Notes under the pieces: generated by a model | The model's input: the letters and a program-made list of their open reading frames with translations, nothing else | What the model was told of the DNA's origin: nothing | Database searches by the model: none | NCBI GenBank assembly: GCA_965218695.1 | Contig: OZ244651.1 | Span: 1,536,001 to 1,600,000 of the forward strand | Direction of reading: 5' to 3' | DNA: 64,000 nucleotides | DNA from: Nitrosopumilus sp. | GTDB taxonomy: Archaea > Thermoproteota > Nitrososphaeria > Nitrososphaerales > Nitrosopumilaceae | Shown here: in pieces, positions 1-64,000 of the stretch | Position numbering within the stretch: position 1 is the first letter of the stretch | How the letters are laid out: each line of letters begins with the position of its first letter | Position numbers and translations under genes: made by a program

Positions 1-351
1 GTATTGGAACTGTTCCCTGCACTTCAGCGTCGCGTCATGAAGATTTTTCTCGACTCTGATGATGTCGTCAAGCACCTCCACGCGGTGCAACAGGGCGGGC
101 TCTCCTGCGGCTCCGGATTCGGAACCGTCCCGTGTGCGCCACAGGCTTTGCTCGTGCCTGGCAGCTGCGTCCTGGCGCTTGATTATGTCTCTGAGAGCCT
201 TATTCTCTTTTTGCAGGTCGCTTGTTTTCTGATTCGACAACAGTATGAACCGGCATATTTTGGTTTTAATTGGATGGATCATAAATTTTTGACAGCAGGG
301 CTAACATGTCAACGCGGAGTTTGAAAAAAATCTGGATTACGCATATTTTCT
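1..351 (-). mobile_element. Left part of an IS5-family (ISL2-like) element, truncated by the window edge; transposase N-terminus at <1..282 (-)
   Basis: Reverse complement of the start of the element at 29372; TIR GGATTACGCATATTTTCT ends at 351. Confidence 0.9.
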
Positions 352-408
352 ATTATTCCAATTCCTGCATCCTGAGACACGCCTGCCGGCTTGTTCAGAA
401 CCCCTGAC

Positions 409-3060
409 TTAATCACTGGATTTTTCTGACTGCTCTATTGCCGCCTGGGCCGCTGCCACTATGGCAATCGGGATTCTGTGCGGTGAGGCACTGACATAGC
501 TGAGGCCCTGGCCGTGGCAGAACTTGACGGATCTTGGATCCCCTCCGTGCTCCCCGCATATTCCGACCTCCATGTCGGGCCTGGCGCTGCGTCCGTCGGC
601 AACGCACAGCCTCATTAGCCTGCCGACACCGCTCTCATCGATGGACTGGAACGGGTTTCTCTCCAGGATCTCCTTGTCCATGTATTCCGGAAGGAACTTG
701 CCCTCCACGTCCTCCCTGCTGAAGCTGAACGTGCCCTGGGTCAGATCGTTTGTGCCGAAACTAAAGAACTCTGCCGTACCTGCAAGTTCCTCTGCAGTGA
801 GGGCCGCCCGAACCACCTCGATCATGGTTCCAAAGTTTATCGTCAGCTTGGTCTTGTATTTGGCCTCCATCTCGGCCTTGACTGAGTCGTAGATCCGCTT
901 GATGTGGTTCAGTTCCGAGACGCTGCTTGTCTGCGGAATCATGATCTGGGGACGCGCCCTGACTTTTTTGCGCGCAAGTTCTGCTAGCGCCTCAAAGACT
1001 GCGCGAATCTGCATCTCGTAAATCTCAGGATACGTGACTCCGACCCTTACCCCCCTGTGCCCCATCATCGGGTTGACCTCTGCAAGCTCCCTTGCCCTTC
1101 TCAGAACGTCCTTTGCCCTGTCTATCTCCTTTGGTGATCTCATCCTTCGAATCTTCTCTGCAAGCTCTTCTGGGTTTGGAAGGAATTCGTGCAGCGGGGG
1201 ATCCAGCAGCCTGATCGTAACCTTGTATCCCTCCATGGCGCTTAGAATCTGGATAAAGTCGCTCTTTTGGAGGCGGCCAAGCTTCTTGAGCACCCTGCCC
1301 CTCTCCTTGGTATCCCTTGCCATGATCATATTCACAAACAGTCCTATCCTGTCGCTTGCGTTGAACATCCTCTCTGTCCTGCACAGCCCTATGCCCTGGC
1401 CTCCAAGCTCCCTTGCCAGCCTTGCGCCGTCAGGAGTGTCGGCGTTTGCCCTGACTCCGATCTTTTTTGCCTTCTGGGCCCATTTCAGAATCTGCCTAAA
1501 GTCTGCAGTAACCTCCGGTTCTATCATCTGTACCGAACCCGTGTACACCGCACCAGAGTTTCCGTCTATTGTAATGGTATCGCCCTCGCGTATGGTCTTG
1601 CCGTTTGCGCTGCACTGCCTGCCCTCGTAGTCTATCTTCAGGTCGGAGCATCCTACGATGCACGGCTTGCCCATTCCCCTTGCGACCACTGCGGCATGGG
1701 ACGTCTTGCCTCCCCTGCTGGTCAGTATCCCCACCGACTCGAAGAACGCAGGCACGTCCTCAGGCTTTGTCTCCTCCCTGATTAGGATCACCTTCTCCCC
1801 GCCCTCTCCCATGGCAACGGCCCTCGTTACATCAAACACTGCAACCCCGCTGGCGGCGCCGGGCGATGCTGCAATGCCTCCTACCATGCGTTCGTGCCTT
1901 TTGACATCTGCGGGGTCCATCCTCTTGTGCAGCATCTGCTCCAGCTGTTCTGCATGAATTCTGCTCAGGGCCCTGTTCTTGTCTATGAGCCTCTCCCTGA
2001 CCATGTCCACTGACGTCTTTACCATCGAGACTGCATTCATCTTTGCATTTCTAGTCTGCAGCAGATAGAACCTTCCCTGCTCTATCGTAAACTCTATGTC
2101 CTGGGGCTCCTTGTAGTGCCTTTCAAGCATCTGGCATGTCTTTGCAAGCTGTCTGTATGACTTTGGAAGATCACTCTTCATCTCGTCTACCTGCTTTCCT
2201 GTTCTCACTCCTGCAACCACGTCCTCGCCCTGGGCATTTATCAGGTATTCGCCGTAGATGTGACGGGTGCCGTTCTCCGGATTTCTTGTAAATACGACCC
2301 CCGTGGCGCTATCATTGCCCATGTTGCCAAACGCCATGGCCACCACGTTTACCGCAGTCCCGTCTGCAACATCCCGCGTGATGTTGTTCTTCTCCCTGTA
2401 TACGACTGCCCTGTGGCCCATCCAGCTGCCAAAGACTGCCTTGATTGCAAGCTCTATCTGTTCTGTGGGGTCTGCGGGAAACGCCCTGCCGGTATGGTTC
2501 TCACAGATGCCCTTGTACCGGTCTACTATCCCTTTTAATGACTTCTCGTTCAGACCACTGTCATCCTTTACGCCCTGCCTTCTCTTGGCAGCATCCAGCA
2601 CGTCATCAAACTTTTTGTCACCCACGCCAAACACCACCTTTCCAAACAGCTGGATGAACCTCCTGTACGAATCCCATGCAAACCTTGGATTGCCGCTCTT
2701 CTCTGCAAGCCCTGACACGGTCACATCATTGAGTCCCAGGTTCAGAATCGTATCCATCATGCCGGGCATGGATATTGCAGCACCGGATCGAACCGATACC
2801 AGCAGGGGGTTTGACTCGGAGTTCCATTCCTTTCCGGTTCTCTTTTCAATCTTTGCAATATTCCTCCTCACCTCCCCCATGAGCGTCTTTGGAAGGCTCA
2901 TCTTGTTTTCATAGTATTTTTTACAGACCTGGGTGGTTATTGTAAATCCGGGCGGGACAGGCAGATTCAGCTTTGTCATCTCGCACAGGCCTGCGCCCTT
3001 TCCGCCAAGAATCTTCTTGTCCTTTCCGTCTCCCTCGTCGTAAAAGTAAATCTGTTTCAT
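409..3060 (-). CDS. ppdK: Pyruvate, phosphate dikinase
   Basis: 883 aa; GGKGAGL, SVRSGA, MPGMMDT, TSHAAVVARG phospho-His motif, FSFGTNDLTQ, GICGEHGG. Confidence 0.97.
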   Translation of the reverse strand: MKQIYFYDEGDGKDKKILGGKGAGLCEMTKLNLPVPPGFTITTQVCKKYYENKMSLPKTLMGEVRRNIAKIEKRTGKEWNSESNPLLVSVRSGAAISMPGMMDTILNLGLNDVTVSGLAEKSGNPRFAWDSYRRFIQLFGKVVFGVGDKKFDDVLDAAKRRQGVKDDSGLNEKSLKGIVDRYKGICENHTGRAFPADPTEQIELAIKAVFGSWMGHRAVVYREKNNITRDVADGTAVNVVAMAFGNMGNDSATGVVFTRNPENGTRHIYGEYLINAQGEDVVAGVRTGKQVDEMKSDLPKSYRQLAKTCQMLERHYKEPQDIEFTIEQGRFYLLQTRNAKMNAVSMVKTSVDMVRERLIDKNRALSRIHAEQLEQMLHKRMDPADVKRHERMVGGIAASPGAASGVAVFDVTRAVAMGEGGEKVILIREETKPEDVPAFFESVGILTSRGGKTSHAAVVARGMGKPCIVGCSDLKIDYEGRQCSANGKTIREGDTITIDGNSGAVYTGSVQMIEPEVTADFRQILKWAQKAKKIGVRANADTPDGARLARELGGQGIGLCRTERMFNASDRIGLFVNMIMARDTKERGRVLKKLGRLQKSDFIQILSAMEGYKVTIRLLDPPLHEFLPNPEELAEKIRRMRSPKEIDRAKDVLRRARELAEVNPMMGHRGVRVGVTYPEIYEMQIRAVFEALAELARKKVRARPQIMIPQTSSVSELNHIKRIYDSVKAEMEAKYKTKLTINFGTMIEVVRAALTAEELAGTAEFFSFGTNDLTQGTFSFSREDVEGKFLPEYMDKEILERNPFQSIDESGVGRLMRLCVADGRSARPDMEVGICGEHGGDPRSVKFCHGQGLSYVSASPHRIPIAIVAAAQAAIEQSEKSSD

Positions 3061-3636
3061 TTTTAACTATATGGCTGCTGCAAGGGGGTATTAAACCATT
3101 AATCTGTACATACAGATGACCCCGATGTGAACTCATTCTGGTAAACTCTCAATACAAGCAAAACCATGGAGCCTCTTGCTAAGCATCATATCGCCTGAAT
3201 CACCGCTTGATTCTGTCGCGCCGTAATCATACTTGGGTTATCTGGTACGTGTATCTGACGTATCCGGACATGCCTCCCAACCCCGCAGGTATCTGTCCAC
3301 CCTCGTCTGCAATACGGGCAGGAATGACATTATCTGACTCCCTTACAAAACGGGCTGACACCCATGCACAATACAGATATTTACTTGATACCTCCTTATG
3401 CAAACTGAATATGCTAACTGTCAGTTGCTACAGTGGAATGGAGCGGTACAATGAGTACTGAATTTGAAAAACGCCTTACGGTGCGTACCACGCTGGAGCC
3501 CATGCACCGGGTGGTGGATCTTGATGGAAACATAATCAGCTGCAATGACAAATACGCACGCATGCTGGGATACATCCGGGATGAGGTTGTGGGCATGTCC
3601 ATATTTGATCACACCCCCAAGGAGCACCGCGGCGTC

Positions 3637-5310
3637 GTACGGACTCAGGTCCCCAAACTACACAAACTGGGCATGTGGTCTGACTGTGCAGGTACTCAAC
3701 ACTATGCGGCCGTTACCGGAATGGCGATCTGCTGATCCGGCGGCTTGAATATGCTCCAATCCGGGTCCATGATCAAATTTGCCAGTGCGACGTGCGGAAA
3801 CATATCATGCTTGTGGCACGTGCGCGCCACCGATATGAGTACCGAAAAGACCTTCCTCCCCTCCGGGGTGGACAGCTGGTGGCGCACGTTCCTGTGCAGC
3901 ACGGCCGTGTCGCGTATCTCCCGCTCGGCTGCGTTGTTATGCGGCGGCATGCCCGGGTGGCGGAGAAACGTAAAGAGGTGCGGGGCTGCGGCCTCGAGCG
4001 TTCCCCTGAACTTGGACTCGCCGTACGAGGCTGTAATCTCGAGCAGTGTCTTTTCGAGTGCCAGGCACTTGCCGCAACCTGCCGACTCCTTGTCCTTGAC
4101 AGAACGGTACAGTGCAAGCAGCCTGCGATAACATGACTTGTAGATGCCGCCGTGCCTGCATGCCAGTCTCTCGGCCTTGCGCAGTATGTGTATCCAGCAC
4201 CTTTGCTTGACGGGAAACGCGCCGTACACGCCGTACCCGTCTATCACCACGGGAACGCCGTACGGCCTGCCAAAATGCACGTCCAGCACTGCTGCGGCCC
4301 TGCTGGGGGCGGCCACCAGGTACGTGGCGTCCTTGGTCGTGACCAACCACACGTACCCCTTTTTGCCGTTCATCTTGAAGGGGGACTCGTCAAACTGCGC
4401 AAACGGGGCGACCAGCACGTGGTCCAGAATCTCCGAGTAAGTGCCATCCAGCAGGGATCTTATCTCCCTGCGGGCGTTCCATATGGCGTTTGCAGATATG
4501 CAAAACCCGTAAAGGGCCTCAAAATAATACGCGATGGTGTCATCAGTGCTCCTCTTGTAGTAATACTCGTACACGAACCCCAGCGCCTTGGGGCCAAGCG
4601 ACGTGCCGCGCAGCGTGGGCATGCCTGCCGTGCCGACCTGGCCGCACGCGCGGCACGCGGCCCTGTCAATCACGTACGCCACGCACACCACCCTCATGGT
4701 GCCGTCGTCTGCAAAATCATAGACCATCTTTATCTCCGGCGACAGGTGGTCTATTTTCCTGGAGCCGCATTTTCTGCACCTGCGCATCTTCAACTCGACA
4801 GTCTTTTCTGCCTTGTTCTGGTGGGACGCGCCTGCGTGTCCCATGGGTGGTCCACGGCGGGACGCGTTTTCTTTCAGGTCCCCCCTGGGTTCGTCCGGGT
4901 CTTGCGCTGCATCTGCCTGCTCCCCATCCAGCTTGGCCTTCTCTGCCTCGTCCTCCTTGGCCATATCTTTTCGGAATGCGGCGCGTTCTGCGTTGTACAG
5001 CGAGTCCTTGGACGGCGGGACGTGCGGGTTTTCATAATATGCCAGCCTTCTGTCGCGATCCGCAAGCGCCAGACTCAGGCGGTCAATTTCAATATCGCGG
5101 CGTGCCAGCTTGTCAGTAAGATCCTTTACCACCTTGTCCGTCTTTTCCAGACGATTCTTGAATTCCTTAGTAACCTTTACCAGCTCCTCTCGCAGGAGAG
5201 CAGTCTCTGACTTTTTCACGAGGATTAGACAAACATCGGGATCAATAAGATAGCATGGTCTAATTCAATGCACAAGAAGGGAAAATCTAGGCACGGACCT
5301 GAGTGCGTAC
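3637..5310 (-). mobile_element. IS66-family element (single ORF, ISBst12-like)
   Basis: TIRs GTACGGACTCAGGTCC / GGACCTGAGTGCGTAC; 8-bp TSD GCGGCGTC (3629-3636, 5311-5318). Confidence 0.93.
3702..5219 (-). CDS. IS66-family transposase
   Basis: Coiled coil, PPSKD, CxxC zinc finger, FDES, IDGY, QRCWIH, HNNAAEREIR. Confidence 0.93.
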   Translation of the reverse strand: MKKSETALLREELVKVTKEFKNRLEKTDKVVKDLTDKLARRDIEIDRLSLALADRDRRLAYYENPHVPPSKDSLYNAERAAFRKDMAKEDEAEKAKLDGEQADAAQDPDEPRGDLKENASRRGPPMGHAGASHQNKAEKTVELKMRRCRKCGSRKIDHLSPEIKMVYDFADDGTMRVVCVAYVIDRAACRACGQVGTAGMPTLRGTSLGPKALGFVYEYYYKRSTDDTIAYYFEALYGFCISANAIWNARREIRSLLDGTYSEILDHVLVAPFAQFDESPFKMNGKKGYVWLVTTKDATYLVAAPSRAAAVLDVHFGRPYGVPVVIDGYGVYGAFPVKQRCWIHILRKAERLACRHGGIYKSCYRRLLALYRSVKDKESAGCGKCLALEKTLLEITASYGESKFRGTLEAAAPHLFTFLRHPGMPPHNNAAEREIRDTAVLHRNVRHQLSTPEGRKVFSVLISVARTCHKHDMFPHVALANLIMDPDWSIFKPPDQQIAIPVTAA

Positions 5311-5318
5311 GCGGCGTC

Positions 5319-5410
5319 GTACATACTCAGGTCCCGGTATTGTCTAGGCGTAAACATGTACTGTTTTACGTATATTCACGCCTGAGTTTGAGGGGGACCT
5401 GAGTATGTAC
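5319..5410. mobile_element. 92-bp IS66-type MITE
   Basis: 17-bp perfect TIR GTACATACTCAGGTCCC related to the adjacent IS66 ends; flanked by GCGGCGTC at 5311-5318 and 5411-5418. Confidence 0.9.
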
Positions 5411-5422
5411 GCGGCGTCATCC

Positions 5423-6635
5423 GGGTGTGTCCTAGTAATAAAAAATGCCATCCCATGTACCAGAATGCCAAAGACATGATTGGTGCCAGAACCCGTCGAC
5501 GCCAACAGTGCCGCACCGTCAATCTTTCACAACCCATAAAATCCCCCAAATCCAAGACACTGTGCGGAGGCTCCGCTAGGAGGCGCGTGTCAAGACGCGC
5601 CGGTTATGCTGCAAGTGTCGCGATTTGATCCTGTGTGAGCCTGCCGTCTTTTGCCTGCAATCTGGCCACGAGCTCGATGTTGTAGCACATGACACGGATC
5701 GCAGTCTCCCTTGTCCGGTTCTCGTGTTTTCGGCACCTGGTGCTGTCCCCGTACATCTTCTTGAGGGCGGCAAAGACTGCCTCGATGATGCTGCGCTGGT
5801 GGTATTCCGAGTCAAACCTGTCCCGTTCATCCATGTACAGGCTTACCATCTCGCGCCACGACTGGCTTCCCCTGGCGTTGCGTATGGTGTTGGATTTTGG
5901 CTTGATGCGGGGCACCATTCCCATCGCAGATATCATGTTGCACATGAGCCTTGCCAGGTATGCAGAATCCAGGCAAAAGTCGCCGGTGCCCCGGCCTAAC
6001 CTGCCGAGCATCGCGTACAGCCCGTTTATGTCTGCCACTGCGCTGTCAGTCACCATGCAGTCGATTATCACCCTGGTGCGGATATCCACGATTGCGTGCA
6101 GTTTGACCCATCCCTTTCTGGTACGAAAACTGTCGGTCCTGACGTCAAACCACCTGACAAACCGCAGGTACGAGTATCCGGTACCGTCTGCTGCCAGGGA
6201 GCCTGCCTCCACCTCCCTGATGGCAATCCGGTGTGCCTCTGCCAGGTACCATTCCGGGATCAGGCCGTAGGCGCGTGCTATCGTGCTCTTGGAGGGAATT
6301 TTCTCTAGGCCCATCTTGGCTGCCATGGCGCTATTGTTTCGGAGGATGCCGACCATCTTACGGTAGGTCGTGCGCTGTGCCTCAAGCATGATGCAGACAG
6401 CTGCCATGGCGCCAGGCGGGTATGCCGTCATGCCGCCCAGGCCGGGCCTGACGGCGTACGGATCCCCAAGATTCTTGATTATTCCCAGCACGGTATTCAG
6501 CATGAGGCCCGACAGGTACTGCTGAACCAAATCGTACTGTCGTTGGTCGCGTTTCTTTGTAGTCATTAGGCGATGCCGTGATCCGCCGATCCATATCTTT
6601 TGTCATCCGGGGGTATATGCCTCTAGGACACACCC
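5423..6635 (-). mobile_element. IS5-family (IS903-like) element, copy 1, 1213 bp
   Basis: TIR GGGTGTGTCCTAG; 9-bp TSD GCGTCATCC (5414-5422, 6636-6644). Confidence 0.93.
5604..6566 (-). CDS. IS5-family DDE transposase
   Basis: ADGTG, GWVKLHAIVD, LDSAY, YHQRSIIEAVF..LK (YREK-type) motifs. Confidence 0.92.
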   Translation of the reverse strand: MTTKKRDQRQYDLVQQYLSGLMLNTVLGIIKNLGDPYAVRPGLGGMTAYPPGAMAAVCIMLEAQRTTYRKMVGILRNNSAMAAKMGLEKIPSKSTIARAYGLIPEWYLAEAHRIAIREVEAGSLAADGTGYSYLRFVRWFDVRTDSFRTRKGWVKLHAIVDIRTRVIIDCMVTDSAVADINGLYAMLGRLGRGTGDFCLDSAYLARLMCNMISAMGMVPRIKPKSNTIRNARGSQSWREMVSLYMDERDRFDSEYHQRSIIEAVFAALKKMYGDSTRCRKHENRTRETAIRVMCYNIELVARLQAKDGRLTQDQIATLAA

Positions 6636-7926
6636 GCGTCATCCGAAACATATTTGAGAGCTGGAAGAAACGCATACCTATCCACAACCGCAAGTTTCCA
6701 CTCCTTACAAAGGACGGCAAGGTATTTGAAGTGCTGATCACCGTGGAGGACGTGATTGGGGCCGACGGCAATCTGGTGCGGAGCCGCACGACCCTGCTGG
6801 ACTATGCAGAAGTCAGACAGTTTCAAGAGCTGGTGAAGCTGAGCAAGTACGAGAGCCTCTATGAGAACTCCCCTGACATGTACCGGACCGTCAACGTCGA
6901 TGGGATAATAGTCGACTGCAACCGGGCCTACGGGGAGAAGCTCGGCTACATAAAGCCCGAGATCATTGGCAGGAACCTGACAGACCACACCGCCGACAGA
7001 TCCGTCTCGGCAATGCTGATAAACATGGCACGGTGGCGCGTCACCGGGATATGCACGCCCGTCGAGTCGTGGATGAAAAAGAAGGACCACACGGAATTTC
7101 CCGCCCTGATATCCCCCACGAATCTGTTTGATGAGGACGGCGCCCTGCTGGGCAGGAACGTCGTCATACAGGATCTTACCAAAATGAAGGAGACGGCAGA
7201 CATGCTTGATCAGCGCAGGCAGATAGACAAGATGAAAGACGAGTTTCTCACCGGCATAACGCACGAGCTCAAGACCCCGCTCACGCCAATAATCGGATTC
7301 TCGCAGGCGCTTGCCAAGCCCGGAATGCTGGGGGATCTGAACGAAAAGCAGACCAAGGCGATCAAAACCGTCCTCAACAACGCAGTCCACCTCCGCCATC
7401 TGGTCACGGATCTGCTGAGCATACACAAGCTGGAGCTGGGCAGGATGAAGTTTGACTTTAAGGAGTTTGACATAGGGGAGATGATGGAGAGCATCAAGAC
7501 AGCCATGGCCTACACTGCAGACGAAAAGCAGATCCATCTGATCGTGCGGATGTTGGAGAAGGGACGAGTGGTGGGAGACAGATCCCGGATAGAGGAGATC
7601 ATAAACAATCTGATATACAACGCAATCGACTTTACGCCAGCCGGTACCGGCCGGATAACTGTGACTGTCAAGCGGGATGGCAAGTTCCTCTGGTTTGGCG
7701 TCGAAGACAACGGCATGGGCATCCCCCAGGAAAAGCAGGCAAAACTGTTCACCAAGTTCTACCAGGTGGATTCGACTGCAACCCGCCGGCACGGCGGCAC
7801 GGGGCTGGGACTGTTCATCTGCAAGGGGATAGTCGAGTACATGGGTGGCTCCATAGGGGTGAAAAGCACCGAGGGCAAGGGAAGCACTTTTTACTTTACC
7901 ATTCTATCTGGGAGCCATGGTGAGAA

Positions 7927-8298
7927 ATGAAGATACTTGGAGTGGATGACAACCCCGACATCGTGCAGCTGCTGGAGATGACCATCGAGTCCATGGGGCA
8001 CGAGTTTGACTCTGCATTGGGCGGACGTGAGGGCCTTGAAAAGATCCGCAATGAAAAGTTTGATCTCGTGTTTCTGGACCTTTCGATGCCTGACTTTATG
8101 GGGCTGGACGTGATAAATTCCCTGATCGAGGACGGTACAGTGAACAAGTGCAACATCGTGCTGTTTACCGCCTCTTACCTTGGACTGGGGGAAATGGAAA
8201 AGGACCTGCAAAAGAAAGGCGTCCATTCGATCCTGACAAAGCCGGCCGATATAGACCAGATTATGGACAAGGTAAATGAGATAAAGGCAATGCTGTAA
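7927..8298 (+). CDS. Single-domain response regulator (receiver)
   Basis: VDDNPD, FLDLSMP, FTA, TKP; ATGA overlap with the kinase stop. Confidence 0.93.
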   Translation: MKILGVDDNPDIVQLLEMTIESMGHEFDSALGGREGLEKIRNEKFDLVFLDLSMPDFMGLDVINSLIEDGTVNKCNIVLFTASYLGLGEMEKDLQKKGVHSILTKPADIDQIMDKVNEIKAML

Positions 8299-8328
8299 CT
8301 ACAATCTGGTGCGACAACGTTCTAGCCG

Positions 8329-8363
<35 letters not shown>

Positions 8364-8449
8364 CGTAATGCCATGAGGCACGCCCGCCACCGGTCGTGTA
8401 TCCAATAGTTTCGCACGAGCCATTCACGCTTGGGCCTTGGGAATCTGGA

Positions 8450-9110
8450 TCATTTCAGTATCTCGTTTTCCCTGCCCACGCAGGCATCAAGTTTTGCAGT
8501 AATGTTGGCAATCTCCTCTTTGATCGCATCGTACCTGGGAAATCCCTTCCCGACCCCCGACTCTGGACTCGTCGTCTCTATCGTGTCGATGAACCTTCGT
8601 ATCTGTTCGGTAAGCACGGGATCCAGTATGTGCACGGCCAAGCTCAGCGTGTCGTTGGAGTGGTTTGCCAGGTTGATCATAAACTCCTTCTTGTCGCGGA
8701 TGGTGAGGGGAACATCCTCGTAGATCTTTGCATCCACCAGAGCGCGGTTCATCAGTCCGGCGATCATCAGAATCCCGCTAAAGTAGTTCCTCAGGGACTG
8801 GGTCACATAAGACCAACTGCCTTCTTTTTGACTCCTCTTCGTGCTTGAGGACCTTTTGAACAAACATGATTGCATCGGCTAGCCTGGCAGTAGTGCGCTT
8901 TTGCAGGTAGAATATCATCATTGCAATGATGAGTGCCAGTGTCAAGTCCCCTATGATGAATGACACCCATCCTGACGGGCTGCAGTCTGGATCAAAGCGT
9001 GTCAAGGAACATGGATCGATATTCTCATCTTGGGAGTATGCAGGCGTGGCGGGGATTAGGGTGGCGACTGCTAGCAGTGCAAAGCACGCAAACGCGATCG
9101 TTCCATTCAT
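8450..9110 (-). pseudogene. Membrane-anchored hypothetical protein, apparent +1 frameshift near 8810
   Basis: Signal peptide + TM ORF (9110-8778) overlaps ORF 8875-8450; removing one T from GTC-T-TAT gives ...KRRQLVYVTQSLRNYF... Confidence 0.55.
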
Positions 9111-9194
9111 GGTGTATTGATCGGCCGTGTTGTTTTATATTTTATCAGGATTCCATGGCATGCGTTCCGGTTCATCCGGATCCTGCCAGAGGGC

Positions 9195-9851
9195 CTATCC
9201 GATTGATCTGGCAAACTCTGAGATAACTCCGTCCCAGTCTGCGGCCTTGACTATTCCGCTTGCCACCAGGACGCCCTTGGCTCCCAGTTCCACTGCCCTT
9301 GCCACGTCTGCGCCCGAGATTATTCCCGCCCCGCAGAGCAGCTCCGTCTGCCCGCTTGTGCCTATTGCCTTGCCTGCCCCGGTGATGAGATCCGGCCTCT
9401 CCTTTGAGATTGCCCTGCCCGAGCCAATCAGCTCCGGCGGCTCTATCGCTATGTAGTCCGGATCGAATCCAGCGTACCTTCCGGCCTCTTCCTCGTCCCT
9501 CACGCACACGATGGAGATCATTCCAAGCCCCCTCATCTTCTGTACCAGTCTCTCCACCACGGCGCTAGGAATCCTGTGCTCGCTGTGATTGATCAGGGAT
9601 CCCCTCACGCCTGACTTCCTTAGCATCTCCGGCACCACAAAGCCGGTCGTGCTGCCGACGCCGACGTCGTCCACGTGCTGGGCAAGGATGGGTATGCTGC
9701 TGCTGCCTGCGACTGCGCCAATCAGGTGCTGGGGTGGCGCGACGGCAATCTCGACGCCGTACCTTTCTGATACCTTCTCTGCAACCTTCACAAACTCGGT
9801 AATCCTCTCCCCTGCGACCTCCATGTAGTTCTTGCAGTTAATTACCAGCAT
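9195..9851 (-). CDS. tpiA: Triosephosphate isomerase (archaeal type)
   Basis: [34 protein letters not shown]; start placed at MLVINCK. Confidence 0.95.
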
Positions 9852-9947
9852 CCCTACTTGGGTACCTGATTTTCTATTTAATCCTTGGTTGCCCTGCCAC
9901 TGTCGGCAAGATTCCATTCCCGCGGCGCCGTGGTTTTGTTGCCTGCC

Positions 9948-12488
9948 CTATCCCCAGAAGAACTCGTCCAACCCCGACTGCTTTGGCTTCTTTAAGATGC
10001 TGTCAAAATCCAGGCTCATTGATGAGGTAATCTGCTCCAGGGTGGACTCCATGAACTCCATGTATTTTTTGGAGTCGATCTCGTCCCTTCTTGCCTTCTC
10101 GATGGGCTTTACGCCTATCTTGCCTATGACCTTGACGTAGGATATCCTGTCCCCCTTCTTTATCGTCCTGGTATCCTCCAGTTGCTTTGCGGCCTTTATG
10201 TGCTGCGGGACGGTCTTTGTATACTCTGCAGGCGACTTGCTGAGCATGACTGTGAACGTGAGGTCCTTCAGCGGTATCTCCTTTGACTCCACCCTCTTGC
10301 CGTACCCTGCAATCTTTTCTGAGATTGCCCTCTTTGCCTCCTCAAAGTCGCCCTCTGTCTGTATCCTTGAGAGCACCTCGAGGATCTCGCCAAACAGCCT
10401 CTTGATGAACGGAGGCGTGTGCGATTTTTTGCCCGTCAGCCCCTTGACGTCGACCTTTCCGGACTCTGTAACCCCAAAGTAGTTCTTCTTCCTGTTGCTC
10501 AGCACGCAGTACCTGTACTCCTTGTCAATCTCTAGATCAACTCCGTGGTCCCTCTTTGCCTGCTCTATTACCATCCGAATCTGCTGGGGCGTCGGCTTTT
10601 TGATGAACAGCGAGTCCGTATCCCCGTAGAGCACGTTGATTCCGGCAGCCTCGCATTTGTTGATCGTCTCCTGGATGGTATGCCTTCCGATTGCAGTAGT
10701 GGCCTCTGCTGCGGGAAGGAAATACAGCGGGAATATGTCTGCCCCCATTACGCCGTAACTGGCATTCAGAATAACCTTGAGTGCCTGGCTTACCACCGTA
10801 TACTGCTGCCTCTGCTCGTCTGTAAGGGTCTCCTTCCTTGAGAGGCTCTTGTAGTAGTTTACCCTCAAATCCCTCAGGGATCCGATGATCATTGATGTCA
10901 GCCCGTTCCTCTTTGAGCATGCCCAGTGGTTGGTCTGCGGGATTGTGTTCCTCTTGCACTCCTCGTGCGGGCACCTGACAGTCTCGTATGACAGGTTCCT
11001 GACCTTTATGATGCTAGGATACAGGCTTGCAAAGTCCATTACGACCACCTTGAAATGAATCCCCTCCTTGGGGCTGACTACCAGGCCGCCCTTGTACTTT
11101 TTGTCCTTGATTACGGCGTCTGACATGACGTCCCTTGATCTCTGTTTCAGCTCCGCCCTGTTTGGGATGAGGTAGCCCCTGACCCTGTGCTCGTAGTACA
11201 GCAGGCTTCTGATCCACTGCGACACCCCCATTCTTGCAATGTCGTCAACCGGCATCCTTCCAATTCTTGCGATGATTACAAGCAGGTTCATGAGGAGATC
11301 GCCGTTAAAGCTTGTCAGCTGGTATGTGAGGAGGGAGTCGTTGTAGCAGTAGTTTGCAGTCTGGTACAGGGTAAGCTGGTCAAGGTTCATCCCGTAGTCA
11401 ACCTTCTCCCTTCCAAGGAGGGCCTTTGAGACGCTGTTTAGAGAAAAGTCCGTATATGCCTGGCTGAAGGCGTAAATCTGAAACGAGCGGTTGGACATGG
11501 TCCTGTACAGGTCCAGGTGCACGCCCTCCTTTAGCGTGGCAGAGTTCCTCATCATGTAGATTGGAATCTGCGCATCCTCGATTCCAAGCCTCTTGGCCCT
11601 GTGGTAGAGGTATGGCAGGTCAAACTCGTCCCCGTTGTACGTTATCACAAACGGGAATGATCCGATCACCCCAAAGGCGTCCTGCAGCATCTCCTTTTCC
11701 TCCTCGTAAAAGACTACCTTGATCTCATCGCCAAGATCGTTTGTACCCACGGGGACGTCCTCGGTTTTGAGCACAAAGATTTGATCAAAATCGTCTGAAC
11801 CCTTGAAGCCTACTGCGGTGACCTTTTTTTCTGCAATCTTGGGATCCGGAATCCTGTCAGTCTCCGACTCCACCTCTATGTCTACTGCCAGCCTCCTGAT
11901 CCTTGGAATCGGCTGGTTCAGCAGATCCGCCCACTCCGAGATGAACTCCTTGAACTCTTCTGCATCCACCATGCTCTTGCTGTCCACCTTGTCCCACAGC
12001 AGGCTCTTGAGCGCAAGCCTGACCTCCTCGGAGATCTCCATGCTGTGGGGCACTATCTTTCCGTTTTCAGTCTTGTAGTATCTTCCAACCACAAGCCTCC
12101 TGTCGTAAAGGTAGTTCTCATAGTACTTGATGTCCGACTCCCAGGTCTCGATCAGGCTCCTGACGCCCCTGTCTCCTGCGCCGCCTCCGATTGCAAGGGG
12201 GTTTGCGACAGTTATCTTTGACATGTTTGCCGATTCGTCTCTTGCCAGGTCGTGCATCCGTGTAGTCTTTATCTCTAGGACGTCATCCCTGTTCTGAAGG
12301 AATCCCAGCTCGTCCGGGGACAGCCTGGAATAGCAGTACGGCTTGTGTCCGGTGTCGTCCTTCCACAAGAACAGCCTTTTGGACTCGGGATCATAAAACT
12401 TGAGGATTGCAAGATTCAGCGCGCCGTCATATGTTGCCGAGACGAGCATGGACGGGGGTATTGACTCTGTGGTCTGGACTGCCTGCAT
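9948..12488 (-). CDS. polB: Family B DNA polymerase (PolB1)
   Basis: DIE exonuclease motif, YNGDEFD, DFASLYPSII, KVILNASYG, YGDTDS. Confidence 0.97.
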   Translation of the reverse strand: MQAVQTTESIPPSMLVSATYDGALNLAILKFYDPESKRLFLWKDDTGHKPYCYSRLSPDELGFLQNRDDVLEIKTTRMHDLARDESANMSKITVANPLAIGGGAGDRGVRSLIETWESDIKYYENYLYDRRLVVGRYYKTENGKIVPHSMEISEEVRLALKSLLWDKVDSKSMVDAEEFKEFISEWADLLNQPIPRIRRLAVDIEVESETDRIPDPKIAEKKVTAVGFKGSDDFDQIFVLKTEDVPVGTNDLGDEIKVVFYEEEKEMLQDAFGVIGSFPFVITYNGDEFDLPYLYHRAKRLGIEDAQIPIYMMRNSATLKEGVHLDLYRTMSNRSFQIYAFSQAYTDFSLNSVSKALLGREKVDYGMNLDQLTLYQTANYCYNDSLLTYQLTSFNGDLLMNLLVIIARIGRMPVDDIARMGVSQWIRSLLYYEHRVRGYLIPNRAELKQRSRDVMSDAVIKDKKYKGGLVVSPKEGIHFKVVVMDFASLYPSIIKVRNLSYETVRCPHEECKRNTIPQTNHWACSKRNGLTSMIIGSLRDLRVNYYKSLSRKETLTDEQRQQYTVVSQALKVILNASYGVMGADIFPLYFLPAAEATTAIGRHTIQETINKCEAAGINVLYGDTDSLFIKKPTPQQIRMVIEQAKRDHGVDLEIDKEYRYCVLSNRKKNYFGVTESGKVDVKGLTGKKSHTPPFIKRLFGEILEVLSRIQTEGDFEEAKRAISEKIAGYGKRVESKEIPLKDLTFTVMLSKSPAEYTKTVPQHIKAAKQLEDTRTIKKGDRISYVKVIGKIGVKPIEKARRDEIDSKKYMEFMESTLEQITSSMSLDFDSILKKPKQSGLDEFFWG

Positions 12489-12489
12489 T

Positions 12490-13011
12490 TTACACCCTCT
12501 CGTATTTTTTTGCCAGCTCCCTTACCCACCCTGCGATGGGCTCCCTGTCCAGTATGATGCACTCTGCGCCTGCCTCCTTTAGCAGTCCGCCGTCATCCTC
12601 CGGGTACGACTCTAGGCAGACAAATCTCTTGATTCCTGCAGTTATTGCCAGCTTGGTACACTCCATGCACGGCACGTACGTGGTGTACATGATGGAGCCC
12701 CCTCCTGTTGTTATGCCCAGGATTGCACAGTGGACTATTGCGTTTGACTCTGCGTGGTTGCACAGGCATCTCTCGAGGGATGCGCCGGACTCTATCTTTC
12801 CCTCCATCCTAAGCGTGCATCTTTTGCATCCGCCCTCAAAACAGTTCGTGACTCCAGGCGGCGTGCCGTTGTACCCTGCGGACAGCTGTATGTGGTTTCT
12901 GACTATGACTGCGCCCACCTTTCTGGTCATGCAGTTGGAGCGGAGCTTTACCAGCTCTGCCTGCAGCATAAAATACTCATTCCAGCTAGGCCTTGCAAAC
13001 CCCGTACTCAT
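12490..13011 (-). CDS. dCMP deaminase family protein
   Basis: RPSWNEYF, VGAVIV, GYNG, HAE, PCxxC. Confidence 0.93.
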   Translation of the reverse strand: MSTGFARPSWNEYFMLQAELVKLRSNCMTRKVGAVIVRNHIQLSAGYNGTPPGVTNCFEGGCKRCTLRMEGKIESGASLERCLCNHAESNAIVHCAILGITTGGGSIMYTTYVPCMECTKLAITAGIKRFVCLESYPEDDGGLLKEAGAECIILDREPIAGWVRELAKKYERV

Positions 13012-13118
13012 GTAGGTTCATTGCCTGCTCCATATATTAGACTGCTGGACTGGAAGGCATCATCCAATGCCGCATCGCGTGTTTACGAAGACATAAAATC
13101 TGTAGTCGATGATTCTGT

Positions 13119-14642
13119 GTGTTGACAGAGTACGTTGAGAAAAAGTACGTCCGAAAGGATTCCATGGAACTGAGGGAGTACCAGGTGAATCTTGCGCAGC
13201 AGGCAGTCTCTGAAAACTGCATCGTCGTCCTGCCTACCGGTCTTGGAAAGACTGCAATAGCGCTCCAGGTGATAGCCGAGTATCTCTCAAGGGGAGAGGG
13301 GGGCGTGCTGTTCATGGCACCCACCAGGGTGCTGGTAAACCAGCACTATGAGTTTCTGCAGAAGCATCTTACGCTGGATGATATCTCGCTTGTCACCGGC
13401 AGTGATCCGGTCAAGAAGCGCAAGGGGCTGTGGGGGAACAGCGTAGTGTGTGCGACGCCGGAGATAACAAGAAATGATCTGGACCGGCAGATAGTGTCGC
13501 CTGAACAGTTCAGCCTCGTGGTGTTTGACGAGGTGCACCGGACGGTGGGAGACTATGCCTACTCTGGAATCGCCGAGCGCCTCGTGCACGCGCGGGCCAG
13601 GATTCTGGGCATGACTGCAACGCTTCCAAGCGAGACAGAAAAGGCCACTGAGATCCTCACAAGACTCCGAATATCAAGCGTTGCAGAGAGGACCGAGGAG
13701 AGCCCTGACGTCATACCATACACGCAGAAGACGCACACCGAATGGATAAGGGTGGATCTTCCGCCGGAACTCAAGGCCATTCAGACGCTGCTAAAACTGG
13801 CCCTGGATCAAAGGTATGACACCCTGAAGAGAAACGGCATAAGCATGTCCGGGCAGCAGTCGCTCTCTGCACTGCTTCGAATACGGAACTATGTGCTGAG
13901 CCAGAACAGGCGCTCGGCCAAGCCGCTCTTCACTGCAATCCGAATCCACTACGCATTGAACATACTTGAGGCGCACGGAATCACGCCGTTTTTGGAGTTC
14001 TGCAAGCGCGCACGGGCAAAGAAGGGGGCAGGAGTCAAGGAACTCTTCGAGGTTGATCCCAACTTTACCCGGGCGGTTCATCTTGCCATGGAGGCAAAGT
14101 CCCGGGGATTGGAGCACTCCAAGATTCCCAAACTAAAGGAGATAGTCGGGTCTGCTCCCGGAAAGGTGCTGATCTTTACAAGCTACAGGGACTCTGTTGG
14201 CATGATCTCCGAGAATCTGAACGCTGCGGGGATACCGTGCGGGATTCTGATAGGCAAGTCAGGCGAGGCCGGGTTGAAGCAGAAGGAGCAGATTCAGACC
14301 GTTCAAAAATTCAGGGACGGGGTGTTTCGCGTACTGATTGCCACCCGCGTAGGCGAGGAGGGCCTGGACATTGCCGAGGTAAACCAGGTAATCTTCTATG
14401 ACAACGTCCCAAGCTCCATAAGATACGTTCAGAGGAGGGGCAGGACAGGCAGGAAGGACACTGGAAATCTGGTGGTCTTGATAGCAAAGGACACCATCGA
14501 CGAGGCATACTACTGGATAGGACGCAGAAAGATGGCTGCCGCACGATCCATGGGTGGCCGGATGAGTGCCGTGATTGAGAGGAACCAGCCTGATGAGAAC
14601 CTGCCAGAGGATCCCCCTGCTGGGCTTGATGCGTTTATCTAA
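13119..14642 (+). CDS. Hef/FANCM(Mph1)-like SF2 helicase (no C-terminal nuclease domain)
   Basis: REYQ, LPTGLGKT, DEVH, TAT, EEGLDI, QRRGRTGR. Confidence 0.92.
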   Translation: MLTEYVEKKYVRKDSMELREYQVNLAQQAVSENCIVVLPTGLGKTAIALQVIAEYLSRGEGGVLFMAPTRVLVNQHYEFLQKHLTLDDISLVTGSDPVKKRKGLWGNSVVCATPEITRNDLDRQIVSPEQFSLVVFDEVHRTVGDYAYSGIAERLVHARARILGMTATLPSETEKATEILTRLRISSVAERTEESPDVIPYTQKTHTEWIRVDLPPELKAIQTLLKLALDQRYDTLKRNGISMSGQQSLSALLRIRNYVLSQNRRSAKPLFTAIRIHYALNILEAHGITPFLEFCKRARAKKGAGVKELFEVDPNFTRAVHLAMEAKSRGLEHSKIPKLKEIVGSAPGKVLIFTSYRDSVGMISENLNAAGIPCGILIGKSGEAGLKQKEQIQTVQKFRDGVFRVLIATRVGEEGLDIAEVNQVIFYDNVPSSIRYVQRRGRTGRKDTGNLVVLIAKDTIDEAYYWIGRRKMAAARSMGGRMSAVIERNQPDENLPEDPPAGLDAFI

Positions 14643-14908
14643 TCTCTCATGATGCCATCCAGGATATTTTGTCTTCTCTGTATTATCCTGTTCTTCATTC
14701 CGGATTCCAGGTGGTGTATGCTGCTGCTGTCTTTTGCCTCGAGCAGGCGGTCCAGCCTCAAGTCAAACTGCCTTCGAAGAAAGTCCTCAAGGCCTGTGCC
14801 CTTCATCCCAAGGTTTTCAGACGCATCCGCTGCAAGGCGCGTGATGGATCTTTCCAGGTATGCCAGAATCTCCTCCAGACTCTCCTCGTTTAGCACCATG
14901 ACCTGCAT
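14639..14908 (-). CDS. Small hypothetical protein
   Basis: Helical 89-aa ORF from MQVMVLNEE; stop overlaps the helicase stop. Confidence 0.6.
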   Translation of the reverse strand: MQVMVLNEESLEEILAYLERSITRLAADASENLGMKGTGLEDFLRRQFDLRLDRLLEAKDSSSIHHLESGMKNRIIQRRQNILDGIMRD

Positions 14909-15121
14909 CTTCTCAGAACGGCAAAAAATGTTGCGCCCGGTTCTGTAACCTGTGTCCTGCACCTGCCCCATGCGACAGGGCAGCAGCAGCAGTAGCATCC
15001 AAATGTCACGCAAGCCTCTTGATTATGTGGTATCCAAACTCTGTCTTGACCGGTTCTGACATCTCTCCGATGCGCATCTTGAATGTGGTCTCCTCAAACG
15101 GCTTTACCATTCTGCCTCTTG

Positions 15122-16883
15122 CAGCTAACCCAAAAGTAATTTTGTCCACGTAACGCACATGCGCCAAAACATGGCTGCAGAAGCATTCGACCTAGATGAT
15201 CAGTGTCAACGCACGTCACATCGGACCGCATTCCGGGCTCGGGATGGTTGTTGTGCAGATAAGTGGATTCGGGGATGCACGGCATGCACCACCACACAGG
15301 ACAACCCAGAATCCATAATATCCTTGCCGGGTTTTTATTTAAGCGCACCCGTGCGGCGGCAAGGCGTGCCGTGCAGGCACAAACGCAGCACGCCCCGGGG
15401 AGGCAGCCGGGATGAGCAGACACGGCGTGCCCTCCAATCAGGGGGCAAACAAGATCATGCGCGACTTCCGAAACAACTCCCGGATCCGCTGCCAAATGAT
15501 GCCGGGACTCTGCGACGTCGTCGGGTCGATCGTCCCTCTTCCGGCCGGACGCAACAGGAAATACGGCGTATCGGACCTGAGCGACGGCATGGTGAGGGGA
15601 GCCATCCTTGACACGTCAGTCGGCGGCGCGGCCAACGGCATGCGGTCGGCATCGGAGGCCGGAGACGCAAGGGCAGGCCATGCGGTTCCAAGTGACGAGT
15701 GGTTCCGGCTGAGGCTGCTTGGCATCGACGAGGACAACATGGCGTGCCGGTTCAGGCAGGCAGTCTCTGGGCAGCTGGACCGGCTGGGACAGGCAGGCAT
15801 GCTGCCTGTCGAGGGGCTCACAGTCGCCATAGACATGCACCTGATATCCCGGTATGACCGAACGCGCGGTCCCGAGCTTGCGCGCTCTAGGTACAAAAAC
15901 GGGACAAAATATTTTGAAAGATACATCACCGCCCAAGCAGTCAACCCCGGCGCGCGCCTGAACCTTGCCGCGCTGGGCGTGCCGGCGCTCACGTCAGGCC
16001 CGGACATGGCAGGAGCCGTGCTTGACGGCTGCCTTGCCGCAGGAGCCAAGATCGGCCTTGTCCTGATGGACAGGGAATTTTTTGCAATGCAGACGATCGA
16101 CGCGCTAAACAGCAGGGGAATCGACTACCTCATGCCTGCCAGGAACACCCCCGGGGTGGCAGAGGCGCTGCGGGAGTTTGCAGAAGGCACCAGAAACGCA
16201 GTCTCAGAGTACGTCATGCACGGCCGGGGCAAGTCGGCATCGTGCTTTCTGTCCATAGTGAGGCGAAAGGGCTGCCAAGATCCCAACGCCAAACCAGAAG
16301 AGAAGTACATCGGGTTTGCCACCAGCGTGCCGGGCATAAACCCCGACGCGTATGCCGCCCGATGGGGGATAGAGACCGGATACGCCAAGATAGAGAGCAT
16401 GAGGGCCAAGACGCGCAGCCGCAACCGCGTCGCGCGCCTCTTCTGCTTCCTGTACTCCCTGCTGTTATTCAACCTGTGGGTTGCAGCCAACGCGCTTTTG
16501 GCGTTCCGGTCAGGAGACCATGCCGGCCCCAAGACCACGCAGACTGCGCTAAAGTTCGTGCTGCTGTTGTGGATCCTTGGGCAGCGGCCCGGTCCCGAAC
16601 CCCCGCCGGGCTTGCCTGACTTGCCCGGCGTCCGGCCAGTGCCCGCCTGATCTCATCTGTTGCCTGCCTGCCTGCATGCCGCATGACAGGGCATATTGCG
16701 CACATTTTTTCACGCCGCGTCGATATCTGCACATCACATGGACAGGATGCCAGCACTCCGGGTTTGGGATGCGCGTGTCGGTCGACTAATTCCGTTTTCA
16801 TGGAACCTGCGGGCAGTTTTACATCAGAATGCATGGCATCACGTGTTGGACTTGCGTGTAGTGAATTAGATTTGGGTTAGCTG
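15122..16883 (+). mobile_element. ISH3-family (IS4-like) element
   Basis: TIR CAGCTAACCCAAA; 5-bp TSD TCTTG (15117-15121, 16884-16888). Confidence 0.88.
15412..16650 (+). CDS. ISH3-family transposase (true start may be upstream)
   Basis: VAIDMH, LMDREF, YAARWGIETGY motifs. Confidence 0.88.
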   Translation: MSRHGVPSNQGANKIMRDFRNNSRIRCQMMPGLCDVVGSIVPLPAGRNRKYGVSDLSDGMVRGAILDTSVGGAANGMRSASEAGDARAGHAVPSDEWFRLRLLGIDEDNMACRFRQAVSGQLDRLGQAGMLPVEGLTVAIDMHLISRYDRTRGPELARSRYKNGTKYFERYITAQAVNPGARLNLAALGVPALTSGPDMAGAVLDGCLAAGAKIGLVLMDREFFAMQTIDALNSRGIDYLMPARNTPGVAEALREFAEGTRNAVSEYVMHGRGKSASCFLSIVRRKGCQDPNAKPEEKYIGFATSVPGINPDAYAARWGIETGYAKIESMRAKTRSRNRVARLFCFLYSLLLFNLWVAANALLAFRSGDHAGPKTTQTALKFVLLLWILGQRPGPEPPPGLPDLPGVRPVPA

Positions 16884-17096
16884 TCTTGCAAAATAGCCAA
16901 GGCTGCCGTCCCTTTTTGCACTGCCAGAATCAATTGATACCTCCTTTGCCACCTTTCCAAACTTCTCGCCGCCCCTGATCCTCTCCAGGACGGCTATGGC
17001 CTCGCTCTGTTTTGCGACAAGGATGTGTGAGCACTTTATCTTGTTTGACATGCAGTTTTGTCGCGGTTCTTCTCTTAATTGCTTTTGGATGGGTAA

Positions 17097-18309
17097 GGGT
17101 GTGTCCTAGTAATAAAAAATGCCATCCCATGTACCAGAATGCCAAAGACACGATTGGTGCCAGAACCCGTCGACGCCAACAGTGCCGCACCATCGATCCT
17201 CCACAACCCATAAAATCCCCCAAATCCAAGACACTGTGCGGAGGCTCCGCTAGGAGGCGCGTGTCAAGACGCGCCAGCTATGCTGCAAGTGTCGCGATTT
17301 GATCCTGTGTGAGCCTGCCGTCTTTTGCCTGCAATCTGGCCACGAGCTCGATGTTGTAGCACATGACACGGATCGCAGTCTCCCTTGTCCGGTTCTCGTG
17401 TTTTCGGCACCTGGTGCTGTCCCCGTACATCTTCTTGAGGGCGGCAAAGACTGCCTCGATGATGCTGCGCTGGTGGTATTCCGAGTCAAACCTGTCCCGT
17501 TCATCCATGTACAGGCTTACCATCTCGCGCCACGACTGGCTTCCCCTGGCGTTGCGTATGGTGTTGGATTTTGGCTTGATGCGGGGTACCATTCCCATCG
17601 CAGATATCATGTTGCACATTAGCCTTGCCAGATATGCAGAATCCAGGCAAAAGTCGCCGGTGCCCCGGCCTAACCTGCCGAGCATCGCGTACAGCCCGTT
17701 TATGTCTGCCACTGCGCTGTCAGTTGCCATGCAGTCGATTATCACCCTGGTGCGGATATCCACGATTGCGTGCAGCTTGACCCATCCCTTTCTGGTACGA
17801 AAACTGTCGGTCCTGACGTCAAACCACCTGACAAACCGCAGGTACGAGTACCCGGTACCGTCTGCTGCCAGGGAGCCTGCCTCCACCTCCCTGATGGCAA
17901 TCCGGTGTGCCTCTGCCAGGTACCATTCCGGGATCAGGCCGTAGGCGCGTGCTATCGTGCTCTTGGAGGGAATTTTCTCTAGGCCCATCTTGGCTGCCAT
18001 GGCGCTATTGTTTCGGAGGATGCCGACCATCTTACGGTAGGTCGTGCGCTGTGCCTCAAGCATGATGCAGACAGCTGCCATGGCGCCAGGCGGGTATGCC
18101 GTCATGCCGCCCAGGCCGGGCCTGACGGCGTACGGATCCCCAAGATTCTTGATTATTCCCAGCACGGTATTCAGCATGAGGCCCGACAGGTACTGCTGAA
18201 CCAAATCGTACTGTCGTTGGTCGCGTTTCTTTGTAGTCATTAGGCGATGCCGTGATCCGCCGATCCATATCTTTTGTCATCCGGGGGTATATGCCTCTAG
18301 GACACACCC
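17097..18309 (-). mobile_element. IS5-family (IS903-like) element, copy 2, 1213 bp
   Basis: Near-identical to 5423-6635; 9-bp TSD GATGGGTAA (17088-17096, 18310-18318). Confidence 0.93.
17278..18240 (-). CDS. IS5-family DDE transposase
   Basis: 320 aa; one substitution (V to A) relative to copy 1. Confidence 0.92.
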   Translation of the reverse strand: MTTKKRDQRQYDLVQQYLSGLMLNTVLGIIKNLGDPYAVRPGLGGMTAYPPGAMAAVCIMLEAQRTTYRKMVGILRNNSAMAAKMGLEKIPSKSTIARAYGLIPEWYLAEAHRIAIREVEAGSLAADGTGYSYLRFVRWFDVRTDSFRTRKGWVKLHAIVDIRTRVIIDCMATDSAVADINGLYAMLGRLGRGTGDFCLDSAYLARLMCNMISAMGMVPRIKPKSNTIRNARGSQSWREMVSLYMDERDRFDSEYHQRSIIEAVFAALKKMYGDSTRCRKHENRTRETAIRVMCYNIELVARLQAKDGRLTQDQIATLAA

Positions 18310-18474
18310 GATGGGTAATCTACTCCAAATATGATGGTGCACGATGGCCATAATCTCATCATATTCATTCAGGATCAAAAGACGGTACTTCGAATGGACG
18401 ATCTGATCTGTGCTTGCGTGGGAGGCGGCTTGGTGGGGCTGCCGTCTTGAGGGCGCAGGTTCTGTAATTCCCGG

Positions 18475-18971
18475 TTATACCTTTTTCTTTCCAAGTATGA
18501 TGTTGCGCACCTTTACCATCTTTCTTGCAAGCATGAAACCCGCACCTGACATGCAGCTCCCTATTATGACATGCAGTATGCTGGAGTCCTGCTGTGGTGC
18601 CACCAGCATCACGTATGCAAACCCTGCAATCATCAGCATGACGCCAAAGGCTGCAAAGATTGCCATCATCATTGGGATCCTGGGGGGATTGGGGGAAGTT
18701 CGTTGGCGGATCTTTCGGTGAATCCTGCATCCATGCAGACACTGCAGCAGTGCCTCTGTTTCTTTTCACGCCACACTGATTCCAAAAAATAAAATTCCTG
18801 ATGGCACGAATCACAGGCCCTTTTTGGTATGGTGACCCCTCCGTGGTCGTCAAAGTTCTGGCCCATCTTCTTCATGCATTCCCTGCAAAAGTATCCGTGT
18901 ATGCGCCACTGCTTTTGAAAGTTGTACTTTTTCCATCCCAGCGGCGTGTTGCAGCCGGTGCATGAAGTCAT
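18475..18971 (-). pseudogene. Multi-CxxC zinc-finger protein with C-terminal membrane hairpin, apparently frameshifted in a C6 run (or two coupled small genes)
   Basis: ORF 18971-18669 (four CxxC) and ORF 18672-18475 (2 TM); one extra C at 18682-18687 fuses them. Confidence 0.5.
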
Positions 18972-19125
18972 GCGCGCCCACCACCTGGCCTGCTACCGGC
19001 AGGAATTGCCTTGGCCGCCGCATAATTGCACGCCCCCCAGTGATCTGCAGGGGAATCCCCTGAATCCCCGCAATCCAGACCGCCGGTAAACTGGGTTTGC
19101 CGCCGTATGCCATCGTATCCATATT

Positions 19126-20658
19126 GTATGAATTCACCTGTCCTTCCTGTCACAAAAAAATGATCATACTGATCCATATGCTGGTAATACACATCCCTGT
19201 CCATGGGGAACCCACGGCACATGAACAGGGAACAGCTGGAGAGGGAACTGGCTGAGGAAAGGAAGAAAAATGCCATGCTCGAGTCCAAGATTGAAGAGGT
19301 GCTTGCCAAGATCGAACGTCTTGAAAGGGCCTTGGGGTACAGCGAGCGCATCATGACATACTATACAAACCCCAACACGCCGCCCTCATCTGAATCCCTG
19401 GAATGGAAGGCCCAGAAGAGGGAGCGGGCAAAAAAACAGGAAAAGGGAGACAAAGCCAAGCGCGGGGGAAGAGATGGACACGTGGGGGCGTCGCGCCCCC
19501 GCGACCCGGAAAGGACCGTATCCCACAGGTTCGGGCGCAGGAAGTCGGGCAGGAGACGGGTGCCGGTACTCCCGGAATGCGGGTGCGGCGGCGGCCGGAT
19601 GGCGATTGGCAGTCCGCGCGTGCGGGACATCACGGACATCATGGTGACTGCGTGCGAGACGCGGTACCGCGTGGAGACTGCAATATGCGGCTCATGCGGC
19701 CGCAGGGAAGATGCCCCAAACGACCTGCCGCGGCGGGGCAACTTCGGCAAGGGACTGGTCGGGCTCGTCTCAGAACTGCGCGCGGCACGGGTGCCGCTCA
19801 AGGGAATCTCGGTCGCGGTGCGCTCCATAACGGACATTGAGCTTGCAGGATCCACTGTCAACAACATCATGGCGCGCGTCGGGGACGCCTCGGGCCACGA
19901 GGCAGGCAGGATCCTCGGGGAAGTGGAGGCTTCTGACTGTGCCGGGTTTGACGAGACCAGCTGGCGAAACGACGGCCAGAGGGTGCACGCAAACGTGGCA
20001 CAGTCGGGCAAAAATATCGCAATAAACATCAGCCAGAGCAGGGCCACGCTCATGCTCGATGCCATGGACAAATTTGACGGGGTGGCGATAACTGACGGGT
20101 ACAACGGGTATGACAGGTTTGACAAGGGCGGCATGCACCAGTCGTGCTGGGCGCACGACCTCCGGCAGACAAGACACCTGGCAGAAAAATACTGTGCCGT
20201 GCCTCCCAAGACCAAACGCGTCCGGCGGCGGCGGCAGCTCCACGAGGACCACAAGTGGGTGTTTGAGAGGGCAAAACTGCTGGCCGCGCAGGAGGCGCAC
20301 TCGCCACATCTGCGGCATGCGATGAACCGCACCATGCAGGACGTGCTTGACCGGTACCGCGATGCCGGTGGTGGTAACGATGACGACATGCAAAAGGTGC
20401 TGGACAAGCTCGAGAGGCACCTGCACCGCATGTTTGCGTTCCTGGAGCATCCCGGCGTCGAGCCTACAAACAACGCCAGCGAGAGGGCGCTGCGCTACCT
20501 GGTGGTGTTCCGCAAGATAAGCGGGCAGACCAAGGGTGGGCCCAAGTCCATGAAGCGTCTTGCAGATTTTGTTACATGCGTCCTCACGTGGAGGGCACAT
20601 GGCAAGAGCGTGGCCGAAGAAGTTGGTCGACTGATATAAGGGGCAGGTGAACTCATAC
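19126..20658 (+). mobile_element. IS66-family element, variant A copy 1
   Basis: TIR GTATGAATTCACCTG / CAGGTGAACTCATAC; 8-bp TSD TCCATATT. Confidence 0.94.
19203..20639 (+). CDS. IS66-family transposase
   Basis: PPSS, FDETSW, TDGY, QSCWAH, PTNNASERALR. Confidence 0.93.
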   Translation: MGNPRHMNREQLERELAEERKKNAMLESKIEEVLAKIERLERALGYSERIMTYYTNPNTPPSSESLEWKAQKRERAKKQEKGDKAKRGGRDGHVGASRPRDPERTVSHRFGRRKSGRRRVPVLPECGCGGGRMAIGSPRVRDITDIMVTACETRYRVETAICGSCGRREDAPNDLPRRGNFGKGLVGLVSELRAARVPLKGISVAVRSITDIELAGSTVNNIMARVGDASGHEAGRILGEVEASDCAGFDETSWRNDGQRVHANVAQSGKNIAINISQSRATLMLDAMDKFDGVAITDGYNGYDRFDKGGMHQSCWAHDLRQTRHLAEKYCAVPPKTKRVRRRRQLHEDHKWVFERAKLLAAQEAHSPHLRHAMNRTMQDVLDRYRDAGGGNDDDMQKVLDKLERHLHRMFAFLEHPGVEPTNNASERALRYLVVFRKISGQTKGGPKSMKRLADFVTCVLTWRAHGKSVAEEVGRLI

Positions 20659-20749
20659 TCCATATTCACATCAAATGCTATAAGTTATGCGGATTATGGG
20701 TTCTCCTGCATCATCGGTTGGTGACACAAAATCAGGATCTTCTCCAGAT

Positions 20750-20926
20750 TCACTCGTCTGGCCTGCGCACCATTATGTCATCACCGGAAATGACAAACTT
20801 TAGTTTGTCGGGATTGCCAAGCATTTCAAGTATCGGTTTTGGTATGTAGCTGTAGTTTGTCAGACGCTTCTCGTTTTTGATCACAGAAACGGTAAATTCC
20901 TTGGCGTCTTTGGCCCACTGGGTCAT
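20750..20926 (-). CDS. 58-aa putative AbrB/SpoVT-like DNA-binding protein (not in the ORF track)
   Basis: MTQWAKDAKEFTVSVIKNEKRLTNYSYIPKPILEMLGNPDKLKFVISGDDIMVRRPDE; IPKxIxExLG pattern; homologous remnant at ~55545-55700. Confidence 0.65.
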   Translation of the reverse strand: MTQWAKDAKEFTVSVIKNEKRLTNYSYIPKPILEMLGNPDKLKFVISGDDIMVRRPDE

Positions 20927-20997
20927 GAATTTTTTTTAGCTGCCTGTTATTTAAGACTGGTAGAAAGATCTATGTAATAATACCAATTGGTTTATTT

Positions 20998-22143
20998 ATG
21001 AACAGGGCAAAACGCGCCAAAACGGCGGCAAGGCAGGGACAGGTGATCAGCAACGACCCAAAGCAGGTGAGGATGACAAGTCTCAGACGATGGAATGTGG
21101 CATCGCAGTCTATTCCAGGACTGTGGTATCTGGTGATTCTTGGCTCTGCCGGGTTTGTATGCGCGTGCCAGCATTACGTCAATTGTGACGGCCTGTGCAA
21201 GCACGTGCGGGCAGTGGACGTGTTGCTTGGCCGGATGTGGGACCGGTGCAGGAACCAAAATACAATTGTCATTAGCATGCCTCAGACTGCATGCCACCAT
21301 TGCAAGTCGACTGTGTTTGCACGCAACGGGCACCGACACAACGCGTACGGGCCGATCCGGCGGTACCGGTGTAAGCCGTGCGGCCGGACATTCTCCGGAC
21401 GGCCGGGCTTCAAGAAGCGCCATGCCGGCCCAGAGGCGATATCCCGGGCACTCAGGGAGGCAGCGTACGGGCTGTCCTGCGCTGCGGTGCAGGCAGTGAT
21501 GGCACAGGACGGAACAACCGTGCATTCAAGCACGATATACAGGTGGACTGCACATTATTCGACGCTGATGGATGAATATTCAAGGCGGCTGCAGCCGCGC
21601 ACGAGCTACAAGTGGCACTGCGACGAGATACATTTCAAGGTTCGCGCGCAGGCGCGGTGGCTTTTTGCCGTCATGGACGGCGCCAGCAGGTTCATACTGT
21701 CCCATGACGTGTCTGAGACAAAACTCAACTACAGACCCGCCCCCCTGTTTGCAGCCGCAAGGAATCTGGCCGGAACCACCCCGTGGGTGCTGGTAACAGA
21801 CGGCCTGCAGGCGTTTTGTCCTGCCGCCCGCAGGGCGTTTTGGAGACGCAACGGCTTCAGGCTGATCCACGTCCGGGAGATTCACCTGAAGAACCGCTTC
21901 AGTCATAACAACAAGCACGAGAGGCTTAACGGCGAATTCAAGGATCGCATCAAGACCGCCCGCGAGTTCGGGACAGAAAGTCCCGCGCTTGTGCGGCTGA
22001 TGATCGTCCACCACAACTTTTTCCGCCCCCATGGCGGCATTGGCAAAATTACACCCGCAGAGGCCGCAGGGATCGTCATATCTGGAACGGACAAGCAGAT
22101 CACCCTCATCAGTAATGCAGCAGCTGCTGCAGCAGCAGCGTAG
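20998..22143 (+). CDS. IS6-like DDE transposase with N-terminal SWIM and zinc-ribbon domains
   Basis: CxC..CKH SWIM, CHHC/CKPC, HTH, WHCDE, TDGL, NNKHERLN, TPAEAAG. Confidence 0.85.
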   Translation: MNRAKRAKTAARQGQVISNDPKQVRMTSLRRWNVASQSIPGLWYLVILGSAGFVCACQHYVNCDGLCKHVRAVDVLLGRMWDRCRNQNTIVISMPQTACHHCKSTVFARNGHRHNAYGPIRRYRCKPCGRTFSGRPGFKKRHAGPEAISRALREAAYGLSCAAVQAVMAQDGTTVHSSTIYRWTAHYSTLMDEYSRRLQPRTSYKWHCDEIHFKVRAQARWLFAVMDGASRFILSHDVSETKLNYRPAPLFAAARNLAGTTPWVLVTDGLQAFCPAARRAFWRRNGFRLIHVREIHLKNRFSHNNKHERLNGEFKDRIKTAREFGTESPALVRLMIVHHNFFRPHGGIGKITPAEAAGIVISGTDKQITLISNAAAAAAAA

Positions 22144-22401
22144 TCGCAGCAGCAGCAGTAGCAACGGCAGCTGTAGCAACGGCAGCGACACACGTAGCCC
22201 AGACTGGCCTTGGCGTGATGGATGTCCCATCAATGCATGTCATGGCAATGACTGGGATTATCCATCACAACTGGCAGATTCTCCCTAGAGGAATTATGAT
22301 TTAATGGGGAATGGCATAACGGTGCGTAAAACAGGCAAGTAAATCTGGAGAAGATCCTGAATTTGTGCCACCAACCGATGATGCAGGAGAACCCGGATTA
22401 T

Positions 22402-22802
22402 GGTTCTGCTAAGTTATCGTCGCCTGAACATTCTTGTTAACTCCCGTCGCCTGAAAGCATCAAAATGCCTGCGATTCGTATTCAGCACTTCCAAGAGACG
22501 GGAGTTGCCACGTATGCGCCATACAAATAACTTGACAACACTCAACGGCGCAAACCTTCTTTCCGTCAACGATCCTCGGTGCTTATGCCATTTCTGCCCC
22601 GCAAAAATGATGGAAGAACGCCCCATCCCCCTGAAATGCCTGAACGACGCGGCCTCCGGCAAAGGGTATGTGCCGACGGCGCGTAACGCCTCCATGCAGG
22701 TCTGGTTGCGTCAGGCACGGACAGGTGACGGCGCGTAACGCCTCGCCAAGCAGGTGACGGCGCGTAACAGTCCGGAGAAGGTGACGATAACGTAACAGAA
22801 CC
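22402..22802. mobile_element. ~400-bp MITE with IS6-like GGTTCTG ends and subterminal repeats
   Basis: 24-bp imperfect TIR GGTTCTG(C/T)TA(A/C)GTTATCGTC(G/A)CCT; GACGGCGCGTAAC at 22675, 22727, 22756. Confidence 0.7.
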
Positions 22803-22926
22803 CACCGGCCCCATGCTTATAAGTATCAGAGCAGTACATGTATAATGCAATGTTTTCACAAGGGAATGTTTGGCGGATGCCGTGAAGAATCTGTTGTAGG
22901 AAGATGTAATTACAGGTAAAATTACA

Positions 22927-23181
22927 ATGGATCCTCCAATAACTTATCATTATTTTGAAGTAGGGCTTCATGATTCAACTTCTGACCGGGATAGCCGTTT
23001 TTCTCATGGTATCCGTTTTGTTAGTGTAGACATCATTGAAGGAGAGGGTGTGTCTGAACTCAAGGCAGCCTCATGTGAGCATGAGCTTAATGGGAGCACC
23101 ACATACAAACGATTGGCAGCTTATCCATATGACTCATTTGAACTGGAACCGATACCCGTTACCTTTCTGGGCCGAGAGTGA
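22927..23181 (+). CDS. Hypothetical protein
   Basis: 84-aa ORF whose stop overlaps the GTG start of the next gene; no recognisable motif. Confidence 0.3.
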   Translation: MDPPITYHYFEVGLHDSTSDRDSRFSHGIRFVSVDIIEGEGVSELKAASCEHELNGSTTYKRLAAYPYDSFELEPIPVTFLGRE

Positions 23182-23836
23182 TAACGCTGGCCAATCTCCT
23201 CCCCTCCCTCATGTTTTCTGCCCTTGTGATCGGGATGGTTGCGATGCCATCGGCTGCTTTTGCAGACCATGTAGAAATCACAGTCACACACGTAGCAGGT
23301 TCTGACGTTCCAGGATGTTACGATCTCGATGGAGGATGCCACACTCCGCTGGTTGCAACAGTTGATGTAGGCGGCAAGGTAATATTCTCAAACACGGACA
23401 GTGTGGCACATGCATTCGCATCTGGAACCCCAAGATCTGGTGGCCCAAGCGGTCTGTTTGACAGTGGGTTACTACTTCCAGGACAAGCATTTGAGTGGAC
23501 ACCGACGGAAGTAGGTGAGGTTTCTTACTTTTGTATTATACACCCATGGGCTATAGACACAATCATTGTACTGGAAGCGGGTGCCACGATAGACGACGAA
23601 GATGACGACGCGATGGAAGAGATGGTGGATGACACCCCGGCGACTTCCGGTTGCTTGATCGCCACTGCCGCGTACGGCAGCGAGCTTGCCCCGCAGGTGC
23701 AGTTCCTACGTGAAATTAGGGACAACACGTTGCTGTCCACCGCATCCGGGACTTCCGTATGAATTCACCTGTCCTTCCTGTCACAAAAAAATGATCATAC
23801 TGATCCATATGCTGGCAATACACATCACTTTACATG

Positions 23837-25008
23837 AGACATCATCCGTAATTGGGCATAATCACGAGATTGGACGCATTGCAGGACAAATCTGGCTGAC
23901 TGCATGGAATTGCATGTCAATTCGAACTTGCCCGATGATCAAAACTATACGTCAGCCGTGTTTTATTCTGATTGCCAATGTCAAAGCATGTCATTATACG
24001 ACAAATTAGCAAAAAAGCCCAAACTGTTCATCCGGTGCACTGGACTGACAGTCTCCGAATTTAATTTGGTGGCAGGGCGGCTGGCAAAAAAATACCCCAA
24101 GGCAGAGCAAAAGCGACTCGCCAAAAGAAGCAGGGTGCGCGGCATTGGTGCCGGACGCAGGTGGAAACTGGATCTGAAAAACAGGTTTCTTCTGGTCCTG
24201 TTTTATTACAGGACATACGCTACGCAGGATCTTCTTGCCCTGACGTTCCATGTGGGTCAGGCCAGTGTGTCCCGCAGCATGGGGGCACTGGAGCCGTCGA
24301 TCCGGCAGTGCGTTCCGCTTCCGTCAAAGATCTACGCCAACATCAAGGCCACCAAGACGCTTGACGATCTTGAGGAGATCATTCCTGGCCTGACTGCCCT
24401 GATTGATGCCTCCGAGCAGCAGATACAGCGTCCCGGACGCAAGGACATGGAACGGTCCCACTACTCGGGCAAGGCACACAGGCACACGTCCAAGGTCCAG
24501 TACACGTCGGCCACGGACGGCCTCATCCTTCACAAGACCCGGCATTCCCCGGGCAGGATCCACGACTTTGCAGTATTCAAGAAGAAACACCCGACATTCC
24601 CTGACAACCTTCCACGCAAGGACGGGAGCAAGGACAAGGAAAGGATCAAAGTCAGAGAGATCCTGGACAACGGATACCAGGGGATCAACAAAGAATTTCC
24701 TGACCGGGATGCAGTAGTGCCGTACAAGAAGCAAAAAGGCGCAGAATTGTCCCCCGAGCAGAAGGAATTCAACAAAAAGCACTCAAAGGCACGGGTGTAT
24801 GTGGAGCACGCCATCCGCAGGGTCAAACGGTTTCGCATAATGAGCGGTGTCTACCGAAACCGCCTGAAAAAATACGACACCGTCAATGACATCGTCTGCG
24901 GATTTGCCAACCTCAGGGTTCTCCTAGTCCGGGAAGCAACCTGATAGGAGTCAAAAAACCTACACAGTATAGGAAAATATGTACAATTTCTAATTACGGA
25001 TTATGTCT
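23837..25008 (+). mobile_element. IS5-family (ISL2-like) element nested in IS66
   Basis: TIR AGACAT(C/A)ATCCGTAATT; 3-bp TSD ATG; empty site visible in the copy at 50150. Confidence 0.92.
23988..24944 (+). CDS. ISL2-like transposase (HTH + DDE_Tnp_4 type)
   Basis: TGLT..EF, IDASEQ, YSGK, HD, LDNGYQG, RVYVEHAIRRVK. Confidence 0.9.
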   Translation: MSLYDKLAKKPKLFIRCTGLTVSEFNLVAGRLAKKYPKAEQKRLAKRSRVRGIGAGRRWKLDLKNRFLLVLFYYRTYATQDLLALTFHVGQASVSRSMGALEPSIRQCVPLPSKIYANIKATKTLDDLEEIIPGLTALIDASEQQIQRPGRKDMERSHYSGKAHRHTSKVQYTSATDGLILHKTRHSPGRIHDFAVFKKKHPTFPDNLPRKDGSKDKERIKVREILDNGYQGINKEFPDRDAVVPYKKQKGAELSPEQKEFNKKHSKARVYVEHAIRRVKRFRIMSGVYRNRLKKYDTVNDIVCGFANLRVLLVREAT

Positions 25009-26457
25009 ATGGTAAATTCACGGCACATGAGCAGGGACCAGCTAAAAGAGGAACTCCTAGCACGGAACCGGGAGATTGCCACCCTCAAATCCGATCTTGA
25101 GAAGGCACTTGGCAGGATAGAACGTCTTGAAAGGGCCTTGGGGTACAGCGAACGCCTCATGACATACTATACAAACCCCAACACGCCGCCCTCATCTGAA
25201 TCCCTGGAATGGAAGGCCCAGAAGAGGGAGCGGGCAAAAAAACAGGAAAAGGAGGGCAAATCCAAGCGCGGGGGAAGAAAGGGACACGCGGGGGCGTCGC
25301 GCCCCCACGACCCGGAAAGGACCGTATCCCACAGGTTCGGGCGCAGGAAGTCGGGCAGGAGGCGGGTGCCGGTGCTCCCGGAATGCGGGTGCGGCGGCGG
25401 CGGCGGCCGGATGGCGATTGGCAGTCCGCGCGTGCGGGACATCACGGACATCAGGGTGACTGCGTGCGAGACGCGGCACCGCGTGGAGACTGCAGTATGC
25501 GGCTCATGCGGCCGCAGGGAAGATGCTCCAAACGACCTGCCGCGGCGGGGCAACTTCGGCAAGGGCATGGTCGGACTCGTCTCAGAACTGCGCGCGGCAC
25601 GGGTGCCGCTCAAGGGAATCTCGGTCGCGGTGCGCTCCATAACGGGCATTATGCTTGCAGGATCCACCGTCAACAACATCATGGCACGCGTCGGGGACGC
25701 CTCGGGCCACGAGGCAGGCAGGATCCTCGGGGAAGTGGAGGCTTCTGACTGTGCCGGGTTTGACGAAACCAGCTGGCGAAACGACGGCCAGAAGGTACAC
25801 GCAAACGTGGCACAGTCGGGCAAAAACATCGCAATAAACATCAGCCAGAGCAGGGCCACGCTCATGCTCGATGCCATGGACAAATTTGACGGGGTGGCGA
25901 TAACTGACGGGTACACCGGATATGACAGGTTTGACAAGGACGGCATGCACCAGTCGTGCTGGGCGCACGACCTCCGGCAGACAAGGCACCTGGCAGAAAA
26001 ATACTGCGCCGTGCCTCCCGAGACCAAACGTGTCCGGCGGCGGCAGCAGCAGCTCCACGAGGACCACAAGTGGGTGTTTGAGAGGGCAAAACTGCTGGCC
26101 GCGCAGGAGGCGCGCTCGCCACAGCTGCGGCATACGATGAACCGCACCATGCAGGACGTGCTTGACCGGTACCGCGATGCCGGTGGTGGTGGTGACGATG
26201 ACGACATGCAAAAGGTGCTGGACAAGCTCGAGAGGCACCTGCACCGCATGTTTGCGTTCCTGGAGCATCCCGGCGTCGAGCCTACAAACAACGCCAGCGA
26301 GAGGGCGCTGCGCTACCTGGTGGTGTTCCGCAAGATAAGCGGGCAGACCAAGGGCGGCTCCAAGGCCATGAAGCGCCTTGCAGATTTTGTCACGTGCGTC
26401 CTCACGTGGAGGGCACATGGCAAGAGCGTGGCCGAAGAAGTTGGTCGACTGATATAA
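25009..26457 (+). CDS. IS66-family transposase (ORF intact, separated from its leader)
   Basis: Near-identical to 50227-51675. Confidence 0.9.
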   Translation: MVNSRHMSRDQLKEELLARNREIATLKSDLEKALGRIERLERALGYSERLMTYYTNPNTPPSSESLEWKAQKRERAKKQEKEGKSKRGGRKGHAGASRPHDPERTVSHRFGRRKSGRRRVPVLPECGCGGGGGRMAIGSPRVRDITDIRVTACETRHRVETAVCGSCGRREDAPNDLPRRGNFGKGMVGLVSELRAARVPLKGISVAVRSITGIMLAGSTVNNIMARVGDASGHEAGRILGEVEASDCAGFDETSWRNDGQKVHANVAQSGKNIAINISQSRATLMLDAMDKFDGVAITDGYTGYDRFDKDGMHQSCWAHDLRQTRHLAEKYCAVPPETKRVRRRQQQLHEDHKWVFERAKLLAAQEARSPQLRHTMNRTMQDVLDRYRDAGGGGDDDDMQKVLDKLERHLHRMFAFLEHPGVEPTNNASERALRYLVVFRKISGQTKGGSKAMKRLADFVTCVLTWRAHGKSVAEEVGRLI

Positions 26458-26824
26458 GGGGCAGGTGAATTCATACGGACTTCCTTCATGAATGGTTTTA
26501 ACCAAGTGTACTATTCCTTCTCGCCTGCAATTGCAGACCTTGAAAGGGAGAATCCGGTATTCAGAGATCTGCTAAGGGTGGCAATCACACCTGCAATGTA
26601 CACACTGAACATCATGACGCTTGCGGATCCTGGATCCGAAGCATCTGTGTTGGCATTTGGCATCCTCTCGATTGGTGCCATCGCGGGCATGTACATGGTA
26701 GGACCAGTCTTGACAGTCCACGTAATCCGCAAGGGAACGGGCCGCCGCAACTATACTAACGCGCCAAAATTTGTGTGCGAATAATCGAAAAGTTTGTAGA
26801 TCAGAACTCATTCCAGTGATGTGT

Positions 26825-27028
26825 GGACTCTGATAAATTTTTGTGATCTGATCACCAAAATTTACCACCAAGGTGTAAGTATGATTCAGCTCACTTTTGA
26901 ACAGCCCCGTAGAAGGCACCACACTTTTGAACACCGTGATGAAATGCGGCGGGCTTGAATCTGGAGAAGATCCGAAAACACACTTTTGAACAACAACCAT
27001 CAGAGATCGCCAAAATTTACCAGAGCCC
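26825..27028. mobile_element. Degenerate MITE remnant
   Basis: Imperfect inverted pair 26825-26848 / 27005-27028 (GATC.C.AAAATTTA.CAGAG); further copies at 26850 and 29101. Confidence 0.45.
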
Positions 27029-27163
27029 AAATTGGAATGGCTGTTAACTTGGCGTGATCTTTCTGGACCAAATGCGCTGGTAACTATTTATGAAAAAAAC
27101 GCGCGCGAAGTGCTTGGTGTATAGTGGATTAGGCAGGTTATAAAACGCAAACACTATGTCCTG

Positions 27164-27364
27164 TTGATGACAAGCGAATATGAGGAACTGGTGGCAGAAA
27201 AAGAACAAATTGAAGCAGAATTTGGACAAATCGTTGAAGGCCAAGCACAAGCCATACATGACATGCAAGAACGGGCATTAGATGATGGTGAGAGAAGGAA
27301 AGACGAAATACGGGCTAGGTTGGGGGAGATCAACCAGCGGTTAAACGAGATACGCGGTTCTTAA
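27164..27364 (+). CDS. Small coiled-coil hypothetical protein
   Basis: 66 aa, E/R-rich heptads; TTATAAA ~25 nt upstream. Confidence 0.6.
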   Translation: MMTSEYEELVAEKEQIEAEFGQIVEGQAQAIHDMQERALDDGERRKDEIRARLGEINQRLNEIRGS

Positions 27365-27737
27365 ATTGCCTCTGCATGTATTCTACGCGTCGGCGCGAGG
27401 AATACGCCGTGTTGTCCGGCCCTTTCTGATCACAACACGGGGGTCATATAAGATGGCATGAAGTCTCTTTCGGCAGTTGGTAGTAGAATAGTTTGGCATA
27501 ACGGGTTGGTTTTAGCGGGCAGGTTTGGCGCGAACTTGGTCGTTGCAAGAGGTTTTATTAAAAACTAAAAACCTTACAAGAACATGATCCAACACCAAAC
27601 CCAAGTCTGCACAGAATGCGACCGTTTTGAAAAGAAAACACACAGGCAATTAGTTTTACACACGTCCCAGGTCATGCAGACGTTACGGTTTTGCCGTCGT
27701 AACATTGATAAAATATGAAATATGTGGAGTGTATGCA

Positions 27738-28832
27738 ATGATATCAAAGACACCAAACCCGAGAAAACGAGTAGCCATTATCGGCGCTACCGGCTCAGTT
27801 GGACAGGAGTTTGTCCAGTCTCTTGACGGGCATGATTGGTTCGAGGTAACGCAGATAGCCGCCTCTGAACGCTCCGCTGGCAAGAACTATCTTGATGCCA
27901 TAAGGGATTCAAGCGGAATCATAGCATGGGACGTTGTAGGGGAGATACCGGAGTACATAAAATCGATGACCGTGCGCCGGATAGACGAGCTTGACACTTC
28001 AAGCCTTGATCTGGTATTTTCCGCAGTAGAGTCAAAGGCAGCCCGCGACATTGAGACCCGGATGGCGGCCATGCTGCCGGTGATATCCACGTCGTCCGCG
28101 TACCGGTACGAGAAGGACGTCCCCATACTCATACCTGGTATCAACGACGCGCAATCGGACCTGCTGGACGTCCAGAGCAGGAACCGCAACTGGAAGGGCT
28201 GGGTGGCACCGCTGCCAAACTGCACCACGACGGGTCTTGCCATCACGCTAAAACCCCTCCTTGACAAGTACGGCGTTAAGCGCGTCTTGATGACGTCGAT
28301 GCAGGCGATATCCGGTGGAGGCAAGACAGGGGTGTCTGCAATGGGCATCACAGACAACATACTTCCTTACATACCAAAGGAGGAAGACAAGGTCAAAAAG
28401 GAGACTAGAAAGATACTTGGAACGCTCAACGGCGAGAGGATCGAGGACGCTGACATCGGGATCAGTTGTACCTGCACCCGGGTACCCGTAATCGACGGGC
28501 ATACCGAGTCGGTGTTCGTCGAGACCAGGGGCGAGATTGACCCGCAAAAGGCAAAGGAGGCGTATCACGACTACAACCATACAGTGTCGGTGGCCGGGTT
28601 GCCGTCGGCGCCAAGAGACTATTACGCGTTTCACGAGGATCCTACCAGGCCGCAGCCGCGCATGGAGCGGACTGTGGGTGACGGCATGACTACCACGGTC
28701 GGCAGGGTGGAGAAGGAGGACTTGTTTGAGAACGGGCTCAAATATGTGCTGTTCTCGCACAACAAGAAGATGGGTTCTGCAAAGGGTGCTGTTCTGCTTG
28801 CAGAGATGCTGTACACAAAAGGCAAGATTTGA
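27738..28832 (+). CDS. asd: Aspartate-semialdehyde dehydrogenase
   Basis: GATGSVGQ, ASERSAGK, PNCTT, QAISGGG, CTRVPVIDGH. Confidence 0.95.
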   Translation: MISKTPNPRKRVAIIGATGSVGQEFVQSLDGHDWFEVTQIAASERSAGKNYLDAIRDSSGIIAWDVVGEIPEYIKSMTVRRIDELDTSSLDLVFSAVESKAARDIETRMAAMLPVISTSSAYRYEKDVPILIPGINDAQSDLLDVQSRNRNWKGWVAPLPNCTTTGLAITLKPLLDKYGVKRVLMTSMQAISGGGKTGVSAMGITDNILPYIPKEEDKVKKETRKILGTLNGERIEDADIGISCTCTRVPVIDGHTESVFVETRGEIDPQKAKEAYHDYNHTVSVAGLPSAPRDYYAFHEDPTRPQPRMERTVGDGMTTTVGRVEKEDLFENGLKYVLFSHNKKMGSAKGAVLLAEMLYTKGKI

Positions 28833-29371
28833 GTTTCGTGTAAGACGTAACCATGATTCAGGTTTAATGGTGTGTAACCGTTGATTTGGATTTCCTAAAT
28901 CTTGAGCGTGTTGCTGCATTTCGGACAAGGCCTGCCAGTCATCAGCAGTCAAGTTCTTCCGGTTCTGGCACGTCGTGTTCAGGGCATATTTCATTCACTG
29001 GTACCAGTGCTATAGTACGTGACAAAGATGGCTACCAGCAACTCATGACAGAATCGGATTTTGGGTTCTGTGATGCGGCTCTGTTAAATTCTAGTGATCG
29101 GATCACTAAAATCTACCAGAGCCACGGTAATTGGTAATAAGGACATGATCCAGTTTGCAGTAGATTCCACAAGCCTCAAGTAGCACAACAGGGGGAGTGG
29201 CTGAGGCAAAAATAGAAGATACGACACGGATTCGTAAGGATGCACGTCTTAGTGGATGTTGACACGAGAAAGATGCTAGCCGTCTGGGTAACTAACAACC
29301 GGACGGAAGATTCAACCATGCTCATTCTGTTGCTTGATGATGCTCTAGATAATTACGTGTGCTAGTACACT

Positions 29372-30845
29372 AGAAAATATGCGTAATCCAGATTTTTTTC
29401 AAACTCCGCGTTGACATGTTAGCCCTGCTGTCAAAAATTTATGATCCATCCAATTAAAACCAAAATATGCCGGTTCATACTGTTGTCGAATCAGAAAACA
29501 AGCGACCTGCAAAAAGAGAATAAGGCTCTCAGAGACATAATCAAGCGCCAGGACGCAGCTGCCAGGCACGAGCAAAGCCTGTGGCGCACACGGGACGGTT
29601 CCGAATCCGGAGCCGCAGGAGAGCCCGCCCTGTTGCACCGCGTGGAGGTGCTTGACGACATCATCAGAGTCGAGAAAAATCTTCATGACGCGACGCTGAA
29701 GTGCAGGGAACAGTTCCAATACATACTTGACAGGGCCGAGGCGTGGATAAGGCAAAGCGGCAAATCCCCACTCTTCAGGAATGACGAGACGAGGGCATCG
29801 GATCCCGGGAACCGCTGCAAGCTGTACCCAAGGCACGCGCTGCTCATGTCACTGATGTACAAAAAGGGCAACCCCACGCAGGGCGTGCTTGCGGCATTCT
29901 TTGGAATAGACCAGGCAACCGTGTCCCGGTATATCGATGTACTAGACGAGGTGCTTGACGTGGCGCTGCCCACTGCTGCCAACATCTCAAAGGAGATGGC
30001 AGACACGGAGACAAAAGAGGATCTCAAAAAAATAATTTCCGGACCTGACGGGGGCATCATGATGATCGACGGCACGCACTGCCCCATACAGAGGCCGGAC
30101 GAAAAACAGATGAGAAGCATGATGTATTCTGGCAAGAAGAAAAAGTTCACCCTCAATACCACCGTGTGCATAAACGAAAACGGGGTGATAGTCGCCATAT
30201 CCGACAGCACCGTGGGATCCGTCCACGACATCACGCTTCTCAGGGAGAGCCCGCTGCCATTTGGAAAGTGGTGGGACCGCATGTGCGACGAGAACACCCC
30301 CGAAGAGGACAGGGTCCACACCCTTACTGACCGCGGTTACAAGGGAATCGCAAAGGATATGCCCGGTACAAACACCCTGCAGCCGCACAAGAAGACCAAG
30401 AACCACAAGCGCTTTACAAAGGAGGAAAAAGAACACAACCACAAAATCAATTCCGCCCGGGTAAAGGTAGAGCACTCCATTGGCAGGCTGAAGCGGTACG
30501 GCCGGCTTACCGCGCCATACAAGGGAAAGATTGGCGACTTTAACAGGGAATTTAACATAATAACCGGGCTTGTAAACCTGGACCTCGTGTGGAACTACCT
30601 GGAGAAGGGACCCCCTTCAGGCGGCAATCTGGGGCCGGTAATAAACTGGGAACAGGCAAACGTCCCCGGCAGCGCCGTTTCAAACAATTAATTCCGTGCA
30701 CATCGCGGTGCTGCAAGGCTGCGCACGTTATTTCGCATTTCGGGCAGGACGGGTTCGCACACGCTTGACATGACGGGAATTAAATCAGAATTTTTAACAT
30801 TTTCCGGTTTAATTCAGCGAAATGGAGGGATTACGCATAGTTTCT
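29372..30845 (+). mobile_element. IS5-family (ISL2-like) element
   Basis: TIR AGAAA(A/C)TATGCGTAATCC; 3-bp TSD ACT; second copy at window start. Confidence 0.9.
29441..30691 (+). CDS. ISL2-like transposase
   Basis: IDGTHCPIQRP, YSGKKK, HD, TDRGY, RVKVEHSIGRLK. Confidence 0.9.
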   Translation: MIHPIKTKICRFILLSNQKTSDLQKENKALRDIIKRQDAAARHEQSLWRTRDGSESGAAGEPALLHRVEVLDDIIRVEKNLHDATLKCREQFQYILDRAEAWIRQSGKSPLFRNDETRASDPGNRCKLYPRHALLMSLMYKKGNPTQGVLAAFFGIDQATVSRYIDVLDEVLDVALPTAANISKEMADTETKEDLKKIISGPDGGIMMIDGTHCPIQRPDEKQMRSMMYSGKKKKFTLNTTVCINENGVIVAISDSTVGSVHDITLLRESPLPFGKWWDRMCDENTPEEDRVHTLTDRGYKGIAKDMPGTNTLQPHKKTKNHKRFTKEEKEHNHKINSARVKVEHSIGRLKRYGRLTAPYKGKIGDFNREFNIITGLVNLDLVWNYLEKGPPSGGNLGPVINWEQANVPGSAVSNN

Positions 30846-30954
30846 ACTATATCAGAATCCAGTCATGTTGACAATTCCGCAAAATGTTCTACGTTTGGCG
30901 ATGTCGCCTATGTCTCTCGAAACAACATAAAAGCATGCAGGGAATCCCAGTACG

Positions 30955-30986
30955 CCACCCATCTAACTTAACACCACCCATCTAAC
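30955..30986. repeat. 19-bp tandem repeat CCACCCATCTAACTTAACA (left part; continues at 50096-50128)
   Basis: Array split by the 19-kb element with duplication of CATCTAAC. Confidence 0.8.
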
Positions 30987-31257
30987 CACTCTGTTAATTC
31001 TTCGGGTGTTTTCCCCAGACCGGATCGGTTGTTAACTTAGGGCGGTACGTCTCACAATTTTAGGGTGACATTACCAGATTGAGCCGAGTGTTAACTTAGG
31101 GTGGTGGAATGTTAACTTAGGGTGGCAACGTACTGGGAAGGCACATGGTGTCTTCCCAACACCTAATGGCAAACTGATGCATGTCCTCATGTCCCAGTAT
31201 GTCCACGACCTCAAACGCCGCTTTGATGCACTGAGACGTGCCCAACAGGGTACGCGT

Positions 31258-32922
31258 CTATTCCATATCGGACTCTTCAGAGGTATCGTTGACCAGATCC
31301 GGCTGAGGCCGCTGGTCTTCTTCTCGTTTGATTATCCTCTTCTCGATCTCCTTGCTCAGTAGTTTGGAACGCTTCGTTAGGAAAGTGTCATATTTGTCGG
31401 ACTCGACGCCAAACTTGTCAAGATCCCCTATCAGATGTGTTTTCATGGTGCTGGCAATATGGGGGTTTTTTTCCTTGAATTCGGCCATGTAGTCGGAGGG
31501 CGCACGGTCCCGTATACTTCTCTTGTTTAGGAAGTCATCCACGATGGTGATGTTAAGAACGTGATTGATTTTTTCGTCTTCCATATCCATCTTCTTCAGG
31601 TACGCCTTGGGGAAGAAGTGGTGGTAGTTCTTGCTGTTTGCCTGTTTGAGCCATGTGTTGTCGATGTTGACTAGGCTGTTGTTATCGAAGGATTTTGGTT
31701 GGTTGTACGCGTATATGCAGAGAATTGCTTTGATGTAGCTCCTTCCGACACTGAAGCGTCCATTTCGGTGGATAAAGTCTACCGAGGTATCTATTGGCCA
31801 GTCGTACGTTGGAAGCTCGCCGTCCAGTATCCTATCTACGTGTTTCACGTCCTGCGCAAGCTTGGTTTCAACGCCAGAGGAGTACCTTGCGGACAGCGAG
31901 ACCCTCCAGAAAAAATCGTCCAAATATCTTTGCTTGTCCCCATATGGCCTGCCTTCGTGTTTGAAAAAGAAATACGCGAGCGGTACAATCAGAGTCTTGT
32001 ATGGTAACATGTTTGATACGGGTATTCTGTAGTAGTCCTTGAGATAGTCTACGGCTTCCTTGATTGCCTCCATTATTCTGTCCCAAATGTCGATGATTCT
32101 CTCTTTCGCCAGTGACAGAATGATTTTTTTCTTGCATTCGCCTTCAAGCGCGAGTGAAATGGTCTGCAGGATTGACATATCATATAGCGTCTCATATCCC
32201 ACGTTGTCAAGCTCTTCGATCAACGCCCTGAATTTTTCAGACAAGTCAAAGTCGCTCTTAAGATCGTATGTCTTAGCCACCATTATCTCGAAGGTGGAAA
32301 GACGCGTCCCACCCTCGTTCATGCGGGTAAAGATTTCAGTTGCGATGTGTATCGGCGCATCGTTTACCTCTATTACAGAGAAGTTGTAGGCCTTCAACGT
32401 GTTCGAGTATTCCTTCAGTTTCCCATGGTATTTGGGGTCATATTTCATGAGATCGGCAAAGTTACCGTCGTACAGTGTTTTCAGGTCAATAACGGAATGT
32501 TGCCCGGCCTTGTCGTTTTTTACCATTATGATCGGCCCACCATCCTCCGCCTCAAGGTCCACCACGATGCGGCCAAAATCTTCCTTCTTGCCGTCACCGC
32601 GCGGGATCGTTTCACCCATTAGAGCCGCAATCAGACTCGTTATTCTCTGTTGTCCGTCAAGCACGAAATGTACGTAGTCGCCCTCCGGCGGGTCTGGAAG
32701 ATTCATGCTGCCGACATTCCTGACGGAACGCAGTCTTTCCTTTGTCTTCCAAATGATGAATGTGCCTACTGGGTATCCCTTAATTATGCTGTCAAGGAGG
32801 CTTGCGGACTTGTTGAGATTCCAAACGAAATCGCGTTGAAACTGGGGTATCTTGATTTTTCCGCTGGTAACTTTGTACATTAAATCTGACAGAGATTCGG
32901 TCGTCGGTTTGGGTAGTTCCAT
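31258..32922 (-). CDS. DUF262 (GmrSD-like) protein with C-terminal HNH/DUF1524-like domain; putative modification-dependent restriction nuclease
   Basis: IPQFQRDFVW, LDSIIKGYPVG, LDGQQRITS, IFTRMNEGGTRL, HHFFPK...N...N; start placed at MELPKP. Confidence 0.85.
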   Translation of the reverse strand: MELPKPTTESLSDLMYKVTSGKIKIPQFQRDFVWNLNKSASLLDSIIKGYPVGTFIIWKTKERLRSVRNVGSMNLPDPPEGDYVHFVLDGQQRITSLIAALMGETIPRGDGKKEDFGRIVVDLEAEDGGPIIMVKNDKAGQHSVIDLKTLYDGNFADLMKYDPKYHGKLKEYSNTLKAYNFSVIEVNDAPIHIATEIFTRMNEGGTRLSTFEIMVAKTYDLKSDFDLSEKFRALIEELDNVGYETLYDMSILQTISLALEGECKKKIILSLAKERIIDIWDRIMEAIKEAVDYLKDYYRIPVSNMLPYKTLIVPLAYFFFKHEGRPYGDKQRYLDDFFWRVSLSARYSSGVETKLAQDVKHVDRILDGELPTYDWPIDTSVDFIHRNGRFSVGRSYIKAILCIYAYNQPKSFDNNSLVNIDNTWLKQANSKNYHHFFPKAYLKKMDMEDEKINHVLNITIVDDFLNKRSIRDRAPSDYMAEFKEKNPHIASTMKTHLIGDLDKFGVESDKYDTFLTKRSKLLSKEIEKRIIKREEDQRPQPDLVNDTSEESDME

Positions 32923-33091
32923 TACCGAGGTCGATCCAGTACTCTGATAAACGTTTCCGCCAGGAGGGAATCTGAATTGACCGATTCCGATGATACATCT
33001 GCCTTGCGCAACCGGCAGGCTCAAACACCGCCCCCGGATACAGGCACGTAGCATTAGACATACTTTTAACCACATCCGACACCACCCAATC

Positions 33092-36000
33092 ATGACACTC
33101 ACAACATCCAGTTTTGGTGATGTTGTGAAACATTTGGAACGCGTTGCCAAGGGGGACGGCAAAACCGAGGGTGATCTCTTTGAAGCATTGATGAGATCCT
33201 TCCTCAAGACAGACGAACTCTACCGCGACCGGTTCCGCAACGTGTGGCTGTGGATGGAATATCCTGAAAGGAACGGAAGGGGTGATTTTGGCGTCGATAT
33301 TGTGGCAGAGGAGCAGGACGGGGGATTGTGCGCCATACAGTGCAAATTTTACCCCCACACGAAGCTGACCAAGTCGCACATAGACAGTTTCCTTGAGGCA
33401 GGCAGCAGGGACGAGTTCGATTCCATGCTGCTCATATATTCCGGCGACGGGTACGGGGCCAAGGTCGAAGACGCGCTGAAGGGGCACGGCTGCCGGATTC
33501 TTGACTTCATGGCGCTTGCAGGAAGCAACATGGACTGGCCGAACTTGGCCAAGGGGCTTACGGAAGTCAGGCAGAAGCCCAAATACGGCCTGCGGGACGA
33601 TCAAAAAGACGCGGTAAGGGACGTGAAACGCGGACTTGAAAGTACTGACAGGGGACGAATGATAATGGCATGCGGCACGGGCAAGACGCTGGTTTCGTTA
33701 AGGCTCGCAGAGGACATGATCGGCAAGGGCGGACTGGTACTGTATGCCGTCCCGTCCATATCATTGATGCACCAGGCGATACGGTACTGGTCAGAACAGA
33801 AGAGAATCCCGCACAGCTACGTGGGCGTGTGTTCTGACCCAAAAGTTAGCCACAGAACCGGGCGCGAAGATACCCCCGACATTTCGATCTCCGAGATGGA
33901 AATCAGGGTCACGACGGATCCGGACAAGATTGCCAAAAGCCTGAAGAAGACGGCTGGAAAACTGACCGTGGTTTTTTCGACATACCAGAGCATGAAGGCA
34001 ATCGTCAAGGCGCAGGAAAAGGCAGGCACGGCATTTGACCTGATACTGTGTGATGAGGCGCACCGCACGGCGGGCATAGAGCAGGGAAGCATGGAAGACA
34101 TGTCGCCATTCATGCTGGTGCACGACGAGGTGGATACCAAAAAGCGACTCTACATGACTGCGACGCCGAAAATATACGGGAGCGCGGTAAGGACGAAGGT
34201 TGCAAGGAACGATGCAAGGCCGTACTCCATGGACGACGAATCCAAGTTCGGTCCCTTGCTTTACGAAATGGGGTTCGCCGCCGCCATAGACCGAGGACTG
34301 CTCTCGGACTACAAGGTGGTGGTCTTGGGCGTGGACGAGCGGTACGGCGGACGCGCGTTGCAAAACATGATAAACACCACCACCGAGTCAGGCGACATCA
34401 ACCTGACAGACGCAGCGCGGATGCTCGGGCTGTACCGCATCCTGAACGAGCCCGACCAAGACATCGACATGCCCCCACTCCAAACGGCCATCGTATACAC
34501 CAACCGGGTACGGGATTCCAAATCGTTTGCCAACACGTTTGACAAACTGGCAATGCAGGTAAGCGACGAAGGCGGGTTGCGCTGTAGCGCGACGCACGTG
34601 GATGGCACGCAGAACGCGTCTGTCCGCGCGTCCGCACTGCAGCATCTGCGCGACAGCGCAAGCGACCCCGGAGAATGCAGGATACTCTCAAACGCCAAAT
34701 GCCTGTCAGAAGGCGTCGACGTTCCGACGCTTGACGCAGTCTGTTTCATGAACCCGAAATCGTCAAAGGTCGGGATAGTCCAGGCAGTCGGCCGGGTCAT
34801 GAGGAAAGTAGATGGCAAGGATTACGGCTACGTCATACTGCCCATCGGAATTCCCCCCAACGAGAAAGCGGAGACCATCTTGGACAACCACAACGTCTTT
34901 GACATGGTGTGGAACGTGCTGAATGCCATGAGGTCGCATGACGCCAACATGGACGTCGAGGTAAACACGGCAGATCTCAGGAAAAAGATGATAGACAAGG
35001 TAAAGGTGTTCGGCGTTGACCGCGAAGGTAAAATTCGAAAGGCGGGGGATGATCCAAAAACGTACCCACTAGGTGAACTTGACGTTGATGCGGATGCCCT
35101 GTATGCCAAGATAGTCGAAGAAGTCGGCGACCGGCGCTACCTGGAATACTGGGCAAAGGATGTGGCAACAGTGGTGGCGCGACTACAGGAGCGCATAGGC
35201 CTTGCAATAACCAACAATACGGCCAGGAAGAAATTCGACCTGTTCATGAAGGGCTTGCGCGACATCATAAACGACAGCATCACGGAATCCGACGGTATCG
35301 ACATGCTTGCGCAGCACATGGTAACGCGCCGCATATTCGACGCACTATTTGGCTCGGACGACTTTACCAAGCAGAACCCGATGTCCGCCGTGCTTGATGA
35401 CACCGTGGGAGAACTGCAAAGGCATGGCCTGGAATCCGAGATGAAGGACATTGAGGGGTTTTATGCCAGCATCGAGAACCGTGTCGCAGGACTGGACACC
35501 CATGACGCTAGGCAGCCGGTAATCGCGGAATTGTATGGAAAGTTCTTCAAGAAGGCATTCCCAAAGATGGCCGACAGGTTGGGTATCGTCTACACGCCCC
35601 CGGAGATAGTGGACTTTATCCTGCGCTCAGTCGATCATGTGTTACGGGAGAACTTCGGGCGCGGCCTGACAGACAAGAATATCAACATCATAGATCCATT
35701 TACTGGTGCCGGAACGTTTCTGGCACGGCTGATGTCGCCTGAACTTGGTCTCATACAGGATCGGGACATCAAGCGGAAATACAAGAGCGAGATGTATGCA
35801 AATGAAATTGTACTGCTGGCATATTATATCGCAGCAGTCAACTGTGAATCCGCATATGGATACAAGACAGGTTCTTTCAAGCCTTTTTCTGGCGTTTCCC
35901 TCACAGACACATTCAATCCGGGAAACATGGACGAGTATGCCGGGGATGTCATGACAGGCCCAAAGGAAAGAATCAGGAGACAGCGCGAATCCCCCATAAC

Positions 36001-38122
36001 GGTAATCATGGCGAATCCCCCATACTCTGTAGGTCAGGGAAACGCCAACAAAGACAACAGGAATACGTCACACCCAATGTTGGAAGGAAGATTAAGAGAG
36101 ACGTATGTCAAACGAGCCCCCAAGGGCAACAAGGTATCTTTGTATAATTCCTACATCAAGGCATTCAGATGGGCATCTGACAGGATTGGAGAATCCGGTG
36201 TGATAGGGTTTGTAACACCGGCTTCATTTATCACCGGAAACGCGGAAGCCGGTGTCCGTGCTTGTTTGTATGGAGAGTTCACAGACATATGGTGCTTCAA
36301 TCTGCGGGGAGATGTAAAGAACAAAGATACATGGAAGAAGGAGGGCGGCAAGATATTTGGGAGTGGTTCCAAAGAACCCATCGGCATTACCATTTTGGTT
36401 AAGAATCCCACCAAGCGCGGTTGTACCATACACTACAAACAGGTGGATGATTATCTTACCCAAGGGGAAAAACTGGATGTTGTCCGGAACGTGGGTTCCA
36501 TTATGGGTATTGAAGGCTGGGAGGATGTATTTCCAGACAAGCACCATTATTGGATAAACCAGCCCGGATTGGCAGGCGAAGAGTTTGAAAGACACATGTG
36601 TATGGGTAGTAAGGAAGTGAAACGCGGAAAGAGTGTTGAAGCGATGTTTGGTACATATTCACGAGGAGCTGCGACATCACGTGATGATTGGGTATACAAC
36701 ACATCTGAAAACGAATTAGAAGTAAATATGAGACGACATATTGATTATTGCAATTCTCAGGATCCGGATAATTTTATAATAAACCCAAAACAGGCGAAGA
36801 GTAACACTTCTTTGACAGAACGTATGAAACGACTCAAAAATATTATGTTTGATAAACATCAAATACGCACATCATTATATCGACCGTTTTTCAAACAGTG
36901 GTTGTATTTTGACAATACTTTTGTGGAGTCTAAATATCGAATCCCGTCATTCTTCCCTTCTAACACATCCAAGAATCTGGCCATCATGATTCCTGACAAG
37001 ATCAAGGGCAAATTTTCCACATTCATGACAAACACCACCCCCGATCTACACATCCATGAGGCATCTCAATGCTTTCCCATTAAGGCAAAGAGTGATATTG
37101 GCAAAAAACTAACGCCTTTTGTCACCACCCGTAACCCACTCAGAACCCACTCAGAACCCACTCAGAACCCACTCAGAACCCACTCAGAACCCACTCAGAA
37201 CCCACTCAGAACCCACTCAGAACCCACTCAGAACCCACTCAGAACCCACTCAGAACCCACTCAGAACCCACTCAGAACCCACTCAGAACCCACTCAGAAC
37301 CCACTCAGAACCCACTCAGAACCCACTCAGAACCCACTCAGAACCCACTCAGAACCCACTCAGAACCCACTCAGAACCCACTCAGAACCCACTCAGAACC
37401 CACTCAGAACCCACTCAGAACCCACTCAGAACCCACTCAGAACCCACTCAGAACCCACTCAGAACCCACTCAGAACCCACTCAGAACCCACTCAGAACCC
37501 ACTCAGAACCCACTCAGAACCCACTCAGAACCCACTCAGAACCCACTCAGAACCCACTCAGAACCCACTCAGAACCCACTCAGAACCCACTCAGAACCCA
37601 CTCAGAACCCACTCAGAACCCACTCAGAACCCACTCAGAACCCACTCAGAACCCACTCAGAACCCACTCAGAACCCACTCAGAACCCACTCAGAACCCAC
37701 TCAGAACCCACTCAGAACCCACTCAGAACCCACTCAGAACCCACTCAGAACCCACTCAGAACCCACTCAGAACCCACTCAGAACCCACTCAGAACCCACT
37801 CAGAACCCACTCAGAACCCACTCAGAACCCACTCAGAACCCACTCAGAACCCACTCAGAACCCACTCAGAACCCACTCAGAACCCACTCAGAACCCACTC
37901 AGAACCCACTCAGAACCCACTCAGAACCCACTCAGAACCCACTCAGAACCCACTCAGAACCCACTCAGAACCCACTCAGAACCCACTCAGAACCCACTCA
38001 GAACCCACTCAGAACCCACTCAGAACCCACTCAGAACCCACTCAGAACCCACTCAGAACCCACTCAGAACCCACTCAGAACCCACTCAGAACCCACTCAG
38101 AACCCACTCAACCCGACAATAA
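33092..38122 (+). CDS. Type ISP (LlaGI/LlaBIII-like) restriction-modification enzyme, ending out of frame after a tandem repeat
   Basis: Mrr-like D..QCK nuclease, MACGTGKT, DEAH, TATP, QAVGRVMR helicase, DPFTGAG and NPPY N6-adenine MTase, TRD; start placed at MTLTTSSF. Confidence 0.92.
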   Translation: MTLTTSSFGDVVKHLERVAKGDGKTEGDLFEALMRSFLKTDELYRDRFRNVWLWMEYPERNGRGDFGVDIVAEEQDGGLCAIQCKFYPHTKLTKSHIDSFLEAGSRDEFDSMLLIYSGDGYGAKVEDALKGHGCRILDFMALAGSNMDWPNLAKGLTEVRQKPKYGLRDDQKDAVRDVKRGLESTDRGRMIMACGTGKTLVSLRLAEDMIGKGGLVLYAVPSISLMHQAIRYWSEQKRIPHSYVGVCSDPKVSHRTGREDTPDISISEMEIRVTTDPDKIAKSLKKTAGKLTVVFSTYQSMKAIVKAQEKAGTAFDLILCDEAHRTAGIEQGSMEDMSPFMLVHDEVDTKKRLYMTATPKIYGSAVRTKVARNDARPYSMDDESKFGPLLYEMGFAAAIDRGLLSDYKVVVLGVDERYGGRALQNMINTTTESGDINLTDAARMLGLYRILNEPDQDIDMPPLQTAIVYTNRVRDSKSFANTFDKLAMQVSDEGGLRCSATHVDGTQNASVRASALQHLRDSASDPGECRILSNAKCLSEGVDVPTLDAVCFMNPKSSKVGIVQAVGRVMRKVDGKDYGYVILPIGIPPNEKAETILDNHNVFDMVWNVLNAMRSHDANMDVEVNTADLRKKMIDKVKVFGVDREGKIRKAGDDPKTYPLGELDVDADALYAKIVEEVGDRRYLEYWAKDVATVVARLQERIGLAITNNTARKKFDLFMKGLRDIINDSITESDGIDMLAQHMVTRRIFDALFGSDDFTKQNPMSAVLDDTVGELQRHGLESEMKDIEGFYASIENRVAGLDTHDARQPVIAELYGKFFKKAFPKMADRLGIVYTPPEIVDFILRSVDHVLRENFGRGLTDKNINIIDPFTGAGTFLARLMSPELGLIQDRDIKRKYKSEMYANEIVLLAYYIAAVNCESAYGYKTGSFKPFSGVSLTDTFNPGNMDEYAGDVMTGPKERIRRQRESPITVIMANPPYSVGQGNANKDNRNTSHPMLEGRLRETYVKRAPKGNKVSLYNSYIKAFRWASDRIGESGVIGFVTPASFITGNAEAGVRACLYGEFTDIWCFNLRGDVKNKDTWKKEGGKIFGSGSKEPIGITILVKNPTKRGCTIHYKQVDDYLTQGEKLDVVRNVGSIMGIEGWEDVFPDKHHYWINQPGLAGEEFERHMCMGSKEVKRGKSVEAMFGTYSRGAATSRDDWVYNTSENELEVNMRRHIDYCNSQDPDNFIINPKQAKSNTSLTERMKRLKNIMFDKHQIRTSLYRPFFKQWLYFDNTFVESKYRIPSFFPSNTSKNLAIMIPDKIKGKFSTFMTNTTPDLHIHEASQCFPIKAKSDIGKKLTPFVTTRNPLRTHSEPTQNPLRTHSEPTQNPLRTHSEPTQNPLRTHSEPTQNPLRTHSEPTQNPLRTHSEPTQNPLRTHSEPTQNPLRTHSEPTQNPLRTHSEPTQNPLRTHSEPTQNPLRTHSEPTQNPLRTHSEPTQNPLRTHSEPTQNPLRTHSEPTQNPLRTHSEPTQNPLRTHSEPTQNPLRTHSEPTQNPLRTHSEPTQNPLRTHSEPTQNPLRTHSEPTQNPLRTHSEPTQNPLRTHSEPTQNPLRTHSEPTQNPLRTHSEPTQNPLRTHSEPTQNPLRTHSEPTQNPLRTHSEPTQNPLRTHSEPTQNPLRTHSEPTQNPLRTHSTRQ
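37133..38110 (+). repeat. Perfect 11-bp tandem repeat (AACCCACTCAG) x88 plus a 10-bp partial unit
   Basis: 978 bp, no deviations seen; stop-free on + strand, encodes (NPLRTHSEPTQ)n in all three frames. Confidence 0.97.
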
Positions 38123-38232
38123 TAGTACCCGACAAGATCAAGGGCGAGTTTTCGGTATTCATAACGAACGTGACGCCGGATTTGGAAGCGGTGCATCACG
38201 GCCAATGCTTTCCGATGAGGGTGATGGAATGA
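38110..38232 (+). other. Second, diverged copy of a Type ISP target-recognition segment, currently out of frame
   Basis: NPTIIVPDKIKGEFSVFITNVTPDLEAVHHGQCFPMRVME* versus NLAIMIPDKIKGKFSTFMTNTTPDLHIHEASQCFPIK at 36974-37084. Confidence 0.9.
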
Positions 38233-38912
38233 AGGATAACATCACGGATTGGGCATTGCAACAGTATCAGACGGCGTACAAGGACAACACCATCACGAAG
38301 GAAGACATATTCTACTACACGTATGGCATTTTGCACCACACCGGATATCGTGGCAAGTACCAAATTGTCTTGGTGCGCGGCCTTCCGCGCATCCCGATGG
38401 CTCCTGATTTTTGGGCATTCAGTGATGCCGGAAAGAGGCTTGCAGATCTGCACTTGGGGTATGAGACGTGTCCAAGGTATGATTTGGGCCAGCCGCTCAA
38501 CAAAATACCGGACGGTCCACGTGCCATAAAATTTGGAAGAAAGCCGGATCCTGATAATGTCGCCAAGACCATTGACGACGAATCCGTGCTTTTCATAAAC
38601 GGTATCAAGGTGTATGACAACATTCCGGCGATATCATACAAGGTAAACGGACGCACGCCGATAGGGTGGTTTGAAGACAGGTACAAGTTTTCCACGCACA
38701 AAGAGAGCGGCATCACGAATTATCCTCTGGAAGACGTAAGTGGTGATGATATACGCGGGATAATAGAACGCCTTGTCCATGTTGGTGTGGAGTCAGACAA
38801 AATTATGGTCGGACTGGCAAAAAAAGAGTTTGAGTCCGGCAAGGATTGGCAGCCTGCAAAGACCGGGATGGACGCGCATATGCAGTCTGGGGCGTTTCAG
38901 AGCACGTTGTAA
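38229..38912 (+). CDS. Type ISP C-terminal domain as a separate ORF
   Basis: MKDNITDWAL..ITKEDIFYYTYGILH..YR..Y...LPRIP..G..LADLHL.YE; GAGGGTGA Shine-Dalgarno-like motif at 38217-38224 and ATGA overlap. Confidence 0.8.
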   Translation: MKDNITDWALQQYQTAYKDNTITKEDIFYYTYGILHHTGYRGKYQIVLVRGLPRIPMAPDFWAFSDAGKRLADLHLGYETCPRYDLGQPLNKIPDGPRAIKFGRKPDPDNVAKTIDDESVLFINGIKVYDNIPAISYKVNGRTPIGWFEDRYKFSTHKESGITNYPLEDVSGDDIRGIIERLVHVGVESDKIMVGLAKKEFESGKDWQPAKTGMDAHMQSGAFQSTL

Positions 38913-39019
38913 GTACGTCATAACCACGCAAACTGGCAGTAATTCATCTAATTTACTGATAAATCTTAATTTGACTTACACGAGTAGCCATATATACCAC
39001 AAAAGCAATTTCGTCGATA

Positions 39020-39697
39020 TTGGCTCAACAAAAATGGACAATTCCAACAGACATGTTAATAGATGGCTCTCTACATTGTGTAAAAAATGCAAAACGGTTG
39101 TCGGAAGACGCGAAATCACTGTTTGAATCTAAGCGCTATTCGTCGTGTCTATCGTTAGCAGTATTGGCATTAGAAGAATTAGGAAAATCGTTCATGCTGC
39201 TAGATGCATACGTGAAAAAACAGGAAGTAGAATCGAGGGATTGGTTTAAAAAATTTAGTTCACATCGAGAAAAATTAGAATTTTTAAGCGATTATCTCAG
39301 AACAAACTCTAATGACGAATCTCATAAAAACTCACTCGATAAAATGACCAATCTTATGAGAGCATTGTTAGAGAAAAAAATGGATTCGTTGTATGTCGAC
39401 TGGAACGGCACCCGAGGGGGATGGCGTTACTTTGATGAGCATGAAGGCGATAAGCAAAGAATTGCAAAAGAGGCTTTAACAGCATGCAAAGTGCTTATAG
39501 ACACCGTGTCCAAAAGCCTTGGTGACAGCGGTTTAAAGCTTCCTAACGAAATTGCAGAATCATTACGAAATGGTAAGGCCTATGGTTTTTGCGAAGAATG
39601 TGGCTTGTGTATGCTAACAGCGACAGATGTTAGAATCCACAGCATACAAACTGCCCACTACAGAATGTCATGGTATTCTGTGCCAGAAAAATCATAA
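39020..39697 (+). CDS. AbiV-family (HEPN) abortive-infection protein
   Basis: NAKRLSEDAKSL...SLAVLALEELGK, FSSHREKL, SLYVDW; AT-rich. Confidence 0.8.
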   Translation: MAQQKWTIPTDMLIDGSLHCVKNAKRLSEDAKSLFESKRYSSCLSLAVLALEELGKSFMLLDAYVKKQEVESRDWFKKFSSHREKLEFLSDYLRTNSNDESHKNSLDKMTNLMRALLEKKMDSLYVDWNGTRGGWRYFDEHEGDKQRIAKEALTACKVLIDTVSKSLGDSGLKLPNEIAESLRNGKAYGFCEECGLCMLTATDVRIHSIQTAHYRMSWYSVPEKS

Positions 39698-39871
39698 ACT
39701 GTTTGAGTTCATGGATTTATTCTTACGGGGCTTGTTCCAGTACGGACTCTTACATTTGGGACAGATGGTCGGAAGCAAAACCGAGTCCGGATCCGACTGG
39801 TTTATCGACTTCGGGCACCACTTGTGGCCACACCTTTCACATTCGAAGCCGGTTATTTTTATTATCGCCAT
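39692..39871 (-). CDS. Small zinc-ribbon protein divergent from the transposase
   Basis: MAIIKITGFECERCGHKW...PTICPKCKSPYWNKPRK. Confidence 0.75.
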   Translation of the reverse strand: MAIIKITGFECERCGHKWCPKSINQSDPDSVLLPTICPKCKSPYWNKPRKNKSMNSNSL

Positions 39872-40324
39872 GTCGCGTTCGAAACCAAGGAATGGGATGC
39901 ATAAAAGCCCTAAAATCAGGTAAATGTTATGTTTATATGCTTCAAAACCTATACTTATGACGTAAAAAATGCCCATAAATTCAAGAAATGAAAAAGCGAT
40001 GCAAATTCTTTCAAAAATAAACGAAATTAAAAAAATTACAAACAACAGGTTCAGCGTGAAATCCCAAACCACGACGTCGTCGTACATCGTGGAAAAACTG
40101 CAAGAAGCAAACGTGTGGACGTGCGAGTGCAGGGACTTCATGGCCGGACTCGTGAGGCGTCAAGACAAACGATGCAAGCACATCCTGGCCTGTCAAAAGC
40201 TTCAAGATTCGATACGGGCGGAACACGGGATTGAAAGAGTCGAGCTCCCGAAAATCTGCCCGAGGTGCCAGTCCAGCACCATAACCAGGCACGGCCTGAG
40301 AAAACTCAAAAACGGTTCAAAAAG

Positions 40325-42583
40325 GTAAGAGGTCGCCTTTGCGAAGCGATTTCGTGCCTGATCTGCCCCGATTAATTACCAACTGAGCTACGTTTTCGGC
40401 CGTAAATGCCCATTTAATTGGCATTATTCTGAGTTTTTCCGGGGGAGTCCGACTGAGCTACGTTTTGGCAGATCCGGTGATCGGGCTTGCGAAGTGGCCT
40501 TTTTTGGCGCTGTCCGGGGCGGTGCGTTGTGCCCGAATCGGGTGGCGGGCCGGCACGGCGGCCTGACATGTCAGGCAACCGGTGCGACGGGAGTCGCGCA
40601 GGACATGCAGGGCAGCCATGGATGGATTTTGCAGGATTTATGCAGCTGTTGCTGCTACTGCCGGTATTTTTTCGACCATGCCTCGCATGTAGTCGACCAA
40701 AAAGTCGTGCGGGTTGACGCCGCGCATCCTGCACGTCTCGCGGATGGTGGCCAGGACGGCGTGGTTGTATGCGCCGGCAAGGCTCTTGCTGCCGCCTGAG
40801 ACCTTCCGGGATGCGACGCTGGGCCGCAGGGGACGCTCGGCATCGTTGTTATGGCACTTTGTGTTGAGGCGGATGAATGGGAACAGATGGGTGATCTCGC
40901 GCCGCAGCCGCTTGACAAACCGCTTGCAGTGGGGTTCGGTGTAGCTGCCAGACATCAGGCGCCTCACCCGGGCCAGGAGGTTGCGCACCTTGAGGTTTCG
41001 CGCGGCCTTGTCGTCATGCGGGTTGAGTCCCTTCTCTGCGTGCCAGGAATCGATGATTATCCCCTTTAGGGCCTTGGCAAACTTTTTGAATTCTGGCCCC
41101 GGGTTTTTCATGGCCAGGGTGCGGATGATCTCGCGGAGATAGTGGTAGTGGCACTTTTGGTGGGTTCTGCCGATGCGGTTCCACGCGGAGTGTGAATCAG
41201 AGGTGACGTGGCCTGCGTACCCTCCAAGCAGGGTCTCCAGCACGTCTCCTCCCCGGCGCTTGTCCACGTAAAAGACAGTCGAGTTGTCACCGACTAGTAT
41301 CCACAGCCAGTACAGCACACCGGCTACCCTCCAGCTGGTCTCGTCCCCGAAGACATGCTCTGAGAAGAATATCTCCTCGAGCATCTCCTCGTAGAGCGGG
41401 TGGAGGGATCCTGTCACGGCATCCACGTGGCCGATGACAGTCGACTTTGCAAGGCCCGTGTGGTAGATTATGTTGATCAGCTTGCGGATGGGTTCGTATG
41501 GAATGTTGTACATCCTCATCGTCGTCTCAAGGCACGTCAGGCTGGCGCCGAACCGTCCACCGGGGACGACCCCTGGGATCTCGGGGGCAAACTGCCTGCC
41601 GCATTCCCTGCAGTACCTGCGGACGACGGTATACTGGATGCCGGTCAGCTTCCCGTCGATAATCTCCTCGACTACCCGGATGGTCACCTCGGTGGGCTCC
41701 TTCGAGAGGGCATGGCCGTGCGGGCAGGCGGGCATGTCGACTAGCTTTTTTTCGGATATCGGGGGAGGATCACGGCCGGTGCGCAGGCAGACGACCTTCC
41801 TGAACGGATTCGGCGCAGGCCCGGGCGATTCCCGGAGCCGCTTCTGGGAGCGGCGGCTTTTGATGCCCAGATTCTCGGCTGCCAGCGCCGAGTTGGCCGC
41901 GCGCGCCTCCCTCAACTGAGAGGCATGCTCTGATGCCTGCTGCTCCAGGCGGGCTATCCTGTCCATGACTGCCTGCGAGACGTCGCATCCCTGCAGGAGG
42001 GCGGCATTCTCTGCCCGCAGCTTCTCTACCTCTACCTTCAAATTCTCCATATCTCCTCCCAGATTCTCTATCTCTGCATCTTTCAGCTCTATCTCGGAGT
42101 CCTTTTGTTCTATCTCGGAGTCCTTTTGCACATTCTCTTCTTCCAGCAGTTTGATCCTGGCATCCATCTCCGTCAGCATCGCGTGTTCCCCTGAGAAGGC
42201 CTCTGCCTCCTCCTTCAGCTGCTCGATGTCTTTTCTCAGCGCCATGCTCTCCTCGTCCTTGGATTTGAGCATGTCAAGGACGGATTCGAAGAGGGACCTG
42301 GTGTCTGTTACGGAGTTCCAGTCAATCTTTTCCAAGTCGATTACAGGCACCACGCCATAACACGGGAAGGCATGATCCATAAAGCTTTTGGGCACGCAGC
42401 GCCTGCCGGAAAATGCGGCGCAAAAGATCCAACCGGAAGAGCCTTGATCCGAAAACCGCCCTGTCTGAGGACCGTGTTGATAACGTGCAATTAATCGGGT
42501 ATTTATGGTCAAAAACGTAGCTCAGTTGGTAATTAATCGGGACAGATCAGGCACGGAATCGCTTCGCAAAGGCGACCTCTTAC
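40325..42583 (-). mobile_element. IS66-family element with ~70-bp TIRs
   Basis: GTAAGAGGTCGCCTTTGCGAAGCGATT...CAACTGAGCTACGTTTT at both ends; 8-bp TSD TCAAAAAG. Confidence 0.93.
40638..42512 (-). CDS. IS66-family transposase with long coiled coil (true start probably downstream of 42512)
   Basis: GDETSW, SDSHSAW, QKCHYH, HNNDAERPLR. Confidence 0.88.
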   Translation of the reverse strand: MTINTRLIARYQHGPQTGRFSDQGSSGWIFCAAFSGRRCVPKSFMDHAFPCYGVVPVIDLEKIDWNSVTDTRSLFESVLDMLKSKDEESMALRKDIEQLKEEAEAFSGEHAMLTEMDARIKLLEEENVQKDSEIEQKDSEIELKDAEIENLGGDMENLKVEVEKLRAENAALLQGCDVSQAVMDRIARLEQQASEHASQLREARAANSALAAENLGIKSRRSQKRLRESPGPAPNPFRKVVCLRTGRDPPPISEKKLVDMPACPHGHALSKEPTEVTIRVVEEIIDGKLTGIQYTVVRRYCRECGRQFAPEIPGVVPGGRFGASLTCLETTMRMYNIPYEPIRKLINIIYHTGLAKSTVIGHVDAVTGSLHPLYEEMLEEIFFSEHVFGDETSWRVAGVLYWLWILVGDNSTVFYVDKRRGGDVLETLLGGYAGHVTSDSHSAWNRIGRTHQKCHYHYLREIIRTLAMKNPGPEFKKFAKALKGIIIDSWHAEKGLNPHDDKAARNLKVRNLLARVRRLMSGSYTEPHCKRFVKRLRREITHLFPFIRLNTKCHNNDAERPLRPSVASRKVSGGSKSLAGAYNHAVLATIRETCRMRGVNPHDFLVDYMRGMVEKIPAVAATAA

Positions 42584-43620
42584 TCAAAAAGGCAGAAATA
42601 TTCCTGCAAGCAGTGCAGGTACCGGTTCGTCCTGTCCGAGAGCGGGTTCTCAAAAGTCAGCTCGGAACCCAAAATCATCACCGAATCCATTAACCTGCAC
42701 TTTTCGGGAATGTCACTGCGTAAAATATCACGGCACGTCAAGATCGCACACGGTCGGGAGATCAGCCACGTCGCAGTGTACAAGTGGATCGAGAAATACA
42801 TGGGGATCATAGGGGCGTACGTGGATTCCATCGTGCCGAACACGGGCGACGTGTGGAGCCTTGACGAGATGATGTTAAACGTCAAGGGCACGAAAAAGCT
42901 CAACTGCAAGGGATTCCACGTCTGGCTCTGGTCCATAATCGACCCCCAGACCAGGTTCGTGATCGCCACAGAGGTGTCAAAGAGACGGGAAATGCCCGAC
43001 GCCAGACGCATAATCCGGAAGGGCAAGAATGCGGTCTTGAAGAATCCGAGTTACGTGATTACCGATTCCCTGAAAAGCTACGAGGGCGCGATAAGGAAGG
43101 AACTGGATGCGAGGAAGACGGCACACGTCAAGACCCGCTCGCTCAAGGACGGGTTCCAGAACAGGCCGATAGAAAGGTACCACAACGAACTGAGGGAGAA
43201 TACCAAGACCCGGCGCGGCCTGGGCAACGACGAATCCGCCCAAAAATTCGCAGACGCGCAAAGAATCAAACACGACTTCTTAAATCCGCACTCCGGACTC
43301 CCGGGCAACATTACCCCGGCGGAAGCCGCCGGTATAGACCTGAACTTGGGAGACGACAAGATCAGGGACCTCATATCCCTAGGTTCGCAAAAGAAGAACT
43401 TCGTGACCCACCTAGGGAAGCGGGTGGACAAGGTGACAATCGTAAACGAGACGGATTCAATCAAGGTTACCCCCAAGACATGGATTGACAAGAGAGTCTG
43501 GCGGGAGATCAACGACATCCTCAGACTGAGCAGTTTTAGTTGGCTGTCAAACGGCAGACACAGTTGCTGGATCAAGCCGACTGGAGAGTAAAATACATCA
43601 TCTCACAAAACTTGACCGCT

Positions 43621-43774
43621 TATACTGACACGCCAAAGTTCTTGCAGCACCAAATACCGTGCACCGCCACATTGATCGATTTCAGTCTCAAATCAGGCAC
43701 GAATTAATTCTAGACGTAGCCAATAATCTACATCCAGTGAAAAATGAGTGCATAAACTTTGGCGTGTCAGTATA
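43621..43774. mobile_element. 154-bp MITE
   Basis: Perfect 20-bp TIR TATACTGACACGCCAAAGTT; target either TA or the flanking GCT. Confidence 0.85.
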
Positions 43775-43792
43775 GCTAAACATGAAGTTATT

Positions 43793-45536
43793 GTAAGTGA
43801 TTCGCTTTTTGAAGTTCCGCTGGCTTTGCGCGCCTATACTCGCGCAGCCTCCCCATCCGAGAGCGCGGATCGTGCCGAATAAATGGTGACGCAGGCTCCG
43901 TTGTCAGCCGTCGCCGGACGCAGAACGCACCAAGTGGTCGAAGAAGCTTTCTCTACGGACGCGGTCAGTGGCCAGCATGGTAAACAGCACGGAATTTGCG
44001 TCCATGCCCTTCCGGGACCGGTTGCCCCCGCCGTCGTTCCTCACTGAGACGAACCTTCGGTTGGCTCTCTCCACCGCGTTGTTGTCCGGACTGATGCCCG
44101 GGGTCCGCAGGCATGTTGTCATGTAGTACCCCTCGCGGTAGCGCCGCTTGCGGTATTTGGCGATGGTGCCGTGCCTGTCGTCTTGGTACGGGGCGGCAAA
44201 CAGCCCCGCCGGTTCCGAGTCTATGCAGTCAGCCGCCACGGCCCTGGAATACGGGTCCTTGACGCGCCAGGCGCGGTAGATCTTTTTGTGCACGGCAGAC
44301 AGCCCGGCCAGGAATTCGGTCACGTCCCCGCCTGGATTCCACTCCAGATCCTTCTGCACCAGGCGCTCCTGGTGGACCACGCACATCTGGCGGGCCGACC
44401 CGACATGGAGCCACGCCGGGTACGAGTCCTGCGTGATGATCCCCTCGTAGCCTGGCAGTACTCCCTTGATGGTCTTTGTCTTGCGGGAGTCTACTATTTC
44501 CACCAGGCACGACTCCTTGCCGAGTGCGACCACGCCGTAGCCGCGCCTGCCCTTGAGTGGCCAGTGGAACTCGTCGGCCCCCAGGTGCGGCTCTTTGAGG
44601 ATCTTTTTCCTCACGGCGTCGCGTTCCGGGGCCATCTGCAGGGCCCTGCTTATCTTGTTCCTGTATGCAGACGAGCAGGACACGGGCGTGCCAAGCGCGT
44701 CGCCTGCGAATTCGGCGGATCTTGCGTGGGACAGACCCGACATATTCAAAAAGTTGAGCACGGCGCCGACGTTGGCCCCGTAGCGCGCGTGCGGCGCGGT
44801 TCCGGGAGGCTTGGCAGAGACCTGTTTCTTGCAGTCCCTGCACCAGCGCCTGACTGTCACGTACTTTATGGTCTTTACAAGCAGGGTCAGCGTCTTGACG
44901 ATCCGGTCGTATTCGCCCGTGGGGTTCTCCGAGACGTTCTTCCCGCCGCACCCGGGGCACCTGTCAAAGTCTACGATCTCCGTGCAGTCTACCTTATCGG
45001 GCCTCTTGTTGATCGTGGCCTTTTGCCCCTTGGGCCTGCCTGCCTTACCGGGATTGGTCTTCTTTTTGGAGGAAGGCATGCTTATCCCGTTTGCCCGGGC
45101 GCTGAGTTTGCGGTTTGCCTCGGCGTGCTTCTTGTTGTCTTCTTTCAGGGACTTTACCTGGGCCTGAAGACTCTCCGCCTCATTGCCGTCTGACGCACCT
45201 GCAACCTCGCGCGCCATTTTCAGGGTCTTGACGGCAGCATCCACGGCATCACGCACCACGCCTGACCAGTACTGGCAGCATCTACATTCGGATTTCATGC
45301 AGGCACCGCAGTCCTGCGCGGAACGTTCAAGGATTGCCTTAAATCCCTCCTCTTCCAAGCATGTTTGGCGTGTCGGTTCCTTCATTTGTGGTTAGCTGAA
45401 GGGACTGGCACCCGCTAGTACTTGGATCTCTACAGACAATTAATTTTGACAAAGCGTGAAAAAATCCTTGGGTTCCGTCCCGGCACGGTGACTACCGGCA
45501 GGGGAATCAGGGCACTTCAAAAAGCGAATCACTTAC
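43793..45536 (-). mobile_element. IS66-family element without matching TSD
   Basis: Perfect 23-bp TIR GTAAGTGATTCGCTTTTTGAAGT. Confidence 0.88.
43904..45385 (-). CDS. IS66-family transposase
   Basis: MPSS, GRPKG, CPGC/CRDC, ADE, QDSY, QMCVVH, PDNNAVERANR. Confidence 0.88.
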   Translation of the reverse strand: MKEPTRQTCLEEEGFKAILERSAQDCGACMKSECRCCQYWSGVVRDAVDAAVKTLKMAREVAGASDGNEAESLQAQVKSLKEDNKKHAEANRKLSARANGISMPSSKKKTNPGKAGRPKGQKATINKRPDKVDCTEIVDFDRCPGCGGKNVSENPTGEYDRIVKTLTLLVKTIKYVTVRRWCRDCKKQVSAKPPGTAPHARYGANVGAVLNFLNMSGLSHARSAEFAGDALGTPVSCSSAYRNKISRALQMAPERDAVRKKILKEPHLGADEFHWPLKGRRGYGVVALGKESCLVEIVDSRKTKTIKGVLPGYEGIITQDSYPAWLHVGSARQMCVVHQERLVQKDLEWNPGGDVTEFLAGLSAVHKKIYRAWRVKDPYSRAVAADCIDSEPAGLFAAPYQDDRHGTIAKYRKRRYREGYYMTTCLRTPGISPDNNAVERANRRFVSVRNDGGGNRSRKGMDANSVLFTMLATDRVRRESFFDHLVRSASGDG

Positions 45537-45574
45537 CAACGCAAGTCAATATGTCTGTCGTGTAAAACTTGTCT

Positions 45575-48500
45575 TCAGTCTGACCTAGATTTGTCCAGAA
45601 CCTCAGATGCAACTCCAGATAGCAACGCCCAAATCTGCTTGTATTCTCCCCCTAATAGACTGCTGTCCGTAGGTACAGCCTTACCCCAATCCTCTGGAAC
45701 CAGTTCTTGTAACCAGTGTGCTACATCTCTGGATCCGACATTGTAGAAATCAGGTCTCTCATTTTTGTACATCTCTCCAATCTTCTTAGATATACTCCTT
45801 GGAACGCTGTTGAGTCTCATCAGTATGGCCTCATTAGTATCTACACCGTAGTATACCATAGCAGGAATGTTTGCAAACCTCTGTTTTTCTTCTTCTGACA
45901 TCTCTTCTGTCCTTATGCCTGAAGTAGGCAGCTTTTGGAGAGCAGCCAGTCCCCAAGTAGCAGAGTGTGATATTCGAGCATATATTGCCCTAACACAGGT
46001 GCTCATCTGAGCCGGATCCGTGCCACCAAAATATTTTTGGGCGATTGCGGAAATGGCTTTTCCCGATACCCAGTCCGATATGACCCGGCTGATAAACTCG
46101 TTTTGGTTGCCTGAACCCTTGATTTCTGAGAGGTCGTGGCTCGTTTCTGGGATTTTTTCTAACAGTATGCCAGTCAGTTTTGCAAGCGTGGGCGACTCCC
46201 CAGAAAAGAGATTGCTGCCCCACTCTGACGGCTCTATCTTGAATTCTTGGATGCTGTCAATAGCAGTTTGGAGTGTCTCCATAGTAAAACCGGTTTTGTC
46301 GGACAGAGTTACCAAGTCCTCGTTTTCGCTCAGGTAGTCGGCATATTCTCTCACGGCGACTGCAAGCTTCTTCTTCTTCTTAGGCGAGAGCTGGTTGTAC
46401 CCATATGTTCGGTTCAGGTTGGCACTTATTTCCGCTATGAATTCCTCTATGCTGTCAGACTGGCTGTACATATGTGACAGGTATTGTAGGAATGACGACC
46501 ATTCCGGCTCGTTGGCATGTGATGAGAGGTTAAGGCGTTTGCCTAGCTTGGTGGCATCTTCGATCATGTTCTTTAACACGGATACCAATTCTCCTGTACT
46601 CTTTAGTACGTACTTCTTGGCCTCGATTGCATCATCGGAATTTGCCCCATGCACAGCCACTCCTACCATGCCCAAGGAACGTTGGTCTAATCTGCCTGCT
46701 CGGCCGACAATGTTCCAAAATTCCATTGGTGGTATTGGTCCACTCATGCGCCGTTTGTATGAAGAAATTAGTATGTTATTTATGGGGAAGTTCATTCCCT
46801 GTACAACTGTCGTTGTAGATACTAGCACCTTCAGCGATCCGGATTCCATCAACCACTCCATGAGTTCCCTCACGTCGTCTGGTAATCCGGCATGGTGAAC
46901 ACCTATGCCCTTTCTCACATACTTGGCAAGCGGAAAAGATCTACCCATTTCAGATTCCACATACCTTGCGACAAGATCAAGGTTCTGGTCGACATCACTA
47001 TCACTCACATCTGGTATGATACTATCCAAATGCTTGGCCATAGACCATGTGTTTGGTATAGTGCCACTCAGAATCAGCGTATTCTGATTTTCCATTATAG
47101 ATGCTGTAAGGGCCGTAAGCTTGGAGTTATTGTTACGCAACCTGTTGACACGAAAGTCTCCATGTTTTGAATGGCCAAGCACGATGTTCTGCTTCATAGT
47201 CAATGTGTTGCTGTGAGTCACCACTGGCTGAAAGTATATGTTTGTGCCACCATCACTATCCTCTGCATAGTACAACCCAACCACCTTGTCGTTTGGCTGC
47301 CACCAATCTAGCTCCATATGTATTGACTGAGGATTGAATGGATCAAGCCATTGGGCAACTTCCTTGTGGTTTGGTACAAATGGCGTCATGAGGAGCAAGT
47401 GCGCTCGTTCGCAGTCACGCTGGATGTTGGAGATCAACATTTCCCAATTCAGGCCACGACTTTTGTTTGAAATGTTGTGTGCTTCGTCTATTACCGCCAG
47501 CACTATATCTTTTACAAATTTTTTATTCTCAGGTGCACGCACAAGCAGGTTCATTTTTTCAGGCGTGGTTACCAAGACGTCAAACGAACCCGACTCTAAC
47601 ACGTTTTCCTCAAACGAGTCTATCTCGATCGCACCACTCATTTTTTCAATTCTTACGCCCAGATCAGCTTGTCCCAAATCGCGCCGGAGACGGGTAGTTA
47701 TCTGATTGACCAGGGCTCTTGTAGGTACCACATACACGATCTTCCCTCTAGTCTCGGCAAACTGGTTCAGGGCTTGCAATATTCGGAACTCTGCGATTAT
47801 TGTCTTACCACTAGAGGTGGGCAGATTTACAACGACCGCCTTCAATGCCGGATCTAGAAGCCGTTGTTCCAAGATCGCGCTCCGTTGTGGGTACAATAAT
47901 TCAAATACCGGTTTTTTGTCACGTCGAGTAAGCGACTTGACGAACTTTGTAGCTCGTGAATTAATCTGACTTGCAACGCTCCATATGGAATTTCCAACCA
48001 TCTTCCTAAACGCCGCCTGTAGCAGCATGATGAGGAGTTCCAGTTCCACGATCATAGATCTCTCACAACACCTTGACGCGGTATCCATGTGGTAATCGAT
48101 CCTACTGATCACTTGCCGTGACCCGCCTCCATTTAGCATGTACCTACATAGTATATCCACGGCCAATGCAAGGTGGTAATATGATGCAATCTCAAGTGCT
48201 GCACTACCTTGATGATCTTGATTCATACCTGCAAAAAATCTTTCCTCATATTCCTCTTGTTCCACTTGAAGCTCCTTGACGTACTCTGTTGCTCTTGACA
48301 GATCGTTCCATGTCTCCTTCCTTACTAAGTACAGTACCGCCATGTAGATCTTAGACAACAGACGTACATCCCACTGGTCTGCTTCAGTGTTTATCTTCCA
48401 ATCTGCCTCATTTTCTATCAGAAATCGCCTCATATCTTCCCACTTTTCGCCAAGGTATGCGTATGCAAACATTTTCAAAATGTGCTTGATCTTGTCAGTG

Positions 48501-48781
48501 TGTTTAGATGGAACAGGCATCATTTGTAGCAGGTCAAAGCAGTTTCTACATGATTCGTGGAACAATGCCTTATTCACCTTGTCAGTTGTGTCAAATGCAT
48601 GCCTCCAGAAAATTACTATTGCCACCTCGTAGGCATCTATGATCTTTTGGATCTCATCAAGATTCCGATCCAGTTTAAGCTGCGTTGTGATGTATCTTGA
48701 TATCTTCATTCCGTTTACGGTCTCCATGAATTGTTCTGACCTTTTTTCTTCTATGATCTCGAGTATTCTTTTGCTGGTCAT
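45575..48781 (-). CDS. hamB: Ski2-like DEAD/DEAH helicase, Hachiman HamB-like
   Basis: LPTSSGKT, PTRAL, TTPEK, DEAH, HHAGL, QGMNFP, GRAGR; helical N-terminus; coupled to a HamA-like gene. Confidence 0.75.
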   Translation of the reverse strand: MTSKRILEIIEEKRSEQFMETVNGMKISRYITTQLKLDRNLDEIQKIIDAYEVAIVIFWRHAFDTTDKVNKALFHESCRNCFDLLQMMPVPSKHTDKIKHILKMFAYAYLGEKWEDMRRFLIENEADWKINTEADQWDVRLLSKIYMAVLYLVRKETWNDLSRATEYVKELQVEQEEYEERFFAGMNQDHQGSAALEIASYYHLALAVDILCRYMLNGGGSRQVISRIDYHMDTASRCCERSMIVELELLIMLLQAAFRKMVGNSIWSVASQINSRATKFVKSLTRRDKKPVFELLYPQRSAILEQRLLDPALKAVVVNLPTSSGKTIIAEFRILQALNQFAETRGKIVYVVPTRALVNQITTRLRRDLGQADLGVRIEKMSGAIEIDSFEENVLESGSFDVLVTTPEKMNLLVRAPENKKFVKDIVLAVIDEAHNISNKSRGLNWEMLISNIQRDCERAHLLLMTPFVPNHKEVAQWLDPFNPQSIHMELDWWQPNDKVVGLYYAEDSDGGTNIYFQPVVTHSNTLTMKQNIVLGHSKHGDFRVNRLRNNNSKLTALTASIMENQNTLILSGTIPNTWSMAKHLDSIIPDVSDSDVDQNLDLVARYVESEMGRSFPLAKYVRKGIGVHHAGLPDDVRELMEWLMESGSLKVLVSTTTVVQGMNFPINNILISSYKRRMSGPIPPMEFWNIVGRAGRLDQRSLGMVGVAVHGANSDDAIEAKKYVLKSTGELVSVLKNMIEDATKLGKRLNLSSHANEPEWSSFLQYLSHMYSQSDSIEEFIAEISANLNRTYGYNQLSPKKKKKLAVAVREYADYLSENEDLVTLSDKTGFTMETLQTAIDSIQEFKIEPSEWGSNLFSGESPTLAKLTGILLEKIPETSHDLSEIKGSGNQNEFISRVISDWVSGKAISAIAQKYFGGTDPAQMSTCVRAIYARISHSATWGLAALQKLPTSGIRTEEMSEEEKQRFANIPAMVYYGVDTNEAILMRLNSVPRSISKKIGEMYKNERPDFYNVGSRDVAHWLQELVPEDWGKAVPTDSSLLGGEYKQIWALLSGVASEVLDKSRSD

Positions 48782-49551
48782 GTCTCGATTCTTACATGTT
48801 CTGCTAGCGCGCTTATGCGTTTTGGTATATAAAGTGCTAGGAGCTCAACATATGCGCTATCATCCATCTCAATCCCACGCATAACAGGCATCATGTCCAG
48901 CTCGTCCGGGTCTACGTCTCTTACCATGATCCCGACAACCTTGAATTCAGATCTAGGTTCAGATTCCAAATAGAGCGTAGCGGTCTGACTATAAGCGATT
49001 ACATCTGGATCTTCGATGTTCCGGTCAATGAGTTTTTTCCCAAGCCATTTTATCAGTTCTATCCTAACACCACTGTCAGACATCAGACGGTTCAGCTGGC
49101 ATGTCAAACCATATTTGCCGTAGACTACACTTGGAGTCCCTATCTGCCTAGATGTCTTGACCTCACCAAACAGAAACAGGGTTCGATCTCCCACTGTAGC
49201 CAGTCCCACCAAATCGACTCCCGGCATACTAGCCTTCCGGTTCTTCATGTCTCTTATGTAGTTATAGGGAAAGAGGGCTCCTCTATAGTCTGCAAGGTAG
49301 CATTCGGCAAATTTCTCTCCAATCCTCCATCCAGCTCTTGGTATCTTGACAGAGAGACGATCATGTAGTTTTTTCTTGTTGAATCCTTTGATATTTCCAA
49401 TCATGTCCACAAGTGACTGTGTTCCTTTCGCATCGTCAAGCTCTGCTTTCACTCGCGTGCTCAGGTAGTCTGAGAAGCCGTCGCTTCGTATCCCAATTCC
49501 CTCATATCTTTTCCGTTCATCGCCGTGTTTATATGCCTGCCAAATGCGCAA
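48778..49551 (-). CDS. hamA: Hachiman HamA-like (DUF1837-type) PD-(D/E)xK nuclease; start uncertain
   Basis: IGEKFAECYL, PGVDLVG, LFGEVKTS; ATGA overlap with the helicase start. Confidence 0.7.
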   Translation of the reverse strand: MRIWQAYKHGDERKRYEGIGIRSDGFSDYLSTRVKAELDDAKGTQSLVDMIGNIKGFNKKKLHDRLSVKIPRAGWRIGEKFAECYLADYRGALFPYNYIRDMKNRKASMPGVDLVGLATVGDRTLFLFGEVKTSRQIGTPSVVYGKYGLTCQLNRLMSDSGVRIELIKWLGKKLIDRNIEDPDVIAYSQTATLYLESEPRSEFKVVGIMVRDVDPDELDMMPVMRGIEMDDSAYVELLALYIPKRISALAEHVRIET

Positions 49552-50149
49552 CAATATCAGGCTCTTGAGTCTGATCCTATAAAAATAAAATACAGCAGTT
49601 TTAGATTTCGTATGTACGGCATGGCATACTGACTTGGAAATGACATGCTCCATAGGAACATGTGGCCATATGTATACCATACAATCCATGTCTTTCTGTA
49701 GCATCCAACAATTGCCTAAGAGATCCTCATATGACGGATCTGTATCTTGAATTGAGTTATGGAAACACCATGTTGTCATCAGGATGCCCTCATACCAAAA
49801 AATATCCTAGAATGGTATAAGGCCTAAATGGATGTATTTCAAGCATTTAGGATTACCAGACTCGTATCAAATGGTTGTTTAGCGTGGAAAAATGCGGATC
49901 GCGTGGCTACCTTACAAAGAATCACAATGGACACAAGTGGCATATCGAAAGTCTCACCACCCTAAGTTAACACTCCACCACCCTAAGTTAACAACCGATT
50001 CGATTCGGGGAGACTTCCCCCACGTTGAGGAATTCACCACCCTAAGTTAACAGCAGACTAGATCTGGGGAAAACACCCGAAGAATTAACAGAGTGCATCT
50101 AACTTAACACCACCCATCTAACTTAACACCTAGGACAATCCGGTGAAAC

Positions 50150-51694
50150 GTATGAATTCACCTGTCCTTCCTGTCACAAAAAAATGATCATACTGATCCA
50201 TATGCTGGCAATACACATTACTTTACATGGTAAATTCACGGCACATGAGCAGGGACCAGCTAAAAGAGGAACTCCTAGCACGGAACCGGGAGATTGCCAC
50301 CCTCAAATCCGATCTTGAGAAGGCACTTGGCAGGATAGAACGTCTTGAAAGGGCCTTGGGGTACAGCGAACGCCTCATGACATACTATACAAACCCCAAC
50401 ACGCCGCCCTCATCTGAATCCCTGGAATGGAAGGCCCAGAAGAGGGAGCGGGCAAAAAAACAGGAAAAGGAGGGCAAATCCAAGCGCGGGGGAAGAAAGG
50501 GACACGCGGGGGCGTCGCGCCCCCACGACCCGGAAAGGACCGTATCCCACAGGTTCGGGCGCAGGAAGTCGGGCAGGAGGCGGGTGCCGGTGCTCCCGGA
50601 ATGCGGGTGCGGCGGCGGCGGCGGCCGGATGGCGATTGGCAGTCCGCGCGTGCGGGACATCACGGACATCAGGGTGACTGCGTGCGAGACGCGGCACCGC
50701 GTGGAGACTGCAGTATGCGGCTCATGCGGCCGCAGGGAAGATGCTCCAAACGACCTGCCGCGGCGGGGCAACTTCGGCAAGGGCATGGTCGGACTCGTCT
50801 CAGAACTGCGCGCGGCACGGGTGCCGCTCAAGGGAATCTCGGTCGCGGTGCGCTCCATAACGGGCATTATGCTTGCAGGATCCACCGTCAACAACATCAT
50901 GGCACGCGTCGGGGACGCCTCGGGCCACGAGGCAGGCAGGATCCTCGGGGAAGTGGAGGCTTCTGACTGTGCCGGGTTTGACGAAACCAGCTGGCGAAAC
51001 GACGGCCAGAAGGTACACACAAACGTGGCACAGTCGGGCAAAAACATCGCAATAAACATCAGCCAGAGCAGGGCCACGCTCATGCTCGATGCCATGGACA
51101 AATTTGACGGGGTGGCGATAACTGACGGGTACACCGGATATGACAGGTTTGACAAGGACGGCATGCACCAGTCGTGCTGGGCGCACGACCTCCGGCAGAC
51201 AAGGCACCTGGCAGAAAAATACTGCGCCGTGCCTCCCGAGACCAAACGTGTCCGGCGGCGGCAGCAGCAGCTCCACGAGGACCACAAGTGGGTGTTTGAG
51301 AGGGCAAAACTGCTGGCCGCGCAGGAGGCGCGCTCGCCACAGCTGCGGCATACGATGAACCGCACCATGCAGGACGTGCTTGACCGGTACCGCGATGCCG
51401 GTGGTGGTGGTGACGATGACGACATGCAAAAGGTGCTGGACAAGCTCGAGAGGCACCTGCACCGCATGTTTGCGTTCCTGGAGCATCCCGGCGTCGAGCC
51501 TACAAACAACGCCAGCGAGAGGGCGCTGCGCTACCTGGTGGTGTTCCGCAAGATAAGCGGGCAGACCAAGGGCGGCTCCAAGGCCATGAAGCGCCTTGCA
51601 GATTTTGTCACGTGCGTCCTCACGTGGAGGGCACATGGCAAGAGCGTGGCCGAAGAAGTTGGTCGACTGATATAAGGGGCAGGTGAATTCATAC
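50150..51694 (+). mobile_element. IS66-family element, variant B
   Basis: TIR GTATGAATTCACCTG; 8-bp TSD GGTGAAAC. Confidence 0.94.
50227..51675 (+). CDS. IS66-family transposase
   Basis: Same motifs as 19203-20639. Confidence 0.93.
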   Translation: MVNSRHMSRDQLKEELLARNREIATLKSDLEKALGRIERLERALGYSERLMTYYTNPNTPPSSESLEWKAQKRERAKKQEKEGKSKRGGRKGHAGASRPHDPERTVSHRFGRRKSGRRRVPVLPECGCGGGGGRMAIGSPRVRDITDIRVTACETRHRVETAVCGSCGRREDAPNDLPRRGNFGKGMVGLVSELRAARVPLKGISVAVRSITGIMLAGSTVNNIMARVGDASGHEAGRILGEVEASDCAGFDETSWRNDGQKVHTNVAQSGKNIAINISQSRATLMLDAMDKFDGVAITDGYTGYDRFDKDGMHQSCWAHDLRQTRHLAEKYCAVPPETKRVRRRQQQLHEDHKWVFERAKLLAAQEARSPQLRHTMNRTMQDVLDRYRDAGGGGDDDDMQKVLDKLERHLHRMFAFLEHPGVEPTNNASERALRYLVVFRKISGQTKGGSKAMKRLADFVTCVLTWRAHGKSVAEEVGRLI

Positions 51695-51807
51695 GGTGAA
51701 ACCACTCGAAGAGTTAACAGAGTGCGGATTATCTGCCATCCACACGGCAGGCTGTGCGCCGGCTGGAACAAATCAATCTTTTTAATCGGCAATGCCTGAT
51801 GTCATGC

Positions 51808-52209
51808 ATGTCGCATCTCTTTACCGTCAGCGAGGCCAACGCGGCGCTGCCTGATGTCATAAAAAAGTTCGAGTACGCCCTGTCATGTAAGAAAGGGGTG
51901 GCAAAATACGAGCAGCAACTGCAAGTCTGCCTCTCAACTACAAACTCCCTTGAGGAGTATGTTGTACTCAAGCAGAAACTGAACTCGGCAGTAACACGGT
52001 TTTACGAGTCCGTTGAGATTCTGGAAAAGACCGGCGTTGTAGTCAAGAGCATAGATCAGGGCCTTCTTGACTTTCCCTCAAGCAGGTTCGACCAGGAGGT
52101 CTGGCTGTGCTGGAAGTATGGCGAGACTGAGATACGGTTCTGGCATGAAAAGGACTCCAGCTTTATGGGAAGAAAGCCCCTTGAGGTAAGCGACGAGTCC
52201 CTGGTGTGA
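51808..52209 (+). CDS. DUF2203 family protein
   Basis: FTVSEANAALP, GVVVK..DQGLLDFP, VWLCWKYGE.EI.FWH, GRKPL. Confidence 0.85.
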   Translation: MSHLFTVSEANAALPDVIKKFEYALSCKKGVAKYEQQLQVCLSTTNSLEEYVVLKQKLNSAVTRFYESVEILEKTGVVVKSIDQGLLDFPSSRFDQEVWLCWKYGETEIRFWHEKDSSFMGRKPLEVSDESLV

Positions 52210-52288
52210 ATGCCGGTTGCAATCTGCATGCATCGTGGAATGCCGGCCCTTATGCACTGCAGACTCGGACGGCCCCCCCGCCCTGCAA

Positions 52289-52513
52289 TCACTGGTGCCG
52301 GTTTCTTCTCCTGCCGACCCTCTTTTTGTCCCTGCATATTCCACAGAGATAGTCCCTTTTGAACGCCTGAATCTCTGCGGCAAATGCGTCACTGCCGTAA
52401 AATCTCTCTGAGACTGTCACGCCCCCGGGAACGCCCTTTTTGCAGCTGCTGCAGCGTATCTCCAGATCGAGTCTCACCACCGGCTCGCCGTCTGACACCC
52501 TTCCAAGAATCAT
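52289..52513 (-). CDS. Small putative zinc-binding protein
   Basis: CSSC...YLCGICRD. Confidence 0.6.
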   Translation of the reverse strand: MILGRVSDGEPVVRLDLEIRCSSCKKGVPGGVTVSERFYGSDAFAAEIQAFKRDYLCGICRDKKRVGRRRNRHQ

Positions 52514-52602
52514 ACACCGGTTTGGGCCTGTCAGGCTATAAACACAGACATGCCGGATCCAAAACTCATGAATATTATGTCCAAGAATGGATGTTGATTC
52601 AA

Positions 52603-53487
52603 ATGCTGTCTGTCTGGTTCCGTGTGATCCGTGTTCGCTTCCTTCTGGCCTCTGTGATCGCAGTATCTGCCGGATTGGCGCTTAGCTGGTGGCAGAACCT
52701 GGCAATAAGCCCGTTTGATGCTGCCCTGACATTTGCAGGCGTCATGGCCCTTCATGCGAGTGTGGACCTGTTTAACGACTACTGGGACTTTAAGCGTGGA
52801 ATCGACACGATTACGAAGCGGACCTCCATGAGCGGCGGCACCGGGGTACTGCCTGAGGGCCTGCTTGAGGCATCTTCTGTGTACCGTGCAGGCATCATAT
52901 TCCTTGTAATAGGCACTGCCATAGGGGGATACTTTGTCCTCACCGACGGCGTGGTGATTGCCGTGATTCTTGGATTTGCAGTCCTGTCCATCTACTTTTA
53001 CTCCACAAAGATCGTCGATTCCGGTCTGGGCGAGTTTTTTGTTGCCCTCAAGGGCTCCCTGATTGCCATCGGAGCCTTTTATATCCAGTCCGGACAGATT
53101 ACAGTCGAATCAGTCCTGGTGGGGGCCGCCGTAGGCTCCCTGTCATCGCTGGTGCTCTTTGTTGCCTCCTTTGCTGATCACGACGCTGACAAGGCCAAGG
53201 GAAGAAAGACCCTGGTGATAGCTGCCGGCCGGAACAAGGCACCTGTCCTCTTTTGGATATTTCCGGCAGTCTCGTACTGTGCCATAATCTCCGGCGTGTC
53301 TGTCGGCCTGCTTCCTGCCTCATCCCTTGTCAGCCTTCTGGGACTGCCGCTGATGGTAAAGTCAGGAATCGGTCTGGGAAGGAGACACGACACCGTAGAG
53401 GATCTGATGCCGTCAATGTCCTCCACGCTGCTATCCAGCCGGATCACGGGCACACTGCTTGTTGCAGGACTCCTGATTGGACTCTAG
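52603..53487 (+). CDS. menA: UbiA-family prenyltransferase (MenA-like)
   Basis: NDYWDFKRGID, GLGE, DHDADKAKGRKTL; multiple TM segments. Confidence 0.8.
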   Translation: MLSVWFRVIRVRFLLASVIAVSAGLALSWWQNLAISPFDAALTFAGVMALHASVDLFNDYWDFKRGIDTITKRTSMSGGTGVLPEGLLEASSVYRAGIIFLVIGTAIGGYFVLTDGVVIAVILGFAVLSIYFYSTKIVDSGLGEFFVALKGSLIAIGAFYIQSGQITVESVLVGAAVGSLSSLVLFVASFADHDADKAKGRKTLVIAAGRNKAPVLFWIFPAVSYCAIISGVSVGLLPASSLVSLLGLPLMVKSGIGLGRRHDTVEDLMPSMSSTLLSSRITGTLLVAGLLIGL

Positions 53488-53517
53488 ACATAAATTTGAG
53501 CGGCTGTGATCTGTTGC

Positions 53518-54630
53518 ATGATCCCCGGTTCTGCAACACCTGAAGGAACAAGAAAGTTTGCCATTGACTCTGGCGTGAACCAGGCCAACTTCAAGGTGTT
53601 TGAAGACCTTACCCTGTCAAACGTCGGCATCGGTACATACCTTGGTGATGCAGATTCCAGGACAGACGATCTGGTCTCTGCTGCAGTCAGGCAGTCTGTA
53701 GTCTCAGGCGTCAACGTGATAGACACTGCAATCAACTACAGATCCCAAAAGGCCGAGCGTTCTGTCAGAAAGGCAGTATCCGAGCTTGTCCAGGACGGGG
53801 TGATCTCGCGCGACCAGATATTCATCTCCACCAAGAACGGATATGTCACAAATGACGCTGACGTGCAGATGGGCTTCTGGGAGTACGTCCGGAGGGAGTA
53901 TGTTCAAAGTGGTGTCGTCGGTGAGGGCGACATCACGTCAGGATACCACTGCATGACTCCTGCGTACATGTCTGATCAGCTGGACAGAAGCCTGAAGAAT
54001 CTTGGGCTGGAGTGTGTTGATCTGATGTATGTTCACAACGCCGTAGAGGGCCAGATAAAGGACGTATCCCGGGATCAGTTCCTAAGGAATCTGGAATCCG
54101 TATTTGAGCTGTACGAGCAGAAGCGGGATGAGGGAAAGCTGGCCTTTTACGGAATGGCCACATGGGAGTGCTTCCGGGTTCCACGGAACGACCCGCAGCA
54201 TCTCCAGCTTGGGGATGTCCTGGAGATGGCGGCAAGGGCAGGCGGAAAGAATCACGGATTCCGCTTCATCCAGATGCCATTTAACATGTATTATGACCAG
54301 GCGCTTCTTGCAAAGACCCAGCAGGCCGGGGGCGCAGACGTATCTACGCTGGAGGCTGCAAGGATTCTGGGAATGGGGGTCTTTACCAGCGTGCCATTCA
54401 TGCAGGGACGGCTGCTTCAGCCCGGGGTGATGCCCGGGGTGATGCCCAAGTTTGACAGACTCAAGCCCTCGCTGCGCGCACTGCAGTTAATACGTTCGAC
54501 TCCAGGCGTTCTAGCCCCACTGGCAGGCCAAAAGCTCCCGGAACACGTATCTGAAAACCTTGAAGTCATGAAGATCCCGCCGTTTACAGAAGACGAGTTT
54601 CTTGGCATCATCAAAAAGCTTACCTCATAG
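53518..54630 (+). CDS. Aldo/keto reductase
   Basis: GIGT, IDTAINY, FISTKNG, SLKNLG...DLMYVHN. Confidence 0.9.
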   Translation: MIPGSATPEGTRKFAIDSGVNQANFKVFEDLTLSNVGIGTYLGDADSRTDDLVSAAVRQSVVSGVNVIDTAINYRSQKAERSVRKAVSELVQDGVISRDQIFISTKNGYVTNDADVQMGFWEYVRREYVQSGVVGEGDITSGYHCMTPAYMSDQLDRSLKNLGLECVDLMYVHNAVEGQIKDVSRDQFLRNLESVFELYEQKRDEGKLAFYGMATWECFRVPRNDPQHLQLGDVLEMAARAGGKNHGFRFIQMPFNMYYDQALLAKTQQAGGADVSTLEAARILGMGVFTSVPFMQGRLLQPGVMPGVMPKFDRLKPSLRALQLIRSTPGVLAPLAGQKLPEHVSENLEVMKIPPFTEDEFLGIIKKLTS

Positions 54631-54675
54631 GCGTTGTGCCGTGTAAAGATAATAAGTGGCATATTTTTTACTAGT

Positions 54676-55047
54676 ATGAGATTGGCCGGAAAAATTTATG
54701 ACTATGCTAAAATCTGCGACTCCGTAATGTCCGTTGATCCAAAGATCCGGTTTGCCGGCGTGATTAATGAGCGGGGCAGGCTTGTAGCAGGGGGAATGAA
54801 GGAGAACATCAAGTCGCTCGAGGATGAGCGGGATGACGAGATGATCTTCATGGAGCTTGCACTGCGTGTAAAGATGAGAAAAGAGTTTGACGAGCAGCTC
54901 GGCACTGTAAAATTTGCCATGGCCCTGCGTGAGAGGATACTTGCAATCAGCGTCCTGATTAACGACGACATCCTGTATGCAGTCTTTGAGCCTGATGCCG
55001 ATTACGGACTACTCCCAAACAAGATTCTGGATATCGTCAATTCCTGA
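54676..55047 (+). CDS. Thaumarchaeal roadblock/DUF6659-like hypothetical protein
   Basis: IRFAGVINERGRLVAGG, MRKEFDEQLG. Confidence 0.7.
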   Translation: MRLAGKIYDYAKICDSVMSVDPKIRFAGVINERGRLVAGGMKENIKSLEDERDDEMIFMELALRVKMRKEFDEQLGTVKFAMALRERILAISVLINDDILYAVFEPDADYGLLPNKILDIVNS

Positions 55048-55133
55048 CCAGGCGTGCCAGCCCGTCTGGCTTTTGCAGGCGACTGTTTTAAGAGAAATTC
55101 AGTTGGATACTGCTGCCGGTTCCCTCGAAATTA

Positions 55134-55751
55134 GACTCTCCTGCATCATCGGCTGGTGGTGCAAATTCAGGATCTTCTTCAGATTTACTTGCCTGTTTTG
55201 CGCGTCATTATATCGCTCCCATTAAACCATGATCTTCTAGGGGGTGTCTGCCTCGTTGTGATGGACAATCCCAGTCATTGCCATGACATGCATTGACGGT
55301 ACCGTCCATCGCGCCGGGGTCAGTCTAGACTGCTGCTGCTGCATTGCTGATGAGGGTGATCTGTCTGTCTGCCTGTCTGCCTGTTCCGGATACGATGATC
55401 CCCGCGGCCTCTGCAGGCGTCATTTTGCCAATGTTCCCGTGGGGGCGGAAAAAGCTGTGGTGGACGATCACCAGCCGCACCAGCGCGGGGCTTTCTGCCC
55501 CGAACCCACAGACTGTCTGTGACCGGCACCCACGAGGCGGTTCCGGCAAGGAATCTACCGTTTCTGTAATCAAAAACGAGAAACGCCTGACAGACTACAA
55601 CTACATGCCAAAGCCGATACATGAAAGACTTGGCAATCCTAGCAAACTAGAGTTTGTCATTTTCCTGCGATGACATATGGTGCGCAGGCCAGACTAGTGA
55701 ATCCGGAGAGGATCCTGAATTTGCACCACCAACCGATGATGCAGGAGCACC
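55134..55751 (-). mobile_element. Internally deleted derivative of the IS6-like element at 20699-22393
   Basis: Both long TIRs retained; only C-terminal remnants of the transposase (ESPALVRL..TPAEAAG) and of the small gene (TVSVIKNEKRLT) remain. Confidence 0.85.
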
Positions 55752-55795
55752 GCAGGCAAGAAAATCTTTTAAGATAAAGCCACAGCCAGTAATGT

Positions 55796-56551
55796 ATGTC
55801 CATATTGTCGATCTCAGGAATCAAGAAGAGTTTTGATGGCAACAAGGTACTTGATGGAATCGACCTAGAACTTGATGCCGGAAAGATATACCAATTAATC
55901 GGGCCCAACGGCTGTGGCAAGACTACACTAATCAACATAATAACAGGGCTTCTTAAACCGGATGAAGGCAAGATCACCTTTGAGGGCCGGGATATTACAC
56001 ACAAGGGACTATTTGATACATACAATGCCGGTCTGATTCGGACATGGCAGACGCCCCAACCATTCAGGGATCTCACTACCTTGGAGAACTTTCTGGTGGC
56101 AGGTCCATGCAACGCAGGCGAGTCGTTCGTATATGCTCCGGCAAGGCCAAAGTGGAGAAATGATGAAGAGAGGCTATTAAAGATGACAGAAGAGGTAAGT
56201 TCCAAGATCAAACTCTTTGACAAGAGCATGACGCTGAGTGGCAATCTCAGCGGCGGACAGCAAAAGCTTTTGGAGCTTGGGAAGACAATGATGTCAGGTG
56301 CCAAGTTGGTCATGCTTGATGAGCCCATTGCAGGCGTCAATCCCAAGCTGGCAGTAGACATATTTGAGAGGATCGTAGAAACATGCAGAAGCGAGGGAAT
56401 CACATTCCTGTTTATAGAACACAGACTAGACATTGCCCTTAGTTATACAGACAAGGTATTTGCATTGAATCAGGGCAAGGTTATTGCACAAGGGACATCA
56501 GAGGAGGTCATGAACCATCCGGAGGTCATCGAATCCTATCTGGGGGTATGA
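55796..56551 (+). CDS. livG: Branched-chain amino acid ABC transporter ATPase (LivG-like)
   Basis: GPNGCGKT, RTWQ, LSGGQQKLLE, LDEP, IEH, VIESYLG. Confidence 0.85.
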   Translation: MSILSISGIKKSFDGNKVLDGIDLELDAGKIYQLIGPNGCGKTTLINIITGLLKPDEGKITFEGRDITHKGLFDTYNAGLIRTWQTPQPFRDLTTLENFLVAGPCNAGESFVYAPARPKWRNDEERLLKMTEEVSSKIKLFDKSMTLSGNLSGGQQKLLELGKTMMSGAKLVMLDEPIAGVNPKLAVDIFERIVETCRSEGITFLFIEHRLDIALSYTDKVFALNQGKVIAQGTSEEVMNHPEVIESYLGV

Positions 56552-57342
56552 GACAGGGCATGAGTAATGAGATGATGCATCCACCGATGAGCCCATCATC
56601 AGAGACCGACAGTAAACAGAACACAAACAAGGTCATTGTGCGTATAAAGGACCTGCACGCAGGATACGTCAACACCCACATCATATTCGGAGTGGATTTT
56701 GAGGCCGTTCACAACAAGATAACAGTGATAGTCGGACCCAACGGATGCGGCAAGAGTACCCTGCTAAAGAGCATATTTGGCATTACAGACGTTTATTCCG
56801 GCGAGATCGCATACAAAGACAAGATCATTACAGGTCTTGCACCGCATGTCATTGCAAGAAAGAGGGTAGCATATCTGCCACAGGTGGACAACGTCTTTGC
56901 AAATCTGTCCATCAGGGAGAATCTGGTAATGGCAAGCTACACGCTTGATTCCAAGACATTCCATGAGAGGCTTCCGAGGATCTTTAAGATGTTTCCAGTG
57001 CTTGAATCCCGCAACGACAAAGCAAAGAAACTCAGCGGAGGACAGCGTCAGATGCTTGCAATGGCCATGGCCCTGATAAGGGAACCGGAGACTCTTCTCT
57101 TTGACGAACCCACAGCTAGTCTCTCACCAAAGCTTGCAGCAGAGGTACTTGATAAGATAGTCCAGATACGTGACGAGTTTGGCCTCACAGTCATTCTTGT
57201 AGAACAAAACGTCAAGCAGGCATTAAAGATTGGCGATACGGTATACCTGATGGCAAACGGCAAGAATGTATACAACGGGAGTGCAAGCGAGCTGCTTGAA
57301 AACGAGGATCTTGGCAGCCTGTATCTGGGTGTCAAGAACTGA
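56548..57342 (+). CDS. livF: Branched-chain amino acid ABC transporter ATPase (LivF-like)
   Basis: GPNGCGKST, LSGGQRQMLA, FDEP, LVEQN, YLG. Confidence 0.85.
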   Translation: MRQGMSNEMMHPPMSPSSETDSKQNTNKVIVRIKDLHAGYVNTHIIFGVDFEAVHNKITVIVGPNGCGKSTLLKSIFGITDVYSGEIAYKDKIITGLAPHVIARKRVAYLPQVDNVFANLSIRENLVMASYTLDSKTFHERLPRIFKMFPVLESRNDKAKKLSGGQRQMLAMAMALIREPETLLFDEPTASLSPKLAAEVLDKIVQIRDEFGLTVILVEQNVKQALKIGDTVYLMANGKNVYNGSASELLENEDLGSLYLGVKN

Positions 57343-57675
57343 CAGTGCCGAATTTCCACGGGCACGAGTCATAACCAGTTTCACAGACCTGCCTGAAACC
57401 ATATGAAACATGTCATCCTAGTCGACCACCAGGCATGTCCAGAACAGTCATCATATCAGTCATGACCGGCAGAATATCAACAACTTTTGTTCAATGCGTT
57501 GGGATTGACATGGAGTTGGGGTGGACGCTGAAATCTGCCAGACCAGAATCCGTACTGCAACGCCTCGATAAGTAATCGTGCAATGACACGACATACTGGT
57601 CTTGAGGAGCAGCCATTCTGTCCGCTACTACGTAAGGACTAAATCGTTAAATCGCAATCACGCCATCACACCCAC

Positions 57676-58305
57676 ATGGAAAAGAGTGTTCAGATTCTGC
57701 AGGGCATCGTATCGAGGAAGGGCTCAAGCAAGATGCTTACGTTTGGAATTCCCCATGTCTTCAAGGCACTTCAGATACTCTCAGGGAGTGACTTTGTCAG
57801 CAGGTCCGCTCTTGGAAGGGAGACCCATCTTGGCGACGGGGCAGTAAGGACGCTGATAGTGCACCTAAGGGAGGCAGGCATGATAGGTACGGTCAGGGCA
57901 GGAAACCATCTGACTGAGAAGGGACTGAAGATATCAGGACGCATTCAGAGGATCATCTCCGGGGAATGCAGAATCAGCCGGTGCAGTCTGGCCCCTGGCA
58001 GGAGTAACCATGCAATAATCCTCAAGGGATACTCGGGTGCACTAAGATCAGGAATCGAGCAGAGGGACTACGCAATAATGTATGGCTCTACAGGGTGCGT
58101 TACCATCACATACAGGGGCGGCATGTTCGTGTTTCCAGGAGACGGCAGAGACTGTCTCAGGGGAGACCCGGAGACGAGGCATGTACTCTGCAGGAGTCTG
58201 AATCCCGAGGAAGGCGACGTAATCATCATCTCGTCGTCGGATGACGAGTTTACAGCAGAGATCTCTGCAAAGAACTCCGCCCTGCAGACATTAGCTGCAG
58301 GCTAG
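57676..58305 (+). CDS. Winged-HTH DUF4443-like protein
   Basis: SRSALGRETHLGDGAVRTLI HTH; SGIEQRDYAI..G..G. Confidence 0.7.
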   Translation: MEKSVQILQGIVSRKGSSKMLTFGIPHVFKALQILSGSDFVSRSALGRETHLGDGAVRTLIVHLREAGMIGTVRAGNHLTEKGLKISGRIQRIISGECRISRCSLAPGRSNHAIILKGYSGALRSGIEQRDYAIMYGSTGCVTITYRGGMFVFPGDGRDCLRGDPETRHVLCRSLNPEEGDVIIISSSDDEFTAEISAKNSALQTLAAG

Positions 58306-58579
58306 GGTGCGCCCGGATATGGTGGCAGATGTTTGCACGGCCCACGCAATCACAAAAGATCCAACCACGTTCATCGCAGACGGAGACGCAAACGCGGGTA
58401 AAACACACCCTTTCGTGGCCTTGGGGCCCGGGCCAGACGGCGCGTGTGATGCGATGGTGAGGGGATCCCCCGGCGGCACGGCACGGCTAGTCGATGCCTG
58501 CCCGATGCGAAAGGATGCGTGCCTGCGCACCGATTGCACATAAGGTCTTTAATGTGCAGACATGCAGGAAAACCCACAA

Positions 58580-59860
58580 ATGACAAAGATCAATATAAAA
58601 AAACTGGATTCAGTCAAAATCTACAAGATTAGAAAGATTCTTGACGAGTTGTCGCAAAAATCGGGCAGGGGAACCGAACTCATCACAGTCTACATCCCCA
58701 AAAGCAAGCAGCTTCACGAGATCATAAACTCGCTGCAGCAGGAACAGGGTACAGCAGACAACATAAAGTCGGATCTGACAAGAACGCACGTGGTGGGATC
58801 CCTGGGAAAGGTAGTCCAGAAGCTCAAGATGTATAAAAAGACCCCCGAGAAGGGACTGGTGATATTCTGTGGCGCGCTGCCGCCGGAGGGGGGCTGCCCC
58901 CTTGGGGGCGAGGTTCTCCAGGTATGGGTAATTGACCCTCCCAAGGATCTAAACCAGTATCTGTACAGGTGTGATGATCATTTTCATGTGGATATTCTAA
59001 AGGACATGCTAAAAGATGACAACCTCATCGGGTTTCTGGCAATTGACGCAAAGGATGCAGGATGGGGGCTTCTTCACGGTGACAAAATCGAGGTGCTTGA
59101 CCAGACAGGTTCAGGCGTTGCAGGAAAGCACAGGCAGGGCGGCCAGTCTGCAAAGAGGTTTCAAAAGCTCAGGGAGATGGAGCTGACGTACTACTTTAAC
59201 AGGGTGGCTGCAACCACAAAGGAGTACTTTATCGACATCTATCCGGTCAAGGGCCTGATCGTGTCAGGTCCCGGACCCACCAAGGAGGACTTCATCAACG
59301 GCAACTATCTGGAGTACAGGCTGCAGGACATGATACTGTCTACAATCGACTCGTCATACTCGGGATCAGAGGGCGTGAGGGAGGCGTTTGTAAAGTCTGC
59401 AGACATCCTCTCTGACTTTAGAATGGTCGAGGAGGGCAAGCTGGTAGCGGATCTGTTCAAGGAGATAAACTCGCACTCGGGGCTTGGCTCATACGGGCTG
59501 GGGGATGTAATCGGATACCTGAAGAACAACGTAGTCAGCACGCTGATCATCACTGACAATACCGGCCTGCACAGGGTCGAGGGCAAGTGCAGAAGATGCC
59601 AACACGCTCAGGAGGAGATCATCGAACGATCCCAGGTGATTCCAAAAAAGACAGAGTACACAGGCAGTCCGTGTCCGGGCTGCGCTGCAATGGAGGTTGT
59701 GGCAACAGAACAGGACATTGTGGACTATTTGGAGCTTCTGGCATCCCAGACCGGCGCCAAGCTGGAGATAATATCCGGGGTTGCCGAACACGGAAACATG
59801 CTTGCAAGCCTGGGAAATATAGGCGCGATCCTAAGATACAACCCGGGCCACTCTAGCTGA
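58580..59860 (+). CDS. prf1: Peptide chain release factor aRF1
   Basis: GRGTELI, NIKS, YRCD, GKHRQGGQSAKRF, GAILRY. Confidence 0.96.
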   Translation: MTKINIKKLDSVKIYKIRKILDELSQKSGRGTELITVYIPKSKQLHEIINSLQQEQGTADNIKSDLTRTHVVGSLGKVVQKLKMYKKTPEKGLVIFCGALPPEGGCPLGGEVLQVWVIDPPKDLNQYLYRCDDHFHVDILKDMLKDDNLIGFLAIDAKDAGWGLLHGDKIEVLDQTGSGVAGKHRQGGQSAKRFQKLREMELTYYFNRVAATTKEYFIDIYPVKGLIVSGPGPTKEDFINGNYLEYRLQDMILSTIDSSYSGSEGVREAFVKSADILSDFRMVEEGKLVADLFKEINSHSGLGSYGLGDVIGYLKNNVVSTLIITDNTGLHRVEGKCRRCQHAQEEIIERSQVIPKKTEYTGSPCPGCAAMEVVATEQDIVDYLELLASQTGAKLEIISGVAEHGNMLASLGNIGAILRYNPGHSS

Positions 59861-60272
59861 GGATGCTGCGGATCCTTTGCGCAAGGTCTGCCAGCTCTGC
59901 ATCATCAGGAATGCTGCGTTTTGTCCAGACCGAGCCCCTGCTGTTGTATCGGGGAATTATGTGTATGTGGACATGCGGGACTATCTGCTTTGCTGCCCGG
60001 CCGTTGTTCTGGCCCACGCTAAAGGCGTCTGCGCCGGCAGCCTCTAGGACTGCGCCGGCGATCCTTGGAACCAGTGAAAATATCCTGCCCACTGCCTCGG
60101 AGGTCATGTCAGTGATCCTTTCGTGGTGGCTACGCGGTATTATCAGGCTGTGGCCCACATCAATCGGATACTTGTCCAGCAGCGCGACGTGGTCCTCGTC
60201 AGAGTACAGCACGTGTCCGTCCAATCTTCCTGCAAGGATATCGCAGAATATGCAGTCCATCGTCATGTTCAA
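59853..60272 (-). CDS. HIT family nucleotide hydrolase
   Basis: CIFC, GHSLIIP, HVHIHIIPR. Confidence 0.93.
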   Translation of the reverse strand: MNMTMDCIFCDILAGRLDGHVLYSDEDHVALLDKYPIDVGHSLIIPRSHHERITDMTSEAVGRIFSLVPRIAGAVLEAAGADAFSVGQNNGRAAKQIVPHVHIHIIPRYNSRGSVWTKRSIPDDAELADLAQRIRSILS

Positions 60273-60406
60273 AGGGCAATTTTATTTATTGTTTTAAGAT
60301 GGATTTGATGTTGTCGCCAGGATGCCCGTGAAGAATTCCATGAGGAGGCATCTCCCGGCCATACTCCGAATGGTTAATTAGTGCAAATTTTTGAATTAGA
60401 CTAGTC

Positions 60407-61000
60407 ATGGGTAGAAAGGAGAGAAGGGCACGCGAAGAAAAGCGTGAGAATTATGCCACAAAGCACACTGCCCAGAAGAGAAAGAACACGCTGATCGCGA
60501 TCGGCGTTTTAGGGGTAATTGCCGCCATCGTAGTCTATGCCGCCTTTGTCTTTGTCACATCTACCGGGACGACTCCGGGCGGACCGCCAAACGCAGGGGT
60601 ACTTGGAAGTGCCCATGATCATGCAGGCATCCTGGTAAAGATATTCAATGACGAGTTTGACTTTTCAACGACTTCATACCAGATAAAATCCAACTGGATT
60701 CACTTCGAGGGAAGGGACGGGACCACTGTCCACAAGCACGCCACGGGAGTGACGTTGGGGTATCTCTTTGAGACACTCAACATTGGACTCGATGACAAGT
60801 GCTTTGTGTTCCCGGACGCAAGGGAGTTTTGCACCGACGATGTATACGACCTTAGATTTTTCATCAATGGCGAGGAGCTTTCAGACATCAGGGAATATGA
60901 GATCTTCGAGGACGACAGGATTCTAATCTCATATGGCGCCACACCGGAACAGCTGGAATCCCAGATGCTCCAAATAAGCAACCAGGTCATAGTAAAGTAG
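60407..61000 (+). CDS. Membrane-anchored conserved hypothetical protein
   Basis: Basic N-terminus, one TM, H.HA, IHFE, VHKH, TLG, DRILISYG. Confidence 0.8.
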   Translation: MGRKERRAREEKRENYATKHTAQKRKNTLIAIGVLGVIAAIVVYAAFVFVTSTGTTPGGPPNAGVLGSAHDHAGILVKIFNDEFDFSTTSYQIKSNWIHFEGRDGTTVHKHATGVTLGYLFETLNIGLDDKCFVFPDAREFCTDDVYDLRFFINGEELSDIREYEIFEDDRILISYGATPEQLESQMLQISNQVIVK

Positions 61001-61065
61001 AACTCGGGCAGTAACATTATGCCACACACGGGGCGGCGGCAGCTGTTTTGGGGACCAAACGGCAC

Positions 61066-62598
61066 GTATGAATTCACCTGTCCTTCCTGTCACAAAAAAA
61101 TGATCATACTGATCCATATGCTGGTAATACACATCCCTGTCCATGGGGAACCCACGGCACATGAACAGGGAACAGCTGGAGAGGGAACTGGCTGAGGAAA
61201 GGAAGAAAAATGCCATGCTCGAGTCCAAGATTGAAGAGGTGCTTGCCAAGATCGAACGTCTTGAAAGGGCCTTGGGGTACAGCGAGCGCATCATGACATA
61301 CTATACAAACCCCAACACGCCGCCCTCATCTGAATCCCTGGAATGGAAGGCCCAGAAGAGGGAGCGGGCAAAAAAACAGGAAAAGGGAGACAAAGCCAAG
61401 CGCGGGGGAAGAGATGGACACGTGGGGGCGTCGCGCCCCCGCGACCCGGAAAGGACCGTATCCCACAGGTTCGGGCGCAGGAAGTCGGGCAGGAGACGGG
61501 TGCCGGTACTCCCGGAATGCGGGTGCGGCGGCGGCCGGATGGCGATTGGCAGTCCGCGCGTGCGGGACATCACGGACATCATGGTGACTGCGTGCGAGAC
61601 GCGGCACCGCGTGGAGACTGCAATATGCGGCTCATGCGGCCACAGGGAAGATGCCCCAAACGACCTGCCGCGGCGGGGCAACTTCGGCAAGGGACTGGTC
61701 GGGCTCGTCTCAGAACTGCGCGCGGCACGGGTGCCGCTCAAGGGAATCTCGGTCGCGGTGCGCTCCATAACGGACATTGAGCTTGCAGGATCCACTGTCA
61801 ACAACATCATGGCGCGCGTCGGGGACGCCTCGGGCCACGAGGCAGGCAGGATCCTCGGGGAAGTGGAGGCTTCTGACTGTGCCGGGTTTGACGAGACCAG
61901 CTGGCGAAACGACGGCCAGAGGGTGCACGCAAACGTGGCACAGTCGGGCAAAAATATCGCAATAAACATCAGCCAGAGCAGGGCCACGCTCATGCTCGAT
62001 GCCATGGACAAATTTGACGGGGTGGCGATAACTGACGGGTACAACGGGTATGACAGGTTTGACAAGGGCGGCATGCACCAGTCGTGCTGGGCGCACGACC
62101 TCCGGCAGACAAGACACCTGGCAGAAAAATACTGTGCCGTGCCTCCCAAGACCAAACGCGTCCGGCGGCGGCGGCAGCTCCACGAGGACCACAAGTGGGT
62201 GTTTGAGAGGGCAAAACTGCTGGCCGCGCAGGAGGCGCACTCGCTACAGCTGCGGCATACGATGAACCGCACCATGCAGGACGTGCTTGACCGGTACCGC
62301 GATGCCGGTGGTGGTAACGATGACGACATGCAAAAGGTGCTGGACAAGCTCGAGAGGCACCTGCACCGCATGTTTGCGTTCCTGGAGCATCCCGGCGTCG
62401 AGCCTACAAACAACGCCAGCGAGAGGGCGCTGCGCTACCTGGTGGTGTTCCGCAAGATAAGCGGGCAGACCAAGGGTGGGCCCAAGTCCATGAAGCGTCT
62501 TGCAGATTTTGTTACATGCGTCCTCACGTGGAGGGCACATGGCAAGAGCGTGGCCGAAGAAGTTGGTCGACTGATATAAGGGGCAGGTGAACTCATAC
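61066..62598 (+). mobile_element. IS66-family element, variant A copy 2
   Basis: Same TIRs as 19126-20658; 8-bp TSD AACGGCAC. Confidence 0.94.
61143..62579 (+). CDS. IS66-family transposase
   Basis: Near-identical to 19203-20639. Confidence 0.93.
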   Translation: MGNPRHMNREQLERELAEERKKNAMLESKIEEVLAKIERLERALGYSERIMTYYTNPNTPPSSESLEWKAQKRERAKKQEKGDKAKRGGRDGHVGASRPRDPERTVSHRFGRRKSGRRRVPVLPECGCGGGRMAIGSPRVRDITDIMVTACETRHRVETAICGSCGHREDAPNDLPRRGNFGKGLVGLVSELRAARVPLKGISVAVRSITDIELAGSTVNNIMARVGDASGHEAGRILGEVEASDCAGFDETSWRNDGQRVHANVAQSGKNIAINISQSRATLMLDAMDKFDGVAITDGYNGYDRFDKGGMHQSCWAHDLRQTRHLAEKYCAVPPKTKRVRRRRQLHEDHKWVFERAKLLAAQEAHSLQLRHTMNRTMQDVLDRYRDAGGGNDDDMQKVLDKLERHLHRMFAFLEHPGVEPTNNASERALRYLVVFRKISGQTKGGPKSMKRLADFVTCVLTWRAHGKSVAEEVGRLI

Positions 62599-62646
62599 AA
62601 CGGCACAAGGCAAATGTAAATATGACATGTCAGGGCTGATGCCATC

Positions 62647-64000
62647 ATGGAGATATCCAGCAGGAACGTGGTGGAGGGAACCGCCAGAGCCCCGCACAGG
62701 GCCATGTACAAGGCCATGGGGCTTGATGACGATGATCTGGCCAAAAAGTTTATCGGCGTATGCCATACGGGAAACGAGGCCACGCCATGCAACATCCACC
62801 TTCCAGAACTGGCCCTCAAGGCAAAGGACGGCGTCAGGGATTCTGGGTGCACGCCAAGGGAGTTTTCAACCATAGCGGTAAGCGATGGGATTGCAATGGG
62901 CCACGAGGGGATGAAGTCATCGCTGGTCTCCCGCGAGGTCATTGCAGACTCGATTGAACTGATGGTCAGGGCGCACCAGTATGACGCGCTGGTGGGAATT
63001 GCAGGGTGTGACAAGAGCCTGCCTGGAACAATGATGGCCATGGCCAGGCTGGACATTCCGTCCGTGTTCGTCTATGGGGGTACCATCATGCCGGGAATGC
63101 TTGGCGGGAAGGAGCTTACAATAGTTGATGTGTACGAGGCAGTAGGGGCATACGATGCAGGCAACCTCACGCTGGAGGGCCTCAAGAGCATAGAGGACAC
63201 TGCATGCCCAAACGCAGGATCCTGCGGGGGAATGTTCACTGCAAACACAATGGCCTCCATATCGGAGGCCATAGGTCTTGCGCTGCCGGGAAGTGCCAGC
63301 CCCCCTGCAGAGGACAGCCGAAGGGGAAGAATGGTGTATGACACGGGGGCCGCATGTGCCAGGCTCTTGGAGATGGACATAAGGCCCAGCGACATCCTGA
63401 CATTCGAGGCCTTTGAGAACGCAATTACGATGCTAAACTCGGTAGGCGGTTCGACAAACGGCATCCTTCACCTGCTTGCGCTTGCCGGCGAGGCCGGAAT
63501 AGATCTGACGTATGACGACTTTGAGAGGATTCGAAGGAGGACCCCACACCTGGCAGATATGAAGCCGGGGGGAAGATATGTGATGAACTCGCTGGACAAG
63601 ATAGGGGGAATTCCGCTTGTCCTAAAAAAGCTGCTTGAAAAGGGGCTCATCAACGGCCGGTGCATGACTGTGACCGGGAGAACCATCAGGGACAACATCA
63701 CGCAGGCAGGCATTGCAGAGCCAGAGCAGCACATCGTAAGACCGGTGACTGACCCCATCCACACGGAGGGTACGGCACTCATCCTAAGGGGGAGTCTGGC
63801 GCCGGAAGGGGCAGTAATCAAGACGGCAGGCGTGGAGATGTCAGAGTTTACAGGAAGGGCCCGCGTCTTTGACAGGGAGGAGACGGCCTTTGATGCAGTC
63901 TCAAAAGGCATGATAGACGAGGGGGACGTTGTGGTGATTAGGTACGAGGGGCCAAAGGGCGGTCCCGGAATGAGGGAGATGCTTGCAACCACTGCGGCGC
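62647..64000 (+). CDS. ilvD: Dihydroxy-acid dehydratase, runs off the window end (absent from the ORF track)
   Basis: RAPHRAM, PCNIH, VSDGIAMGH, SREVIADS, GCDKSLPG, CGGMFTANTM, GGSTN, GPKGGPGMREM. Confidence 0.95.
   Translation, partial: MEISSRNVVEGTARAPHRAMYKAMGLDDDDLAKKFIGVCHTGNEATPCNIHLPELALKAKDGVRDSGCTPREFSTIAVSDGIAMGHEGMKSSLVSREVIADSIELMVRAHQYDALVGIAGCDKSLPGTMMAMARLDIPSVFVYGGTIMPGMLGGKELTIVDVYEAVGAYDAGNLTLEGLKSIEDTACPNAGSCGGMFTANTMASISEAIGLALPGSASPPAEDSRRGRMVYDTGAACARLLEMDIRPSDILTFEAFENAITMLNSVGGSTNGILHLLALAGEAGIDLTYDDFERIRRRTPHLADMKPGGRYVMNSLDKIGGIPLVLKKLLEKGLINGRCMTVTGRTIRDNITQAGIAEPEQHIVRPVTDPIHTEGTALILRGSLAPEGAVIKTAGVEMSEFTGRARVFDREETAFDAVSKGMIDEGDVVVIRYEGPKGGPGMREMLATTAA

What the first reader, a model, noticed from the sequence alone, without database searches (positions are those of the whole stretch)
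30987..50095. 19-kb defence transposon with mirror-spaced multi-motif ends and a central SWIM-DDE transposase
Seen: perfect 33-bp terminal inverted repeats (CACTCTGTTAATTCTTCGGGTGTTTTCCCCAGA) directly flanked by an 8-bp direct repeat CATCTAAC. Inside each end are three TGTTAACTTAGGG motifs (31030, 31089, 31110; inverted at 50040, 49981, 49960). The geometry is mirrored exactly (10-bp gap, then 59- and 21-bp periods) although the spacers have diverged. All non-IS cargo with a recognisable family is defence-type. Established: arrays of transposase-binding sites at ends are typical of Tn7/Mu-type elements, and 8-bp TSDs are typical of IS6. Inference: no TnsABC is present. The only internal transposase without its own TIRs is the SWIM-Zn-HTH-DDE gene at 39969-43591, so this may be an undescribed class of large cargo-carrying IS6-like archaeal transposon, now immobilised in cis by an IS66 insertion.
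Basis: partly seen in the sequence, partly recalled or inferred. Interest (0 to 1): 0.92.

Follow-up and report, generated by a model that had tools for sequence, protein, structure and literature searches.

The report
Defence-carrying IS6-like transposon of ammonia-oxidising archaea
This 19-kb stretch is a real jumping gene that carries four anti-virus defence systems, and it belongs to a widespread family of cargo-carrying transposons in ammonia-oxidising archaea that I could not find described in print.

Summary
There are perfect 33-bp inverted ends at 30987 and 50095, an 8-bp duplication (CATCTAAC), and three TGTTAACTTAGGG motifs per end in mirrored spacing. The cargo is GmrSD, a Type ISP restriction enzyme, AbiV and a Hachiman-like pair. 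The central transposase (SWIM-like finger, Zn ribbon, HTH, IS6-type DDE) is split by an IS66 insertion that has its own 8-bp duplication.

Homologues in other Nitrososphaeria genomes and metagenomes lie inside 22 further elements of 2.8-13.4 kb with the same end design. Of all 23 elements, 15 have perfect 8-bp duplications. The transposase is the only gene shared by all 23, and tip sequence tracks transposase clade. Cargo elsewhere is mostly restriction-modification and other defence genes. One metagenome contig shows an empty site.

Two additions. The window element is inserted into the motif array of a solo end of a related element. Related elements also repeatedly sit 36-37 bp inside each other's tips.

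Caveats: similarity to IS6 is distant (28-29% identity; below NCBIfam's cut-off), activity is untested, and the loci were found through the transposase.

Seven literature searches found no description. Verdict: a new variant of a known kind.

The parts
30979..30986 (.). left copy of the 8-bp target-site duplication CATCTAAC
30987..31019 (+). left terminal inverted repeat (33 bp). Its core CTGTTAATTCTTCGGG is a variant of the subterminal motif with 2 extra bases.
31030..31122 (+). three subterminal TGTTAACTTAGGG motifs (31030, 31089, 31110); presumed extra transposase-binding sites
31258..33207 (-). GmrSD-type (type IV) restriction enzyme gene
   Evidence: GmrSD_N, 102.7 bits; PDC-M55C, HEC-05
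32990..38912 (+). Type ISP/IIG restriction-modification gene, read as two overlapping frames (32990-38122 and 37119-38912) because of the repeat at 37133-38110
37133..38110 (+). perfect tandem repeat, 11-bp unit AACCCACTCAG x 88.9, inside the specificity domain of the Type ISP gene
39020..39697 (+). AbiV-type HEPN abortive-infection gene
   Evidence: HEPN_AbiV, 84.4 bits
39969..40324 (+). transposase, N-terminal part: SWIM-like CxCx14CxH and the start of the Zn ribbon
40325..42583 (-). IS66-family insertion sequence (multi-copy) that splits the transposase; duplication TCAAAAAG at 40317-40324 and 42584-42591
42584..43591 (+). transposase, C-terminal part: rest of the Zn ribbon, HTH, DDE domain (IS240/IS6 type) and a conserved C-terminal domain; D, D, E and R columns kept
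43793..45536 (-). second IS66-family insertion sequence; no duplication seen
45575..48781 (-). Hachiman-like helicase (PDC-M23B / HamB)
   Evidence: 1187 bits
48778..49779 (-). partner of the helicase (PDC-M23A)
   Evidence: 187 bits
49960..50052 (-). three subterminal motifs of the right end (50040, 49981, 49960)
50063..50095 (-). right terminal inverted repeat
50096..50103 (.). right copy of the target-site duplication
30944..30986 (-). inner piece of a solo right end of a related element (third GTGTTAAGTTAGATGGG motif); the target of the 19-kb insertion
50096..50149 (-). middle piece of the same solo end (two motifs and the spacer)
50150..51694 (+). IS66-family insertion sequence (17 other copies at 99% or more) inserted in the solo end; duplication GGTGAAAC
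51695..51724 (-). tip of the solo end, CACTCTGTTAACTCTTCGAGTGGTTTCACC; housekeeping genes follow from 51754

Best explanation
The region is a unit transposon of a family found in ammonia-oxidising archaea (Nitrososphaeria) that is not described in the literature I could search.

Each member has one transposase gene of about 450 codons: a SWIM-like finger, a Zn ribbon, an HTH, an IS6-type DDE core and a conserved C-terminal domain. Each member also carries variable cargo, mostly anti-virus defence genes, on one or both sides of that gene.

Each end carries a tip site plus two or three subterminal copies of a related 13-19-bp motif at fixed positions. The first subterminal copy usually starts at base 45.

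Inferred mechanism: several transposase molecules bind these sites and pair the two ends. The DDE core joins the ends to target DNA cut with an 8-bp stagger. Whether transfer is replicative, as in IS6, or cut-and-paste is open.

Shown by sequence: the window copy inserted whole into the motif array of a solo end of a related element. It was later disabled when an IS66 element landed in its transposase gene.
For: Observation.

Comparison:
- 5 of 14 genome-contig loci have a tip pair of this type around the homologue. So do 18 of 79 metagenome loci after one artefact pair was dropped, which gives 17 distinct elements. With the window that makes 23 elements of 2.8-19.1 kb.
- A perfect 8-bp duplication is present in 15 of the 23.
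- A further 8 loci cut by contig ends show one end in the right orientation.
- The transposase is the only protein cluster present in 23 of 23 elements. The next largest real clusters are in 5 and 4.
- Tip types follow transposase clades in the tree: 6 of 6, 4 of 4, 4 of 4 and 2 of 2.
- The first subterminal motif starts at base 45 in 26 of 46 ends, and at 32-37 in 12.
- Empty site: the start of L044 has the 55-bp left flank of the 13.4-kb L033 element, followed by a single CGATTTAT and no element.
- A run from another study holds a contig with the identical 29-bp tip, another flank and another interior.

Cargo:
- Window: GmrSD, Type ISP, AbiV and PDC-M23 A+B.
- Elsewhere: type I, II and III restriction-modification parts, a deaminase, a TIR-domain protein, SspD-like PAPS reductase and a DprA/PRTase pair.

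Link to IS6:
- Pfam DDE_Tnp_IS240 scores 58 bits against a cut-off of 27, and IS6 is the best NCBIfam hit.
- The best annotated relatives are clostridial IS6/ISCpe7 transposases.
- 8-bp repeats and a cTGTt core are IS6 traits (PMC7986276, passages).
- The D, D, E and R columns are kept in the window copy.
Against: - The loci were found through the transposase, so its presence in all 23 elements is partly by construction.
- The reverse search by tip (16 tips in 4 of 401 genomes) found only the window pair around a transposase. The rest are solo ends or pairs without one: the C2 2-kb element and the G018 15.3-kb pair with no duplication.
- 8 of the 23 pairs have no perfect duplication.
- Homologues with about 10 kb of flank on both sides showed no pair in 5 loci: L040 (= G017), L042, L054, L112 and L116. 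L050 (8.7 and 10 kb) and G036 showed none either.
- NCBIfam's IS6 model scores 84-110 bits, below its cut-off of 125, and IS1 is close behind for one member at 82 bits.
- Most tips start (G/T/C)AC, not GG.
- The structure model is weak (mean pLDDT 63).
- No activity, binding or transposition has been shown. The window copy has no intact cognate transposase in the genome.
Confidence: 0.85

Rival explanations
1. The 19-kb unit is non-autonomous. Its ends are used by some other transposase acting in trans (IS66, or one of the distant IS6-like paralogues), and the central SWIM-DDE gene is only another piece of cargo.
For: The window gene is broken. Solo ends and pairs without a transposase of the same tip type exist. 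Three IS66 transposases lie in or beside the element.
Against: The IS66 copies have their own GTAAG... ends, their own duplications and many copies elsewhere. None of the other 22 elements shares any protein cluster with all the rest apart from the SWIM-DDE gene. Tip type follows the clade of that gene. The paralogues in this genome are 31% identical or less and have other tips.
Confidence: 0.07
2. It is a defence island that grew in place between two independent solo ends or MITEs. The matching 8-bp flanks come from the repetitive target (a tandem 19-bp array), not from one insertion event.
For: The target is a tandem repeat in which CATCTAAC recurs every 19 bp. The region is dense in IS elements.
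Against: Read across the gap, the flanks give exactly three in-register 19-bp units with one CATCTAAC extra. The two 33-bp tips are identical, and the three-motif geometry is mirrored to the base. Another 14 family elements have perfect 8-bp duplications in non-repetitive targets.
Confidence: 0.05
3. It belongs to another known class of mobile element: Tn7/Mu-like, Tn3-like, a casposon, a pseudo-compound IS6 transposon or an integrase-borne island.
For: Multi-site ends recall Tn7 and Mu. Defence cargo recalls Tn7-like elements (PMC8649781, search listing and abstract only).
Against: The element has no TnsA/B/C, MuB, Tn3-type TnpA, resolvase, Cas1 or tyrosine/serine recombinase gene. The duplication is 8 bp, not 5 bp (recalled for Tn7, Mu and Tn3). 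The ends are 140-bp non-coding arms, not flanking IS copies.
Confidence: 0.03

Closest known systems
IS6/IS26 family, especially the long clostridial clade with an N-terminal zinc finger (ISCpe7-like; clades h/i of Varani et al. 2021, VII/VIII of Harmer & Hall 2019)
   Same: DDE core of IS240/IS6 type with an HTH. A Zn-binding N-terminal extension and a transposase of about 450 aa, as in clade i. 8-bp target duplication. A CTG(T/G)T core near the tip (PMC7986276 and PMC6807381, passages).
   Different: Only 28-29% identity over residues 98-365, and below NCBIfam's IS6 cut-off. An added SWIM-like finger and a conserved C-terminal domain. Tips mostly do not start GG, and there is no 'caaa'. Ends carry 2-3 further subterminal sites. 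The elements are 2.8-19 kb with cargo, against 0.7-1.8 kb and a single known passenger-carrying member, ISDsp3 (PMC7986276, passage). The hosts are Nitrososphaeria, which the searched passages of neither review mention.
Tn7 and phage Mu (ends with several transposase-binding sites)
   Same: Each end has a terminal site plus internal copies of a related motif at fixed spacing. Cargo is defence genes, as reported for Tn7-like elements (PMC8649781, abstract only).
   Different: No TnsA, TnsC, MuB or target-selector genes. The transposase is not of the TnsB/MuA (rve) family by sequence. The duplication is 8 bp rather than 5 bp (recalled). There is a single-protein module.
Tn3-family unit transposons
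   Same: Unit transposons with inverted ends, passenger genes and (inferred here) possibly replicative transfer.
   Different: No 1000-aa TnpA, no resolvase or res site, and no 38-bp Tn3-type repeat or 5-bp duplication (the last two recalled; gene content).
IS4321/IS5075, insertion sequences that home into the terminal repeats of Tn21-type transposons (recalled, not read here)
   Same: Insertion at one fixed position inside the terminal repeat of another transposon. Here the inner tip starts 37-38 bp from the outer tip in 6 cases.
   Different: Those are IS110/IS1111-type elements with a different enzyme. Here the invader and the invaded end belong to the same superfamily, and an 8-bp duplication is made (shown for L039 and L044).

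Membership tests
IS6 (IS6/IS26) family | DDE transposase with HTH that matches the family's profiles | tested here: inconclusive
   Pfam DDE_Tnp_IS240 scores 58-62 bits against a cut-off of 27. NCBIfam transpos_IS6 is the best hit, but at 84-110 bits it is under the cut-off of 125. Identity to annotated clostridial IS6 transposases is 28-29%.
IS6 (IS6/IS26) family | 8-bp direct target repeats | tested here: met
   Perfect in 15 of 23 elements, including the window. The feature is taken from PMC7986276 (passage).
IS6 (IS6/IS26) family | short (14-20 bp) terminal repeats with GG tips and cTGTt and caaa motifs | tested here: not met
   A CTG(T/G)T core is present at bases 5-9 of all 46 ends. GG tips occur in only 2 of 23 elements (L044, L092). 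There is no caaa. The similarity between the two arms of an element extends over 70-140 bp and includes subterminal repeats.
IS6 (IS6/IS26) family | 0.7-1.8 kb, one ORF, essentially no passenger genes | tested here: not met
   The elements are 2.8-19.1 kb with 1 to about 8 cargo ORFs each.
IS6 (IS6/IS26) family | cointegrate-forming (replicative) transposition | not testable with these tools
   The only hint is that 8 of 23 pairs lack a duplication, as expected after intramolecular replicative events or recombination.
Tn7 / Mu type | TnsB/MuA transposase with an AAA+ partner (TnsC/MuB); 5-bp duplication | tested here: not met
   No such genes were found in the window element. No second protein cluster is shared among the elements. 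The duplication is 8 bp.
Tn7 / Mu type | several transposase-binding sites in each end | tested here: met
   A tip site plus 2-3 subterminal motif copies; at least one subterminal copy was found in 41 of 46 ends. Binding itself was not tested.
SWIM zinc finger (PF04434) | CxCxnCxH signature recognised by the profile | tested here: inconclusive
   The signature CECx14CKH is present in the window N-piece and in the homologues. The Pfam SWIM score for L039 is 19.4 bits against a cut-off of 19.6. The window piece gave no hit.
Casposon / integrase-borne island | Cas1 casposase, or a tyrosine or serine recombinase | tested here: not met
   None among the ORFs of the element.

The most novel reading that the evidence does not exclude
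Nitrososphaeria harbour a widespread family of single-transposase unit transposons, an archaeal offshoot of the IS6 superfamily with Mu/Tn7-like multi-site ends. These are a main vehicle for moving restriction-modification and other defence systems between ammonia oxidisers. Their transposase homes into a fixed position (target 8-mer at bases 29-37) between the tip site and the first subterminal site of resident relatives' ends, so defence islands build up by nesting. This would be the first passenger-carrying DDE transposon class shown in archaea.
Probability: 0.45. Interest if true: 0.85.

Novelty: new variant of a known kind. Interest (0 to 1): 0.72.

Why it matters
A 2019 survey of thaumarchaeal mobile elements stated that DNA transposons carrying passenger genes had not been detected in archaea, and that thaumarchaeal IS-like elements hold 1-2 genes (PMC6563490, passages). 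The IS6 review knows one passenger-carrying member (PMC7986276, passage).

This family would fill that gap. It gives a concrete route for defence-gene exchange among globally important nitrifiers. It offers a one-protein transposition module able to carry at least 15 kb. It shows how a simple IS6-type end may have grown into a multi-site end. The apparent homing into relatives' ends is a testable rule for how mobile-element graveyards and defence islands grow.

Tried and rejected
- Tip pattern in the five genomes with the closest homologues (G007, G009, G017, G029, G036): only 1 weak match, and a control match of equal weight. Their tips differ from the window's.
- Inverted-repeat and paired k-mer-array scans of 40 kb around the G036, G017, G009 and G007 homologues: nothing. 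Several of those genes are fragments.
- My first tip regular expression was off by one base and found nothing. It was corrected.
- PDB sequence search with the transposase profile: 0 hits at E up to 1.
- Structure model: mean pLDDT 63, pTM 0.35. Foldseek gave ISCth4 (IS256 family), retroviral integrases and TnsB at TM 0.19-0.26. That shows only a DDE/RNase-H fold and was not used for family assignment.
- Partner of the outer end: no + strand copy of its motif or tip anywhere in the genome. Its inner side abuts a fragment of another transposase gene, so I read it as a solo end.
- G018 pair of like tips 15.3 kb apart: no duplication and no transposase homologue. Left open.
- Laying contigs showed no joint across the element, because both junctions could not be put in one stretch. 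Parts without cover in runs X1 and X2 are not evidence.
- Not examined: the small ORFs at 39627-39960 (no family hit), the 380-aa ORF next to the transposase in 4 elements, and the C-terminal domain's function.
Table S3 of PMC6563490 (IS coordinates) and Figs S1/S2 of PMC7986276 could hold related entries that I could not see. ISfinder and TnCentral could not be consulted.
- Literature searches that found no description.

Full report
**1. The observation**

The 33-bp sequence CACTCTGTTAATTCTTCGGGTGTTTTCCCCAGA stands at 30987-31019 (+) and 50063-50095 (-). These are the only two matches in the window at up to 3 mismatches, and none of 100 shuffles gave a match. CATCTAAC lies directly outside both copies.

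TGTTAACTTAGGG occurs six times, three per end, at a 10-bp gap and then 59 and 21 bp on both sides. The arms are otherwise only 78.7% alike. In the 2.63-Mb genome (9 contigs, 52.8% G+C) the pair is unique.

**2. Content of the element**

From left to right:
- a GmrSD-type enzyme (31258-33207, -);
- a Type ISP/IIG restriction-modification gene (32990-38912, +);
- AbiV (39020-39697, +);
- the transposase (39969-43591, +);
- a Hachiman-like pair, helicase 45575-48781 and partner 48778-49779 (both -).

Two IS66-family elements lie inside. IS66-A (40325-42583) splits the transposase and is flanked by TCAAAAAG. IS66-B (43793-45536) has no duplication.

By arithmetic, removing IS66-A and one copy of its duplication leaves an open frame of 451 codons. 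I did not build it. In alignment, the C-terminal piece keeps the invariant D, D, E and R columns. No tip-like sequence lies next to the transposase gene. Without the two IS66 copies the element is about 15.1 kb.

**3. Where it sits**

The flanks, read across the element, form three in-register copies of a 19-bp unit (GTGTTAAGTTAGATGGGTG on the - strand). To the right, IS66-C (50150-51694, duplication GGTGAAAC, 17 other copies at 99% or more) separates this array from CACTCTGTTAACTCTTCGAGTGGTTTCACC at 51724 (-).

So the 19-kb element landed in the motif array of the right end of a related element. That end is solo. No partner exists in the genome, and its inner side abuts a fragment of another transposase gene that is itself cut by an IS5-like element. 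Housekeeping genes lie at 27705-28832 and from 51754 onward.

**4. The family**

tblastn of the two pieces in the same genome gave only distant paralogues, 31% identity or less, with other tips.

Homologues at 46-66% identity occur in MAGs labelled Nitrosotalea, Nitrosopumilaceae, Nitrosopumilus and Nitrososphaera. A metagenome scan gave 162 confirmed stretches, of which 79 loci were kept.

- Tip pairs of the same type flank the homologue in 5 of 14 genome loci and in 18 of 79 metagenome loci. One further pair, L122, is an artefact of contig ends and was dropped. L078 and L079 are one element.
- That gives 22 elements besides the window, 2.8-13.4 kb long.
- Most loci without a pair are cut close to the gene. 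A further 8 show a single end.
- Six loci with about 9-10 kb on both sides showed none: L040, L042, L050, L054, L112 and L116.
- Perfect 8-bp duplications flank 15 of the 23 elements. Eight have none.

**5. End design**

All 46 ends start NNC(A/T)CTG(G/T)T. The tip contains a motif-like site at base 7. The first subterminal motif starts at base 45 in 26 ends, at 36-37 in 8 and at 32 in 4. A second follows 14-21 or 39 bp later. The window copy has three, at bases 45, 104 and 125. The tip reads as the subterminal motif with 1-2 extra bases between TGTTAA and CTTAGG.

**6. Is the transposase cognate?**

- In an all-against-all comparison of ORFs of 60 aa or more from the 23 elements, the transposase is the only cluster present in all 23. 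The next real clusters are a methyltransferase in 5 and a roughly 380-aa ORF in 4. Two further clusters are antisense frames of the transposase gene.
- In a maximum-likelihood tree, tip types follow clades: GGTAAATTAA-type 6 of 6 (support 97/97), GGTAA(T/C)TCTT 4 of 4 (100/100), GTTCAATCTT 4 of 4 (80/83) and GGCTCTGGTAATT 2 of 2 (100/100).
- Both results are what one expects of an element's own enzyme. They also partly reflect that the loci were found through that gene.

**7. Mobility**

The reverse-complement start of L044 carries the same 55 bp as the left flank of the 13.4-kb L033 element, followed by one CGATTTAT and no element. Conversely, L033's right flank resembles L044's site without the 4.6-kb element. 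Both contigs are from one co-assembled MAG.

Contigs of a run from another study cover 30990-37100 with 5 differences. A third study's run holds a contig with the identical 29-bp tip but another flank and another interior.

A tip search in 401 genomes of the family found the window's tip type in 4 genomes (G000, G002, G018, G066). These are mostly solo ends. G002 has an end with the same 45/104/125 geometry.

**8. Cargo elsewhere**

- L031: methylase plus specificity subunit.
- L033: deaminase plus a type I system.
- L038: N4/N6 methylase.
- L039: PRTase plus a DprA/SLOG protein.
- L044: a TIR-domain protein.
- Among 71 ORFs of 110 aa or more from the 17 metagenome elements: N6_Mtase 5, Eco57I 5, N6_N4_Mtase 3, PAPS_reduct 3 (SspD-like), D12 methylase 2, ResIII 2, Methylase_S 2, and single HaeIII, BsaWI, Vsr and C5-methylase hits.

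**9. Family assignment**

Pfam DDE_Tnp_IS240 passes its cut-off. NCBIfam's IS6 model is the best hit but stays below its cut-off, and IS1 is next. The best annotated relatives are clostridial IS6/ISCpe7 transposases at 28-29% over residues 98-365. No solved relative was found by sequence. The model is weak and shows only the DDE fold.

According to passages read in PMC7986276 and PMC6807381, IS6 members are 0.7-1.8 kb, have 14-20-bp repeats with GG tips, make 8-bp repeats, and include one passenger-carrying member. Long clostridial members have a zinc finger, and clade i has a further N-terminal domain. The family here shares the enzyme type, the 8-bp repeat and the CTGT core. It fails on size, cargo, tips and end complexity.

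**10. Nesting**

The tip of another related element starts 37-38 bp inside an outer tip in six cases:
- L044, where the duplication occupies bases 29-36;
- L039, where it occupies bases 30-37;
- L038;
- G000 C1:40618;
- G002 L142;
- G002 L143.

In G000 C9 the distance is 47 bp. L033 abuts a tip. L048, L053 and L061 have a foreign tip 8-9 bp outside. L090 and L091 have a tip inside the transposase gene. A crude regular-expression count gave 5 hits in 4518 bp of flank against 1.2 expected. I read this as likely homing into the spacer between the tip site and the first subterminal site. This is an inference from few cases.

**11. Novelty**

Seven full-text searches, plus passages of PMC6563490, PMC7986276, PMC6807381 and PMC13343696, gave no description of such elements. 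PMC6563490 states that passenger-carrying DNA transposons had not been detected in archaea. Supplements, ISfinder and TnCentral could not be checked.

**Verdict**

This is a new variant of a known kind: an IS6-superfamily enzyme in a cargo-carrying unit transposon with multi-site ends.

Noticed in passing
window 37133-38110: A perfect tandem array of the 11-bp unit AACCCACTCAG (88.9 copies, 100% matches) sits inside the specificity domain of the Type ISP gene and is unique in the genome. It is open in all three frames (NPLRTHSEPTQ repeats). The gene's upstream and downstream parts are in different frames, so a change of one unit (11 mod 3 = 2) would shift the frame. This could be a contingency switch, or a recent expansion that broke the gene.
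   Followed up: partly
L044 9834-9870; L039 9184-9221; L038 7567-7604; G000 C1:40581-40618; L142; L143: The tips of related elements start 37-38 bp inside the tip of another element in six independent places. Two of these have proven 8-bp duplications at bases 29-37. This suggests homing into relatives' ends.
   Followed up: partly
G000 genome, e.g. window 26826-27027 and 29077-29123; C1:34502-34699; C3, C9: There are many MITEs of about 200 bp with tips GGCTCTGGTAAATTCTAGTGATCTC and three TGTTCAAAAGTG motifs spaced 59 and 30 bp apart. The 59-bp step is the same as in the 19-kb element's ends. A 47-bp back-to-back tip pair lies at window 29077-29123.
   Followed up: partly
G000 C1:1285790-1287485 and 5 further copies (one at window 20698-22394): A 1696-bp IS6-like insertion sequence with long GGTTCTCCTGCATCATCGG... 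inverted ends and 8-bp duplications. Its transposase is 27% identical to the window's.
   Followed up: partly
G000 C2:14785-16816: A 2-kb element with the same kind of tips (TACTCTGTTCAATCTTCGGGG) and motifs, a duplicated left end, small ORFs, no transposase and no duplication. It is probably a non-autonomous relative.
   Followed up: no
L038 about 7720-7790; L072 about 5610: tRNA-like sequence (GGGCCGTTAGCTCAGCTTGG...) lies just inside the left end of two Nitrososphaera-type elements.
   Followed up: no
relatives G014, G017, G036, G039: Short open frames of 70-100 aa match only the last 60-85 residues (the conserved C-terminal domain) of the transposase. They may be remnants or free-standing small genes.
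   Followed up: no
window 19000-31000 and 50150-51694: The neighbourhood is dense in IS elements (IS66-type, IS5-like, IS6-like, MITEs). The genome as a whole carries dozens of near-identical IS copies.
   Followed up: partly

Follow-up and report, generated by a model that had tools for sequence, protein, structure and literature searches.

To our knowledge, phase-variable restriction-modification (R-M) systems are known almost solely from host-adapted bacteria, where they take the form of ON/OFF repeat switches or recombination shufflons. In Neisseria, a poly-G tract truncates HsdS and thereby changes specificity.

The comparisons below draw on portions of the cited reports. The closest described case is Cj0031/Cj0032 of C. 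jejuni NCTC11168, a phase-variable Type IIG R-M system with a G9 tract at position 2573 of 3732 bp (PMC4889913). Like the locus described here, it encodes a single-polypeptide R-M enzyme with a frame-shifting repeat about two-thirds of the way in and conserved domains on either side, and a change in repeat length splits the gene into two ORFs. Unlike our locus, it is a bacterial homopolymer system with two outcomes (ON/OFF), and the portion of the report drawn on here describes no duplicated recognition segment, dual-open region or conserved stop/start overlap, all of which are present in our case. According to the same portion, other homologues lack the tract, whereas here the site is kept across many loci while the motifs vary.

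The phasevarions based on Type III mod and Type I hsdM/hsdS genes resemble our locus in SSR slippage with random, reversible switching (PMC5909438, PMC7383803). As these sources describe them in part, they are ON/OFF switches with short units in bacterial pathogens and commensals, whereas the present site has three outcomes, lies in a Type ISP gene of archaea and has units of up to 11 nt and an array of 978 nt in total. In Type I hsdS recombination (pneumococcal SpnIV/tvr, PMC6265443), side-by-side alternative recognition modules change the target, a likeness to the arrangement found here; in such systems the choice falls to truncation or to recombination, either site-specific or homologous, whereas the candidate choice here is by reading frame. 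The hsdM-hsdS genes of EcoKI (PMC3510504) overlap by one nucleotide and are translationally coupled, and their fused form is still active; as proposed for our locus, R-M components there function both as two coupled polypeptides and as a single chain. Unlike here, that fusion was engineered, and the part of the report used gives no natural switch between the two forms.

LlaGI and LlaBIII (PDB 5FFJ, 4XQK; PMC4872093) have the same domain order and TRD fold as the enzyme described here, and they read target position +3 with Loop VI, a loop described along with N1360/H1368 in PMC4872093. In both enzymes, the counterpart of the segment duplicated in our gene is a conserved beta-hairpin together with the base-reading Loop VI. 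In contrast to our gene, LlaGI and LlaBIII carry this segment as a single copy in one frame (QCFPLYxY...NITD, as do canonical homologues); they lack a repeat and are not known to be phase variable. For archaea, a 2025 review of phase variation describes, in the part cited, a distribution still to be explored (PMC11868660).

Results

A predicted Type ISP gene split by an 11-nt tandem array

We analysed a 64,000-nt stretch of a Nitrosopumilus genome (the window; all positions refer to it), whose relevant features are collected in Table 1. An earlier note on this DNA had proposed a Type ISP R-M gene with a repeat array in its TRD-coding part, and the predicted domains bear this out. Type ISP enzymes unite all their activities in one polypeptide, and ATP-driven translocation, collision-dependent cleavage and hemimethylation of an asymmetric site are characteristic of the class. 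The 5' part encodes, in order, an N-terminal Mrr-family nuclease (PF13156 Mrr_cat_2, E 4.4e-26, residues 73-189), an SF2 helicase-like ATPase and coupler (Pfam ResIII 3.1e-20, Helicase_C 1.4e-9, ISP_coupler 3.6e-36), a gamma-class N6-adenine methyltransferase (N6_Mtase, E 1e-6, with the NPPY motif within ...IMANPPYSVGQ...) and the first TRD half. It is exactly at the array that the Type_ISP_C profile breaks into two matches, positions 2-153 before it (E 6.3e-31) and positions 166-327 after it, in the C-terminal ORF (ct; E 1.8e-41). Two public proteins (P0122 and P0242) begin at the Met35 that we take as the likely start. Apart from the array the gene is intact, with 1381 aa open upstream, 227 aa open downstream and all Type ISP domains in place. 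A natural fused allele of the same gene is found in P0122 (1624 aa, from an ENA contig), which differs from the window's gene at one of 1347 N-terminal residues and matches it throughout its 266-aa tail; the window allele breaks off just past the array, whereas P0122 is one continuous chain, with a short array that is possibly an assembly collapse.

Table 1. Features of the Type ISP locus and its neighbours in the window
Feature	Position	Strand	Basis or remark
GmrSD-like (DUF262) gene, divergent from Type ISP gene	31258..33207	-	PF03235 GmrSD_N, E 3.7e-29
Type ISP R-M gene, 5' part	33092..37132	+	Likely start = Met35 of 32990 ORF; Pfam, translation
Segment A, TRD beta-hairpin and Loop VI version A (..PDLHIHEASQCFPIK)	36974..37084	+	In upstream gene's frame
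Pre-array tail (AKSDIGKKLTPFVTTR)	37085..37132	+	Translation
Array (AACCCACTCAG)x88.9, proposed hypermutable frame selector	37133..38110	+	TRF, regex, k-mer depth, public alleles
Segment B, diverged copy of A, Loop VI version B (PDLEAVHHGQCFP)	38110..38232	+	Read with one unit fewer
altB, segment-B DNA in C-terminal frame (PDNNSTRQDQGRVFGIHNERDAGFGSGASRPMLSDEGDG)	38112..38228	+	Open frame; proposed linker with one unit more
TAA stop of present (OFF) frame, 4 codons past array	38120..38122	+	Translation
C-terminal ORF 'ct', 227 aa from conserved ATG	38229..38912	+	Remaining TRD core and guide subdomain
HEPN AbiV-like gene, defence-island context	39020..39697	+	PF18728 HEPN_AbiV, E 1.2e-23

TRF reports one array at 37133-38110 (period 11, 88.9 copies, 100% matches, 0 indels), and a regular expression finds 88 complete units at 37133-38100, with a further 10-nt partial unit after them. 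The array has no second occurrence in the genome: in 2.63 Mb, all 86 copies of the 33-nt triple unit fall within it, the reverse strand has 0, and a reversed control likewise gives 0. As the earlier note had it, the array is stop-free in all three forward frames, each of which reads cyclic NPLRTHSEPTQ. Since the 11-nt unit, which lies inside the reading frame, is not divisible by three, gain or loss of units shifts the downstream frame among three outcomes. Elsewhere in the same genome, an intergenic spacer holds a perfect (TGCC)64 array of 255 nt (63.8 copies), so that long microsatellites can expand here without function.

The frame arithmetic offered previously proved correct, as the ends of all three frames were reproduced. 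At the present count of ~89 units, translation runs to ...STRQ* right past the array. With one unit fewer, the frame reads NPTIIVPDK...QCFPMRVME* and ends at a TGA (38230-38232) that overlaps an ATG (38229-38231) in the window allele; this end was as predicted, but the "second TRD cassette" said to lie before it is only a duplicate of a TRD sub-segment of ~38-40 aa. With one unit more, the frame, open between 37119 and its stop at 38912, joins the C-terminal domain, and P0122 is the predicted fused full-length protein.

Two predicted versions of Loop VI on either side of the array

Segment B comprises one hairpin and Loop VI. It is a 40-aa duplicate (38110-38229) of segment A, with 59% aa identity, and ends in VME* at the TGA overlapping the ATG of ct. 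When segment A is aligned to LlaBIII 1318-1363, the base-reading N1360 falls on the H of PDLH, which places the duplicated segment at the loop (Loop VI) that reads bases in LlaGI/LlaBIII.

An AF2 model of the fused allele, covering P0122 residues 1150-1624, has a pLDDT of 85.1 and a pTM of 0.84, with A and ct confident. Segment A has a pLDDT of 87-97. The value then drops from 73 to below 50 in the pre-array tail and stays below 50 across model residues 192-238 (tail, repeat peptide and altB), and altB is predicted to be disordered. Foldseek matched the model to LlaBIII, LlaGI and DrdV (4xqk, 5ffj, 7lo5; TM 0.67-0.70, E to 3.5e-25). Profile and model both point to a C-terminal TRD with the LlaGI/LlaBIII fold.

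A proposed three-outcome switch

We think it likely that the array is a real hypermutable SSR at a conserved Nitrosopumilaceae Type ISP switch site, with three outcomes reached through the reading frame. Replication slippage would add or remove units. In state F, the upstream gene would be in the C-terminal frame and yield one full-length polypeptide, whose TRD hairpin and Loop VI would come from A while the repeat peptide and altB would form a disordered surface loop. In state B, the large polypeptide would terminate just past B at the stop overlapping the ATG of ct, and ct would arise by termination-reinitiation, so that the enzyme would consist of two pieces and carry Loop VI version B. In state OFF, the third frame would meet stops within a few codons. 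The window allele, with 88.9 units, is in the OFF frame, with one unit fewer giving B and one unit more giving F. This scheme presumes that the F and B products are active, and that at ~89 +/- 1 units the TRD would tolerate an insert of ~326 aa.

The proposed switch site recurs in related archaea

Looking for non-3n repeats at the same position in Type ISP genes of related genomes had been suggested in the earlier note, and such repeats do occur in the relatives. Of these, 12 loci belong to the genus; others come from public Thaumarchaeota MAGs and from genomes of the family. Their layout is the same: a half-TRD with A, an SSR, B in its own frame and a frame-shifted ct. Repeat units at the switch site are 1, 2, 7, 8 or 11 bases long, none divisible by three, and comprise (GA)4-26, (AC/CA)5-12, G7-G13, four 7-mers, three 8-mers and the 11-mer. 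With (GA)n, (AC)n, poly-G, 7-mers and 8-mers all in use among relatives, a 1-kb minisatellite is no special requirement of the switch; on this point the earlier interpretation needs correcting, though it is otherwise largely supported, and the three-frame layout appears conserved and selected.

All three states are present among 27 scorable homologous loci of Nitrosopumilaceae archaea used to compare states and repeats (F 11, B 9, OFF 7), a distribution that shows no enrichment for productive frames. Long fused open frames, among them ones of 1686, 1445 and 1109 aa, confirm state F in relatives, natural fused and B-frame ORFs are both seen in genomes, and the number of such genes in a single archaeal genome can be seven or higher. 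Loop VI differs between copies A and B in 18/18 loci. The stop of B overlaps an ATG in 16/16 type-1 loci (ATGA in 15, TGATG in one), and a Met stands at the matching position in 2/11 canonical single-copy homologues; because the loci are related, binomial figures overstate the significance of such counts. ATGA and TGATG overlaps are associated with termination-reinitiation coupling in archaea in the portions cited of PMC6728339 and PMC10666635. Three of three type-2 frame-shifted loci (L024, L025 and L038) have no ATG at B's stop. Public proteins also include 704 short homologues of 146-466 aa (E<=1e-10), and 92 of the best 120 of these start with M(M)xDNITD.

Arrays in relatives span ~10-120 nt, and the 978-nt array of the window, ~8x the next longest (~120 nt), is an extreme outlier allele. 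It is conceivable, though in our judgement unlikely, that the family-wide switch is real while this allele is a runaway expansion, its gene in effect dead until a large contraction, with a ~326-aa low-complexity insert beside Loop VI that would block folding or DNA binding even in the F or B frame. Such an expansion would fit the unmatched length of the array, the OFF state of the window allele and the long non-coding perfect arrays of this genome, such as the intergenic (TGCC)63.8; altB-bearing fused public proteins have repeat-coded linkers of only ~4-25 aa. The rest of the gene is nevertheless fully open with strong Pfam matches, the insert sits in a predicted disordered surface loop, the unit is stop-free in every frame, and the varying depth ratios given below suggest length change both ways, all of which speak against a dead gene.

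Selection on the two frames over segment B

Across 14 loci (91 pairs), B in its own frame has a pN of 0.205, a pS of 0.615 and a pN/pS of 0.33, with differences of 7.9, 5.0 and 15.7 at the three codon positions. B reaches up to 78-85% aa identity between loci, versus ~45-60% for the flanking TRD halves. Judged from these alignments, purifying selection acts on segment B as read in its own frame. The pN/pS of the same DNA in the ct frame is 1.50. Over the 42-49 codons of B, the ct frame is free of stops in 16/16 loci, compared with 5-8 stops per locus in the third frame. As a control, the same offset frame of the same genes' coding sequence contains 459 stops in 5542 codons, and 2.65% of 4333 40-codon windows are open. 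A T at codon position 3 of B before AA/AG/GA codons occurs 0 times in 87, versus 395/1493 (26.5%) in controls. Both frames over B are open more often than expected by chance, as in dual coding, and the comparisons indicate both conservation of the three-frame layout and selection on it in many related loci.

A plain ON/OFF switch, in which the fused frame alone is productive and B survives, with its frame and the stop/start overlap, from an ancient tandem duplication and serves no function today, is improbable on this evidence. It has a precedent in the simple ON/OFF G9 switch of Cj0031, the closest known case in the portion of PMC4889913 cited, and it would suit the three type-2 loci without an ATG at B's stop; the purifying selection on B in its own frame after divergence, set against the value for the ct frame, the excess of B's identity over that of the flanking halves and the fixed stop/start overlap, set against the rarity of Met in canonical genes, speak against it.

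Array length differs between public samples

Six public runs from three studies contain the stretch, and we assessed array length from the k-mer depth of their contigs. In run X1, array-only contigs have depths of 420 and 425 against a flank depth of 4.9, a ratio of ~86 that agrees with the multiplicity of 86-87 expected for each array 31-mer in a 978-nt array. The ratio is ~44 in X4 and ~10 in X5, and in X2 one contig crosses the site without a break over a mere 32 nt of array and there is no loop contig. Repeat number is thus polymorphic between samples in the contig data, at ~89, 47, 13 and 3 units, with the caveats that k-mer depth is not the same as copy number and that array lengths of 32 and 120 nt are what k+1 gives when k is 31 or 119.

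Public-protein alleles have 2.9 and 10.9 units, and the 2.9-unit array of P0122 codes NPLRTHSEPTQ once and puts the gene in state F. The arrays of these short public alleles are the ones of exactly k+1 nt, so the alleles may be artefacts, such lengths being those of a de Bruijn collapse of a long array; only the X2 graph topology speaks against this for the short alleles. The variation of depth ratios among samples suggests ongoing length change in both directions.

That the array itself or its length is an artefact of assembly is highly improbable, for although long perfect tandem arrays are prone to assembly error, the stretch recurs across six runs from three studies, the X1 depth is as expected for 978 nt, and the public proteins P0123 and P0127 carry related, degenerate 11-mer-coded peptides at the switch site.

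Discussion

A further reading, which we put forward tentatively, is that the repeat is a frame-operated selector of two Loop VI versions, with slippage alone moving the gene among specificity 1, specificity 2 and an OFF state. A and B would then be tandem alternative versions of Loop VI, and array length would pick the one joined to the TRD: the fused frame would make only A, and the B frame would make B, with the C-terminal half supplied via reinitiation.

Abundant marine and sponge-associated ammonia-oxidising archaea appear to hold a conserved, selected three-frame switch in a single-chain R-M enzyme, a switch whose parts include a dual-coded segment and a base-reading loop in two alternative copies. 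The window allele would offer a natural test of how far a TRD loop tolerates insertion. For annotation, the comparison carries a warning: hundreds of short "hypothetical" ORFs with a MKDNITDWAL start are probably halves of such genes. If the productive frames differ in target, the switch would be a recombinase-free specificity switch and a new route to diversity in restriction and methylation specificity, and it could make populations of this globally important archaeal group heterogeneous in their virus defence and their methylomes. If the proposal is true, these genes would be clear contingency loci in Archaea.

An 11-bp array interrupts the TRD of a Type ISP gene

The 1381 residues encoded before the array match Mrr_cat_2, ResIII, Helicase_C, ISP_coupler, N6_Mtase (with the NPPY motif) and positions 2-153 of the Type_ISP_C profile, and the 232 residues encoded from 38214, in a third frame, match Type_ISP_C positions 166-327. 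The domain content on both sides thus describes a complete Type ISP restriction-modification gene whose target-recognition domain (TRD) is interrupted exactly at the array. Tandem Repeats Finder (TRF) reports a single array of period 11 with 88.9 copies, 100% matches and no indels (unit AACCCACTCAG), which a regular-expression search resolves into 88 full units (37133-38100) and a last, partial one of 10 nt. A search of the nine-contig genome (2.63 Mb) for the triple unit gave 86 occurrences, all of them within the array, and the array is open in all three forward frames. The upstream ORF terminates shortly after the array, and the allele in the window is OFF. Since 11 is 2 modulo 3, loss of one unit shifts the upstream gene to the second frame and gain of one unit shifts it to the third, as the earlier note had calculated. 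What that note took for a second TRD cassette is instead a diverged duplicate (B) of the segment directly before the array (A). We refer to the C-terminal ORF as ct, to the DNA of B read in the ct frame as altB, and to the upstream gene as being in state F (ct frame, fused chain), B (B frame) or OFF (third frame, early stop).

The Type ISP ORF read from its first ATG overlaps the 5' end of a divergent GmrSD-like ORF, and public annotations start the protein at Met35. Around the Type ISP gene lie the GmrSD-like gene, genes for an AbiV HEPN protein and a DEAD-box helicase, and several transposase genes, which together form a defence island. Six transposase ORFs flank the defence genes (DDE_Tnp_4 twice, IS66 family three times, IS240-like once), and the island is likely mobile or often rearranged. 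Elsewhere in the genome lies a canonical paralogue that lacks a repeat and encodes coupler, methyltransferase and TRD in a single open frame of 1047 aa; from residue 721 onward it shares 43-50% identity with the window gene, and no nuclease-helicase part aligned.

Features of the Type ISP locus, its surroundings and genome, and unusual related loci
Feature	Position	Strand	Remark
A	36974-37084	+	duplicate pair with B
Array	37133-38110
B	38110-38229	+	59% identical to A over 34 aa
B stop (TGA)	38230-38232	+	overlaps the ct ATG
ct start (ATG)	38229-38231	+	opens 227-aa ct
Upstream ORF	32990-38122		ends STRQ*, four codons past the array
Second frame after the array	38110-38232		translates to NPTIIVPDKIKGEFSVFITNVTPDLEAVHHGQCFPMRVME*
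Third frame	37119-38912		open
Overlap with GmrSD-like ORF	32990-33207
Met35 of the Type ISP protein	33092
Six transposase ORFs	23904-30691, 40638-45385
Canonical paralogue (L011/L015)	C6:19774-22395
(TGCC)63.8	C1:301122-301376 (L055:2123-2377)		between an ABC-transporter permease-like ORF and the next gene
15-mer x29.5	C1:2137301-2137742		outside the window
21-mer x29.6	C1:1637370-1637991		outside the window
10-mer x8.4	C4:18046-18129		outside the window
Partial cassette	L046:5030-6018		end of an A-like copy, (AGTCCACC)2.1, B-like copy, ct
Triple layout	L043:830-1300		A, (GA)4, B', G7, B, ct
(CA)31	L035:742-801		~170 nt upstream of the TRD
Locus L027 (genome G153)	L027:1300-1730		(CCTCAAA)11.4, then B and ct

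The duplicated segment comprises a hairpin and Loop VI

The TRD halves match LlaBIII (4xqk), LlaGI (5ffj) and DrdV (7lo5). According to PMC4872093, base recognition by the TRD takes place in Loops IV, V and VI, two Loop VI residues (LlaGI H1368 and LlaBIII N1360) read target position +3, and a conserved beta-hairpin lies at 1347-1358. In our HMMER alignment the residue that follows PDL in A stands opposite N1360; together with the described hairpin, this identifies the duplicated unit as hairpin and Loop VI. The loop reads PDLHIHEASQ in the window's A copy and PDLEAVHHGQ in its B copy. Indeed, the loop differs between A and B in all 18 loci in which both copies were found, including the position aligned with N1360, where the A/B residues are H/E (9 loci), Q/E (4, one of them the three-copy locus L043), H/Q (3), E/H (2) and Q/G (1); L025 contributed one loop only, its A copy having been missed by the search pattern. 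The loop types are shared with canonical enzymes and are not tied to A or to B.

We modelled residues 1150-1624 of P0122, a public protein representing a fused allele of the same gene, with AF2 (91-row alignment). The model has a mean pLDDT of 85.1 and a pTM of 0.84, with A at 87-97 and ct at about 97, and matches LlaBIII, LlaGI and DrdV with TM 0.67-0.70. Model residues 192-238, comprising the pre-array tail, the repeat-coded peptide and altB, fall below pLDDT 50, which places the repeat peptide of state F in a predicted disordered loop; such a loop could plausibly tolerate longer inserts. In an AF2 model of L035, in which A, B and ct share one frame, the first strand of A and the Loop VI part of B are used (pLDDT 74-93 vs 45-54 for the rest of A), a result that we give little weight because the input alignment was split likewise.

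The DNA after the repeat is kept readable in two frames

In all 16 loci of the main subtype, the B stop overlaps an ATG (ATGA in 15, TGATG in one) two or three codons before a conserved DNITD. In canonical homologues with one copy of the segment, a single frame encodes QCFPLYxY...NITD, and only 2/11 have Met at that position. Such overlaps are a known signature of termination-reinitiation coupling in archaea and bacteria (PMC6728339, PMC10666635). A public protein collection holds 704 proteins of 146-466 aa that match at E<=1e-10; among the best 120 of these, 92 start M(M)xDNITD, 8 carry altB, 7 start a few residues earlier and 13 have other forms. These counts show how common the split form is, and that ATG is a candidate initiation site. 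A ct start further upstream, within altB, was rejected, as Met is not conserved there, and inspection of loci by eye found no slippery heptamer in the overlap that would point to programmed ribosomal frameshifting from B into ct. A complex prediction for the C-terminal part of the L042 B-state large subunit (5-row alignment) with ct (86 rows) scored 0.00, which speaks neither for nor against binding.

Substitutions between loci were counted in 14 of these 16, leaving aside L037 (near-identical to L021) and L053 (one-codon insertion). Over 91 pairs and 32 codons, B-frame codon positions 1, 2 and 3 show 7.9, 5.0 and 15.7 differences, mostly third positions, and pN/pS is 0.33 in the B frame vs 1.50 in the ct frame. 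B has therefore been retained at the protein level, in the frame of B, since the divergence of these loci, and altB is not under constraint at the amino-acid level. Gene conversion between A and B as the cause of B conservation was rejected, since A and B within a locus are ~40-65% identical at the amino-acid level and B between loci up to 78-85%.

The ct frame over B, in turn, has no stop in 42-49 codons in any of the 16 loci, and the remaining frame is interrupted by 5-8 stops per locus. In controls drawn from the coding sequence of the same genes at the same offset frame, 459 stops fall in 5542 codons and 2.65% of 4333 40-codon windows are open. Codon choice shows how stops are avoided: T at the third position of B codons before codons starting AA, AG or GA was found in 0/87 cases vs 395/1493 in controls (naive binomial probability 2.5e-12, an overstatement given the relatedness of the loci). 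The open ct frame and the avoidance of stops thus indicate that the DNA after the repeat is maintained readable in two frames, which makes sense only if ribosomes arrive in both.

The same layout recurs in relatives with different repeats

A Pfam scan found the Type_ISP_C domain in 19/151 genomes of the genus, and in many of the 19 the break in the domain falls at this very point of the profile, and positions ~100-157 occur once more. TRF and tblastn of the fetched loci gave a constant order: the half-TRD with A, a simple-sequence repeat, B in its own frame, and ct in another frame. An alignment of altB and the ct start, searched against 185,579 species genomes, returned 28 matching stretches, of which 14 encode a relative, making 13 loci, all in records of Nitrosopumilaceae, Nitrosopumilus, Cenarchaeum or Thaumarchaeota, and the window therefore derives from an ammonia-oxidising archaeon. 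At the family level 31/401 genomes match, 15 of the 31 at full length including the B region. JGI metagenome contigs gave no match to a 32-nt stretch of the array, and three weak loci, matching in ct only, with the altB and ct alignment. The GC content of 52.8% is consistent with sponge-associated forms, for which PMC7848895 describes raised GC.

The repeats at the switch site comprise (GA)n (4 to 26 units), (AC) or (CA) (5 to 12.5 units), poly-G (G7, G11, G13), the 7-mers CCTCAAA, ACTCACC, AGACTCC and ATCCGCA (9-17 units), the 8-mers AGTCCACC, AGCCAGTC and AACCAGTC (1.5-7 units) and the 11-mer of the window locus. None has a unit length divisible by three. The 978-nt array of the window is an outlier, since the next longest is ~120 nt. 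Among 27 scorable loci, 11 are in state F, 9 in B and 7 in OFF; L027 (no upstream half), L035 (all one frame) and the partial cassette L046b were omitted. State F is confirmed by long fused open frames of 1686, 1445, 1109, 1102 and 1012 aa.

Several loci depart from this layout. In a second subtype (L024, L025, L038) the frameshift between B and ct is a different one and the ATG is missing. B and ct share one frame in L035 and L046b, which probably represents an ancestral tandem duplication. The L046 cassette lies ~2 kb downstream of a complete locus and could be a tandem-duplication relic or a recombination donor. L043 (also P0007 and P0162) has two repeat sites and is now open in the fused frame across both out-of-frame copies. 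The (CA)31 of L035 is a possible second switch position in this gene family. Upstream of its repeat, L027 has stops in all frames and no first half of the TRD; the 5' part of this locus has apparently been lost or exchanged. The family relative G311 carries at least seven loci of this architecture (L071, L089-L094 and more) with differing 7-mer and 8-mer repeats and all three states; to judge from these sequences, it would hold a battery of independently switchable Type ISP genes.

Array length in public runs and proteins

The stretch is present in six public sequencing runs from three studies. As a proxy for array length we used depth ratio and graph topology on Logan contigs (k=31) in four of the six, queried with a stretch that included only 36 nt of array; depth is not copy number, a caveat that holds for every ratio here. 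In X1, array-only contigs have depths of 420 and 425 vs 4.9 for the flank, matching the 86-87 copies per array 31-mer expected at 978 nt, and the ratio is ~44 in X4 (718 vs 16.2) and ~10 in X5 (50 vs 4.8). In X2, a 5.4-kb contig of depth 2 leads from A to B and ct with only 32 nt of array in its path, preceded by exactly 99 nt that correspond in length to 37034-37132, and a loop contig of the array is absent.

Among public proteins, P0122 (ENA, 1624 aa) is the same gene, with one mismatch in 1347 residues and an identical tail; its array of 2.9 units codes NPLRTHSEPTQ once and puts it in state F. Also in its 90%-identity cluster are the OFF product of the window itself (1676 aa) and P0243 (1391 aa), a diverged member that has 10.9 units and is OFF, with ct as a separate protein (P0244). 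Arrays of 32 and 120 nt have precisely the length k+1 for k=31 and k=119, and these two short alleles could therefore be collapsed assemblies; the absence of a loop contig in X2 speaks for at least the short allele there being real. Degenerate versions of the 11-mer-coded peptide stand at the same place in P0123 (PNQLTHSQPTE) and P0127 (NPLTHSQPTRNPLATHSQPRE), and the motif therefore predates this expansion.

Discussion

We consider it likely that this is a slippage-driven three-state contingency locus whose window allele is OFF. The main rival, compatible with this reading, is a runaway expansion in which the 978-bp allele gives no active enzyme in any frame; we regard it as possible though rather unlikely, and the perfect intergenic (TGCC)63.8 and other long arrays of the same genome indicate that expansion as such requires no function. 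The genome also has (GCAG)12, (GCAC)8 twice and 21 poly-G/C tracts of 9-12 nt, and this richness in perfect microsatellites may reflect many contingency loci or weak repeat stabilisation. A simple ON/OFF switch in which B is no more than a relic is improbable, fitting poorly with the selection on B and the conserved stop/start overlap. An assembly artefact is very improbable given the ratios of array to flank depth and the contig graph in public runs.

Our literature search returned no report of this architecture, of a Type ISP repeat switch, of such a dual-coded segment or of phase-variable restriction-modification in Thaumarchaeota. The nearest known system is Cj0031/Cj0032 of C. jejuni (PMC4889913), in which a G9 tract at 2573/3732 bp makes a single-chain Type IIG enzyme switch ON/OFF; functional analogues are the repeat-driven phasevarions of Type I and Type III systems and hsdS shufflons. 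For the three-state locus favoured here, the differences in Loop VI between A and B raise the possibility that the reading frame would choose the target specificity of the enzyme through the version of Loop VI that is translated.
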